Below, one piece after another: positions 1 to 32,000 of a stretch of 32,000 nt of DNA. The DNA is from Candidatus Saccharimonadota bacterium (GTDB lineage: Bacteria; Patescibacteriota; Gracilibacteria; BD1-5; UBA6164). Positions within the stretch are counted from its first letter, which is position 1, and every line of letters begins with the position of its first letter. A program made the translations under genes and the position numbers. The notes beneath the pieces were generated by a model. The model ran no database searches and was not told the DNA's origin. It saw nothing but the letters and a program-made list of their open reading frames with translations. The stretch lies in contig OZ245768.1 in the NCBI GenBank assembly GCA_965227835.1, positions 510,001 to 542,000 of the forward strand, in the 5' to 3' direction.

Positions 1-123
1 CCAAGACATAATACCACTTGATTCCTTAAACATTCTTTCATAGTCTATAAATTGTTCAGGAGTTAGTTTCCTTTTAAGATTTTCTTTCGGAGAGAAATAA
101 TTTTTTATCTTTTCTAAATTCAT
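1..123 (-). CDS. hypothetical protein, N-terminal 41 codons only (continues past window start)
   Basis: ATG at 123..121 is open to position 1: MNLEKIKNYFSPKENLKRKLTPEQFIDYERMFKESSGIMSW. A canonical promoter lies just upstream. No family recognised. Confidence 0.45.
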   Translation of the reverse strand, partial: MNLEKIKNYFSPKENLKRKLTPEQFIDYERMFKESSGIMSW

Positions 124-155
124 TTTTTATGTACTATATAGATTTTATATTTAAC

Positions 156-183
156 ACTATAGTTGTATAATACATATTGTCAA
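156..183 (-). promoter_or_regulatory. sigma70-like promoter TTGACA-N16-TATAGT
   Basis: On the minus strand, TTGACA is at 183..178 and TATAGT at 161..156, about 30 nt upstream of the ATG at 123. Confidence 0.5.
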
Positions 184-200
184 TTACAAAAAGTAGAATT

Positions 201-238
201 TAAAAGAAAACCCTCAAGTTTTAAAACTTGGGGGTTTT
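201..238 (-). terminator. rho-independent terminator downstream of the YtxH-like gene
   Basis: Hairpin AAAACCCTCAAGTT-TTAA-AACTTGGGGGTTTT (207-238, one G-T pair). On the minus strand it is followed by TTTTCTTTT. Confidence 0.6.
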
Positions 239-328
239 GTAAATTATTTAAAAATTTTATTTTAAAAAATTATCTAAAAAATCTTTACTTTTATAATAAC
301 GAAATAATTTTGCCATGACTCCTTAAAT

Positions 329-808
329 CTATTTAATTTTTTTTACAATTTCATCTTTTATTTGCATAGCTCAAGATAAAATCTTATCTTTCAGCTCCAA
401 AGCTTTTTGAGGAGCTATTTCTTTTATTTCATCAATTTTATCTTTTTGCTCATCATAGATTTTATCTAATTCATCTAATCAAGCCTTAGCTGAATTTTTT
501 CATTTATTTTCTAAATCTTTCAAAGTTTTCTCTGCTTTTTTCATATAAGCATTTGATAATTTTAAAAGTTCTTGTTTTTTGGTTTCAAATTTTTTTCTAT
601 TCTCAGGAGTCAAAATTTCTTTTTTTAAAGATTCAAATAATTCTTTTTGAGTATCAGTAAAGTCTTGAATTAAAAAAGCAAAAACATCTCATCAATCTTT
701 TTTTATTTTTTCAATTTTTTTCTTTTTTTTAGGATCAAGAGACGAAACAATCATAGATCAAGCTATGTATCATCAAATAAGAGCAATAGATTTTCAAAGA
801 AATCACAT
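329..808 (-). CDS. YtxH-like general stress/membrane-associated protein (159 aa)
   Basis: Table-25 translation MGFLGKSIALIGGYIAGSMIVSSLDPKKKK... followed by a long Lys/Glu coiled coil. The N-terminal glycine-zipper helix only appears when the six in-frame TGA in it are Gly. Length is 480 nt, stop TAG. Confidence 0.65.
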
Positions 809-988
809 ACATTTGTTTATTAAGCGAATAAAATTATTTTTGTAAAAGCATTTTTATTAAGATAAAAAGCATTTTATGATAAAATCATTATATATTTTTT
901 GAAATTTATCGCAAAATATTTTTGTCTTTTAAGACTAAATTTATAATATTGCTTTCAAAAAAATACATTAAAAAATAACAAACAAAAT

Positions 989-3541
989 ATGAGTTACAAA
1001 AATTTTTCTGAAAAATATAAAGAAACACTTATAAATTCTGAGATTAAAGTCAAAGAAATATGAATAAAAGATTTAAGAATAGAAGATGTATTTTTAGAAA
1101 TCGTAGCAACGGTATCATTGGCAACAAAAGATGTATTTACTCTATATTGAATAGATGAAAAATTAGTTATGGAAATAATAAATCAATGAGAATTAAACGA
1201 AAAACCAGAAAAAAGAAAATGAGTATATTCTTGAATGAACAGTGAATTAAAAAACATAATATTATCAAGTGTAAAAATTGCTGCAAACTTCAAGAAACCA
1301 AAAGCAAGTATAGAAGATTTTATATTAGCACTATTACAAAACTCCTCTTGGTTACCTAACTTTTTAGACTATATTGGAATAATTCCAAGTGATTTAGAAA
1401 CAAATATAATAGACCTAAACAAAGCATGAATATCTGATTGAGAACAAATTTGAAGCGAGGCAACTAAAAATGAAATAGACGAACTTCTTTGAAGTCTAAC
1501 ACAAAATCTATTTGAATGATTATCATCAGGAATGTCTACACCATTTGATTGAAATAAAAAAGTGGAAAACAAAAAAGATTATGAATCTGAAACACCTATA
1601 CTAGACTTTTTTTCTGAAGATCTTACACATTTAGCCCGTGAAGACAAAATAGACAAGGTAATTTGAAGAGAAGTTGAAATAAACAGATTAATAGCAATAT
1701 TAAACAGAAAAACAAAAAATAACCCTGTATTAATATGAGAACCATGAGTAGGTAAAACAGCAGTAGTAGAATGATTAGCAAGAGCAGTAGCTAACTCAAA
1801 AGTACCTTTTTCAATGAAAAACAAAAAAATACTTGCTCTTGATATAAATTCAATGGTAGCTTGAACAAAATACAGATGAGAGTTTGAAAGCAGAATAAAA
1901 CAAGTTATAGAAGAAGCCTCAAAAATAGAAAATGAAATAATACTTTTTATAGATGAAATACATACAATAATATGAGCTTGATCATGAGAATGAACACTAG
2001 ATGCATCAAATATATTAAAACCTGCTATGTGAAGATGAAAAATAAGAATAATATGAGCAACTACAGGTAATGAATACAAAAAATACATAGAAAAAGATTC
2101 TGCACTTGAAAGAAGATTACAAAAAATAGAAGTGTCAGAACCTGATTATAAAACATCTCTTGAAATAATTTGATGATTAAAAGAAACTTTTGAAGAATAT
2201 CATAATCTAAATATAAACGATGATGCTGTAGAAGAAGCAGTAGTCTTGGCTACTAGATATATAACAGATAGATATTTACCAGACAAAGCAATAGATTTAA
2301 TAGATGAAGCATGTAGTTTAAAATCAATGACTTACAATTTTGATGAAAAAGAAACTAAAAAAATAAAAGAAGATTTAGCTAAAACAAACAAATTAGTTGA
2401 AGAAGCTGTAATATCTTCTGATTATAAAAAAGCTTCAAGACTAAAAGAAAAGGCTTTAAAATTGAAAGAAAGTATAACAAAAACAAGACAAAAGTTCAAA
2501 ATACCAAAAAAAGATAGGTTAAATATAAAAAAACAAGATATTCAAAAAGTGCTTAGTATGAGTTCTGGAATACCTGTAGAAAATCTAAGTACTCAAGAAA
2601 TAACAAGGCTGAAAAATCTGTCAAAAGCTCTAAAAGAGAAAATAATAGGTCAGCAAAAAGCAATAGAAGATATAGTAAAATCTATAATGAGAAGTAAAAC
2701 TGGAATATGAGACGAAAACAGACCTCTTTGAAGTTTTTTATTTTTATGACCAACATGAGTGGGTAAAACAGAGTTAGTAAAAACTCTAGCAAGAGAATTT
2801 TATTTGGATAAAGATGCTTTGATAAAAATAGATATGAGTGAATATTCAGATAAAACTTCAGTAAACAAATTGATATGATCCAATGCATGATATGTTTGAT
2901 ATGAGGAATGATGACTTTTAACCGAAAGAGTAAGAAAAAAACCCTACAGCATAGTACTTTTTGATGAAATAGAAAAATGAGATTTTGAGGTATTCAATAT
3001 ATTATTACAAATACTTGAAGATTGAGTATTAACCGATAATAAATGAAAAAAAGTTAACTTCAAAAATACTATAATAATAATGACCAGTAACATATGAGCA
3101 GATGAATTTAACGAAAAAGCTCAATTAATAGGTTTTGATGTTTCTGAAAAATGAGAGGAAAAAGTGATGAGAGATTTTGAAAAAGCAAAAGAAAATGTAG
3201 TTTCTCACTTAGATGATTATTTTTCTCCGGAGTTTATAAATAGAATAGATAAAATAACAGTATTCTCCCCTCTTGATAAAATATCTATCAAAAAAATAAC
3301 TTCACTACAACTAAAAGGTCTAGAAGAGAGACTGCAAAAAAAATCTATTTCTATAACTTATGATAATATAGTTTTAAATTTTATAACAAAAAATGTATAT
3401 AATCCAGAGTTTTGAGCAAGGGAGGTTAGAAGATATATTATAGACGAAATAGAAGATAAAATAGCAGAAAAAATAATAGCTTACCCAAAGAAAAAAGCTT
3501 TTGAAATAAATATAAATAAAAATAACTTGACAATTATATAA
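989..3541 (+). CDS. clpC: ClpC-type AAA+ ATP-dependent chaperone/protease ATPase subunit (850 aa)
   Basis: Continuous only under table 25 (about 40 in-frame TGA by hand count). Walker A1 is [17 protein letters not shown] (TGA at 1736 and 1745). Other motifs: [33 protein letters not shown] and [14 protein letters not shown]. The short UVR-like linker ([11 protein letters not shown]) is ClpC-like rather than ClpB-like. Walker A2 is [19 protein letters not shown] (TGA at 2747 and 2756). Further motifs: [22 protein letters not shown] and GAREVRRYI. The track ORFs at 1235, 2246 and 3164 are all in this frame. Confidence 0.93.
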
Positions 3542-3590
3542 TAATAGATAAAATAGTTTTTACTATTTTAATTTATTATTTATAAAAACT

Positions 3591-4412
3591 ATGGAAAAAA
3601 TACACCCTTTAGTTGCAAAATGCTATGAAAAAGCAAAAAAAGATTTGAATTATAGCTGAAACATATCAGATACATTAGATCGTATTAATATTATTTTAAT
3701 TAATGATCAAAAAGGTAAAAAAAATAAAAAAATAAATAATGTTGAATGGAATGACATAGATCAATATTTATCTGATAGTATAAGTAAACAAGAAGTAATT
3801 AAATCCGTTAAAAACATTTGTATGTCTTTAGTAAGTTCAGAAAAAAGAGAACTTTTAAAACCCTATGTTAGTCGTATAGACCCAAAAAAATTAGCTTTTA
3901 TTTTAGATAAATTATCATATGAAATGATAGAGGCAATCGAAGCTAAAAATTTGGCAAATAAAAAAATGGGGCTACCAATGATAGGCACCATATATCGTAT
4001 AGACGGTTGATACTTAAAAGGTTCTTGACAAAATAAAAATTATATTAGATATTCAGATATAATTAAAGATTGTTGATGAAAAAGATTTGTATATAATAGT
4101 TGTGCAATACCACATTATAAACTTACGGAAATCTTAGAAAATTATGATGAAACAATTAATGACAATACAATAATTAAAAATTTGATTAATTGAAAAATTT
4201 ACCTAAGAAAAGTAAATAATATTATTAATGCTTTAGGGACAAAAAAATGAAAAATAATAGGATGGAAAATAATACTTAAATTGGAATGGGAGCAAATAGT
4301 TGCTATTTGAAAAAGTTTAGAATGTAGCGATATAGAAAAAATATGAGCTGAAAATTTAAAAACTATGAGTGTTTTAGAAATAGAAAATTATAGAAGTAAT
4401 TATGGAGATTAA
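3591..4412 (+). CDS. hypothetical protein (273 aa)
   Basis: Open under table 25 from ATG 3591 to TAA 4410-4412, and the track ORF 3822-4010 is in the same frame. No signal peptide and no recognisable motif. Confidence 0.6.
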
Positions 4413-4464
4413 AACTTAATTAAAATATTATTATTTAAATATCAAAAGTAAATTTAAGAAAAAA

Positions 4465-4494
4465 ATAGAAACATAATATGTTTCTATTTTTTTT
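4465..4494 (+). terminator. rho-independent terminator (symmetric, potentially bidirectional)
   Basis: ATAGAAACAT-AAT-ATGTTTCTAT is a perfect 10-bp stem. It is preceded by an A-run and followed by TTTTTTT. Confidence 0.7.
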
Positions 4495-4553
4495 GTAATT
4501 ATCCAAAAACTCTTTATAATCTGAAAAAATAAAAAACTTCATAAAATAAAAAA

Positions 4554-6227
4554 ATGAAAAAAAGCATTTTTTTAACAATATTAGTAATAATAATATCTCA
4601 AGTTAAAATAACTTGAGCTTTTCTTGGTTCTGATTTATGATTAGATCTATACAAAAATTTAGATGAATGATTAAAAAGTTTTGAAGAATCTCAATATGTA
4701 TATGAACTAAGTGGACAAGAAAAACAAGATATTTCTGAAAAAATAAATACTCAGCTAGAAAGTGAAAATATAAAAGGTTGTCTAATATCATGAATAAATC
4801 CAGTAACAATTGAGAGTATAGCTAAATGAAATATATGAGATTTGATAGAAAACTTAGAAGAAAAAGAAGAATGTTGATACAATGAACAAACAGAAAAATT
4901 TGATTCTCTAAATGCAACGGAAATCTGACAATTTATATCAGAAATATCAAAAATAACCAGTATAACAAAAGACAAAGCAGAGAAAAAAGCAAAAGCTATA
5001 TATGAAACTTCAAGAATATGAATGTATAGTGATTGAGACACTAAAAATTCTCCATTTGATTTAATTGAGGATATAAGCCAAATAGATGAAGTTATATTTA
5101 GTGAAATAGTGGAATATGAATGAGATGAAAATAGTTTTCTACAAGACTCGGCAAGAAAATACATATGAGATTATATTATACAATGACCCGATTCCCCTAC
5201 TAATTTAATAGACCCAGAAGAAGACAAAGAAAATCAACCAAATAAAGAAGATTGAGAAGAATTAGAAGAGGTAGAAATTGAAGAAATACCAAAAGAAGCC
5301 TATCTAAATTTAGATGGAAATAGTTATATGTGTATAGAGGAAACAAATGAGTCTTGATTGAGTAATGATTCTCTAAATTTATTAAATGAAAGTTTAAGTA
5401 TGACCTGATCAGCAGATATGAGCTTTAACTTTGCTTACTATTGATGACATGTTAAACTGCCAAATTCAAATAAAATAGAAATACCCGACCTAAACTCTAA
5501 TAATTATAGCAATTCCTATGTTAAAATTAATGACAATTCATCTTGGGGATGTAATAGGTTTTTCTGTATAACAATAGATTTTGTAGTAAAAAAACAAAAA
5601 GCACTTTGATGATATAAAAATAAAAAAACAATAGAGTGAGTACTTAACGAATCAAACAAACACTTAAAAAAATGAGCAAACACATCTCTAGCTCAATCAA
5701 AAATGACTACCAACAATTTTGAGTTAAACTTAAGAGATATAAATATGCCAGAAATGTTTCATTTATGACTTGTAGTAATGAAGAAAGCACCTCCTATATT
5801 AAATCTAGAAAATATTACTCAAAAGCAAGAAAGCTGAGAAAATCAAAGTTGAAATAGCCAAAATGTTTTAAATATGCTTAGAAAAAAGTACAAGAGCCTG
5901 TGACTTGATTATAATAATTCTAATGATATTAGAAATTTTTTAAGAAAAGATGAAGAAGTATTATCAATAATTAGCTCCATAGAAAATTCCTCAACAAGAG
6001 CAGAAAAATTAATGAACGAATATAGAGAATCATTAAGATTAGAATCAAAGATAGTAGAATATCAAAATTATGAAGAAAAAAAAGAAATAAAAAACAACCT
6101 ACTAAAAGATTTTGGTGAAAAATTCTTTGAATTAGAACAGTTTACAAGCAACCTTTTAGAATATTCCCAGAATTTATGAAAACTAGTAAAAAAACTAGAT
6201 GAAGATATACCAACCTACAGCTGATAA
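4554..6227 (+). CDS. secreted hypothetical protein (557 aa), acidic, Cys-containing
   Basis: N-terminal signal-like segment MKKSIFLTILVIIISQVKITGAFLG. Open under table 25 to TAA 6225-6227 (the last sense codon is TGA). The central hydrophobic motif NRFFCITIDFVV and the C-terminal coiled coil match no family I recognise. Confidence 0.65.
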
Positions 6228-6261
6228 AATCTATTGCAATTAACTACCCTATTTTCTATCT

Positions 6262-6356
6262 GTTATACTCCCCCCTCTCCTCCAAAAGGAGAGGGGTTAG
6301 GGGGTGAGGGTTTACTTGTATTAGAGTGGAGCATCGCTCAAGCTAGAGTGAGGGCT
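6262..6356. other. GC-rich structured island (hairpin plus short direct repeats) in an AT-rich intergenic region
   Basis: CCCCTCTCC-TCCAAAA-GGAGAGGGG is a 9-bp G/C stem (6272-6296). It is followed by GGGGGTGAGGG, a small GAGC-ATC-GCTC hairpin, and duplicated TAGAGTG(A/G)G (6322 and 6344). There is no T-tract after the main stem. Confidence 0.5.
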
Positions 6357-6426
6357 ATAATGTTATGCTAAAGATAGCTAAATTCAAAAATTGTGATAAA
6401 AAACTAAAAAATAAATTTAAAGTTTT

Positions 6427-7731
6427 ATGAGAAAAACAAGACACATTCTAATGATAATATTTCTATTATTTATTATATCAAAAAATACAAATATAGCATC
6501 AGCATCACAATGTAGAATAGACTCTACTCCAAGCTATATACTTGATTACATAAAAGATACTAGAAAGATAATATCAAATATGCAAAATACTGCTACAAAA
6601 AAGAAAGACAAAGAAGAAAAAAGTATTATATGAGAAGAAAATACTAGAAGTTTTAACAAACTATATTGAGTTTATAACTCTATGTTTTCGTGGTGATCAT
6701 ACAATCTAAATTTCGCATATTACATGTGAGGAATAAAAAAAGAAATTCCTAAACAAATAAAAAGAGATATAGAAATACTTGAAAGAGAAAGTGAAAATAT
6801 ATCAAAAAAATTTAGAGATTTTACAAGAAAATGAATAAGTGATATAGAACTAACAAAAGAAGAAATATGTAAGGATATTAAAGATTCATCCAGCAGATGT
6901 TGAGGTCTAAATAATTCAGACTCAATAGAAATACTAAAAAAATTATTAAAATCTACAGATTCTCTTATATGATATATGAAAAACAATGCAGTAGATAAAG
7001 ATTATTATCAAGAAGAAACTTATTTTTTACTATGAGAAGAAACACTATTAAATATAAAAATAGATTATTCTAAAACCAGTATAGAAGAGTGCAATAAAAG
7101 CGATTGAGAGGAAAAATGATTTTTTAGGACAATTCGTGAAAGAATAGAACAAATAAGTATTACTTGAAAAAACAATGAAAAATCTATGCAAGAATGGAGA
7201 AATGCCATAAATCTTTTATGGTGAGATGCAAGTGATGAAGAATACAGAAAATTAGAAGCAAAACTGCTAGCTAGTGAGTTGGCAAAACAATGAATATCAT
7301 GAGACAGAGCTAAAACAATTATGTGAAATTTAGAAGCATATAATAAGAACTGAAGTCTTTTATGATGAGAAGAATGATTTTTCAACTCATTAAAAAAACA
7401 AGCAGATGAACTAGATCAAGTAGTTAAGGAATTGGAAAAAAAAGTAGATAGATCATTAGATACATACATATCCGTAAAAGATTTTGATTCTAAAACTCTT
7501 ATTATAAAGAAAACAGAGGATATAAAAATATCTATAAATTCTATATATGCTATACTTAAAGAAGCTTCTTTAGAAAATGATGAAACTGTATGAAACTTAA
7601 AAGGACAAATGGAAAAAATGCATATTAATCTGTCTCAATGAATAAACAGCTTAGTTGATACTTGTCAGATATCTGTAAAGGTATGTGAAAGCCAAAAAAA
7701 ATGATTAACACCTTGTTGAAAATGTAATTAA
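6427..7731 (+). CDS. secreted hypothetical protein (434 aa), Cys-containing
   Basis: Signal peptide MRKTRHILMIIFLLFIISKNTNIASA. Open under table 25 to TAA 7729-7731. The C-terminus CQISVKVCESQKKGLTPCGKCN is Cys-rich. The standard code truncates it at 68 aa. Confidence 0.7.
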
Positions 7732-7773
7732 AGTTTAAAAGAAAGTTTAAAATTCCTTGTCATTTTTATAATA

Positions 7774-7921
7774 TTCCAACAGATGGCTTTAGCCATTTGA
7801 TGATTAAGGTTTTCAACAGATTACCTTAGCCATTTGATGATTAAGGTTTTCAACAGATTACCTTAGCCATTTGATGATTAAGATTTTCAACAGATGGCTT
7901 TAGTCATTTGAATATTATGAC
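7774..7921. repeat. tandem direct repeat, 4 copies of 37 bp
   Basis: The unit is TTTCAACAGATTACCTTAGCCATTTGATGATTAAGGT. Copies start at 7774, 7811, 7848 and 7885. Outer copies 1 and 4 carry the palindromic core ATGGCT-TT-AGCCAT (AGTCAT in copy 4). Inner copies 2 and 3 have ATTACC-TT-AGCCAT. The array lies between the secreted-protein gene and map. Confidence 0.9.
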
Positions 7922-7952
7922 CTTATAAAATTTAAATTTTTCAAATAAAGAA

Positions 7953-8699
7953 ATGCTAACAAAAAGAGAAGTAAAACAGATGATGCAAAACGCAAAAGTA
8001 CACAAAAAAGTTTTTGAAGAAATAAAAAAAATAGCTTTTGAATGAACAAATATACAAGAAATAAATAAACTATGTGGAGATATAGCAAAAAAGCATAATA
8101 TGCTATGTGCCTTTAAGTGAGAATATTGATTTCCAGATAATATATGCATAAGTATAAATAGTGAAATAGCACATTGAAGATGAAGTAGGGATATAGTTCT
8201 AAAAAACGGGGATTTAGTTAATTTTGATTTTTGAATAAGAGACAAACACCTAAAAATAAACACTGATACAGGTTTTAGTGTTGTTATATGATGAGACAAA
8301 TACAATCCTATTGCAGCAAAAATGATAGAAGTAAATAAGAAAGCACTTGAAGTTTGAATATCTATGTGTAGATTATGAAATTATATAGGAGATATAAGTT
8401 CAGCAATAGAAAAAGAAGTAAAATCTTGATGATTTAAAGTAGTAAGAGACCTCACAGGGCACGGTATTTGAAAAAAAATACACGAAAGACCATATATTCC
8501 AAACTATTGAAAACCAAATACATGAGAAAAAATAAAAGAAGGTATGGTTTTATCAATAGAACCTCTAATTTGAGAAACTAGCTGAGATATAAGTCACGAA
8601 AAATGAGAGTGGGAAATATACATAAAAGATTGAAGTTTAGGTTGCCAATTTGAAAGTAATATATTGGTAACTAGATGATATCCTATAATAATTATATAG
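7953..8699 (+). CDS. map: type I methionine aminopeptidase (248 aa)
   Basis: Table-25 translation shows FKGEYGFPDNICISINSEIAHG, NFDFG, DLTGHGIGKKIHERP, VLSIEPLI and CQFESNILVT, the metal-ligand motif order of MetAP. Stop is TAG 8697-8699. Confidence 0.9.
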
Positions 8700-8938
8700 G
8701 ATTATTTTATTAGAAAAAAACTAATGGTGTTCCTCAAATTCTTAAATATGATAAAAATATCCAAGAATTATATTATTGGAATATTTCAAAAGCAACTATT
8801 GTAATAATCTTGATAGTTATTAATATTTAAAACTAGATTATTTCAAAAATCTAATTTTATAAATTATTAAGATAAAAAATTCAGTGTTTCAAAATTTAGC
8901 TATAATTAAAATATACATAAAATTGGAAATATATTAAT

Positions 8939-9862
8939 ATGTTATTTACAAAAGCACATATAAATTTCTTAAACTACCTAGAGGTAATTAAAAATAAATC
9001 ACAAAAAACTATTGAGCAATACGATAGGCATTTAAATAAATTTACTGGTTTCTTGGAAGATTCAAATATAGATAGTTATAAATTTGTAGTAGAAAAAATA
9101 GATTTAAATCTAGCAGACTCTTTTAGAGAGTATTTATATAAGTCCTCTGAAAAAAAAATAAATATAAAAACGGCAAATGCTTATATGATAACACTTAGAT
9201 CATTTTTAAAATACTTAGAAAAAAAATGATATAAAAGTTTATCAGCTACTTCTATAGATTTGATAAAAGCAGAACCAAGGCAGGTAGAATTTCTTACAAG
9301 AGATGAGCTAGAAAGGCTTTTTGAAACTCCAGACAAAGACAGTTTGATATGAAGTAGAGATATAGCAATAATGGAGATGATATATTCTACATGACTTAGA
9401 ATATCTGAACTAACAAGTTTGAATATTAGAGATATAGATTTAGAAAGAAAGGAATTTGCCATTAGAGGAAAATGAAGAAAAGTAAGAGTAGTTTATATGA
9501 CCTCAAAATCTCAAATACTTGTAAAACACTACCTAGAAAAAAGAAGAGATCATCTATCTCCTCTTTTTATAAGACACAATATTGATATGAATAATATAGA
9601 TGTACTAGAAGACGAAAAAGTAAGACTATCTAGATTTTTTATAACCAGTATGATAAAAAACTATTGAATAAAAGCAGGTATACTAAAAGATATTTCAGCT
9701 CATACTTTGAGACATTCTTTTGCAACAACCCTCCTTGAATCTGGAGCTGATCTAAGATCAATACAAGAAATGCTTTGACATTCAAGTATTTCAACAACTC
9801 AAGTTTATACTCATGTAACCAATAAAAAACTCAAAGAAATACACGAAAAATTTATGAGATAA
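8939..9862 (+). CDS. XerC/XerD-family tyrosine recombinase (307 aa)
   Basis: An N-terminal SAM-like core-binding region ([24 protein letters not shown]) is followed by a catalytic domain: [29 protein letters not shown] and [39 protein letters not shown]. Confidence 0.88.
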
Positions 9863-9897
9863 TTTTAAAAATTTCTCTTTAAAATAGTAAAAAATAT

Positions 9898-9933
9898 ATA
9901 TCTTATATGAATATTTGCATATAAGATATTTTT
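9898..9933 (+). terminator. rho-independent terminator after the recombinase gene
   Basis: ATATCTTATATG-N8-CATATAAGATAT is a perfect 12-bp stem followed by TTTT. Confidence 0.6.
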
Positions 9934-10009
9934 ATGATACTATAGTAAACGAATACAACAAGGTTTTAATAATAAAATATATTGTCTTATAATATATATA
10001 AAATATAAA

Positions 10010-11203
10010 ATGGTTAATAAAATATCAGAAAATCAACAATTAGATAGAATAACAAAACTTATCATAGACATTGAAAATAAAGAAATTAATAACTTGGAAG
10101 AAATTATTGATGTTCTTAATATTATAGATTCTTATAATCTTAAGTCAGAAAAATCTATTTTAAGCCAATTCAATCATGATACTAGAGGTTCTATTTCCCT
10201 TTTAGATGGATTTTTTAGTGCTTTATTTAACAATGATAAAAAAACTAAATCAGAATTAATTTTTAAAAAACTAAGTTGATTTAAATGAGTAAATAATGCT
10301 GAAGAAATAAAAAAACTTTTGAGTGGTTTTTTAATATATCATATAAAAAAATGTTTTTTAAATTTCTTATTGCTATTAGGTGAAAAAGAATGAATGGAAA
10401 TAAGAAAAACATCAGTTGACTTAAACCCATTTATATCAAAAATAAAAAAATACATAGATTCTAGAATTTGTATAGAACATATGTTTTATAGCGATATATG
10501 AAAAATGTCTAAATATAAAGATTCAAATTTTATAAGAATAAACAATAATATCCCAAAATGAGTACAAGTTTTATCAAACCCTAATTTACTACATGTAATA
10601 ATATATAATATAGTTAAAAATACAGTTTATCTTAAAAATATTATGAATATTAGGTTAGAGAATAATATAGAAAAGGACAGAATAAAATTAGAACAAGCTA
10701 GGTTTTTAGATAGTACAAAAGATATAGAAAGAATAGAAATAGATATAGATTTGATAGAAGAATCGGATTATCAATATATTATTATAAGAGATAATTTAAA
10801 TGGATGATTAGATTTAAACTGATTAAAAGATAATTTGAAACTTTTAATAAAAAAAGATCCTAATTTAAATTTTGTAGATGAAATTGATATAGAAGATCAA
10901 GAAAAAAAAGATTTGAGAAGTTGGGGAAAATGAAATTATGCTCTTTTTTCTAATACATTAAAAATACTTCCTAAACTAGTTTTTCTTGATAGAATGACTA
11001 CAAGAACTTCTTGAAGTTGAATATGACTTTATAGTGCAAAAACATTATCTGAGAAATTAAATACAAAATTAATGGTATTTGAACAAGCTCAATGATGAGT
11101 AGCCTTTTGTATTTGAATTCCTAGAAAAATTAATAGTGATATTTTAAATACTCAAGAAATGGAAGATAGGATTACGGAAATTCTTCATAAAAAAGTAGTT
11201 TAA
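10010..11203 (+). CDS. soluble histidine-kinase-like protein (HisKA-like H box plus HATPase_c), 397 aa
   Basis: H-box-like FNHDTRGSISLLDGFFSAL. N-box-like NIVKNTVYLKN. G1-like IIIRDNLNGGLD. G2-like RTSGSGIGLYSAKTLSEKLNTKLMVFEQAQGGVAFCIGIP. No TM segment, and no response regulator in the window. Confidence 0.6.
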
Positions 11204-11233
11204 TTTTATAATTTATTTTAATAATTTTTTTAT

Positions 11234-11872
11234 ATGACTAACAAAATTAGCGGAATGTACTCATCTGAAGATAATACATTACAAAGTATTTCAAGAGAAA
11301 AAACTCTCTTAAATGATCTATCACAAGCAAAAAGGCTTGTAAGAGATTTTACAATTGGTTGAGCACATTTAAGATTCAATAATTTCCAAGAATCTTATTT
11401 AAAAACTCATTTAAAAAAACTGGGAGAAGAACTTAAACAAAACTGACTTACCGAAATCTTATCTCAAAATAAGGTTATAGAAATATGACCATGAGGCAAT
11501 CCATTTAACCTTCATTTTGAATGCCGAGAGTATATATGAGTGCAACCATTTGAATCTTTAGTTCCAGATATATGAGCGGAAAATTATGAAATCCAAGATT
11601 GATTATCATATCTTAAAAAACAAGAAGATAATTCAGCTATTATAGTATGTATATGAGTTATTGATCAAGATATACTTAATACATTTATAGATGAAAAGCA
11701 TCGTAATTATGCTAGAAGTCTTTTAAGGCAAATAGAAAGAGTATCTAAAAGATTTTATATTATTATCTGAAATGAGTTTATGGAATTTTCAAATGGAAAT
11801 GAAGAGTTTATTACTAAAATAGAATGTAGTTTTTCTTCAGATAAAATTTTATGATGAATTATGAAAGTTTAA
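11234..11872 (+). CDS. hypothetical protein, possible class I SAM-dependent methyltransferase fold (212 aa)
   Basis: Motif-I-like VIEIGPGGNP (two Gly from TGA), then YIGVQP, DGLSYLK and AIIVCIGVI. The assignment rests on motif resemblance only. Confidence 0.4.
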
Positions 11873-11923
11873 ATAAAAGAATCTCTGTAAAATTAATAAA
11901 AATTATATCCCTAACAAAAAAAC

Positions 11924-13087
11924 ATGCCTGAAAAACTTTTTTACAATATCTTTAACAAAAATGAAAAGATAACCAAAGATAACATAATGATTCTAAAAAA
12001 AGAATTGTTGGAATTATTTAAACTATTAAAAAATAAAAACGATGTTGATAATCTAAAAGTATTAAAAAACAAAATAGAATTAACCATAAAAAACTCCAAA
12101 AAGAAAATAGATAAAAAACATAAAGAGTGACTATTAAATATAGTAGATAGAATAGAAAACTACATTGAAAATCAAGAAGAAAAAGAAAGTAAAAAAGAAG
12201 AGGTGAAAATGATAGATGTAGTAAAAGAAATAGAAAAAAAATACAAAAAATGTGAGAATATAGATCCGGAAAAACTTAAACAATACACAAAAACTTGTAG
12301 GAAAACTTCAACAATAGAATATGAAAAACAGTTAGCTAAACTACAATTAGAACTAGCTAAACTTGGTAGGTATATAAGGGATTCTTGAGAAAAGATACTT
12401 ATAATTTTTGAAGGCAGAGATGCTGCTTGAAAAGGATGAACTATAAAAAGATTTATGGAACACCTTAATCCTAGAATAGCAAAAGTAATAGCTCTAAATA
12501 AACCTTCAGAAGAAGAACAAAGCCAATGGTATTTTCAAAGATATATAAAAAATTTACCCAACGGATGAGAAATAAGTTTATTTGATAGGTCATGGTATAA
12601 TAGAGCTTGAGTGGAACCTGTTATGTGATTTTGTACAAAAGATCAATACGAACAATTTTTAAATGATGTAGTTCTTTTTGAAAAAATGCTTGTAGAAAAT
12701 GGTCTTAGAATCATAAAATTTTATTTTTCTGTGAGTAAATCTGAACAAGCAAAAAGATTTAAAGAAAGAAAGACAAATCCTTTAAAACAATACAAACTAT
12801 CTCCTATAGATCAATTTTCTCAAGAACTATGGGATAAATACACTTTAGCTGAATATAAAAACTTTAGTAAAACTCATAGCTCTCATGCACCTTGGACTTT
12901 GATAAATTCAGATGACAAGAAAAAAGCAAGAATAAATGCTATAAAAGTTGTTTTAAACAATATTGATTATCCATGAAAAATATCAGACAAAGAATTAAAA
13001 GTAGATGATAGTGTAGTTTATTCTTGAAGGCAAAAAACTAGAAACCTAAAAGAAGAAATAAATGTAAAAAAAGATTTATTTGATTAA
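11924..13087 (+). CDS. ppk2: polyphosphate kinase 2 with an N-terminal extension of about 120 aa (387 aa)
   Basis: [77 protein letters not shown], and [36 protein letters not shown]. The track ORFs at 11924, 12203 and 12686 share one frame. An internal start (for example 12209) cannot be excluded. Confidence 0.88.
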
Positions 13088-13160
13088 TTTTAATATATAA
13101 ATTATATTTTATATGAGTTAAATTATATATAATTTTACTTTTTCTTTACAAAAACCTAAA

Positions 13161-13189
13161 AAAACCTAAAATTTTTTAGGTTTTCTTTT
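13161..13189 (+). terminator. rho-independent terminator after ppk2
   Basis: AACCTAAAA-TT-TTTTAGGTT hairpin followed by TTCTTTT. It is preceded by a duplicated AAAAACCTAAA. Confidence 0.6.
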
Positions 13190-13212
13190 AGTTAATTCTC
13201 TCAAAAAATCAT

Positions 13213-13737
13213 ATGAAACTTATAGTTTGACTTTGAAATCCAAGTAAGAAATATGAAAAAACTAGGCACAATCTTTGATTTATGTTCCTAGATTTTTTTG
13301 CTTTGAAAAACAGTTTTCCCAATTTCAAAAAAGAAGATAAATACAAATGAGAAATTTCTCAGTGAAATTTTATGTGAGAAAAAACAATTCTGCTAAAACC
13401 TCAAACTTATATGAATTTAAGTTGAGAAGCTATATATAAGATAAAAAATTTCTATAAAATAGACCTAGATGACATAATTGTTATTTTTGATGATTTTAGT
13501 ATGAATTTTTGAAAAATAAGGTTTAGAGATAAATGAAGTTCTTGATGACATAACTGAATAAAAAATATAATTTCATATTTTGGAAATAGTTTTAAAAGAA
13601 TAAAAATATGAATTTGATTTAATGATTTTTACAGTGTAGATGACTGGGTTTTATCAAAATTTGAAGATAAAGATTTAGAAGAATTAGAAAAAAATGTTTT
13701 TTTAGAAACCATAAATATTTTGAAAGACAAGATTTAA
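13213..13737 (+). CDS. pth: peptidyl-tRNA hydrolase (174 aa)
   Basis: [23 protein letters not shown] (TGA at 13228 and 13234 are the Gly of VGLGNP). Further motifs: [40 protein letters not shown] and RIKIGIG. Confidence 0.92.
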
Positions 13738-13760
13738 GGAAACACTGAAAAATTTATTAT

Positions 13761-14762
13761 TTAATACATATATTTCTTGTTTTCTTCATGCTGTCTATTC
13801 GTCTCTGAATAATAGATTTTTCATGTTTTTACATTATGAAGATAATACCAAAAAGAAGTTTTTTTATCATTTAGTGTAGCATTTATTGTTATACTGCTAG
13901 GATTAGATATAGGAGTTTTAGGTAAACCAATCATAGTTCTAGTATTATAATCAGATTTTTCTTGAATATATTTTGACACTACCAGTTTACACTCTTGGCT
14001 AGTAAGTTTATGAGGATAACAAACTGTAATATCTGCCCCTATACTCCATCAGCTTTGTAATCTTTTTTTTAATATACCAGCAACCGTACTTTTTTCTTTA
14101 TTATTTTTTTCTTCTTTTTCTACTATAGAAGCCAAATTAACCACATCATATATAGTTTGGTTTGATAAGTTTTCAGGTTTTAATATTTTCTTGTATGCTT
14201 TATTTTCAAAAGTATCTAATTGTTTTATAACCAGCTCATTTATTTTTAATGGTGTTTTTAGTATATATGTATCTGGATATAAATATCATTCCAAACTTAT
14301 AAGCTCTAAATTTAAAAAATCATAAAACTCTTTCAATGCTTTTATTTTTTCAGGATTTTGAACATAGTTTATATAATCATCTTTTTCTATAAGTTTTTTT
14401 TGATACAGATAATCATCTATATCATATATGTTCCATCATTCTATTATGGTAAGCTCTGTTTGTTTTTCTGATATTGGTTTCTCCAAGCTATCTAATATTT
14501 GTTTTATATCAAAAGACTTTTTCATTTCAAATTTTCAAGCTAGGAGGATAAAATCTTTTTTATTGTTTTTGATATATTTCTTTAAAAAATAATGATTTAA
14601 GTCCAGCTTTGAAGCTAAATCCTTTATGTTTTCTCATTTTTGTATATGAATTATTTTATTTTCTTTTATTAATTCTTTTTCACCAAATTTTTTATAAGAA
14701 TAATTGGTATAAACAATTGTTATTATTATTATAATAGCAATATATTTTATAATATTTTTCAT
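13761..14762 (-). CDS. mltG: endolytic murein transglycosylase MltG/YceG (333 aa)
   Basis: N-terminal TM segment KYIAIIIIITIVY. Further motifs: EGYLYPDTY, LASIVEKEE, VAGILKKRLQSGWSIGADITVCY, YNTRTMIGLPKTPISNPS and FWYYLHN. Its stop lies 23 nt from the convergent pth stop. Confidence 0.85.
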
Positions 14763-14925
14763 TTTGTATCTATTTTTTATGACTTAAAAATCTACCATTT
14801 ATTTTTTTCAACCAATTATGTATTAAATAAAAAAATTGCAATAAAAATTAGCAAAAAAGAATTATTTTCCTTTTAAATGAATTTTTTAAGATTTATTTAG
14901 GATTAAATATATATTATTTTCATAC

Positions 14926-16623
14926 CTAACTAGACTGCCTTCAATTTGGTAACATAGATAAAAGTGTTTGTTGCTGTTCCAATGTAGGTATACCTAAGGC
15001 TAGTCTATCACTATCACTAAAATCATCAGCATGTACATTTCTAAGTCATCTTACAGGATCTTTTGATGTAATAAAATTAGAATTATTTATATTATATCTT
15101 TGAGACAAGAAATCTGCTAGTACTCTTCATCAAATTCTTTGAGCTTCGTTTAATTCTTCAACTCAATTTTCATAAGTACCTCTCCCATCTCATCTCAATG
15201 CCATTTCTATAGCTATAGTTTCACGATTCATATTCCTTGGTAGACTCTTTTGTTTTAAATATGATTGTCATAAAGCTCAATAACCTAAGTCTGCATCAAA
15301 AAATTGAAATATCATACCATTCCTACCTACAAGAAATGCGAAATCTCAACTTTGCTTTCACATATGTATTGCTGATTCTGTTATCTTGAGGTCACCTGCT
15401 TTTCAATATATACCTTCATCAAATCAAGTTCAATGAAAAGCTAAAAAATTTTTTGAAAACCTAGGACTACCATCTGGATTTAAAACTCTGTTTGATCTAG
15501 GGTTTGAAAATTCTTTAGTATCTGTAATAAAATAAATTATCCTTCTTCACTGATCATCAAATAATCTTTGTTCTTGCATATATTTTATAGCCTCTCTATG
15601 AGTGCATTTTATTCTTACCAAGGAGTCTGATAAAATTTCAGGATCTTCAAATGTAGCTAGTGTTTCCCTGCTTTTTTGCTCTACATTATAAATTTTATTT
15701 TCTCATTTCCATATAAGGGCTCTTTTATTACTAATTCTGTCTCACAAAACTACTCTCCAATCTCAATCTTTATATGCTACTTGCATATTTTGTCATCTAG
15801 AGTTTTCCAGTCTAAAAGTAAGATTTTGATATGTATTTGGATCTATAAAATCTCTCAAAGCAGGTTTATTGTCGGTTAATTCTAAAATAGATGATTGTTT
15901 AACATCTGGATTTTGAAAAAGGTCTCAGATATCTATATTTGTATATGATAATAAACTTTCAAATACATCACTATTATTTAAATTATTACCCATATTTGAA
16001 AAAATATTATACTGAAATAAATCTTCTCAAGGATTATTATTTCTAGGTAAATTTTGTATATCATCACTTGCTGTAGTTTTTCAAACATTTATATTTGGTA
16101 TACCTTCTTCTGTGATTAAATCATAATCAATAGTTTCTTGTGGTAAATCAGCATTATCAGCATTTTTATCTTGTGTTTCTTCTTGAATTGGTTCTATTTC
16201 AGGTATTTTTATTATCTGACCAACTTTTATAAAATCAGGATTTTCTATATTGTTCAATTCTGCTATTTCTTTGATACTAGTTCAATGAGCTTTTGCTATT
16301 TTCCAAAGACTATCTCATGGTTTTATCTCATATATTTTAGTTTTTTCTCAAAGTATAAACTCTTTTAAAGATTCGCTTGAGTCAATATCAAAATAAGATA
16401 GTAATTCTTGAGGTATTGAATCAAAAACATCTTTCCATTCTTGATCTGTTATCCTATTTTCATCAAGTATATCTTCGTTTAAAATTAATTGTTTTAAACT
16501 ATCTCTTAGTTCACTAGTTTTTAAATCAACATTTTCAGTTCATTTTGAAGATAACTCTTGTTTTGCTCTATCTACAGAAGAGTCTATTTTTTGATCTACT
16601 TGTATTTTAAAATTTTCAGACAT
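14926..16623 (-). CDS. LysM-domain peptidoglycan hydrolase, probable amidase_2-type C-terminal domain (565 aa)
   Basis: The LysM domain is clear: YEIKPGDSLWKIAKAHGTSIKEIAELNNIENPDFIKVGQIIKIP. The C-terminal half has FLAFHGTGF, FAFLVGRNGMIFQFFD and RETIAIEMALRG, which resemble N-acetylmuramoyl-L-alanine amidase/PGRP motifs. There is no N-terminal signal peptide (MSENFKIQVDQKIDSS...). The ATG at 16623 is 2 nt after the upstream stop. Confidence 0.65.
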
Positions 16624-16625
16624 TT

Positions 16626-16766
16626 TTAATTTTTAAAAGATAATTGTTCTTCTAGATTTTCCAGAATTTCCCTATCCTTTTTTTTATTTTTTATTTCCTT
16701 TATGTTATGTATTTGTTTCATAACTATTTGTAGTAATTTTAATTCTTGAACTTTACTCGTATTCAT
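16626..16766 (-). CDS. small hypothetical protein (46 aa)
   Basis: MNTSKVQELKLLQIVMKQIHNIKEIKNKKKDREILENLEEQLSFKN. It sits tightly between the neighbouring genes (19 nt and 2 nt gaps). It is too short for independent support. Confidence 0.4.
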   Translation of the reverse strand: MNTSKVQELKLLQIVMKQIHNIKEIKNKKKDREILENLEEQLSFKN

Positions 16767-16785
16767 AGTTTTATATTAAAAAGTA

Positions 16786-18621
16786 TTAATCATTCTTCTC
16801 TTCACTGTATCTATCTATATTTCACATTATCACACCTTTTGGATCCATTCATAGTTTTTGTCTTAAAAACATTTGTGCTTCTCAATATTCTAGTTTTTCT
16901 CAATTCCCGTCTAAAAATGTAGGCATTCAACCAAATCATATAGAGTCTATACTTATAAATCAGTCTTTTTCACTAGTAAATAATATATTTATCAATTGAG
17001 CAAAATTTTTCTTATTTTCTAAATCATTTTTTCATGATCAAAATGCACTGAATCAGAAAGATCAATTAGCTAAATCTATGTCTTCTTGAAGTCCAAACAA
17101 TCATTTTTCTCTATTTACTCTGTCTATTAATCATTTCCAAGTTTCTGATGGTAAAATATCAAAATGTATTGAGTTTAAAAATTTTAGTGTTTCTTTAGTT
17201 TGTCTATCATCCTCTTCATATTCTCTAACAGTTTCATCAATTATCTGCTGAGTTTCCCTATTTTGCCATTCTAAAATTTCTTGGTATTTACCTTCTTGTT
17301 TTTGGTATTCTTTTTGTATTTTTGATTTTATATCATCTATATTTGACATGTCTTCAAGTCATAATTCCATATATTTATCTGGATTTTCTTGTCTTAATTT
17401 TAATTTAATGTCATCTAAATCTTCTCATAAAATTACAGATTCTTGTATGTATTCTAGAAATTTTCATAAAGCTAATTTTTCTTGATTTATGTTTTCTAAA
17501 TTTTGGTTAGCTCTTTCCTCTATCTGTTCAATTTGCGATATTTTAGAATGATTTTCTAAAGGGTTTCACAATGTAAAATCACTTCAACTTAAGGATATTT
17601 CTCTAGAATTTTCAGTTGCTTTTACTTGAAATCAATCAGCAGTATCTGCAATTACTCATTCAGAGTTTATTTCAATATTTGATAAATCTGAAACTCAAAT
17701 AACTAATGAAGATCTAGTTATCTTTGACTTACTAATTATTAGTTTTGTTTCTAATCTTACCGAAAAAGGTATAAAACTTGGATATATTTTTGTAATTTCT
17801 TTAACTGTATTTGTAAATTGAGATAGTTTATTTGTACCATTTTCTCTGTCATATTCTTCTAAAAGCTGAAATATAAGATCTTCATTTCTAGATATTTCAA
17901 AACCTATTTCTTCTAAACTACTTTTTTGATCTTTTAGCAATTCTAATAATTTTCATAATCTTGGGTCATCTAATACAGATAAATTTTCACCTAATTCTAA
18001 GAGAAGAGAGGGTAATTTTATTTCTTTTTCTTCATTTGAATTATCGCTTGCTTCTAAGCTATCTTCATTTAATATATTTTCATCTCTCTGTAATACAATT
18101 GAAGAATTAATAGTAGAAACTTCATTTATTAATTCTTCTACTATTTTATTTTCTCAAGTATTTTGTTGTTTAAAATAAGATATTTTACAACTAGAAATTA
18201 TTCAATAAAACTTAGCTTTTGAGTTTTCTAAATTTTGAATTTTTTTAGTTTTCATAAAACCACCCCCTTCTGATGATTTTAATTCTTCTAATTCTTTTTG
18301 CATTTCTTCAGTAAATATATCCTCTTGACTAAATTCATTTCACTGAATTTCTAGAAGTGCTTTAAGTAGATCAAAACCACCTTTTTCTTTTAATTTAGAT
18401 ATTTCGTCATTGCTTAAAATACTCATAATATCTCTTAAATCTTCTTCTGAATCTTGAGTCAAAAAACAAATCTCATCTATTTTTTCTAGAATAGAGTTAA
18501 TATTTAAAGAATTTCTAAGTTCTTCTTGAGATATATTTATTTCATCAATATCTAATTCTGATTTACTTATCTCTCAAGAATTTTGTTGTAATTCATAGTT
18601 TGAGCCAAAAATCTCACTCAT
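16786..18621 (-). CDS. large acidic hypothetical protein (611 aa)
   Basis: Continuous under table 25, and the track ORFs 17131-17349 and 17695-17940 are in the same frame. It is Glu/Asp/Asn-rich with no TM segment, no signal peptide and no recognised motif. Confidence 0.7.
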
Positions 18622-18663
18622 ATTTTTAAATATTTAATTATAAATAATTATTAAATAACCATA

Positions 18664-19806
18664 TTATTCTCAAGAAGATTCTTTTATTTCTTCAAGAGCT
18701 TTATTAATCTTTTCAATTGAATCAATTAATTCTTGTAATTTTATTCAATGCTCTGTTGAAGCATTCAAATCAGCCTCTATTTCTATTCACTCTTCTTGTA
18801 ATTGTTTTAACTCTAATTGCAATTCTGCTAATTTAGCTTCTAATTTTCTTTTTCTTTCTCTTGTTTTAGATAAAATTTCTTCTTGTATTTCTTCAGCAAT
18901 ATCTAAATACTTAGTTTCATAGTTTCTTTTTTTATTTGATAAATTAACATATATTGTTGATATGTCTTCATTTAACATAGAATCTATTTCTGAGTCTGTA
19001 GCATCAGTTCTATTTTCTCAAGTTAAAAAATTCCAAAGTTTTAGTACTTCCTCATTTGGATATACTCAATCTGGATACTTTTCTGTAAAAGCTAATATTC
19101 TATCAAGTCTTTCCTTATCTTCTGGTGTAAATCTTTCTTCTACAGGTATTCTATCTATTATAGTCTGATTATTTTCAACTAATGAACTTCATTCAGCTTT
19201 ATTAATAAAAATAGAAGAAATATTAAAATTGGGGTTATCTGATGATTCAGTTAATGGTTTTCTAATATTTTCTAATAATTTTGCTAACGAATAAGATTCT
19301 AATGAGCTTATCAAAGCTTCTGGAGCTCATTGTAATTTAAATAAATCTAATCTAAATTGTTTAATTATAGCTAATGATAAGGCCATAGATTGATAATGTT
19401 TTTTTCATTTAAGTTGAGTTAATTCTATATTTTGTGTTAGGTTTAAATTTTCAGCTGATGAAAGTTCATCTAGTCTATTTTGATTTTCTGAAGAAAAAGA
19501 TAAATAACCAGATTCTAAAAGATCTACTAATATTTCTTTAGTATTTGAATCTGTTATTCGTTGTAATTCACCAGAATCAATTGTAGACAAAATAGATTCC
19601 AAATCTTTATCTCAAATATTAAAAGAATCATTATTTGTAGTTAAAAAAGTTTGTAGTATTTGGCTTATACACTGTACTTTTAGTGCCTCACTAGAATATT
19701 CTGGTAAATCATTTAAATTACAGTCTAAATTATCAGATGGCATTCCAGTTTCATTATTTATATTGGCAATTTCTGCTCCACCAGAATTAGGGCTCCCTGT
19801 TAACAT
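18664..19806 (-). CDS. acidic coiled-coil hypothetical protein (380 aa)
   Basis: Track ORFs 19612-19806, 19405-19602 and 18787-18978 join into one frame through in-frame TGA (for example ..TQLKGKKHYQSMALSLAI..). The C-terminus is a heptad-like coiled coil (KLEAKLAELQLELKQLQEEG). An internal start at 19386 is possible. Confidence 0.65.
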
Positions 19807-19841
19807 AAATTTATTTTTAAAATATAAGATATTTAATAATA

Positions 19842-19853
19842 ATATTTTGGTAA
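19842..19853 (-). promoter_or_regulatory. TTACCAAAATAT motif overlapping a weak promoter (TTTACC-N17-TATCTT) of the 19806 operon
   Basis: The minus strand reads TTACCAAAATAT 36-47 nt upstream of ATG 19806. The same 12-mer forms the inverted repeat at 25651-25690. Confidence 0.4.
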
Positions 19854-20014
19854 ATAATCTTTTTATGACTTTACAATATTATTTCATATTTTAAGAATAT
19901 CATATATTCTTTTTTATTTCAAATTTGGGAGCTATTTTTTTAAAATAAGATTAAATAGAGGATAAAATAAAAAAGTAGATAAGGAATAAAAGTAAAATTT
20001 AAACAAAAAATCAA

Positions 20015-20145
20015 GCAAGAGTTTAAGTATAAATAAGGGAGCAAGCAAGGGGTTTAGGCAAAATGCAAGAGTTTAGGATAGAATGCAATGGATCGAGGCA
20101 AAATACAGTAATTCAAGATAAAATGCAAGGGGTCAATACCCCTTG
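20015..20145. repeat. degenerate tandem repeat, 20-nt period, ending in a GC-rich hairpin
   Basis: Units are phased exactly at 20045, 20065, 20085, 20105 and 20125 (GCAAGGGGTTTAGGCAAAAT, GCAAGAGTTTAGGATAGAAT, GCAATGGATCGAGGCAAAAT, ACAGTAATTCAAGATAAAAT, GCAAGGGGTCAATACCCCTTG). One further unit is at 20015. Confidence 0.8.
20126..20145 (-). terminator. GC-rich hairpin CAAGGGGT-CAAT-ACCCCTTG (possible minus-strand terminator)
   Basis: Perfect 8-bp stem. On the minus strand it is followed by CATTTTATCTT, which is only moderately T-rich. Confidence 0.35.
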
Positions 20146-20267
20146 TCTATAAGAGATAAGTAAAAGAATATTTTGTAGTAACCCAACTTGTGAATTAATT
20201 TATAAAATAAAATTTAGGGACCAAAATTAACATTTTGCAGAAAAATTAATCTTTTTATTTTTAGTAG

Positions 20268-20378
20268 GCAGAGAGTTTTAGCCTTTTACAAATCCAAAAT
20301 TCTTATCTTTACATTCAAAAGAGAGCTTTAGCTCTTTGCAAATTTCTATGTAACGCAGAGCTTCAGCTTTTTGTAAAT
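20268..20378. repeat. three dispersed copies of a roughly 25-nt unit
   Basis: The copies are GCAGAGAGTTTTAGCCTTTTACAAAT (20268), AAAGAGAGCTTTAGCTCTTTGCAAAT (20318) and CGCAGAGCTTCAGCTTTTTGTAAAT (20354). Spacing is irregular. The middle copy holds an AGAGC-TTTA-GCTCT mini-hairpin. Confidence 0.7.
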
Positions 20379-20439
20379 TAGTTTAACATAAAAAAATCAT
20401 ATCTTAATTAAAAAAATTAAATTGTTAAAATTTAGACTT

Positions 20440-20468
20440 AAAAAAAGACAAGGGGTTTTAACCCCTTG
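20440..20468 (-). terminator. rho-independent terminator (minus strand), second copy of the GC-rich hairpin
   Basis: CAAGGGGTT-TT-AACCCCTTG (20449-20468) is a 9-bp stem. On the minus strand it is followed by TCTTTTTTT. It lies about 185 nt downstream of the permease stop. Confidence 0.6.
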
Positions 20469-20590
20469 AATTACTAGATTATTAGTACCCTTGAATTAAT
20501 AGATTATTAGTACCTTTGAATTAGTAAATTATTAATACTGTTGCATTATTGTATTTTTAATACTTTGAAAAGTATTAATACATAACCTCT
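20466..20590. repeat. degenerate tandem repeat, 25-nt period, starting at the second hairpin
   Basis: The units are TTGAATTACTAGATTATTAGTACCC (20466), TTGAATTAATAGATTATTAGTACCT (20491), TTGAATTAGTAAATTATTAATACTG (20516) and TTGCATTATTGTATTTTTAATACTT (20541), then a decayed copy. The region includes the perfect palindrome TTAATACTTT-GA-AAAGTATTAA (20557-20578). Confidence 0.8.
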
Positions 20591-20651
20591 TTAAAATTTT
20601 GAATCATTTAATTATAAAACCCTAAAAATTTATATATACATTCTAATTAAT

Positions 20652-22172
20652 TTATAGACTATTTAAATACATAAGATAAACAAAAAAACTAGCAAAAAAA
20701 ACTTGTATAATCATAGAAGGAAGACCTACCTTTAAGTATTGCATAAAAGATAAATAAATTTTATTTTTAGCTAAAACTCAAGCAGCAACTAAGTTAGCAC
20801 TAGCTCAAATTAAAGTTCAATTTCATCAAAAACAAGCTCAAAGAGCCAAAGCCCACCATAAAAAAGAAGCATCAAATCAAGCTCATCAATAATGAGCTAT
20901 CAAATTAGCAACAACAGGCAACATAACAGCAGTAAATGGTATATTATCAAGAAGTGCTGAGAATATAGCTGAAACCCAAAGTATTACAAGAGCACATAAA
21001 AGCAAATTTTCTCAAAAATTAAGTTTTATCAAATTAGCAACTAAATCTAGGATTCAGGTATTTTCCAAAGCTCATACTATCATAAATAAAAATACGAAGA
21101 AAGCTAAAACCAACCATTCCACATCTTTGGAAAAAGAATTATGTATAGCCTCTTCCATAACTTCTTTATTTTTTCAAAACTTCCTCCTCATAAGCCTATC
21201 TCTACAAAACATCAAAAAAGCAGCTCACATCAAGGCAGGAACGGTAGCAGGCATATGTAAACTTGAATGTAATAAAAAGAAGATTATAACAAAAACTAAA
21301 CTTAAACCAGAAAAAAATAAAAGTTTTTTATGTTTTATTTTGTATTCATTTCTCATTTTGGATATGAGACTATCCACATCTTTTATCTCCAGAGCATTTT
21401 TAAGATTCTTATTAAAAACCAAATACATATTTATACACAAGATTAAACTTATAAATAAGACAGGTAAACCCATATTTCTCAAAAAATCATTAAATGAAAG
21501 CCCAGCAAAACTTCAAATCATTATATTTGGTGGATCTCAAATAAGTGTAGCAGCTCCTCAAAGGTTAGAAGCAATTATCATAGGTATTACAAAACTTATA
21601 GGATTAATTTTAAATATATTTGCTATTTTTATAGCTATGGGGGTTATAAGTATTATAGTTGTAACATTATCCAAAAAGGCAGAAAGAACTCATGTAGTTA
21701 TTATAAAGAGGAAAAAAAGCTTGAATATATTTCATCTAGATATTTCAAATAGTTTGAAAGCTAACCATTCAAAAACATTTGTTTGAGCTAAGACTCAAAC
21801 TATTATCATCATGGATAAAAGAAGTCATATAACTTCTCAATCTATACTTCTAAAAGCATCTTCTAGTGTAAGAATTTTGAACTCTGGTACTAAATTTCAA
21901 AATGTATATGTAAAGAAAATAAGAACACTTGCTATAAGAAATACAACCAAAGTTCTTTGTATTTTTTCACTAGCGACAAGTGTTATAGTAAGAAACATAA
22001 CTAAAGTAAGCAAAAGTCCTATCATAGGATTATCAACATAGGAAGAAACCATTTCTTGACCTCAAGAGTAAGCAATAGTTTGATTTATGAAAGAAAATAA
22101 GAAATAAAAAAAGAATATAATTTTTGAAAAATATCCTATTTTTTTTAGAAGTTTGAATAACCCATGTTCCAT
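20652..22172 (-). CDS. ArsB/NhaD-superfamily anion/ion permease (506 aa)
   Basis: A polytopic membrane protein with the duplicated signature FLDNVTTIILITPI..ASNLGGAATLIGDPPNIMI and LLDNIPFTAVMLP..LGACFGGNGTLIGASANLV. The frame was verified codon by codon from 20930 to the TAA at 20652-20654. Track ORF 21225-21482 is in frame. Confidence 0.82.
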
Positions 22173-22253
22173 AAAATTTAATTATTTGTTTTCAATAATT
22201 TAAAAGCTCGTATTTTTTAATAATTTAATTTTTAAAGTCAAAAGAAAAAAATG

Positions 22254-22290
22254 AAAAAATTATAAAAAGCCTCCATTTTAATGGAGGCTT
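22254..22290 (-). terminator. rho-independent terminator after the 89-aa gene
   Basis: AAGCCTCCAT-TTTA-ATGGAGGCTT is a perfect 10-bp stem. On the minus strand it is followed by TTTATAATTTTTT. Confidence 0.8.
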
Positions 22291-22342
22291 ATAGTGTAAA
22301 GACTAGTTGATATACCAGAATTAAATCTAATTATCTAACTGA

Positions 22343-22612
22343 TTAATCATCTATATGAGGTTGAATTCTAGGTCTATTCAATTCAGTAATAGCAGACTCA
22401 TTAAGCCGTTCACTGACAGTTTCTATAAGTCTACAATTAAAATCAACTTCAATTACTATTCTATCAAAAAATTGACATGAAGAACAATTTTCAGGAATAT
22501 CTAATTTTTCAATTTCCCTACTTTGAACCTCTACAACCAAATCTTTCTCCTTAAATGGATTACAAGGTTTGAAAACCACATAAGTTTTTACTTCTTTACT
22601 AAGAATTTCCAT
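22343..22612 (-). CDS. small Cys-containing hypothetical protein (89 aa)
   Basis: Intact in either code: MEILSKEVKTYVVFKPCNPF...ENCSSCQFFDRIVIEVDFNC.... It has a strong SD (AAAAAGGAGTTAAATA-ATG), its own TTGACA-N16-TATATT promoter and a strong terminator. It contains no Gly and no TGA. Confidence 0.7.
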   Translation of the reverse strand: MEILSKEVKTYVVFKPCNPFKEKDLVVEVQSREIEKLDIPENCSSCQFFDRIVIEVDFNCRLIETVSERLNESAITELNRPRIQPHIDD

Positions 22613-22668
22613 TATTTAACTCCTTTTTAGTGATTTTAATTTTTGATCTCTGTAATGAGAACATAGCC

Positions 22669-22696
22669 AATATAATTAAATTTTAATTAATGTCAA
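22669..22696 (-). promoter_or_regulatory. sigma70-like promoter TTGACA-N16-TATATT
   Basis: On the minus strand, TTGACA is at 22696..22691 and TATATT at 22674..22669, about 57 nt upstream of ATG 22612. Confidence 0.6.
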
Positions 22697-22778
22697 ATTT
22701 TTTGCTTGGAATATAATTCAAAACTCCCAGTTTTAAAAAGTCATTATTTTATCCTGAAAAAGAAATTTTTATAGTTAT

Positions 22779-23633
22779 CTACAAAAATAAAGCTAAACTA
22801 ATAGCAGTAAAAATAAAAGCTAATATTTTTTTGGCAGTTAGTTTTTCTTTGAAAAAAATAACAGAAAGCAAGATAGGAACTATTATGGAATATGAAAGTA
22901 TTTTATAAGATAAAGACAAAGTTCAAAGTATATAAATATTAGGTAGTATATACAAGAAATACGAAACAAATATTAAACAACTAAAAAAAGCATAAACAAA
23001 AACTTTTTTCACTTCTTTTTTATTAAAATTTACAAACTTTTTTCTTATAAACATATATAAAACAATAAGGAAAAAGGTTACAATAAATTTAAAAAACACG
23101 TATGATGGTATATCTACATCTTCTACAATATATTTAAAATAAGATTGTCATCAAACAATTCAAATTATAGTAAATGTAACACCCAAAATTCATTTTTTAT
23201 GTATTTTGTGTTTTTCTTTAAAACTAAATCAAGATAAAAAATACAAAGCAATTAATCAAAGAAAAAATCATATAATGTTATAAAAACTTAAACTATCTCA
23301 TAAAACATAAATTCATATGTATAAAATCAAAAATGAAGATATAAGCCTTATTGAAATAAAGGTAAATGATGAATCCAAATATTTTAATGCTATAAGCATT
23401 CAGACAGGGACTAAAAAATCAAAGAATCAAATTATAAAAGCTGATCCTAATAAACTGGTATTAATTATTTTATCAGCAAAAAAAATATAGTTTATTCATA
23501 ACACAAATACATAAAAAACAAAGCATATAAACAAAAATATATCTTTATCTCATCATTTTTTTAACATTAATTTTTTTATAAAATCTCCAAATCATAAAAA
23601 AATTAAACCAAAAATTGCATATATAAACCACAT
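22779..23633 (-). CDS. EamA/DMT-superfamily transporter-like membrane protein (284 aa)
   Basis: About 10 predicted hydrophobic helices in two halves (MWFIYAIFGLIFLGFGDFIKK... and ...ILGVTFTIIGIVGGQSYFKY...), the layout of drug/metabolite transporters. The assignment rests on topology and weak motif resemblance. Confidence 0.55.
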
Positions 23634-23669
23634 ATTTATTTTTTAAGAATTTATTATTAATAAATAAGT

Positions 23670-24512
23670 CTATTTTCTCTTTTTCCTTATTAGAGAGGAA
23701 TAATTAGGGTCATCTGCATATTTCTCTGATAAATCATTAATTTTATAGTAATTTCTTGCATCTTTTAAAGTTAGGCTTGTATCTATAAATCATAAGTCAT
23801 AAGCTATTTCATCACTATTTGATGGTAAAAATATTTTTTTAGACCAAGGTATCTTCTTTTTTCAATAATTTTCCATTACAAAGTTTACATGTTTCAAAAT
23901 ACTAGTAATACATGTATTGGTTATAGTATTATAAAACTCTGGGTCTTTAGAGAGTTTATCAGCTCTTTTTAATACTAATTTAAAAAGTTCTTTTATTTTA
24001 TTTTTTTCTATTTTAATTGGGTAAAGAAAAACATCATTTTTCCTATAATTAGCCCTAAGTTTTATAAGGTCTTTTTCATCTCATAAAATATATACAATTT
24101 CATATTTATTCAAAAGACCTAAAAATGGACTATAACTCTCTCAAACTTCTTTTCTAATTTCAGCAGATACAGCAAGAAAACTTTTATCACTAAATCAAAA
24201 AGATAGCATTGTATGAGCTGGTCAGTTATAATCAGAAAAAGGTTCAATCATATAATAAACTGACTCTAGTTCTTCTAAGCTATATTTTTTATCATAATAA
24301 TAAGGTTCATAATCATTTTCACTATTGTATTTAAAGTTTCTGATGTTTTTAATATCAACAGTGTTTCAAAAAAAGATTATCTCTGAAAGTATTTTTTGAT
24401 CTAAGGACCAGTTTCTATCTAGTGATGGTTTTGGGATTATAAATATAAAAAATAAAGGTATTAAAAATAAGAAAAACATAAATATTTTTTTTATTCTATT
24501 TTTAGAAAACAT
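23670..24512 (-). CDS. DUF4105 (Lnb N-terminal domain)-like membrane-anchored protein (280 aa)
   Basis: N-terminal anchor IFMFFLFLIPLFFIFII, then LDRNWSLDQ, EPFSDYNGPAHTMLSFGF, AVSAEIRKE and FYNTITNTCITS. The motif order is as I recall it for DUF4105. Confidence 0.5.
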
Positions 24513-24648
24513 AAAAGAAAAATTAAAGAATCAAAGTAAAGATAGCAGAAAAATAATTAGTAAAATTTAAAGTAAATATATAAAAAATAAACAAAAAAGC
24601 TATTTATAATAATAGTTTCATTACAAATAGTTTTATAAAAACTTTCTA

Positions 24649-24677
24649 TTGACAAAATAAATATTTATATATAATAT
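24649..24677 (+). promoter_or_regulatory. sigma70-like promoter TTGACA-N17-TAATAT
   Basis: TTGACA at 24649-24654 and TAATAT at 24672-24677, about 37 nt upstream of ATG 24714. Confidence 0.55.
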
Positions 24678-24713
24678 AAGTTATAAATCAAGGAAAATTT
24701 AAATTTAAGTCAT

Positions 24714-25463
24714 ATGTCATTCAATAAAACTCGTGTATATCAGTCTCATCAGATGGAAGAAGCTTACGAAAATGAGATTAATCTTACAAAGCAAAATATA
24801 AATAAAAGATCACATATCATAATAGGTATGGTTGGTTATTCTAGTCTTAAAAATGATCAAGTTGAATTATGATGAGCTACAACAAATCAATATGAAGAAA
24901 TATGTTCAGAAATTTATTTAGCAATTATAGAGGCTATAAAAGATTCTTTTCCTAATACAGAAATTATGAGTATAGATGGTGCTTCTGATATGTGAATTGA
25001 TAAAGTACTTATAGATACAAGATTAAAAAATGATATGAAGTGACTTAGTTTTACTTGTCCTGAATATATAGAATATGTTTGAGATATTGAAAATAATGCT
25101 TTGTTAGTATCTTGTGATGCAGATACTTACCTTCATAACTATTCAAGATGTAGTGATATAATGATTGTTGCAGGATGAAGAGATTCAGCTTACTGGAAAA
25201 ATCATTTAGTTTCTAAATTTACACCACCTTTTTGAAACTCTATTTCACCTGTTTTTGATCCTATTTCGCTTATTACTTGAAAAAATGATTTGGAATTTTA
25301 TGAAACTGGAGATGCTTTTTCAAAAGGGAAAATTCTAAATGCATCAAAGACAATTATGCAAAAAAACGATATGAAACAAGATGAGAATGTAAAAGTTGCA
25401 ATAAATCGTATATCATGAGAAGTGCTTAAATTTTTATGAGAAGTAGACTTTTTGGAGAGTTAA
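24714..25463 (+). CDS. hypothetical protein, divergent LOG/SLOG-like Rossmann fold (249 aa)
   Basis: Element order parallels LOG proteins, but both signature motifs are altered. IIIGMVGYS corresponds to beta1. IMSIDGASDMGIDKVLID sits in place of GGGxxGxMG. SDIMIVAGGRDSAYW sits in place of PGGxGTxxE. This is an eyeball alignment only. Confidence 0.4.
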
Positions 25464-25483
25464 GGTGGTTTTAAAAAATTATT

Positions 25484-25510
25484 TTGACATATAAAAATTT
25501 TAGTTATAAT
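25484..25510 (+). promoter_or_regulatory. sigma70-like promoter TTGACA-N15-TATAAT
   Basis: Perfect hexamers at 25484-25489 and 25505-25510, but the spacer is a short 15 nt. If used, it implies a leader of about 225 nt before ATG 25740. Confidence 0.4.
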
Positions 25511-25650
25511 GTTTTTATAGATATAAATCTATTTTTAATTTATCAACTATAAACAATTCTTGATAAGTAATAAAAAGACTATATTAAGTATTATTTATAT
25601 GATGAAATAGTTAAAGATAGATATTCTATTTACTATCCAGTTAGTTGGAA

Positions 25651-25690
25651 TTACCAAAATATTAATAATGCATTGTTGATATTTTGGTAA
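25651..25690 (+). promoter_or_regulatory. perfect 12-bp inverted repeat TTACCAAAATAT-N16-ATATTTTGGTAA (operator or leader hairpin)
   Basis: The arms are at 25651-25662 and 25679-25690. Further TTACCAAA copies lie at 25706-25713 and 25758-25765. An adjacent mini-palindrome CTCTA-ATTC-TAGAG is at 25691-25704. Confidence 0.6.
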
Positions 25691-25739
25691 CTCTAATTCT
25701 AGAGTTTACCAAATTTAAACTCAAAACTGGAGGTTCCTT

Positions 25740-25967
25740 ATGAGTATTGATAAGTATTTACCAAAAAAAATAATTTGGTTTTTAGCAATATTGGGGTTAT
25801 TTTTATTAATTGCATTTACTGTATTTATTACAGAAACCCCTTGGTCACTTCTTGGATTATTATTTATAAATATCATTAATAGAATATTCGATAAGTTTGA
25901 GACTTCATGTCCAAAATGTAACCATGAATTCACTGCTGTTCCAAAATGTTATGATGATCAATGGTAA
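25740..25967 (+). CDS. small two-TM membrane protein with a Cys-containing tail (75 aa)
   Basis: MSIDKYLPKKIIWFLAILGLFLLIAFTVFITETPWSLLGLLFINIINRIF..CPKCNHEFTAVPKC. It has a strong SD (CTGGAGGTTCCTT-ATG), is intact in either code, and is followed by a strong terminator. Confidence 0.7.
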   Translation: MSIDKYLPKKIIWFLAILGLFLLIAFTVFITETPWSLLGLLFINIINRIFDKFETSCPKCNHEFTAVPKCYDDQW

Positions 25968-25981
25968 CAGAATACTTTCTA

Positions 25982-26010
25982 AGAGAGGAGCAATCTCCTC
26001 TCTTTTTTTA
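25982..26010 (+). terminator. rho-independent terminator
   Basis: AGAGAGGAG-CAAT-CTCCTCTCT is a 9-bp stem followed by TTTTTTT. Confidence 0.85.
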
Positions 26011-26103
26011 ACTAGAATTTTAATCTAACAATAAAATTTTAATACTAATTATTTTGTAATTTTAGTACAGAGCTATATTTTTAAAAAAACAAGCTCTTTT
26101 GAT

Positions 26104-26634
26104 CTAAAACAAATCATGTAGATACATACTATGAGGAAAAATAAAAATATGCACGAATAACCAAATAAAAGATAAAAATCTAGCAGGAGAAACAAATTTA
26201 GTATATTCTCTTGCTAAAAAATATCAAAAAATTAACATTAGAGGATCAAATATGATTCTATTCGGCCAATATTCAACTCATTGAAACCAAAATTTAACAG
26301 TCTCTCAAGCAATTCAAACTTCTAAATAATGTTCGATTGTTTCCCATAAAAAAGCTAAGAAAAGTACTCAAATTAAATCAAAATATCTTGTGCTAATTAT
26401 TTTAGGATCAAATCATATTTTTCTCTCAAAAATCTTATAATTTGAGCTCATTATTAAAAATCAAACAGAAATTCAACTTAAAATATGTTCTATAGTCCAC
26501 ACATCCATAACAGCTTCTGTTTTAACTCACCATAAAGTTTTTATGTCAAAAAAGATTAAATGTATTATTATATAAAATATAAATAATAAAAAAATTACTC
26601 TTCAATAACTATTTCTAAATTTAAATATTTTCAT
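26104..26634 (-). CDS. hypothetical integral membrane protein (176 aa)
   Basis: Open under table 25 with about 4-5 hydrophobic segments (VIFLLFIFYIIIHLIFF, ISVGFLIMS, LIGVLFLAFLWETIEHYLE, FLSFIWLFVHIFIF). No family recognised. Confidence 0.55.
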
Positions 26635-26763
26635 CAAGAAGAATTATATAAAAAATAAAGCTCGAACCAGTCTTTTAATTAATTTAAGCTAATTATATTC
26701 AGTTTTATATAATTTATAAAAATATTAGACAAATCAATTTGAAGACTGAAATTTAAAATTATA

Positions 26764-27285
26764 TTATATCCTAACAGTAGAAATATCTATTATTTTCTTT
26801 ATTTCTAAGTCATGAGGAGCAAGCATATTTTTATTTTTTAAACTATTGAGTAAATTTACATAATCTTCAAATAAATGGGAAATAAATACATATTTACCCT
26901 CATCTATTAAAATGCTATCAGCTATAAAACCTATTTCCCTTATTGTTCATTCTCATCAAGGTAAAGCCAAAAATATATCTCAATCTAATTTAAATGCTTG
27001 GTTTCTTGAATAATCATCTGGAAAAAAACATATATCAATCCCATTTCATTCATCATATTTTCTATATTTTTCTAATGAATATCATTTTACTGTTATTCAA
27101 ACATCTTGAGCTGTCTTATAAACTAATCACATTACTCATTCATTCTGTCATCAAAAAAGTATTCTATCAATAGATACTTTATTTTCTACTAAAAAAATTC
27201 TCAGTCATTTTTTTAAACTTTCATAAATACTATTATCTTGTATTTTTTGACTTCAAGCAAATACAACTAAAGTAGATTTATTCAT
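26764..27285 (-). CDS. LOG-family (TIGR00730-type) nucleotide-binding / nucleoside 5-prime-monophosphate phosphoribohydrolase-like protein (173 aa)
   Basis: Both LOG signatures are present: ILFGGQNEGVMGLV (GGxxxGxMG) and FLALPGGEGTIREI (PGGxGTxxE). Several of the Gly residues are encoded by TGA. Confidence 0.8.
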
Positions 27286-27325
27286 ATATTAAAATTTTAA
27301 GTAAAAAATATTTTAAAACATAAAA

Positions 27326-27353
27326 AATATAAAAATTTTTATTTAGTTGTCAA
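27326..27353 (-). promoter_or_regulatory. sigma70-like promoter TTGACA-N16-TATATT for the LOG gene
   Basis: On the minus strand, TTGACA is at 27353..27348 and TATATT at 27331..27326, about 40 nt upstream of ATG 27285. Confidence 0.6.
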
Positions 27354-27396
27354 AAATGATAGTGGAACCATTGAACCCAGAGATAGCTTAAATAAA

Positions 27397-27418
27397 GAAA
27401 AAAACACCTCAAAAGGTG
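27397..27418 (-). terminator. rho-independent terminator (minus strand) with no assigned gene
   Basis: CACCT-TTTG-AGGTG (27405-27418) is followed on the minus strand by TTTTTTTC. It lies 200 nt beyond the terminator at 27618-27643. Confidence 0.5.
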
Positions 27419-27617
27419 CTGTTATCTGTGAATATGGTGGAACAAGTGTTACAAACCTCGAACTCCAGAATTTTCAAATTTAATTCAGTATATGCTTAAC
27501 AATCAGAAAAAGCTAATAAAGTTATACAAGGACTTAAAATTAATTTCTTTGAAAAAATGATAGAGTTGTCAAGTAACATTTTCAACCAACAAATCCATAA
27601 TATCAAAAAATATAAAT

Positions 27618-27643
27618 AAATCCACTGAAAAATCAGTGGATTT
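27618..27643 (-). terminator. rho-independent terminator after the lipoprotein gene
   Basis: AAATCCACTGA-AAAA-TCAGTGGATTT is an 11-bp stem starting 5 nt after the stop. On the minus strand it is followed by ATTTATATTTTTT. Confidence 0.75.
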
Positions 27644-27647
27644 ATAA

Positions 27648-28016
27648 TTATTCGTGTTTTCCATGTTCATCAGATCCATGATCATCGATATCTTCTCATT
27701 CATGCATTGTTTCCATATGCATATCTACATCGGACATTTCAGTATCATTCATTTCCATATCATCTTCTATCATATGAGAGTCATCTGATATATCCATCAT
27801 ATCATGACTACTATCTCCATCTGTAGAAGTATGTTTCATATGTTCTTCTATAGTCATATTCATTCTAGCCGCCGCATCTTTCATTTCTTTATATTCAGCT
27901 GTACTCATATTATATTTTTCAGCTTGTTCAGCTTCAGTTAAAGGAGCTTCTGAACCACAAGATGCTAATCATAAAGTTGCTACTAATAGTAGACTTACTA
28001 ATAAAAATTTTTTCAT
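27648..28016 (-). CDS. Met/His/Asp-rich lipoprotein, candidate metal (Cu/Ag)-binding protein (122 aa)
   Basis: Signal peptide plus lipobox MKKFLLVSLLLVATLGLASC. The mature part is rich in M, H and D: HDMMDISDDSHMIEDDMEMNDTEMSDVDMHMETMHEGEDIDDHGSDEHGKHE. It is the last gene of the cusA-containing operon. Confidence 0.7.
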
Positions 28017-28128
28017 AATAAAAATTTAAAATATAAAATAAAATTGTTTTCTAAAATATTAACCTCTTCATAGTTAGGGAGGAATATTAGAAGTTAAAAG
28101 AGTATTTTTCATGACTAAAAAAATTAAA

Positions 28129-29625
28129 TTATAAAAATTTTTCAAAATAAACATTTTCTATTTGTTTTTGTTGTAATGCTTCACTTGTTTGCTCAACTAG
28201 TTTTGGATTTCCACAAATATATACTTCATCATTTTTTCATATATTTATTTTCTCAACATCTACTCTTCCATATTTATGTCCCTTTATTTCTTCTCAAGAT
28301 AAATAAGTAAATACTTGTAAATTTGGGATATTTTTTAATACATCTAAATAAAATAAATCTTTCTCATATCGTACTCAAAAATGAAGTTCTTTTTTTGTTT
28401 TCCAAGTATTAATTATCATATTATATATTGGAGATAATCATGTTCCAGTAGCTATAAAAATCTTCTTTCTACTTGTATTTTTAAGAATAAAGTCTCAGTA
28501 TGGTCACAAAACTTTTATTTGATCTCATAGTTTTGATTTTCTAATTTCAGCTGATCAACTTCCCTCTTCAGTTAATTTTATAAGAAAAGTAAGTGTATTA
28601 TCTATATATTTAGCAACCGAATAACTTCTTATGATTTTATTTTTTCACTTTCTGAAAATAAAATTACAAAATTGTCATGATTTTATTTCTAAATCTCTTT
28701 TACATAAAAATACAAGTTCTACTACATCATCTGTTAAATATTTCTTTGATTCCAAAATAAATTCTAGTTCATGATTTTCTTTTATCTCTGGATTATAATG
28801 TCAGTCCAATGGAATAAAATCCTTTTTACTCACTCAACAAACAGGACATCTCCAATTATTTGGAATATCTTCAAATTTTGTTCATGGAGCTAATCAACCA
28901 TCTTCATCTCATAACTCTTCATCATAGATATATCAACATGGGAGACATAAGAATTTTCTATATTCTCATTTTCCTAATCACTTACCTCATTTTCTTTCAT
29001 ATCTTTCATCAAACCAAGTATATGATCTCAGTAATATAAGAATAACTCATGGATATAAATAAATTCCTTTCCATCATCATATAAAATAAATATGAAGTAA
29101 TACAATTATAAACAATGGATATACTCCTTTTTGAAGATATTTCCAAAATTTTGCTCACATGATTCTTTGAGAAAGATCATTTGAGGTAAATAATAAAGTT
29201 AACATTACTATAAAACCAATAATTCATATCCAAAAAGCATAAAAGTTCATTCAAAATATACTTTCTCACCAAGCATTAAAAATACTATTTATAAGAAAAT
29301 CTCAATATCACATTTTTTCTATATAATATTTTTCCCATAAATTACTTACTCTTTCTTCAAAATGTAATACATGCATCAAAGAGAAAGCTCCTGCAAGTAT
29401 TCAAATAGGTCTTCTATAGTTTATTAACTTATTAGAATATTTTTTTAGTTTTTTAATTTTCAAAAGTAATTTAGAAAATGGTGTTACTAGTAATACAAAA
29501 ATAAGATAATAATAACTGAGGAATCAAAATATTTGCACATCATTTGATAATATTTGCTTTGCTAGAAAATATAGTGGTATTACTGGTATTAAAGATATCA
29601 TTAGCCTAAAAATAGTTTTTTTCAT
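28129..29625 (-). CDS. fusion protein: ferric-reductase/YedZ-like TM domain + rubredoxin + FNR-like FAD/NAD(P)H reductase (498 aa)
   Basis: The N-terminal polytopic part has His in TM helices (AGAFSLMHVLHF, FIIVLLHIYF). The middle is a textbook rubredoxin: [46 protein letters not shown]. The C-terminal part has RSYSVA (RxYS FAD motif), LGPYGDF and IFIATGTGLSPI (NAD(P)H motif). Confidence 0.8.
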
Positions 29626-29635
29626 TAAATGTAAG

Positions 29636-29875
29636 TTAATTTAATAAATCCTTTTTCTTTTCATCAAATTCATCTTTATCAATTTCTCAATTTGCATACC
29701 TTTTCTTTAAAATTTCTAGTGCTGATTCATTTTTCCTTTCATTTTTCTGAGAATTTTTATTTATAAAATAGATCACTAAAAAAATAATTACTACATAAAA
29801 TAAAATTTGCCATATTCAGAAAAATCCAAAACCCCACATATGTCAAAATCAGTAATTTCAATCATAATTATACAT
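29636..29875 (-). CDS. SHOCT-domain small membrane protein (79 aa)
   Basis: A Gly-rich N-terminus and one TM segment (IWQILFYVVIIFLVIYF), then a SHOCT-like tail LEILKKRYANGEIDKDEFDEKKKDLL. An alternative ATG is at 29865. Confidence 0.65.
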
Positions 29876-29898
29876 AATCAAATAGTTAAATTATAAAA

Positions 29899-32000
29899 TT
29901 AAGTATTAATCTTTCTTTCCCTTAGGTAAGAAAATAAAATTGGTAATATAATAAGTGTTAAAGCAATTGATGTTATAAGTCATCATACTACTACTATCGC
30001 CAGTGGTTTTTGCAGTTCAGCTCAAGTTCATGTACTCCATATCATCGGCAATAATCAAATTACAGAAGTAAAAGCAGTCATAAGTACAGGTCTCAGTCTT
30101 ACCATAGCTCAGTGAATAACTGATACATGGATTCATTCTTTTGTTATAATTGTATTCTTGTAATCTTCTTTCTTCAGAACTTTTTCATCCATAAGAGGAA
30201 GTCAGAATTTTTCTCTAAAGGCATTTTCTAGATACAGAATCATTACTACTCATGTCTCAACAGCATTTCAGAATAAGGATATAAATCATACCCATACAGC
30301 TACTGAAAAATTAAATCATGATATATATAATGCTATAATTCAACCTATCAGACTAAAAGGGATAGAAAGAGCTACAATTCATACTAGACCTCCATCTTTA
30401 TAAGCTAAAAACAGAATAAACAATATAATTAGTACTACTGTAGGAACCACTACTTGGAGAGTACTTTTTGCTCTTAGCTGATTTTCATATTGTCCTGTCC
30501 ATTCAATATAGTATCATTCAGGAAGTTCTAGGTTTTCTTCTATATATTTTTTTCCATCTTCTACAAAGCTTACAAGATCTACTCATTGTACATTCATCTG
30601 TACTGCTGATCTAATAACTCAATTTTCAGAGTTTATAGTTGCTGGTCAATCTATTAAAGAAATGTTAGCAACTTGAGAAAGAATTACATTTCATGTTTTA
30701 GAAGAAACTTCTAAACTTTTAATATCATCTAAACTTTCTCTATAGTTATTTTTTAATCTTACTTCGATTCAATATTTCTCTCTTCCATCAATTGTAGTAC
30801 TCACAGTCTTTCATCAAATACCTACGGAAATAGTATCAAGTACATCTCATTTTTTTACTCCATATTCATTTAACTTTCTTTCATCTATATCTATTTGTAA
30901 ATATTTAAGACCTGTTGTTCTAATGGCTGTTACTCAGAATCCTCATGGAACATTTCACATAAGCTCCTCAGTCTCTATTGCTAACTCTTCAAGTTTCATA
31001 GGATCATCTCAAAATATTTTTATTCATACCTGAGCTCTAATACCTGTAGAAAGCATATCTATTCTTCAAATAATTGGCTGAGTAAAACCATTCCAAAGAT
31101 TATTTATTTTAATATTTCTATTCATTTCATTTATAATATCTTCTTTGGTTACTCATTCTCTCCACTCTGATTTCGGTTTGAGAGTAATAATAGTTTCAAG
31201 CATAGCCATTGGAGCTGGATCAGTCGCTGTCAAAGCTCTTCAAGCTTTTCACACAACTGTTTCTACTTCAGGTACTTCAGAGATAATTCTGTTTGATTCT
31301 ATAAGAAGATCTCTTGCTCTTCTATCACTTACATCAGGGACAGTCATTGGCATATACATGATACTTCACTCATCAAGTGGAGGCATAAATTCAGATCCTA
31401 TTCTTGTAAATAACCCAAGTCATACAACAAGAAGTATTCACGATATTGTTAAAGCTATTTTTCTTTTATTTAATGCCCATATTAAGATTGGTTCATATAT
31501 CCTTTGAAATAATCTTACGATTGGTATTTCATTATCTTTTTTTAGTTTTCATTTTAGAAAGAATACAGATAACACTGGTGCAAGAAAAAGTGAAGCAAAT
31601 AAAGCTCAAAGCATTGCAAACATATTCGTAAATGCAAGTGGCGAGAATAATTTTCATTCTTGTCATTCTAGTGCAAAGATCGGTACAAATGAAAGGATAA
31701 TAATCATAATAGCAAACATAAGTGGTCATGCTACTTCTTTTGTAGATTCATAAATTATTTCTGCTCTCTGTTTCGTACTAATATTTTCTTTTCCAAGCAA
31801 TCTATTATATGCATTTTCTGTAACTACAATCGCCGCATCTACCATGGTTCATATGGCTATAGCTATTCCTCAAAGTGACATAATGTTTGAAGGTATATTA
31901 AAAAGCTTCATACATAAAAATGTAATAAGCACTCATATAACCAAAGAAATAGCTGTTACTATTGAAGCTCAAAAATTCCATAAAAACAGAAAAAGAATAA
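29899..32000 (-). CDS. cusA: CusA-type heavy-metal efflux RND transporter, C-terminal 700 codons (N-terminus outside window)
   Basis: Table-25 translation aligns along its length with my recollection of E. coli CusA. Matching segments: [102 protein letters not shown] and LLPMIWSTGTGAE. The three CusA methionine-cluster positions (YMP, MAML, IDML) appear conserved. Stop is TAA 29899-29901. Confidence 0.88.

Follow-up and report, generated by a model that had tools for sequence, protein, structure and literature searches.

The window, a stretch of 32,000 nucleotides with 24.8% GC over its whole length (1..32000), is almost certainly chromosomal DNA from a low-GC lineage of Patescibacteria, Gracilibacteria/BD1-5 broadly defined, whose genetic code is NCBI translation table 25. 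In its genes UGA specifies glycine, UGG specifies tryptophan, and only UAA and UAG serve as stops. All independent tests agree on glycine, as an earlier note on this DNA had proposed, and none favours tryptophan or termination. A genetic code with UGA as glycine has been known since 2013 and, as that note recognised, is already described for this clade. The assignment is therefore right and indispensable to annotation, though not novel, and its value is practical rather than conceptual.

Open reading frames and glycine motifs

Under table 11, stop-to-stop open reading frames of at least 100 aa span 20.7% of the window, whereas they span 86.6% when TGA is read as sense. This comparison, which had been suggested as a check, bears out the warning that the standard-code track misleads across the entire window. 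With TGA as sense, 27 genes are called at a coding density of 85.7%, close to the roughly 87% expected beforehand. The previous count of 29 genes, all terminated by TAA or TAG, holds for the stops (21 TAA and 6 TAG) but not for the number of genes. Together, the 27 genes contain 412 in-frame TGA, 151 GGN and 60 TGG codons. TGA accounts for 4.5% of all 9,144 codons and for 412 of 563 glycine codons (73%), making it the dominant glycine codon here; glycine amounts to 6.2% of residues when TGA is included and to 1.7% otherwise. In-frame TGA codons are distributed evenly over gene length, with no C-terminal excess, and the proteins are as long as their homologues (850 aa for ClpC and 498 aa for the gene g26). 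Out-of-frame TAA and TAG occur at about 8.3% of codon positions within these genes, and at this rate an 850-codon frame free of both would arise by chance with a probability of roughly 1e-32.

All glycine motifs that the earlier note had listed were found, with TGA (written u below) at glycine positions. The clpC gene (989..3541, + strand) carries 41 in-frame TGA codons, against a hand count of about 40, and with TGA masked as X its product matches the Pfam families AAA_2, AAA_lid_9, AAA and ClpB_D2-small. Its motifs read uEPuVGKT, uPTuVGKT and uYVuYEEuu, the Walker A TGAs lying at 1736 and 1745 in the first ATPase domain and at 2747 and 2756 in the second. Peptidyl-tRNA hydrolase (Pth; 13213..13737, + strand, 14 TGA, Pfam Pept_tRNA_hydro) contains VuLuNP, with TGA at 13228 and 13234, as well as uSSuuHNu; all six of these previously cited TGA codons lie in the frames of their genes. 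In methionine aminopeptidase (map; 7953..8699, + strand, 20 TGA, Pfam Peptidase_M24) the final glycine of GHGIG is a TGA (GHGIu). The LGH box reads LuH in a Xer-type tyrosine recombinase (8939..9862, + strand, 6 TGA, Pfam Phage_integrase and SAM-like domains), and DAAGKGG appears as DAAuKGu in polyphosphate kinase 2 (PPK2; 11924..13087, + strand, 9 TGA, Pfam PPK2 at 294.5 bits).

On the opposite strand, a YceG/MltG-family gene (13761..14762, − strand, 6 TGA, Pfam YceG) and a CitMHS/ArsB-type membrane transporter (20652..22172, − strand, 24 TGA) follow the same pattern of internal TGA codons. Gene g26 (28129..29625, − strand, 30 TGA) encodes a ferric-reductase-like membrane domain fused to a rubredoxin and an FNR-like reductase, and TGA closes both rubredoxin knuckles (CLPCu and CPVCu). 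A CusA/AcrB-family RND pump (29899..31998, − strand, 44 TGA, Pfam ACR_tran at 500.9 bits), whose 5′ part lies beyond the window, carries SLuGIAIAIu. A less certain case is the LOG-like gene g23 (26764..27285, − strand, 13 TGA). The PGGEGT motif attributed to it is present as PuuEuT, but its identification as LOG is weak: Pfam returned no match with TGA masked and scores below the gathering cut-offs with glycine at TGA (LDcluster4, 25.6 bits against 26.3; Lysine_decarbox, 21 against 27), and a PDB search with the protein gave no match.

Comparison with standard-code references

Alignments to six E. coli orthologues, including Map, XerD, Pth, MltG and CusA, were made with TGA masked as X. Glycine faces 80 of the 115 aligned TGA codons, alanine faces 11 and tryptophan none. 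As a control, GGN codons in the same alignments face glycine in 23 of 40 cases; the approximately 30% of TGA codons facing another residue is thus no worse than the 43% seen for GGN and reflects ordinary divergence. Individually, glycine is found at 12 of 14 TGA codons in Pth, at 5 of 5 aligned in the MltG-family gene, and at 29 of 44 in CusA, where none faces tryptophan.

For ClpC, the reference set consisted of 34 standard-code sequences taken from genome loci. The best 120 database matches were left out in favour of E. coli genes and standard-code loci, because they come from the same recoded clade and are translated with table 4, which would make the comparison circular. Among 26 conserved ClpC TGA columns, 24 are occupied by glycine and 2 by alanine; glycine is present in all 34 sequences at 19 columns and in at least 80% of them at 24. 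The other well-sampled ClpC codons follow the standard code. Structures lead to the same assignment: against PDB entry 5ll0, the PPK2 domain has glycine at 5 of 7 aligned TGA codons and tryptophan at 4 of 4 aligned TGG codons, and in the rubredoxin PDB alignment both CxxCG glycines are encoded by TGA. The tally of reference residues that had been proposed as a check therefore yields glycine in every data set, and the statement that tryptophan is still written as TGG stands.

Recoded relatives and lineage

Eight genome loci of relatives carry in-frame TGA in clpC and share the same gene order, and the arrangement clpC-g04-g05-map-xer(-pth) is kept. At the 41 ClpC TGA columns these relatives have TGA 171 times, GGN 91 times and TGG never. 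The sum of TGA and GGN per clpC remains steady at about 56–62, while the TGA share of glycine codons varies from about 10% to about 90% and falls as GC rises. In the closest relative, L144, whose ClpC is 82% identical, window TGA codons face TGA 87 times and GGN 25 times, and window TGG codons face TGG 9 times. The best 120 ClpC matches are 61–95% identical; those with names belong to Candidatus Gracilibacteria, and Absconditabacteria are absent from the named matches among these 120.

Homologue names and gene order both place the window in the clade of recoded Patescibacteria that comprises GTDB orders BD1-5 and Absconditabacterales, in agreement with the Patescibacteria/CPR placement drawn earlier from the code, and they support a lineage that is probably Gracilibacteria in the broad sense. 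The code itself doubles as a marker of this clade. Table 25 was reportedly recognised in Gracilibacteria/BD1-5 by Wrighton in 2012 and Rinke in 2013. The window shares with this group UGA as glycine, TAA and TAG as stops, and its best named homologues. Low GC (24.8%, compared with 28.9% in a closed Gracilibacteria genome) and small genome size (a source contig of 1.49 Mb, or 1,489,121 bp, compared with 1.34 Mb) are also common to both (Sieber 2019, PMC6851277), and nothing of substance differs.

Three ClpC TGA columns correspond to a conserved alanine in other phyla. Recoded relatives have GGN or TGA at these columns, which points to a lineage-specific change from alanine to glycine.

Possible reassignment of CGG

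Table 25 may be incomplete for the source genome. An extension in which CGG is additionally read as tryptophan, while CGA remains arginine, would build on table 25 rather than replace it; it is a tentative proposal, with the balance leaning somewhat against it. CGG is nearly extinct, as would be expected around codon capture: it occurs once among the 9,144 codons of the window and not at all among 5,150 codons of L144, and the near-identical strain L090 has one, in an uncharacterised protein. The positions it occupies in g26 of relatives are suggestive. The g26 orthologues of L087 and L088, about 72% identical to the window's gene, and of L089 (58%) have CGG at just two positions, column 97 and the invariant rubredoxin tryptophan in column 258, both of them TGG in the window; in all, 11 of 76 homologues are recorded with arginine ("R") at column 258. 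Precedent exists, since CGG as tryptophan has been reported for Absconditabacteria and some Gracilibacteria (PMC8629427).

Against this, the single in-gene CGG of the window (22406..22408, − strand) lies within an 89-aa orphan ORF (22343-22612, − strand), for which a homologue search returned only itself, and the higher-GC relatives L011 and L013 place CGG at lysine- or isoleucine-type, arginine-like positions. CGA also behaves as arginine. The CGA of g26 at 28369 (residue 419) faces AGG in L088, and CGA codons of relatives face AGA in the window; the residue aligned to residue 419 in the PDB protein methane monooxygenase reductase is an uninformative asparagine.

Absconditabacteria/SR1, in which table 25 was reportedly described by Campbell in 2013, resemble the window in reading UGA as glycine and in their very rare CGN codons, and CGG at invariant tryptophan sites is seen in the window's close relatives as well. 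They differ in CGA, which is arginine-like in the window and its relatives, whereas both CGA and CGG have moved to tryptophan in Absconditabacteria (Shulgina and Eddy 2021, PMC8629427). If CGG is indeed read as tryptophan, the window would come from a lineage in the midst of reassigning a sense codon, around the point of its extinction or capture. The CGG pattern also shows that rare codons in the clade may be mistranslated even by table 25.

Rejected readings of UGA: tryptophan or stop

Table 4, in which UGA is read as tryptophan, is found in Mycoplasmatales, Hodgkinia, Zinderia, Nasuia and other lineages, several of them insect endosymbionts. These resemble the window in having captured the same stop codon in low-GC, reduced genomes, and RF2 loss has been published for table 4 and table-25 lineages alike; the difference is the amino acid, tryptophan there and glycine here. 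Neither low GC nor frames open through TGA would tell the two codes apart, and a public protein collection holds these very proteins with tryptophan at every TGA (P0001, P0121). The sequence alignments have nevertheless already refuted this reading, which retains scarcely any probability and which the earlier note had likewise argued against. Beyond the absence of tryptophan opposite TGA in E. coli and of TGG at TGA columns in relatives, no ClpC TGA column has a tryptophan majority in the 34 references, and tryptophan is missing from the residues recorded there. When each of the 20 amino acids was substituted at TGA and scored against the ClpC profile of these 34 sequences, glycine was best at 854.5 bits, 72 bits ahead of cysteine in second place (782.7); tryptophan (759.9) fell 95 bits under glycine and was no better than X (758.7). 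Table 4 would also raise tryptophan to 5.2% of residues, compared with 0.66% from TGG alone.

The standard code, under which the TGA codons would be true stops (in pseudogenes or misassembled genes), sites of selenocysteine insertion or points of occasional readthrough, is supported only as the default expectation for bacteria and is already refuted, with a probability lower still, by 412 evenly spread TGA codons in 27 genes, their presence at invariant catalytic glycines of essential genes, TGA or GGN at the same positions in independent assemblies of relatives, and the homologue-like lengths of ClpC and g26. Selenocysteine recoding, which calls for rare UGA at redox-active Cys/Sec positions together with a SECIS element and a long-arm tRNA-Sec, was considered separately and rejected on the frequency of TGA, the lack of any match above Rfam gathering thresholds in the window, and the 72-bit deficit of cysteine, its stand-in, in the ClpC profile. 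A dual role of TGA as glycine and stop was set aside on the lack of C-terminal enrichment and the matching protein lengths.

Decoding of UGA

Reading of UGA as glycine would depend on a dedicated tRNA-Gly with anticodon UCA, together with loss of prfB, the gene for release factor 2, so that termination at UAA and UAG would fall to RF1; both steps are proposed from published work on the clade, whose hallmarks are tRNA-Gly(UCA) and RF2 loss (PMC8629427; gTranslate preprint). In all BD1-5 genomes examined, prfB is absent and prfA present (PMC6851277), and Sieber et al. 2019 (PMC6851277) cite Hanke et al. 2014 for validation of UGA as glycine by proteomics. A tRNA scan found none in the window, the eight genome loci or five further loci of relatives (about 230 kb of related loci), and the 32-kb window contains no release-factor genes. 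A candidate of the predicted kind occurs in L121, a metagenome contig of 25% GC, unrelated by assembly, in which TGA is glycine: a 74-nt tRNA whose anticodon is UCA and which has the glycine identity set G1-C72, C2-G71, G3-C70 and U73. It adjoins a sigma-70 gene with TGA at the glycine positions of region 4.

Consequences for annotation

Every gene call in the window breaks under table 11, and table 4 substitutes tryptophan for glycine in each of its proteins. In the public protein collection, this error amounts to 41 wrong residues in ClpC and 30 in g26. Such mistranslation harms homology searches, structure prediction and motif detection. The effect of the correct residue is visible in the EamA score, which rises from 20.8 bits with TGA masked to 34.8 bits with glycine.

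Reading frames with TGA as a sense codon

The window has a GC content of 24.8%. Under table 11, stop-to-stop ORFs of 100 aa or longer occupy 20.7% of the window; with TAA and TAG as the only stops the figure is 86.6%, and the longest frames grow from 297 to 865 codons. When TGA is treated as sense, 27 genes are called, and together they cover 85.7% of the window, close to the coding density of about 87% that an earlier note had given for table 25. That note had counted 29 genes, two more than were called here, but it was right that all end in TAA or TAG (21 and 6 of the 27, respectively). In frame, the 27 genes contain 412 TGA, 151 GGN and 60 TGG codons, with TGA spread evenly over gene length. 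The clpC gene (989–3541, plus strand, 850 aa) carries 41 in-frame TGA, against an earlier hand count of about 40. Out of frame within genes, TAA or TAG occupies about 8.3% of codon positions, and an 850-codon frame devoid of both is therefore not a product of chance (roughly 1e-32). The triplets at 1736, 1745, 2747 and 2756 in the clpC frame, and at 13228 and 13234 in the pth frame (13213–13737, plus strand), are all TGA as had been reported, and each motif quoted in the earlier note is present with TGA at the expected Gly sites.

Meaning of UGA against standard-code references

To avoid circularity, TGA was masked as X before family assignment and reference alignment. Pfam matches were obtained despite the masking for ClpC, Map (M24), Xer, PPK2, Pth, YceG/MltG, a CitMHS transporter and a rubredoxin-FNR protein. 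In alignments with E. coli K-12 clpB, map, xerD, pth, mltG and cusA, the 115 aligned TGA codons face Gly 80 times and Ala 11 times, never Trp or Cys; the GGN codons of the window face Gly in 23 of 40 cases. A second reference set comprised 34 standard-code ClpC proteins from Clostridia, Negativicutes, Spirochaetes, Acidobacteria, Saccharibacteria and others. Gly is invariant in all 34 at 19 of the 41 clpC TGA columns, and among the 26 TGA columns with at least 80% conservation the residue is Gly in 24 and Ala in two. In recoded relatives, GGN or TGA occupies both of these Ala columns as well as a third column in which Ala predominates. All other well-sampled codons of ClpC fit the standard code against these references.

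A profile HMM built from the same 34 proteins scores the window ClpC highest with Gly at TGA (854.5 bits), followed by Cys (782.7), Trp (759.9) and X (758.7). The reading of UGA as Trp (table 4) would raise the Trp share of residues to 5.2%, versus 0.66% from TGG alone, while Gly amounts to 6.2% with TGA as Gly and 1.7% otherwise. Trp had been proposed to remain on TGG, and PPK2 aligned with PDB 5ll0 bears this out: Trp lies opposite all four aligned TGG codons, including those of SWYNRA and APWTL, and Gly opposite five of seven TGA, including both in DAAGKGG. In rubredoxin, alignment with PDB structures places TGA at both CxxCG glycines and at two more conserved Gly. E. coli Pth, Map and XerD likewise confirm VGLxNP, GGHNG, GHGIG and LGH. 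The Pth motif VGLGNP is present as described, but its second TGA faces Ala in the E. coli reference, because the motif there is VGLANP. In this window UGA specifies Gly, UGG specifies Trp, and translation ends at UAA or UAG; the original observation is confirmed, and assignment of the window to table 25 is supported.

Codon exchange in recoded relatives

Relatives were compared codon by codon, which makes the result independent of any translation table. Eight related loci (L007–L014) have 6–56 in-frame TGA in clpC and no in-frame TAA or TAG. The sum of TGA and GGN per full-length gene is roughly constant, at about 56–62, and the TGA share of Gly codons drops as GC climbs from 20% to 45%, the extremes being 56 TGA and 6 GGN at 20% GC and 6 TGA and 53 GGN at 45% GC. 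At the columns of the window's 41 clpC TGA, these loci have 171 TGA and 91 GGN codons and no TGG. In the nearest relative retrieved (L144, ClpC identity 82%), window TGA is matched by TGA 87 times and by GGN 25 times, window GGA or GGT by TGA 11 times, and window TGG by TGG nine times. TGA and GGN therefore act as synonymous codons. The record of L007 (CAYFMG010000001.1), one of the eight loci, is titled "Candidatus Peribacteria", which denotes a group with the standard code; since the clpC of this locus contains 40 in-frame TGA, the label or the code annotation is probably wrong.

Decoding apparatus and lineage

UGA would be decoded by a tRNA-Gly(UCA), and RF2 would have been lost. Neither the window nor about 230 kb of related loci contains tRNA or release-factor genes. 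A scan of metagenome contigs, which required a UCA anticodon loop, a T arm and an acceptor 3' end of Gly type, lends indirect support: it returned several tRNA(UCA) genes of normal length. One, of 74 nt with Gly identity elements (G1-C72, C2-G71, G3-C70, U73), lies on the minus strand at 1549–1622 of contig Ga0228670_1000016 (25% GC), where TGA is needed as sense. The adjoining sigma-70 gene has TGA at Gly of the region-4 motif TLEEIG..G.TRERIRQIE. ARAGORN names such tRNAs "SeC". For BD1-5, proteomic validation of UGA as Gly is reported (Hanke et al. 2014, cited in PMC6851277), and prfA was present and prfB absent in all BD1-5 genomes examined (PMC6851277). A tRNA-Gly(UCA) together with RF2 loss is a hallmark of the clade, and nominal "Gracilibacteria" with RF2 and without this tRNA use UGA as stop (PMC8629427; gTranslate preprint).

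Table-25 organisms fall within the GTDB orders BD1-5 and Absconditabacterales (gTranslate preprint). Among the matches listed for ClpC, those below the self-match are 61–77% identical, and the named ones are Candidatus Gracilibacteria, with no Absconditabacteria. Recoded relatives keep the order clpC-g04-g05-map-xer(-pth or ppk2). In another strain, L090, ClpC differs from that of the window at 13 of about 809 non-TGA residues, and two unrelated ORFs of ~970 aa (5642–11609) directly after clpC replace the window genes g03–g05 (3552–7731), a strain-level break in gene order.

CGG and CGA codons

Absconditabacteria are reported to read CGA and CGG as Trp, and some Gracilibacteria to read CGG as Trp (Shulgina and Eddy, PMC8629427). 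CGN codons have almost vanished from the window, whose 9,144 codons include nine CGT, no CGC, three CGA and one CGG. The window's rubredoxin fusion (28129–29625, minus strand) has 76 aligned homologues, 11 of which, including proteins 66–72% identical to it, show "R" at the invariant Trp of W-x-C-P-x-C. In the DNA of three orthologues from close relatives (L087, 5594–7090; L088, 1470–2966; L089, 10001–11503) this codon is CGG; a second CGG falls where the window has TGG, and the gene has no further CGG. This placement is consistent with the published CGG-to-Trp reassignment. CGA acts as Arg: the window CGA at 28369 lies opposite AGG in L088 and relatives' CGA lie opposite AGA in the window. 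The sole window CGG (22406) belongs to an orphan ORF of 89 aa that matches nothing in the database except itself, and L144 has no CGG in 5,150 codons. The CGG question is the only non-routine part of the picture, and for CGG as Trp, too, published precedent exists.

Public annotation

The public protein collection holds table-4 translations of this genome's proteins. Trp stands at 41 of 41 UGA in its ClpC (P0001) and at 30 of 30 in its rubredoxin fusion (P0121); these are systematic Gly-to-Trp errors. Table 25 was described in 2013 and the phenomenon is already known, and the value of the finding is practical, namely right annotation.

Genes of weak or special assignment and repeats

The gene claimed as "LOG" (26764–27285, minus strand) does encode the string PGGEGT, but its protein scores under the Pfam gathering thresholds, and no PDB structure matches it. 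Apart from this gene, the gene count and the Pth reference motif, the claims of the earlier note hold.

The stretch 27648–31998, with local GC up to 30.8%, looks like a metal-handling island. It encodes a CusA-type RND pump, a SHOCT-domain membrane protein, the fusion of a ferric-reductase membrane domain, rubredoxin and an FNR-like reductase, and a Met/His/Asp-rich lipoprotein. The fusion has 81 database matches, with only Gracilibacteria-type names where named. CusA is 86–88% identical to relatives whose adjacent gene is just 58–72% identical; this excess and the local GC rise suggest either strong conservation or horizontal exchange.

On the minus strand at 14926–19806, three large acidic proteins (565, 611 and 380 aa) are encoded in a row. 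The first matches LysM and, weakly, amidase_2, and these domains suggest a cell-wall-targeting function; the second and third have no convincing family match. The 845 bp at 19807–20651 lack genes and Rfam matches and are dense in short repeat families: degenerate repeats of about 22 nt (19990–20140), about three related hairpin-like units (20260–20380), a 25-nt tandem repeat in 3–4 copies (20463–20563) and two GC-rich hairpins (about 20127–20146 and 20450–20470). The gap between g05 and map (7953–8699, plus strand) holds a 37-nt tandem repeat of 3.6 copies with 91% matches (7777–7911), each unit with the short palindrome ATGGCTTTAGCCAT.

What the first reader, a model, noticed from the sequence alone, without database searches (positions are those of the whole stretch)
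19807..20651. 845-bp repeat-laden noncoding region with two near-identical GC-rich hairpins bracketing a roughly 300-nt core
In a window where most intergenic gaps are under 250 bp, this spacer is exceptional and highly organised.
- A 20-nt-period degenerate array (units phased at 20045, 20065, 20085, 20105 and 20125) ends in the hairpin CAAGGGGT-CAAT-ACCCCTTG (20126-20145).
- A core of about 300 nt contains three copies of a roughly 25-nt unit (AGAGAGYTTYAGCYYTTTRCAAAT-like).
- A second hairpin, CAAGGGGTT-TT-AACCCCTTG (20449-20468), leads into a 25-nt-period array (20466, 20491, 20516 and 20541) that decays with distance and contains a perfect 22-bp palindrome.
The two arrays face each other. 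AGTAATTCAAG (20107-20117) is the reverse complement of CTTGAATTACT (20465-20475). GCAAGGGGT recurs at 20045 and 20125, with a near-copy ACAAGGGGT at 20448. Read on the minus strand, the right hairpin is a good intrinsic terminator (followed by TCTTTTTTT) and the left one a weaker terminator. A TTAACA-N16-TAAGAT promoter-like sequence lies just inside the right hairpin. This suggests an independent minus-strand noncoding transcript of about 300 nt. Alternatives are a MITE-like insertion bounded by inverted repeats or a multi-site regulatory region for the downstream operon.
Basis: seen in the sequence. Interest (0 to 1): 0.65.

Follow-up and report, generated by a model that had tools for sequence, protein, structure and literature searches.

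The report
Duplicated terminator hairpins with repeat arrays
An unusually long gap between two genes of a recoded (TGA = glycine) candidate-phylum bacterium holds two copies of one transcription-terminator hairpin, arranged as an inverted repeat and flanked by decaying tandem repeats built from the hairpin arms; it is real and oddly organised, but nothing tested shows it to be a new RNA gene or a mobile element.

Summary
The described architecture is real and non-random. It comprises two 8-bp GC-rich hairpins (20126-20145, 20449-20468), a 25-nt array (lag-25 z = 8.9), a 20/40-nt array (z = 6-7) and three 23-nt core units, all confined to the window's largest gap (845 bp; next largest 362). The host uses genetic code 25 (Gracilibacteria/Absconditabacteria). 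The gap lies between the stop codon of a CitMHS/ArsB-type permease and the start codon of an orphan/LysM-amidase/MltG operon, all on the minus strand.

Both hairpins look like minus-strand intrinsic terminators, as stable as the window's other terminators. They are related as an inverted duplication that includes part of an array unit.

The proposed ~300-nt RNA is not supported:
- its promoter scores below coding-sequence background;
- the core fold is unremarkable (z = -1.6);
- Rfam finds nothing;
- there is no ORF and no gene remnant.

Nothing mobile is nearby, and no unit recurs elsewhere in the 32 kb. No relative has a homologous spacer, so conservation could not be tested.

Best reading (about 50%): a lineage-specific terminator/insulator region enlarged by local duplication and replication slippage, followed by the operon's own promoter (19922-19894). 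A DNA-binding-protein array remains possible. Interest is low to moderate.

The parts
20652..22172 (-). CitMHS/ArsB/NhaD-type permease gene (506 aa under code 25); its stop codon forms the right border of the spacer
   Evidence: Pfam CitMHS 1.4e-75. Homologs of 506-507 aa in Ca. Gracilibacteria at 60-66% identity. 15 of its 24 TGA codons align with invariant Gly in standard-code homologs.
20557..20578 (.). AT-only near-palindrome TTAATACTTT-GA-AAAGTATTAA at the decayed outer end of the right array
   Evidence: 10-bp arms with a 2-nt centre; not a perfect palindrome.
20463..20587 (-). Right array: 25-nt tandem units in the permease 3' untranslated region. On the minus strand each unit ends in TTCAAGGG, which is the 5' arm of hairpin T1. 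Identity decays with distance from the hairpin.
   Evidence: TRF period 25, score 111-117. Lag-25 z = 8.9. Unit identities fall from 24/25 to 21/25 to 17-18/25 moving away from the hairpin. Not found elsewhere in the window or in viral contigs.
20440..20468 (-). T1: hairpin CAAGGGGU-UAAA-ACCCCUUG followed by UCUUUUUUU. Most likely the intrinsic terminator of the permease gene, 184 nt after its stop codon.
   Evidence: Terminator scan. Free energy -12.5 kcal/mol, z = -3.3. It is the first GC-containing hairpin downstream of the stop codon.
20446..20498 (.). Right arm of the extended inverted repeat (hairpin plus about 1.2 array units)
   Evidence: Local alignment of the two hairpin regions scores 44 inverted against 22 direct. 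Also repeat finder I1, 27 nt at 89%.
20146..20448 (.). 303-bp AT-rich core (22.8% GC) with no ORF, no Rfam match, no gene remnant and no overall periodicity
20272..20379 (.). Three copies of the AGAGYTTYAGCYYTTTRYAAAT unit (20272-20294, 20322-20344, 20357-20379). Only the middle one is a clean palindrome (AGAGCT-TT-AGCTCT).
   Evidence: the repeat finder D2 at 78-87% identity. Pattern search expects 0 by chance. The hairpins are not significant as RNA.
20401..20428 (-).
   Evidence: 9 of 12 consensus match. Absent from the top six PWM sites and below coding background. The apparent copy at 28116-28140 is only AT-rich sequence overlapping a stop codon.
20116..20145 (-). T2: hairpin CAAGGGGU-AUUG-ACCCCUUG followed by CAUUUUAUCU. 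A weaker minus-strand terminator that is an inverted copy of T1.
   Evidence: Terminator scan. Free energy -13.2 kcal/mol, z = -3.3.
20108..20148 (.). Left arm of the extended inverted repeat: TAATTCAAG..ATAA..AATGCAAGGGGTCAATACCCCTTGTCT
   Evidence: alignment. Exact 11-mer AGTAATTCAAG shared in inverted orientation.
20045..20125 (.). Left array: 20-nt units (40-nt double unit) that each start with GCAAG(G/A)G, the outer arm of T2. A weaker extension reaches about 20015. GC content is 36%.
   Evidence: Lag 20 z = 6.2 and lag 40 z = 7.1. Unit identities 10-16 of 20. Half-site map. It adds no RNA structure of its own (z = -0.6).
19894..19922 (-). Best promoter-like site in the gap: TTGAAA-17 nt-(TG)-TATTCT, 88 nt upstream of the ATG. 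Probable promoter of the downstream operon.
   Evidence: PWM score 9.0, the top minus-strand site in the gap. Also listed with an extended -10 TG.
18664..19806 (-). 380-aa orphan protein gene; its ATG forms the left border of the spacer. First gene of a minus-strand run that continues with a 611-aa orphan, a 565-aa LysM + amidase_2 protein and MltG/YceG.
   Evidence: No homolog among 5.8 billion proteins other than itself. No PHROG hit.

Best explanation
The spacer is a lineage-specific composite of ordinary transcription signals that has been enlarged by local duplication. Reading along the minus strand, which is the coding strand of both neighbouring genes:

1. The permease mRNA runs through a 25-nt minisatellite and stops at a strong intrinsic terminator, T1 (8-bp GC-rich stem followed by U7).
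2. About 300 nt of unconstrained-looking AT-rich DNA follows.
3. Next comes T2, an inverted partial copy of 'array unit + T1'. It still folds as a stable hairpin followed by a U-rich tract on the minus strand, so it serves as a back-up terminator.
4. A second minisatellite (20/40-nt period) built from T2's outer arm follows.
5. Last come the operon's own sigma-70-type promoter (19922-19894) and an ~80-nt leader.

Functionally, the pair of terminators insulates the downstream operon, which encodes cell-wall hydrolases, from read-through out of the permease gene. The arrays are by-products of replication slippage or unequal exchange seeded at the hairpins.

Shown: the anatomy, the terminator-like form and stability, the inverted-duplication relationship, the decay gradient, and the promoter ranking. 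Inferred: actual termination, the insulation role, and the slippage origin.
For: - Both hairpins satisfy terminator criteria on the minus strand only. They are nearly as stable as the window's other gene-end terminators (other terminators).
- T1 is the first credible terminator after the permease stop codon. Permease homologs in relatives have a plain terminator a few nt after the stop codon (L093 9526-9554), so a terminator is expected here.
- The two hairpin regions align as an inverted duplication that extends into an array unit (score 44 against 22 for direct orientation).
- The right array shows a monotonic decay away from the hairpin (24/25, 21/25, 17-18/25), as expected for successive tandem duplication.
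- Its 25-bp period is not a multiple of the DNA helical repeat, which argues against face-of-helix cooperative protein binding.
- Tandem repeats are common in this genome's gaps. 11 of the 17 TRF rows scoring 45 or more lie in the ~16% of the window that is intergenic. They include a 37-nt x 3.6 hairpin-bearing array (7777-7911) and a hairpin with a tandemly duplicated arm (13150-13184).
- Tandem or clustered copies of this same kind of hairpin occur in unrelated organisms (L007, L117, L162, L203).
- The best promoter in the gap lies operon-proximal, downstream of T2.
- There is no ORF, no Rfam family, no gene remnant, no phage or plasmid match, and no mobile-element gene nearby.
Against: - The strict mirror symmetry of the oriented half-sites (five '+' copies, then a +/- pair, the core, a +/- pair, then three '-' copies) is more orderly than random slippage needs to be.
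- The left array shows no decay gradient, and its 36% GC is high for noncoding DNA here (around the 95th percentile of gap windows). That hints at either constraint or youth.
- The 20-bp period of the left array is close to two helical turns.
- T2's U-tract is mediocre (CAUUUUAU).
- Relatives' terminators do not carry arm repeats, so this is not a general habit of the lineage.
- The 300-nt core and its three units are left without a role.
- No expression or population data were available.
Confidence: 0.5

Rival explanations
1. The region is a DNA-binding-protein array. An unknown protein recognises the asymmetric half-site (T/G)CAAGGGG. It binds as a dimer to the two palindromes and spreads cooperatively over the oppositely oriented half-site arrays. 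The array could act as an operator or silencer for the operon, a centromere-like site, or a polar replication-fork barrier near the terminus.
For: - Six of the eight exact CAAGGG copies in the window lie here, with strict orientation: all '+' on the left, all '-' on the right, and head-to-head pairs at both hairpins.
- On RNA the two arrays would read differently (CAAGGG against CCCUUG), but on double-stranded DNA they are the same site. The symmetry therefore makes sense only at the DNA level.
- The left array's 20-bp period is about two helical turns, and its GC content is elevated.
- GC skew and gene orientation switch at about 13.7 kb, which suggests the window spans the replication terminus. 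From my own knowledge, closely spaced inverted Ter sites are known in the B. subtilis terC region and in plasmid R6K.
Against: - No candidate binding-protein gene (Rep, ParB/ParR, RTP/Tus-like, HTH regulator) lies next to the spacer.
- The better-conserved right array has a 25-bp period that is out of helical phase.
- Apart from the half-site, the unit sequences of the two arrays are unrelated.
- The decay gradient looks like neutral divergence.
- DnaA boxes are not enriched (4 found against 3.3 expected), and no dif-like site was found.
- The half-site is absent from other promoters in the window.
Confidence: 0.15
2. The core is an independent minus-strand small RNA gene of about 275-300 nt, transcribed from a promoter just inside T1 and ended by T2.
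For: A stable hairpin plus U-rich tail (T2) lies about 275 nt downstream of a 9/12 promoter-like site. The core holds three related 23-nt units, which could be reiterated binding motifs. No ORF competes for the space.
Against: - The promoter site ranks below six other sites in the gap and below coding-sequence background. Real promoters in this genome are near-consensus.
- The minus-strand fold is unremarkable (z = -1.57). The plus strand actually folds better (z = -2.78).
- The core units are not significant hairpins.
- There is no Rfam match.
- No homolog of the core was found in any fetched locus, phage, plasmid or viral contig.
Confidence: 0.12
3. The region is a non-autonomous mobile element (MITE or foldback-like), or the remnant of one. 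The inverted repeats at 20108-20148 and 20446-20498 are its terminal repeats, and the 300-bp core is its body.
For: A true inverted relationship exists between the two ends and extends beyond the palindromic stems. The size (about 350-390 bp) and the AT-rich noncoding body fit a MITE. In another organism a small element with its own terminal repeats appears to have inserted into the loop of a similar hairpin (L117), which shows such hairpins can be insertion targets.
Against: - No target-site duplication flanks the repeats (sequence).
- No second copy of any part occurs in the other 31 kb.
- No transposase or recombinase is adjacent.
- Similarity is highest at the inner ends of the arrays and decays outward, which is the opposite of transposon ends with subterminal binding sites.
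- Pattern scans recovered only generic hairpins from unrelated phyla.
Confidence: 0.1
4. The region is an invertible promoter switch (inverton). A site-specific recombinase flips the 297-bp segment between the inverted repeats, switching the downstream operon on and off.
For: 27-53-nt inverted repeats flank a ~300-bp segment directly upstream of an operon for orphan, possibly surface- or cell-wall-active proteins. A tyrosine recombinase gene lies in the window (8939-9862).
Against: - The recombinase is a XerC/D-type gene 10 kb away.
- Read as 11-6-11 sites, the central spacers of the two palindromes differ (TCAATA against TTAAAA, 4 of 6). From my own knowledge, tyrosine recombinases would tolerate that poorly.
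- No good promoter lies inside the segment.
- A transcript leaving the segment toward the operon would meet T2 and its fixed U-tract.
- The best promoter lies outside the segment.
Confidence: 0.05

Closest known systems
Rho-independent (intrinsic) terminators, including tandem or back-up terminators at gene ends
   Same: GC-rich 8-bp stem, 4-nt loop and a U-tract on the coding strand of the upstream gene. Stability is similar to other gene-end hairpins in the same window.
   Different: Two copies share one stem sequence, are related as an inverted duplication 297 nt apart, and are flanked by tandem arrays made from single hairpin arms. T1 lies 184 nt after the stop codon, compared with 3-53 nt for other genes here.
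Clustered palindromic intergenic repeats: REP/BIME of enterobacteria and BOX elements of Streptococcus pneumoniae (from my own knowledge)
   Same: Hairpin-forming palindromic units lie in alternating orientation at the 3' ends of genes, combined with variable numbers of tandem sub-units (boxB). They can stabilise mRNA or terminate transcription.
   Different: Those families are dispersed in tens to hundreds of copies per genome. Here no second copy exists in 32 kb, and genome-wide dispersal could not be tested. There is no sequence similarity.
Intergenic minisatellites / VNTRs (for example mycobacterial MIRUs and Wolbachia VNTR loci; from my own knowledge)
   Same: Tandem units of 20-40 nt confined to a gap between co-oriented genes, with divergence increasing along the array. 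The same window has several other such arrays.
   Different: Here the two arrays are mirror images and are anchored on two copies of one terminator hairpin.
Iteron or centromere-like repeat arrays (plasmid R1 parC, pSK41 parC, plasmid origins; from my own knowledge)
   Same: Two blocks of about 5 short repeats of about 20 bp flank a central region that contains a promoter-like sequence. The half-sites are oriented.
   Different: No Rep, ParR or ParM gene is nearby, the locus is chromosomal, the 25-bp array is out of helical phase, and the units of the two blocks are unrelated except for 6-8 bp.
MITEs with terminator- or promoter-bearing inverted repeats (for example Neisseria Correia elements; from my own knowledge)
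   Same: Inverted terminal repeats bracket a short noncoding body in an intergenic site. The repeats can pair in RNA.
   Different: No target-site duplication and no additional copies were seen.
Type III toxin-antitoxin loci (ToxI repeat array, then terminator, then toxN; from my own knowledge)
   Same: A tandem repeat array lies directly upstream of an intrinsic terminator on the same strand.
   Different: The units are 25 nt rather than 34-45 nt. No ToxN-like ORF follows; the next 300 nt hold no ORF. The array lies in the 3' untranslated region of a permease gene.

Membership tests
Intrinsic terminator | GC-rich stem-loop (at least 5 bp, loop 3-8 nt) followed within 0-2 nt by a U-rich tract, on the coding strand downstream of a gene | tested here: met
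   T1: 8 pairs, 5 GC, loop 4, tail UCUUUUUUU. T2: 8 pairs, 5 GC, loop 4, tail CAUUUUAUCU. Both on the minus strand only. Free energies -12.5 and -13.2 kcal/mol.
Intrinsic terminator | Transcripts actually end at the site | not testable with these tools
   No RNA-seq or Term-seq data are available for this organism.
Small RNA gene | A promoter of the quality used by the organism at the 5' end | tested here: not met
   TTAACA-N16-TAAGAT is not among the top six sites in the gap. Bona fide promoters in the window score 10.6, and the coding background maxima are 5.9-11.1.
Small RNA gene | Membership of a described RNA family, or a fold more stable than shuffled sequence | tested here: not met
   Rfam finds 0 at gathering thresholds, and the best match at E <= 10 is RefA9 at 29 bits against a threshold of 49. 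Core minus-strand fold z = -1.57.
Small RNA gene | Conservation or covariation in relatives | not testable with these tools
   The nearest genomes are only 60-66% identical in the adjacent permease and have different neighbouring genes. The adjacent orphan gene has no homolog.
MITE | Terminal inverted repeats | tested here: met
   Inverted alignment scores 44 against 22 for direct orientation. I1 is 27 nt at 89%.
MITE | Target-site duplication directly outside the repeats | tested here: not met
   The flanks of either possible boundary share no direct repeat (sequence).
MITE | Multiple dispersed copies in the genome | tested here: inconclusive
   None in the remaining 31 kb. The source genome is absent from the searchable collections.
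Inverton (invertible promoter) | Inverted repeats flanking a promoter-bearing segment, with a dedicated invertase | tested here: not met
   Inverted repeats are present, but no good internal promoter exists. The only recombinase is a XerC/D-type gene 10 kb away.
Inverton (invertible promoter) | Both orientations present in a population | not testable with these tools
   No read data are available.
Iteron origin / partition site | Repeat array adjacent to a gene for its binding protein (Rep, ParR/ParB), or DnaA boxes plus an AT-rich unwinding element | tested here: not met
   No such gene within 10 kb on either side. DnaA boxes are at background level (4 against 3.3 expected).
Type III toxin-antitoxin | Repeat array, then terminator, then a ToxN-family endoribonuclease gene | tested here: not met
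   No ORF of 18 aa or more lies in the 300 nt after T1. The next gene is a 380-aa orphan with no Pfam or PHROG match.
CRISPR array | Repeats separated by unique spacers of similar length; cas genes | tested here: not met
   The units abut without spacers, and there are no cas genes.

The most novel reading that the evidence does not exclude
The mirror-image arrays of the asymmetric site (T/G)CAAGGGG, each capped by a head-to-head palindrome, are the binding platform of an unidentified DNA-binding protein in a candidate-phyla-radiation bacterium. One possibility is a polar replication-fork trap or a centromere-like site. It would lie about 6 kb from the point where GC skew and gene orientation reverse, which is the putative terminus. 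No Tus/RTP-type termination system has been described for this group of organisms.
Probability: 0.1. Interest if true: 0.7.

Novelty: new member of a known kind. Interest (0 to 1): 0.3.

Why it matters
If the best explanation holds, this region is an instructive but ordinary case. It shows how terminator hairpins in a very AT-rich, recoded genome can seed inverted and tandem duplications and inflate one spacer to about four times the usual size. It also shows that such regions can mimic an RNA gene or a mobile element to a reader working from sequence alone.

It would matter more if the oriented half-site arrays turned out to be protein-binding sites. Nothing is known about chromosome segregation, replication termination or operon silencing in Gracilibacteria/Absconditabacteria, and this locus would give a defined DNA target from which to fish out the protein.

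The downstream operon (two orphan acidic proteins, a LysM-amidase with phage-endolysin relatives, and MltG) may be relevant to the epibiotic or predatory lifestyle of these bacteria. How it is insulated and switched on is therefore worth knowing.

Tried and rejected
- Known RNA family: Rfam at gathering thresholds on the whole window, and at E <= 10 on the spacer, gave only noise. No tRNA or tmRNA.
- Hidden protein gene or pseudogene: no ORF of 18 aa or more under code 25 except a 29-aa frame running across the left array. Translated comparison with relatives and with the rest of the window found nothing.
- Phage or plasmid origin: blastn of the spacer and tblastn of the 611-aa protein gave no match. 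PHROGs matched only the LysM domain. Viral-contig scans gave one chance hit and zero hits.
- Recovering the source genome or sister strains: the exact-protein look-ups failed. The 380-aa protein is unique to one 1.49-Mb contig.
- Genome and metagenome hairpin scans: 92 and more than 120 loci were returned, none related beyond the ~27-nt hairpin. The stem CAAGGGGT/ACCCCTTG is a generic terminator stem, not a signature.
- Synteny-based comparison: permease homologs (L093-L098) and LysM-amidase homologs (L100-L104) have different neighbours and short, plain spacers.
- Replication origin: DnaA boxes are at background, and the flanking genes are co-oriented rather than divergent.
- dif site: no match to the consensus.
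- Third terminator at 20335-20322, and the core units as RNA hairpins: not significant.
- Shared promoter module with 28116-28140: this is AT-rich sequence over a stop codon.
- Elevated GC as evidence of constraint: the spacer as a whole (22.5%) is close to the other gaps (19.2%). Only the left array stands out, at about the 95th percentile.
- Shared hairpin family between the core unit and the 37-nt array (GCTTTAGC): two copies against 0.59 expected, and 11% of shuffles do as well.
- General 'hairpin plus arm repeat' habit in the lineage: not seen in relatives.
Full report
**Setting.** The window is 24.8% GC, and under the standard bacterial code it breaks into short ORFs. Reading TGA as a sense codon restores long genes for ClpB, methionine aminopeptidase, a XerC/D-type recombinase, PPK2, peptidyl-tRNA hydrolase, MltG/YceG, a CitMHS/ArsB-type permease and an AcrB/CusA-type pump. 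TGA means glycine. In the permease, 15 of 24 TGA codons align with invariant Gly in twelve standard-code homologs, and Trp appears once in 288 aligned cells. The organism therefore uses code 25, so it belongs to Gracilibacteria/Absconditabacteria. The nearest permease homologs are annotated Candidatus Gracilibacteria. With this gene map, the region 19807-20651 is a true intergenic spacer. It lies between the stop codon of the minus-strand permease (20652-22172) and the ATG of a minus-strand 380-aa orphan gene (18664-19806). That gene heads a co-oriented run that continues with a 611-aa orphan, a 565-aa LysM + amidase_2 protein and MltG. At 845 bp the spacer is the largest of 25 gaps; the next are 362, 276 and 273 bp.

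**Checking the observation.** All the described elements are present.
- The two hairpins are exact, and the repeat finder reports them as a 27-nt, 89% inverted repeat with 297 nt between the arms.
- The right array is a clear 25-nt tandem repeat (TRF score up to 117; lag-25 autocorrelation 0.73 against 0.32, z = 8.9).
- The left array is weaker but significant (lag 20 z = 6.2, lag 40 z = 7.1), so its real unit is a 40-nt double unit.
- The three core units are 78-87% identical over 23 nt, with no match expected by chance.
- None of the three unit types occurs anywhere else in the window.
- Two details needed correction. The '22-bp palindrome' has a non-palindromic GA centre, and the promoter-like site is weak.

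**Anatomy.** A useful way to see the region is as a map of the asymmetric half-site CAAGGG(G). Six of the eight exact copies in 32 kb are here. With one mismatch allowed, 11 of the window's 92 copies lie in 591 bp against 1.7 expected. All copies in the left array point one way and all copies in the right array point the other way. Each hairpin is a head-to-head pair.

On the minus strand, the right-array units end in UUCAAGGG, which is the 5' arm of hairpin T1. The left-array units carry CCCUUGC followed by AUUUU, which is the 3' arm of T2 plus its tail.

The two hairpin regions are related as an inverted repeat, not a direct one. Local alignment scores 44 inverted against 22 direct. The inverted match runs outward into a gapped copy of the right-array unit (TAATTCAAG..ATAA..AAT-CAAGGGGT..ACCCCTTGTCT). 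The right array decays steadily away from the hairpin (24/25, 21/25, 17-18/25 identities). The left array shows no such gradient.

**Transcription signals.** On the minus strand both hairpins meet terminator criteria, and on the plus strand neither does (6 terminator-like calls against 0.5 in shuffles). T1 (-12.5 kcal/mol, then UCUUUUUUU) and T2 (-13.2 kcal/mol, then CAUUUUAUCU) are comparable with the hairpins that end other genes in the window (-14.7 to -17.5 kcal/mol). T1 is the first credible terminator after the permease stop codon. In relatives, the permease gene is followed within a few nucleotides by a plain terminator.

The genome uses near-consensus sigma-70 promoters. TTGACA-N15-17-TATAAT/TATATT occurs in five other gaps and scores 10.6. 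Inside the spacer, the best minus-strand site is TTGAAA-17-(TG)-TATTCT at 19922-19894, 88 nt before the ATG (score 9.0). It lies downstream of T2 and is the natural promoter for the operon.

**Is the core an RNA gene?**
- The 278-nt candidate transcript folds no better than shuffles on the minus strand (z = -1.57), and it folds slightly better on the plus strand (z = -2.78).
- The three core units are not significant hairpins.
- A fold of the whole 591 nt is significant (z = -3.15), but only because the two look-alike hairpin regions pair with each other.
- Rfam gives nothing, and there is no ORF or gene remnant.
- The positive evidence for an sRNA therefore reduces to the presence of T2.

**Is it mobile or foreign?** There is no phage or plasmid similarity and no PHROG hit beyond the LysM domain. 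No transposase, invertase, Rep or Par gene is nearby; the only recombinase is a XerC/D-type gene 10 kb away. No target-site duplication is visible, and no second copy exists in the window.

The genome-wide copy number could not be determined. The source contig (1.49 Mb) cannot be fetched and is not in the searchable genome or metagenome collections. Those scans returned 92 and more than 120 loci from many phyla that share only the hairpin. This is expected, because any given 8-bp terminator stem will recur by chance among the very many terminators in such collections.

The scans did show that tandem or clustered copies of one terminator-type hairpin are not rare. Examples are three 41-nt copies in L007, two blocks of 35-nt copies in L117, mixed copies in L162 and an 82-nt period in L203.

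**Comparative evidence.** None could be obtained.
- The 380-aa protein has no homolog other than itself among 5.8 billion proteins.
- The closest permease homologs are 60-66% identical, and their contigs have different downstream genes and 80-115-bp spacers.
- The LysM-amidase has three homologs. One is in a 22% GC recoded relative that shares only that gene, one is in a phage, and one is in an unrelated MAG.

**Interpretation.** The most economical account is that this is the permease terminator region, enlarged by local duplication. One inverted duplication produced T2 from 'array unit + T1'. Tandem duplications anchored on the outer arm of each hairpin produced the two minisatellites.

Three observations support this. 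Tandem repeats are strongly concentrated in this genome's gaps (11 of 17 TRF rows with score 45 or more). Two other gaps show hairpin-linked duplications: a 37-nt x 3.6 array at 7777-7911, and a hairpin with a duplicated arm at 13150-13184. The right array also has a decay gradient and a period out of helical phase.

Two terminators in series would insulate an operon that encodes cell-wall hydrolases from read-through; that role is inferred. I put this reading at about 0.5.

The main unexplained feature is the strict mirror symmetry of the half-sites, together with the GC-rich, near-helically-phased left array. Those features make sense at the DNA level, not the RNA level, and they keep a protein-binding array alive as a rival (about 0.15). 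The most interesting version of that rival is a polar fork barrier or centromere-like site, because GC skew and gene orientation both reverse at about 13.7 kb, which suggests the window spans the terminus. Against it, there is no candidate binding-protein gene nearby, and no dif-like site was found. An sRNA (about 0.12), a MITE remnant (about 0.1) and an inverton (about 0.05) are not excluded, but each failed at least one testable criterion.

**Verdict.** This is a real, well-organised and locally unique repeat structure made of ordinary parts. It is not a recognisable RNA family, not demonstrably mobile, and not conserved in any accessible relative. Interest is low to moderate. It should be revisited if the complete genome, reads or transcriptome of the source organism become available.

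Noticed in passing
window 1-32000: The window uses genetic code 25 (TGA = Gly). 15 of the permease's 24 TGA codons align with invariant Gly in standard-code homologs, so the organism belongs to Gracilibacteria/Absconditabacteria. Any table-11 or table-4 annotation of this sequence would be wrong.
   Followed up: yes
window 7777-7911 (+): A 37-nt tandem array of 3.6 copies (TRF score 214) lies in the gap between a secreted-protein gene and map. As RNA it folds very strongly (z = -8.0). Units 1 and 4 carry the hairpin GATGGC-TTTA-GCCATC, while units 2 and 3 have an altered 5' arm. It is not called a terminator by the strict scan, and its function is unknown.
   Followed up: partly
window 13150-13184 (+): A hairpin AAAACCTAAAA/TTTTAGGTTTT after the PPK2 gene has its 5' arm tandemly duplicated (AAAAACCTAA x 2.2). 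This is a second local example of an arm duplication next to a gene-end hairpin (fold z = -2.85; arm copies P = 0.03).
   Followed up: partly
window 6228-6426 (+): This 199-bp gap is 35% GC, against 19% for the other gaps pooled. It holds a 10-bp GC hairpin (CCCCTCTCCT..AGGAGAGGGG) and a G-rich tail, and its RNA fold gives z = -2.97. It lies upstream of a 434-aa secreted-protein gene and has no Rfam match. It could be a cis-regulatory RNA or a small RNA.
   Followed up: partly
window about 13700 (pth at 13213-13737 on the + strand, mltG at 13761-14762 on the - strand): GC skew and gene orientation both change sign here (cumulative skew maximum), which suggests the replication terminus lies in the window. 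A XerC/D-type recombinase gene is at 8939-9862. No dif-like site was found with the usual consensus.
   Followed up: partly
window 13761-19806 (-): A co-oriented gene run encodes a 380-aa and a 611-aa acidic orphan protein (no homologs, no Pfam or PHROG hits), a 565-aa LysM + amidase_2 protein and MltG/YceG. One LysM-amidase homolog (P0124) lies in a phage contig with terminase, RecT and ParB genes (L102/L103). The run may be a cell-wall remodelling or attack module.
   Followed up: partly
L117 13230-13781; also L007 60-190, L162 5680-5880, L203 3500-3800: Unrelated metagenomic organisms carry long tandem arrays of the hairpin (A)ACAAGGGGTTTAAACCCCTTGT(CT) with periods of 35, 41, about 27 and 82 nt. 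In L117 the array appears to be split by a ~230-bp insertion with its own ~11-bp inverted ends and an 8-bp duplication (GTTTAAAC) inside a hairpin loop.
   Followed up: no
L001, L009, L010, L027, L050, L064, L067, L074, L076, L078, L079, L088 (Candidatus Coatesbacteria MAG CSMAG_1439): One Coatesbacteria genome carries the same 20-nt hairpin-plus-T pattern on at least a dozen contigs, often with a second similar hairpin next to it. This looks like a dispersed REP-like hairpin family in that genome.
   Followed up: no

What the first reader, a model, noticed from the sequence alone, without database searches (positions are those of the whole stretch)
28129..29625. Unusual three-module redox fusion (ferric-reductase-like TM domain + rubredoxin + FNR-like reductase) embedded in a copper-efflux operon
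One continuous 498-aa frame under table 25 combines three modules.
- A polytopic N-terminal domain with His residues in TM helices, like YedZ/MsrQ and ferric-reductase (FRD) heme-b domains.
- A complete rubredoxin with both CxxCG knuckles (CLPCG and CPVCG; the first-knuckle Gly is TGA-encoded).
- An FNR-type module with RxYS, GPYG and GTGxxP motifs.
This is effectively a NOX/FRE-like electron conduit: cytosolic NAD(P)H to FAD, to Fe-Cys4, to membrane heme, to an external acceptor. The rubredoxin is inserted between membrane and dehydrogenase parts. Its position between the SHOCT gene (10-nt gap) and the Met/His lipoprotein, downstream of cusA, suggests an extracytoplasmic metal reductase (Cu(II) to Cu(I), or Fe(III)) feeding the efflux or buffering system. 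A protein-repair (MsrQ-like) role is the alternative. FRD-FNR fusions are known. I am not aware of, and cannot verify here, a described rubredoxin-containing version in CPR bacteria.
Basis: partly seen in the sequence, partly recalled or inferred. Interest (0 to 1): 0.65.

Follow-up and report, generated by a model that had tools for sequence, protein, structure and literature searches.

The report
Rubredoxin-bridged membrane reductase in copper operon
A real, conserved single-protein electron wire (NAD(P)H-oxidising module, rubredoxin, MsrQ/STEAP-type haem membrane domain) sits inside the copper-efflux operon of a Gracilibacteria-type bacterium; the fusion itself was already noted in related bacteria in 2021, but its function and its copper link are untested.

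Summary
Window 28129-29625 (minus strand) is one 498-aa gene under code 25, with 30 TGA = Gly codons. Four Pfam domains score above their curated cut-offs: Ferric_reduct, Rubredoxin, FAD_binding_6 and NAD_binding_1. It is not a frameshift: 238 homologues were found, and most listed ones are full length.

1. The architecture is already published (Vamp_33_45, Moreira 2021, PMC8080830).
2. The membrane domain is YedZ/MsrQ/STEAP-type, not NOX/FRE-type. It has one invariant His pair (H85/H178, outer haem). R71 and Q165 occupy the NOX inner-haem positions, and the MsrQ flavin-pocket residues are kept.
3. The copper context holds only in the window's subclade. In 8 of 8 loci at 50% identity or more, the gene lies between a CusA-type pump and a Met/His-rich lipoprotein. 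Of the 43 more distant loci, none has a CusA-type pump nearby; 27 have ApbE within 3 kb and 7 have an adjacent FMN-binding protein.

Best reading: an NAD(P)H-driven exporter of electrons that supports the Cus system, most likely as a Cu(II) reductase. This is inferred, not shown.

Verdict: new variant of a known kind, of moderate interest.

The parts
28129..29625 (-). Fusion gene, 498 aa under code 25: MsrQ/STEAP-type membrane domain + rubredoxin + FNR-like reductase
28981..29625 (-). Membrane domain (aa 1-215): six TM helices, N-in/C-in. Haem ligands are H85 (codon 29371-29373) and H178 (codon 29092-29094). Flavin-pocket residues are R71, R72, L144, S148, W161 and Q165.
   Evidence: Pfam PF01794; secondary structure of the AF2 model; alignment to E. 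coli MsrQ; charge distribution
28816..28956 (-). Rubredoxin module (aa 224-270): Cys227, Cys230, Cys260 and Cys263 are invariant; both knuckle Gly are TGA-coded
   Evidence: PF00301 73 bits; NF045768; PDB rubredoxins at about 1e-18; invariant columns; codons
28183..28758 (-). FNR-like dehydrogenase (aa 290-481): FAD_binding_6 + NAD_binding_1, with RSYS, GPYG, GTGLSP and a near-invariant C-terminal F497
   Evidence: (MmoC/BenC/Fre-type)
29636..29875 (-). 79-aa membrane-anchored SHOCT-domain protein. An accessory insert, found only in the window and in L081.
   Evidence: PF09851 44 bits
29899..31998 (-). CusA-type heavy-metal RND pump (C-terminal 699 codons; the gene runs off the window)
   Evidence: TIGR00914 623 bits. 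Best PDB match is E. coli CusA, 482 bits against 337 for ZneA. The Met triad M573/M623/M672 aligns with Met. TM4 reads AIGTMVDAAIVVTEN.
27648..28016 (-). 122-aa lipoprotein (LASC lipobox): 12% Met, 7% His, acidic. Member of an unannotated Gracilibacteria family that closes CusBA-type operons.
27616..27645 (-). Intrinsic-terminator-like hairpin (13-bp stem followed by a T-run), 3 nt after the lipoprotein stop codon: end of the operon
   Evidence: 4 terminator-like sites found; 0.4 expected from shuffles

Best explanation
What it is. The gene encodes a one-polypeptide conduit that carries electrons from inside the cell to the outer face of the membrane.

Proposed path:
1. The cytoplasmic FNR-like module takes a hydride from NAD(P)H onto FAD.
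2. The rubredoxin Fe(Cys)4 centre, tethered by two flexible linkers, passes single electrons to the membrane domain.
3. The membrane domain is of the YedZ/MsrQ/STEAP type. It has a cytoplasm-facing flavin pocket (R71, R72, L144, S148, W161, Q165) in place of the NOX inner haem, and one b-haem in the outer leaflet bound by H85 and H178.
4. The haem reduces an acceptor outside the membrane.

In effect it is MsrQ fused to its own Fre-like reductase, with a rubredoxin as the bridge.

Role in this subclade. The gene has been inserted into the Cu(I)-specific CusBA operon, between the pump and its Met/His-rich lipoprotein. I therefore propose that it supplies reducing power to the copper-efflux machinery. 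The most likely mechanism is reduction of Cu(II) to Cu(I) at the outer face. The Met-based lipoprotein/CusB/CusA relay, which handles only Cu(I), could then bind and expel the copper. STEAP and yeast Fre1/Fre7 have this cupric-reductase chemistry.

Status of each step:
- Shown: domain content, ligand conservation, topology and synteny.
- Inferred: cofactor occupancy, the order of electron transfer, and the acceptor.
For: - Domains all score above their cut-offs. The FNR module resembles MmoC, BenC and Fre.
- Invariant in 80 sequences: H85, H178, the four rubredoxin Cys, R333 and S336.
- The alignment to E. coli MsrQ maps H91 to H85 and H164 to H178. It also maps R77, R78, L131, S135, W147 and H151 to R71, R72, L144, S148, W161 and Q165. 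Conservation is 43-44 of 44 at four of these pocket positions; position 72 is K or R in 40 of 44, and position 165 is Gln in 32 and His in 12.
- These residues are the experimentally studied haem and FMN sites of MsrQ (PMC12525009).
- Arg in TM3 plus Gln in TM5 is the published YedZ/STEAP signature, and such domains bind only the surface-proximal haem (PMC3591440).
- Positive-inside topology puts both termini in the cytoplasm.
- The AF2 model has mean pLDDT 87 and six long helices; the only segments below pLDDT 50 are 210-220 and 276-282, the two linkers that flank the rubredoxin. The best full-length structural match is SpNOX.
- Copper link: 8 of 8 clade-A loci share MFP, CusA-type pump, fusion gene and lipoprotein. 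Copper genes are inserted in several: multicopper oxidase, HMA P-type ATPase, HMA-MauE.
- The CusA Met triad is conserved.
- Gaps of 23, 10 and 112 nt are followed by a terminator.
- FRD-family enzymes are established cupric reductases (STEAP, Fre1/Fre7; PMC3591440).
Against: - No biochemical or expression data exist for any member of the family.
- The outer face of clade-A proteins has no conserved His/Cys/Met cluster that would mark a copper site. There is only one invariant Met (M126), in a clade-specific loop insertion.
- The lipoprotein is not a dedicated partner. It follows the pump directly in operons that lack the fusion gene.
- Making Cu(I) at the cell surface yields the more toxic ion. 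It would also oppose the multicopper oxidase encoded in some of the same islands.
- Most of the family is associated with ApbE and FMN_bind proteins, not with copper.
- The inter-domain geometry is uncertain (pTM 0.51). No coordinates were available, so the Fe-flavin-haem distances could not be measured.
Confidence: 0.4

Rival explanations
1. MsrPQ-like maintenance role. The conduit supplies electrons to keep the methionine-based copper relay (lipoprotein, CusB, CusA) reduced and functional under oxidising, copper-rich conditions. This would happen through a catalytic partner that has not been identified.
For: - The membrane domain is MsrQ-type residue by residue.
- In E. coli, MsrPQ is induced by copper through CusSR and repairs Met-oxidised CusF, which preserves CusCFBA activity (PMC9302797).
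- Clade-A islands carry envelope redox genes next to the fusion gene: MauE/DoxX-like (within 1-5 nt in 4 loci), DUF302, rhodanese, Thioredoxin_4/DsbA, VKOR and AhpC.
- The lipoprotein is 12-15% Met.
Against: - No MsrP (molybdoenzyme), MsrA or MsrB appears in any of the sampled loci.
- From general knowledge, these reduced genomes are not expected to make molybdenum cofactor.
- A haem cannot reduce methionine sulfoxide without a catalytic subunit.
- The NCBIfam MsrQ model scores 39 bits against a cut-off of 130.
Confidence: 0.2
2. Flavinylation-linked electron export, as in the rest of the family. The acceptor is an ApbE-flavinylated extracytoplasmic FMN-binding protein encoded elsewhere in the genome, and the position in the Cus operon is only co-regulation or hitch-hiking.
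For: - 27 of the 43 more distant loci have ApbE within 3 kb.
- 7 loci have a secreted protein with one to four FMN_bind domains directly upstream of the gene.
- This matches the 'MsrQ-like' flavinylation systems of Meheust et al. 2021 (PMC8238504).
- In L089 an ApbE cluster lies right beside a Cus operon.
Against: - None of the 8 clade-A loci has ApbE or FMN_bind within 10 kb.
- There is no flavinylation motif in any ORF of the 32-kb window.
- The operon position between pump and lipoprotein is conserved across proteins only about 50% identical to the window's, which is unlikely for a passenger gene.
Confidence: 0.15
3. General redox-balance or energy role, as proposed for Vamp_33_45. The protein would regenerate NAD(P)+, scavenge oxygen or reactive oxygen species, or contribute to a proton-motive force. 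A NOX-like variant would have it producing superoxide.
For: - Moreira et al. 2021 proposed these roles for the same architecture.
- These organisms lack a standard respiratory chain (PMC8080830).
- SpNOX is the best full-length structural match.
Against: - A single-haem conduit that moves only electrons outward has no evident proton-pumping device.
- The NOX signature (four His) is absent.
- These roles do not explain either of the two conserved gene contexts.
Confidence: 0.15
4. Artefact: separate genes joined by a sequencing or assembly frameshift, or by the wrong genetic code.
For: Under table 11 the frame is broken by 30 TGA codons.
Against: - TGA falls on invariant Gly positions.
- The same uninterrupted architecture is seen in independent assemblies from several public sources.
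Confidence: 0.01

Closest known systems
Vamp_33_45 of Vampirococcus lugosii (Moreira et al. 2021, Nat Commun 12:2454, PMC8080830)
   Same: The same tripartite architecture: an N-terminal polytopic flavocytochrome-like domain, a central rubredoxin and a C-terminal NAD-binding ferredoxin-reductase-like domain. It is reported as conserved in Absconditabacteria/SR1. SR1 and Absconditabacteria loci (L011, L035, L038, L043) fall in the family found here. L011 and L035 carry an N-terminal extension of about 80 aa, consistent with the published count of 8 TM helices.
   Different: - The published description is one paragraph of bioinformatics. It proposes PMF generation or ROS detoxification.
- In the passages I searched (terms rubredoxin, oxidoreductase, electron transport) it mentions neither a copper context nor ApbE, and it does not assign the domain to the YedZ/STEAP type or give a haem count.
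- The window protein has 6 TM helices and belongs to a different subclade (31-41% identity to the SR1-type members).
- The Vamp_33_45 sequence itself was not available for a direct comparison.
E. coli MsrQ (YedZ) with its soluble reductase Fre
   Same: - The membrane domain shares both haem ligands and the FMN-pocket residues.
- The dehydrogenase module is of the same FNR superfamily as Fre (NF005963 hit).
- E. coli MsrPQ is functionally tied to the Cus system (PMC9302797).
   Different: - Here the reductase is fused to the membrane domain and a rubredoxin is interposed.
- No MsrP partner is present.
- H151 is Gln, as in STEAP.
- The NCBIfam MsrQ score is far below its cut-off (39 against 130).
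STEAP2-4 metalloreductases (eukaryotic)
   Same: A YedZ-type domain with one outer haem, an inner flavin site with Arg in TM3 and Gln in TM5, fused to a cytoplasmic NADPH-binding module. Ferric and cupric reductase activity is established (PMC3591440, PMC12525009).
   Different: - The STEAP dehydrogenase is an N-terminal F420-type domain (PF03807), not a C-terminal FNR.
- STEAP has no rubredoxin.
- STEAP serves metal uptake, not efflux.
'MsrQ-like' flavinylation-associated systems (Meheust et al. 2021, eLife e66878)
   Same: A PF01794 membrane protein, often with a C-terminal PF00175 NAD-binding domain, clustered with apbE and an FMN_bind gene. The distant members of this family fit that definition.
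   Different: - The paper does not mention rubredoxin and reports CPR as strikingly under-represented.
- It predicts two haem sites.
- The window's subclade has neither ApbE nor FMN_bind nearby.
Bacterial NOX (SpNOX) and eukaryotic NOX/FRE
   Same: A membrane FRD domain followed by a C-terminal FAD/NAD(P)H dehydrogenase in one chain. SpNOX is the best full-length Foldseek match (E 3.6e-17).
   Different: - NOX/FRE have four His and two haems, use FAD_binding_8/NAD_binding_6 modules, and have no Fe-S relay.
- Here there are two His, Arg and Gln at the inner positions, and FAD_binding_6/NAD_binding_1 modules.
- The structural overlay is poor (TM-score 0.39-0.48, rmsd 14 A).

Membership tests
Ferric-reductase-domain (FRD) superfamily, PF01794 | Six-helix membrane domain matching the family profile, with haem-ligand His in TM3 and TM5 | tested here: met
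   34.1 bits against a cut-off of 28; six helices in the AF2 model; H85 and H178 invariant
NOX/FRE group of the FRD superfamily | Four canonical His (two in TM3, two in TM5) binding two haems | tested here: not met
   Only two His columns exceed 90% conservation. The inner positions are R71 (43 of 44) and Q165 (Q in 32, H in 12).
NOX/FRE group of the FRD superfamily | Dehydrogenase of the FAD_binding_8 / NAD_binding_6 type | tested here: not met
   NAD_binding_6 scores only E 0.047, 14 bits against a cut-off of 22. There is no FAD_binding_8 hit. FAD_binding_6 and NAD_binding_1 pass.
YedZ/MsrQ/STEAP group of the FRD superfamily | First TM3 haem His replaced by a conserved Arg; inner TM5 His replaced by Gln or retained as the flavin-stacking His; only the outer haem pair kept (Zhang 2013, PMC3591440) | tested here: met
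   Positions R71, Q165, H85 and H178, plus pocket residues L144, S148 and W161
MsrQ proper (MsrPQ system) | Scores above the NCBIfam equivalog cut-off, and is partnered with the molybdoenzyme MsrP | tested here: not met
   NF003831 scores 39 bits against a cut-off of 130. No Oxidored_molyb/MsrP gene is present in the window or in any sampled locus.
MsrQ proper (MsrPQ system) | Bound b-haem and FMN cofactors | not testable with these tools
   Ligand and pocket residues are conserved. Occupancy requires spectroscopy.
'MsrQ-like' flavinylation-associated system (Meheust 2021) | PF01794 gene within a cluster that contains apbE and/or an FMN_bind gene | tested here: not met
   Window and clade A: 0 of 8 loci within 10 kb. 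The wider family meets it: 27 of 43 loci have ApbE within 3 kb and 7 have an adjacent FMN_bind protein.
Rubredoxin, PF00301 | Two CxxCG knuckles providing four Cys ligands, with the conserved aromatic core | tested here: met
   73 bits against a cut-off of 23. C227, C230, C260 and C263 are invariant; Y234, W258 and F270 are conserved.
FNR-like two-domain flavoenzyme (BenC/MmoC/Fre type) | RxYS flavin motif, GxGxxP nucleotide motif, C-terminal aromatic residue | tested here: met
   RSYS 333-336, GTGLSP 394-399, F497 near-invariant. Structural matches at TMt 0.76-0.84.
Vamp_33_45-type tripartite protein (Moreira 2021) | Polytopic flavocytochrome-like N-terminus + rubredoxin + NAD-binding ferredoxin-reductase-like C-terminus in code-25 CPR bacteria | tested here: met
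   Architecture. SR1 and Absconditabacteria loci are in the same family.
CusA (Cu(I)/Ag(I) HME-RND pump), the neighbouring gene | Methionine triad M573/M623/M672, and closer to CusA than to divalent-cation pumps | tested here: met
   All three residues align with Met. 482 bits to CusA against 337 to ZneA.
CusF/known periplasmic copper chaperones, the downstream lipoprotein | Match to a described chaperone family | tested here: not met
   No Pfam family at E up to 10, except a lipobox site at E 9. No NCBIfam hit above cut-off. The resemblance is in composition and position only.

The most novel reading that the evidence does not exclude
A previously unrecognised copper-defence module in wall-less-genome CPR bacteria. 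An NAD(P)H-powered MsrQ/STEAP-type reductase with a built-in rubredoxin relay has switched acceptors. In its relatives the acceptor is an ApbE-flavinylated protein. Here the enzyme would act on copper, or on the methionine relay, of a CusBA pump. That would make it the first prokaryotic STEAP-like cupric reductase dedicated to efflux. It would also be the first 'long-form' FRD enzyme built on a single-haem YedZ-type domain.
Probability: 0.3. Interest if true: 0.65.

Novelty: new variant of a known kind. Interest (0 to 1): 0.45.

Why it matters
Gracilibacteria and Absconditabacteria lack a respiratory chain. This protein is one of their very few membrane redox enzymes, and what it does is an open question raised in the literature in 2021.

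Three results here turn that loose idea into specific, testable hypotheses:
- The membrane domain is of the single-haem MsrQ/STEAP type.
- Most family members pair with the ApbE flavinylation machinery.
- One subclade has been wired into the Cu(I) efflux operon.

If the copper link is real, it would show how a minimal cell couples cytoplasmic NAD(P)H to extracytoplasmic metal handling. It would also extend the E. coli MsrPQ-Cus connection to a very different lineage.

Tried and rejected
- Frameshift or code artefact: rejected.
- NOX-type two-haem conduit: rejected on the ligand pattern.
- Lipoprotein as a dedicated partner of the fusion protein: rejected. The lipoprotein closes Cus operons that lack the fusion gene.
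- Clade-specific metal site on the outer face: none convincing, only M126.
- Sequence search of the membrane domain alone against the PDB: nothing found.
- Looking up the window's own contig to see beyond the window end: not on record.
The TGA=Trp database version, P0001, was modelled instead. Thirty Gly positions are therefore Trp in the model, and local geometry there is unreliable.
- Model coordinates are not exposed, so distances between cofactor sites could not be measured.
- tRNA and Rfam scans of the window: empty.
- Promoter scan: not above the shuffled background, so uninformative.
Full report
**1. The observation**

The feature lies on the minus strand of window 28129-29625. Read with table 11, the frame has 30 internal TGA codons. 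Treating TGA as sense raises the longest ORF in the window from 297 to 865 aa and gives one 498-aa product here.

The code is 25 (TGA = Gly) rather than 4 (TGA = Trp). TGA falls exactly on glycines that are conserved in known motifs:
- both rubredoxin knuckles, CLPC-G231 and CPVC-G264
- both Gly of GPYG
- the second Gly of GTG

Conserved tryptophans (W161, W258) are TGG. Thirty of the gene's 42 Gly codons are TGA.

Pfam finds four domains, in order, all above their gathering scores:

| Domain | Residues | Bits | Cut-off |
|---|---|---|---|
| Ferric_reduct | 33-175 | 34.1 | 28 |
| Rubredoxin | 224-270 | 73.1 | 23 |
| FAD_binding_6 | 290-379 | 37.8 | 21.1 |
| NAD_binding_1 | 390-481 | 34.5 | 22 |

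NCBIfam places the C-terminal half with the MmoC, BenC and Fre type of FNR-like reductases, and gives a sub-threshold MsrQ hit for the membrane part.

The fusion is not an assembly artefact. 238 homologues were found, and most of those listed are full length (about 460-580 aa) with the same domain order. Many database entries were translated with TGA = Trp, which explains their patchy precomputed Pfam calls.

**2. It has been described before**

Moreira et al. 2021 (PMC8080830) report Vamp_33_45 of Vampirococcus lugosii as having 'an atypical tripartite domain structure':
- an N-terminal domain with 8 TM helices, similar to flavocytochromes
- a central rubredoxin-like domain
[quoted passage not shown] They speculate about a new PMF-generating system or a role in ROS and redox balance.

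In the genome collection, every full-length relative comes from records labelled Gracilibacteria, SR1/Absconditabacteria, Peribacteria or unclassified Patescibacteria. All have in-frame TGA codons, 2-37 per gene. Two of the SR1 members (L011, L035) carry an N-terminal extension of about 80 aa with two further hydrophobic segments, which matches the published 8 TM helices.

The family is rare. Only 35 representative clusters reach E ≤ 1e-30 among 1.84 billion proteins.

**3. What kind of membrane domain it is**

In an 80-sequence alignment, the membrane domain has exactly two invariant histidines: H85 in TM3 and H178 in TM5. H88, which the window protein also has, is not conserved.

I aligned the domain to E. 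coli MsrQ, fetched as L088. The mapping is below.

| MsrQ residue | Window residue | Family conservation | Role in MsrQ |
|---|---|---|---|
| H91 | H85 | H in 43 of 44 | haem ligand |
| H164 | H178 | H in 42 of 44 | haem ligand |
| R77 | R71 | R in 43 of 44 | FMN pocket |
| R78 | R72 | K or R in 40 of 44 | FMN pocket |
| L131 | L144 | L in 43 of 44 | FMN pocket |
| S135 | S148 | S in 44 of 44 | FMN pocket |
| W147 | W161 | W in 44 of 44 | FMN pocket |
| H151 | Q165 | Q in 32, H in 12 | FMN pocket |

According to the 2025 MsrQ study (PMC12525009):
- H91 and H164 bind the single haem on the periplasmic side.
- The other six residues form the cytoplasm-side FMN pocket.
- In NOX and DUOX, R77 is replaced by the His that binds the inner haem.
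- In STEAP, H151 is Gln.

Zhang et al. 2013 (PMC3591440) use the same replacements, Arg in TM3 and Gln in TM5, as the signature of the YedZ/STEAP group. [quoted passage not shown]

The window protein is therefore a long form built on a YedZ/STEAP-type domain. It is not a NOX/FRE-type two-haem conduit.

The charge distribution fits an N-in, C-in topology. K+R counts are 2, 8, 4 and 5 in the predicted inside segments, against 0, 2 and 1 outside. This places the rubredoxin and FNR modules in the cytoplasm and H85/H178 in the outer half of the membrane.

The AF2 model, built on the TGA = Trp version P0001, is confident within each domain (mean pLDDT 87). The only segments below pLDDT 50 are 210-220 and 276-282, the two linkers that flank the rubredoxin. 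Inter-domain confidence is low (pTM 0.51). The best full-length structural match is the S. pneumoniae NADPH oxidase, but the overlay is poor (TM-score 0.39-0.48, rmsd 14 A). The FNR module matches many FNR-family structures well.

**4. Gene context: two regimes**

*The window operon.* The gene order in the window is:
1. cusA-type RND pump
2. SHOCT protein (23-nt gap from the pump)
3. fusion gene (10-nt gap)
4. lipoprotein (112-nt gap)
5. a hairpin with a 13-bp stem and a T-run, 3 nt after the lipoprotein stop codon

*The pump.* It is truly CusA-type:
- TIGR00914 scores 623 bits on the truncated protein.
- E. coli CusA is the best solved match, at 482 bits against 337 for ZneA.
- All three residues of the Cu(I)-binding Met triad (M573, M623, M672) align with Met.

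*Clade A.* I sampled relatives from the GTDB genome scan and from encoding contigs. Every locus whose fusion protein is at least 50% identical to the window's has the same core: a membrane-fusion protein, a pump of 1045-1055 aa, the fusion gene, and the lipoprotein 6-173 nt downstream. This holds for 8 of 8 loci: the window, L001, L081, L082, L083, L085, L086 and L087.

Variable inserts sit in or next to this core. They include SHOCT, DUF1573, DUF302, MauE (with an HMA domain in L086), a multicopper oxidase and an HMA-type P-type ATPase. None of the 8 loci has ApbE or FMN_bind within 10 kb.

*The rest of the family.* Among the other 43 loci (31-41% identity):
- None has a CusA-type pump or this lipoprotein nearby.
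- 27 have ApbE (PF02424) within 3 kb.
- 7 have a secreted protein with one to four FMN_bind domains and the flavinylation motif directly upstream of the fusion gene.
- A two-component system also recurs: a histidine kinase within 6 kb in 21 of the 44 genome-collection loci that carry a full-length fusion ORF, and a response regulator in 12.

This is the layout of the 'MsrQ-like' flavinylation-associated systems of Meheust et al. 2021. That paper does not mention rubredoxin and found CPR strikingly under-represented.

**5. The lipoprotein**

The downstream protein belongs to a conserved family that no source has annotated. Its features:
- an LASC lipobox
- 12-15% Met and about 6% His, and it is acidic
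- invariant Met and His positions
- up to four H-x-M-x-D-G-x-x-M repeats (the window copy has none)
- no Pfam match at E up to 10, apart from a lipobox site at E 9
- 252 clusters in the protein database

It is not specific to the fusion gene. In L090 and in a JGI contig it follows the pump directly, with no reductase present. It is therefore a core accessory of the Gracilibacteria CusBA-type operon, in a CusF-like position. In clade A the reductase gene lies between the pump and this lipoprotein.

**6. Mechanism**

*Shown:* the domain set, the conserved ligand and pocket residues, the topology, and the operon structure and its conservation.

*Inferred:*
- The electron path: NAD(P)H to FAD, to the rubredoxin iron, to the inner flavin site if it is occupied, to the outer haem, to an external acceptor.
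- The rubredoxin's role: it bridges a two-electron flavin dehydrogenase and a membrane domain that lacks the NOX inner haem.

In effect this is MsrQ fused to a Fre-like reductase through a rubredoxin.

For the window's subclade, the conserved position inside the Cu(I)-pump operon argues for a copper-linked role. I favour Cu(II) to Cu(I) reduction at the outer face. This chemistry is established for STEAP and for yeast Fre1 and Fre7 (PMC3591440). It would give the Met-based relay its only transportable form of copper.

The main rival is an MsrPQ-like role that keeps the Met-rich copper relay functional. It has a real precedent: in E. coli, MsrPQ is copper-induced through CusSR and repairs CusF (PMC9302797). 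But no catalytic Msr partner is encoded nearby.

Evidence against the favoured reading:
- There is no conserved metal-ligand cluster on the outer face of clade-A proteins.
- The product, Cu(I), is the more toxic ion.
- Some of the same islands encode a multicopper oxidase.
- There is no experimental evidence at all.

**7. Novelty and verdict**

The three-module fusion is real and conserved, but its architecture was already reported in 2021.

I found no published statement of the following points. The evidence for that is limited to term searches of the paper library and term look-ups within the papers cited here:
1. The membrane domain is YedZ/MsrQ/STEAP-type, with a preserved flavin pocket and a single haem.
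2. Most of the family is linked to ApbE and FMN_bind proteins.
3. One subclade, including this window, is embedded in CusBA operons.

I rate it a new variant of a known kind and of moderate interest. It is a good target for biochemistry, not a categorically new system.

Noticed in passing
L089 8334-9833 (minus), with ApbE at 9818-10669: In Gracilibacteria bacterium 28_42_T64 (CP042461.1), a 499-aa protein has a permuted architecture: an N-terminal 4Fe-4S ferredoxin (Fer4_13), then FAD_binding_6 and NAD_binding_1, then a C-terminal YedZ-like membrane domain. By eye, the membrane domain keeps the TSN...W..Q motif but seems to lack both haem-ligand His. The gene sits next to ApbE and is convergent with a Cus operon.
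   Followed up: partly
L090 8001-8366; L089 8001-8264; JGI contig of P0306: The Met/His lipoprotein family (252 clusters, no Pfam domain, no informative name from any source) directly follows the MFP-CusA pump even where no reductase gene is present. It is therefore a core, undescribed accessory of Gracilibacteria Cus-type operons.
   Followed up: partly
L001 4080-4502; L089 2518-2913; L090 2323-2838: The first gene of these Cus-type operons encodes a secreted protein of about 130-170 aa, rich in Met, His and Cys, with no family assignment. No outer-membrane-factor gene was seen, and the membrane-fusion proteins are unusually long (about 585-660 aa).
   Followed up: no
P0028 (527 aa, Candidatus Gracilibacteria HGA92_05010): One family member carries two rubredoxin domains in tandem between the membrane and FNR modules.
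   Followed up: no
L002 7368-9455: An ORF of 695 codons (measured stop to stop) with four FMN_bind domains, so probably multi-flavinylated, lies directly upstream of the fusion gene. Similar proteins with fewer FMN_bind domains lie upstream in L004, L005, L006, L008, L009 and L013.
   Followed up: partly
L083 6081-6797; L084 834-1550; L086 5954-6670; L087 6868-7587: A 238-239-aa MauE/DoxX-like membrane protein, fused to an HMA copper-binding domain in L086, ends 1-5 nt before the start of the fusion gene in four clade-A loci. This suggests translational coupling.
   Followed up: no
window 29636-29875 (minus): A SHOCT-domain small membrane protein lies between cusA and the fusion gene. It is found only here and in L081, so it is an accessory insert and not part of the conserved core.
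   Followed up: yes
window 1-32000: Reading TGA as sense (the stop set shared by codes 4 and 25) greatly lengthens ORFs across the whole window, whose G+C is 20-31%. No tRNA gene and no Rfam family were detected in the 32 kb.
   Followed up: yes
family alignment, column of window residue 165: Twelve family members have His instead of Gln at the position equivalent to MsrQ H151. Nine of those twelve have no ApbE within 10 kb, and none has a CusA-type pump nearby. They may form a third context type.
   Followed up: partly
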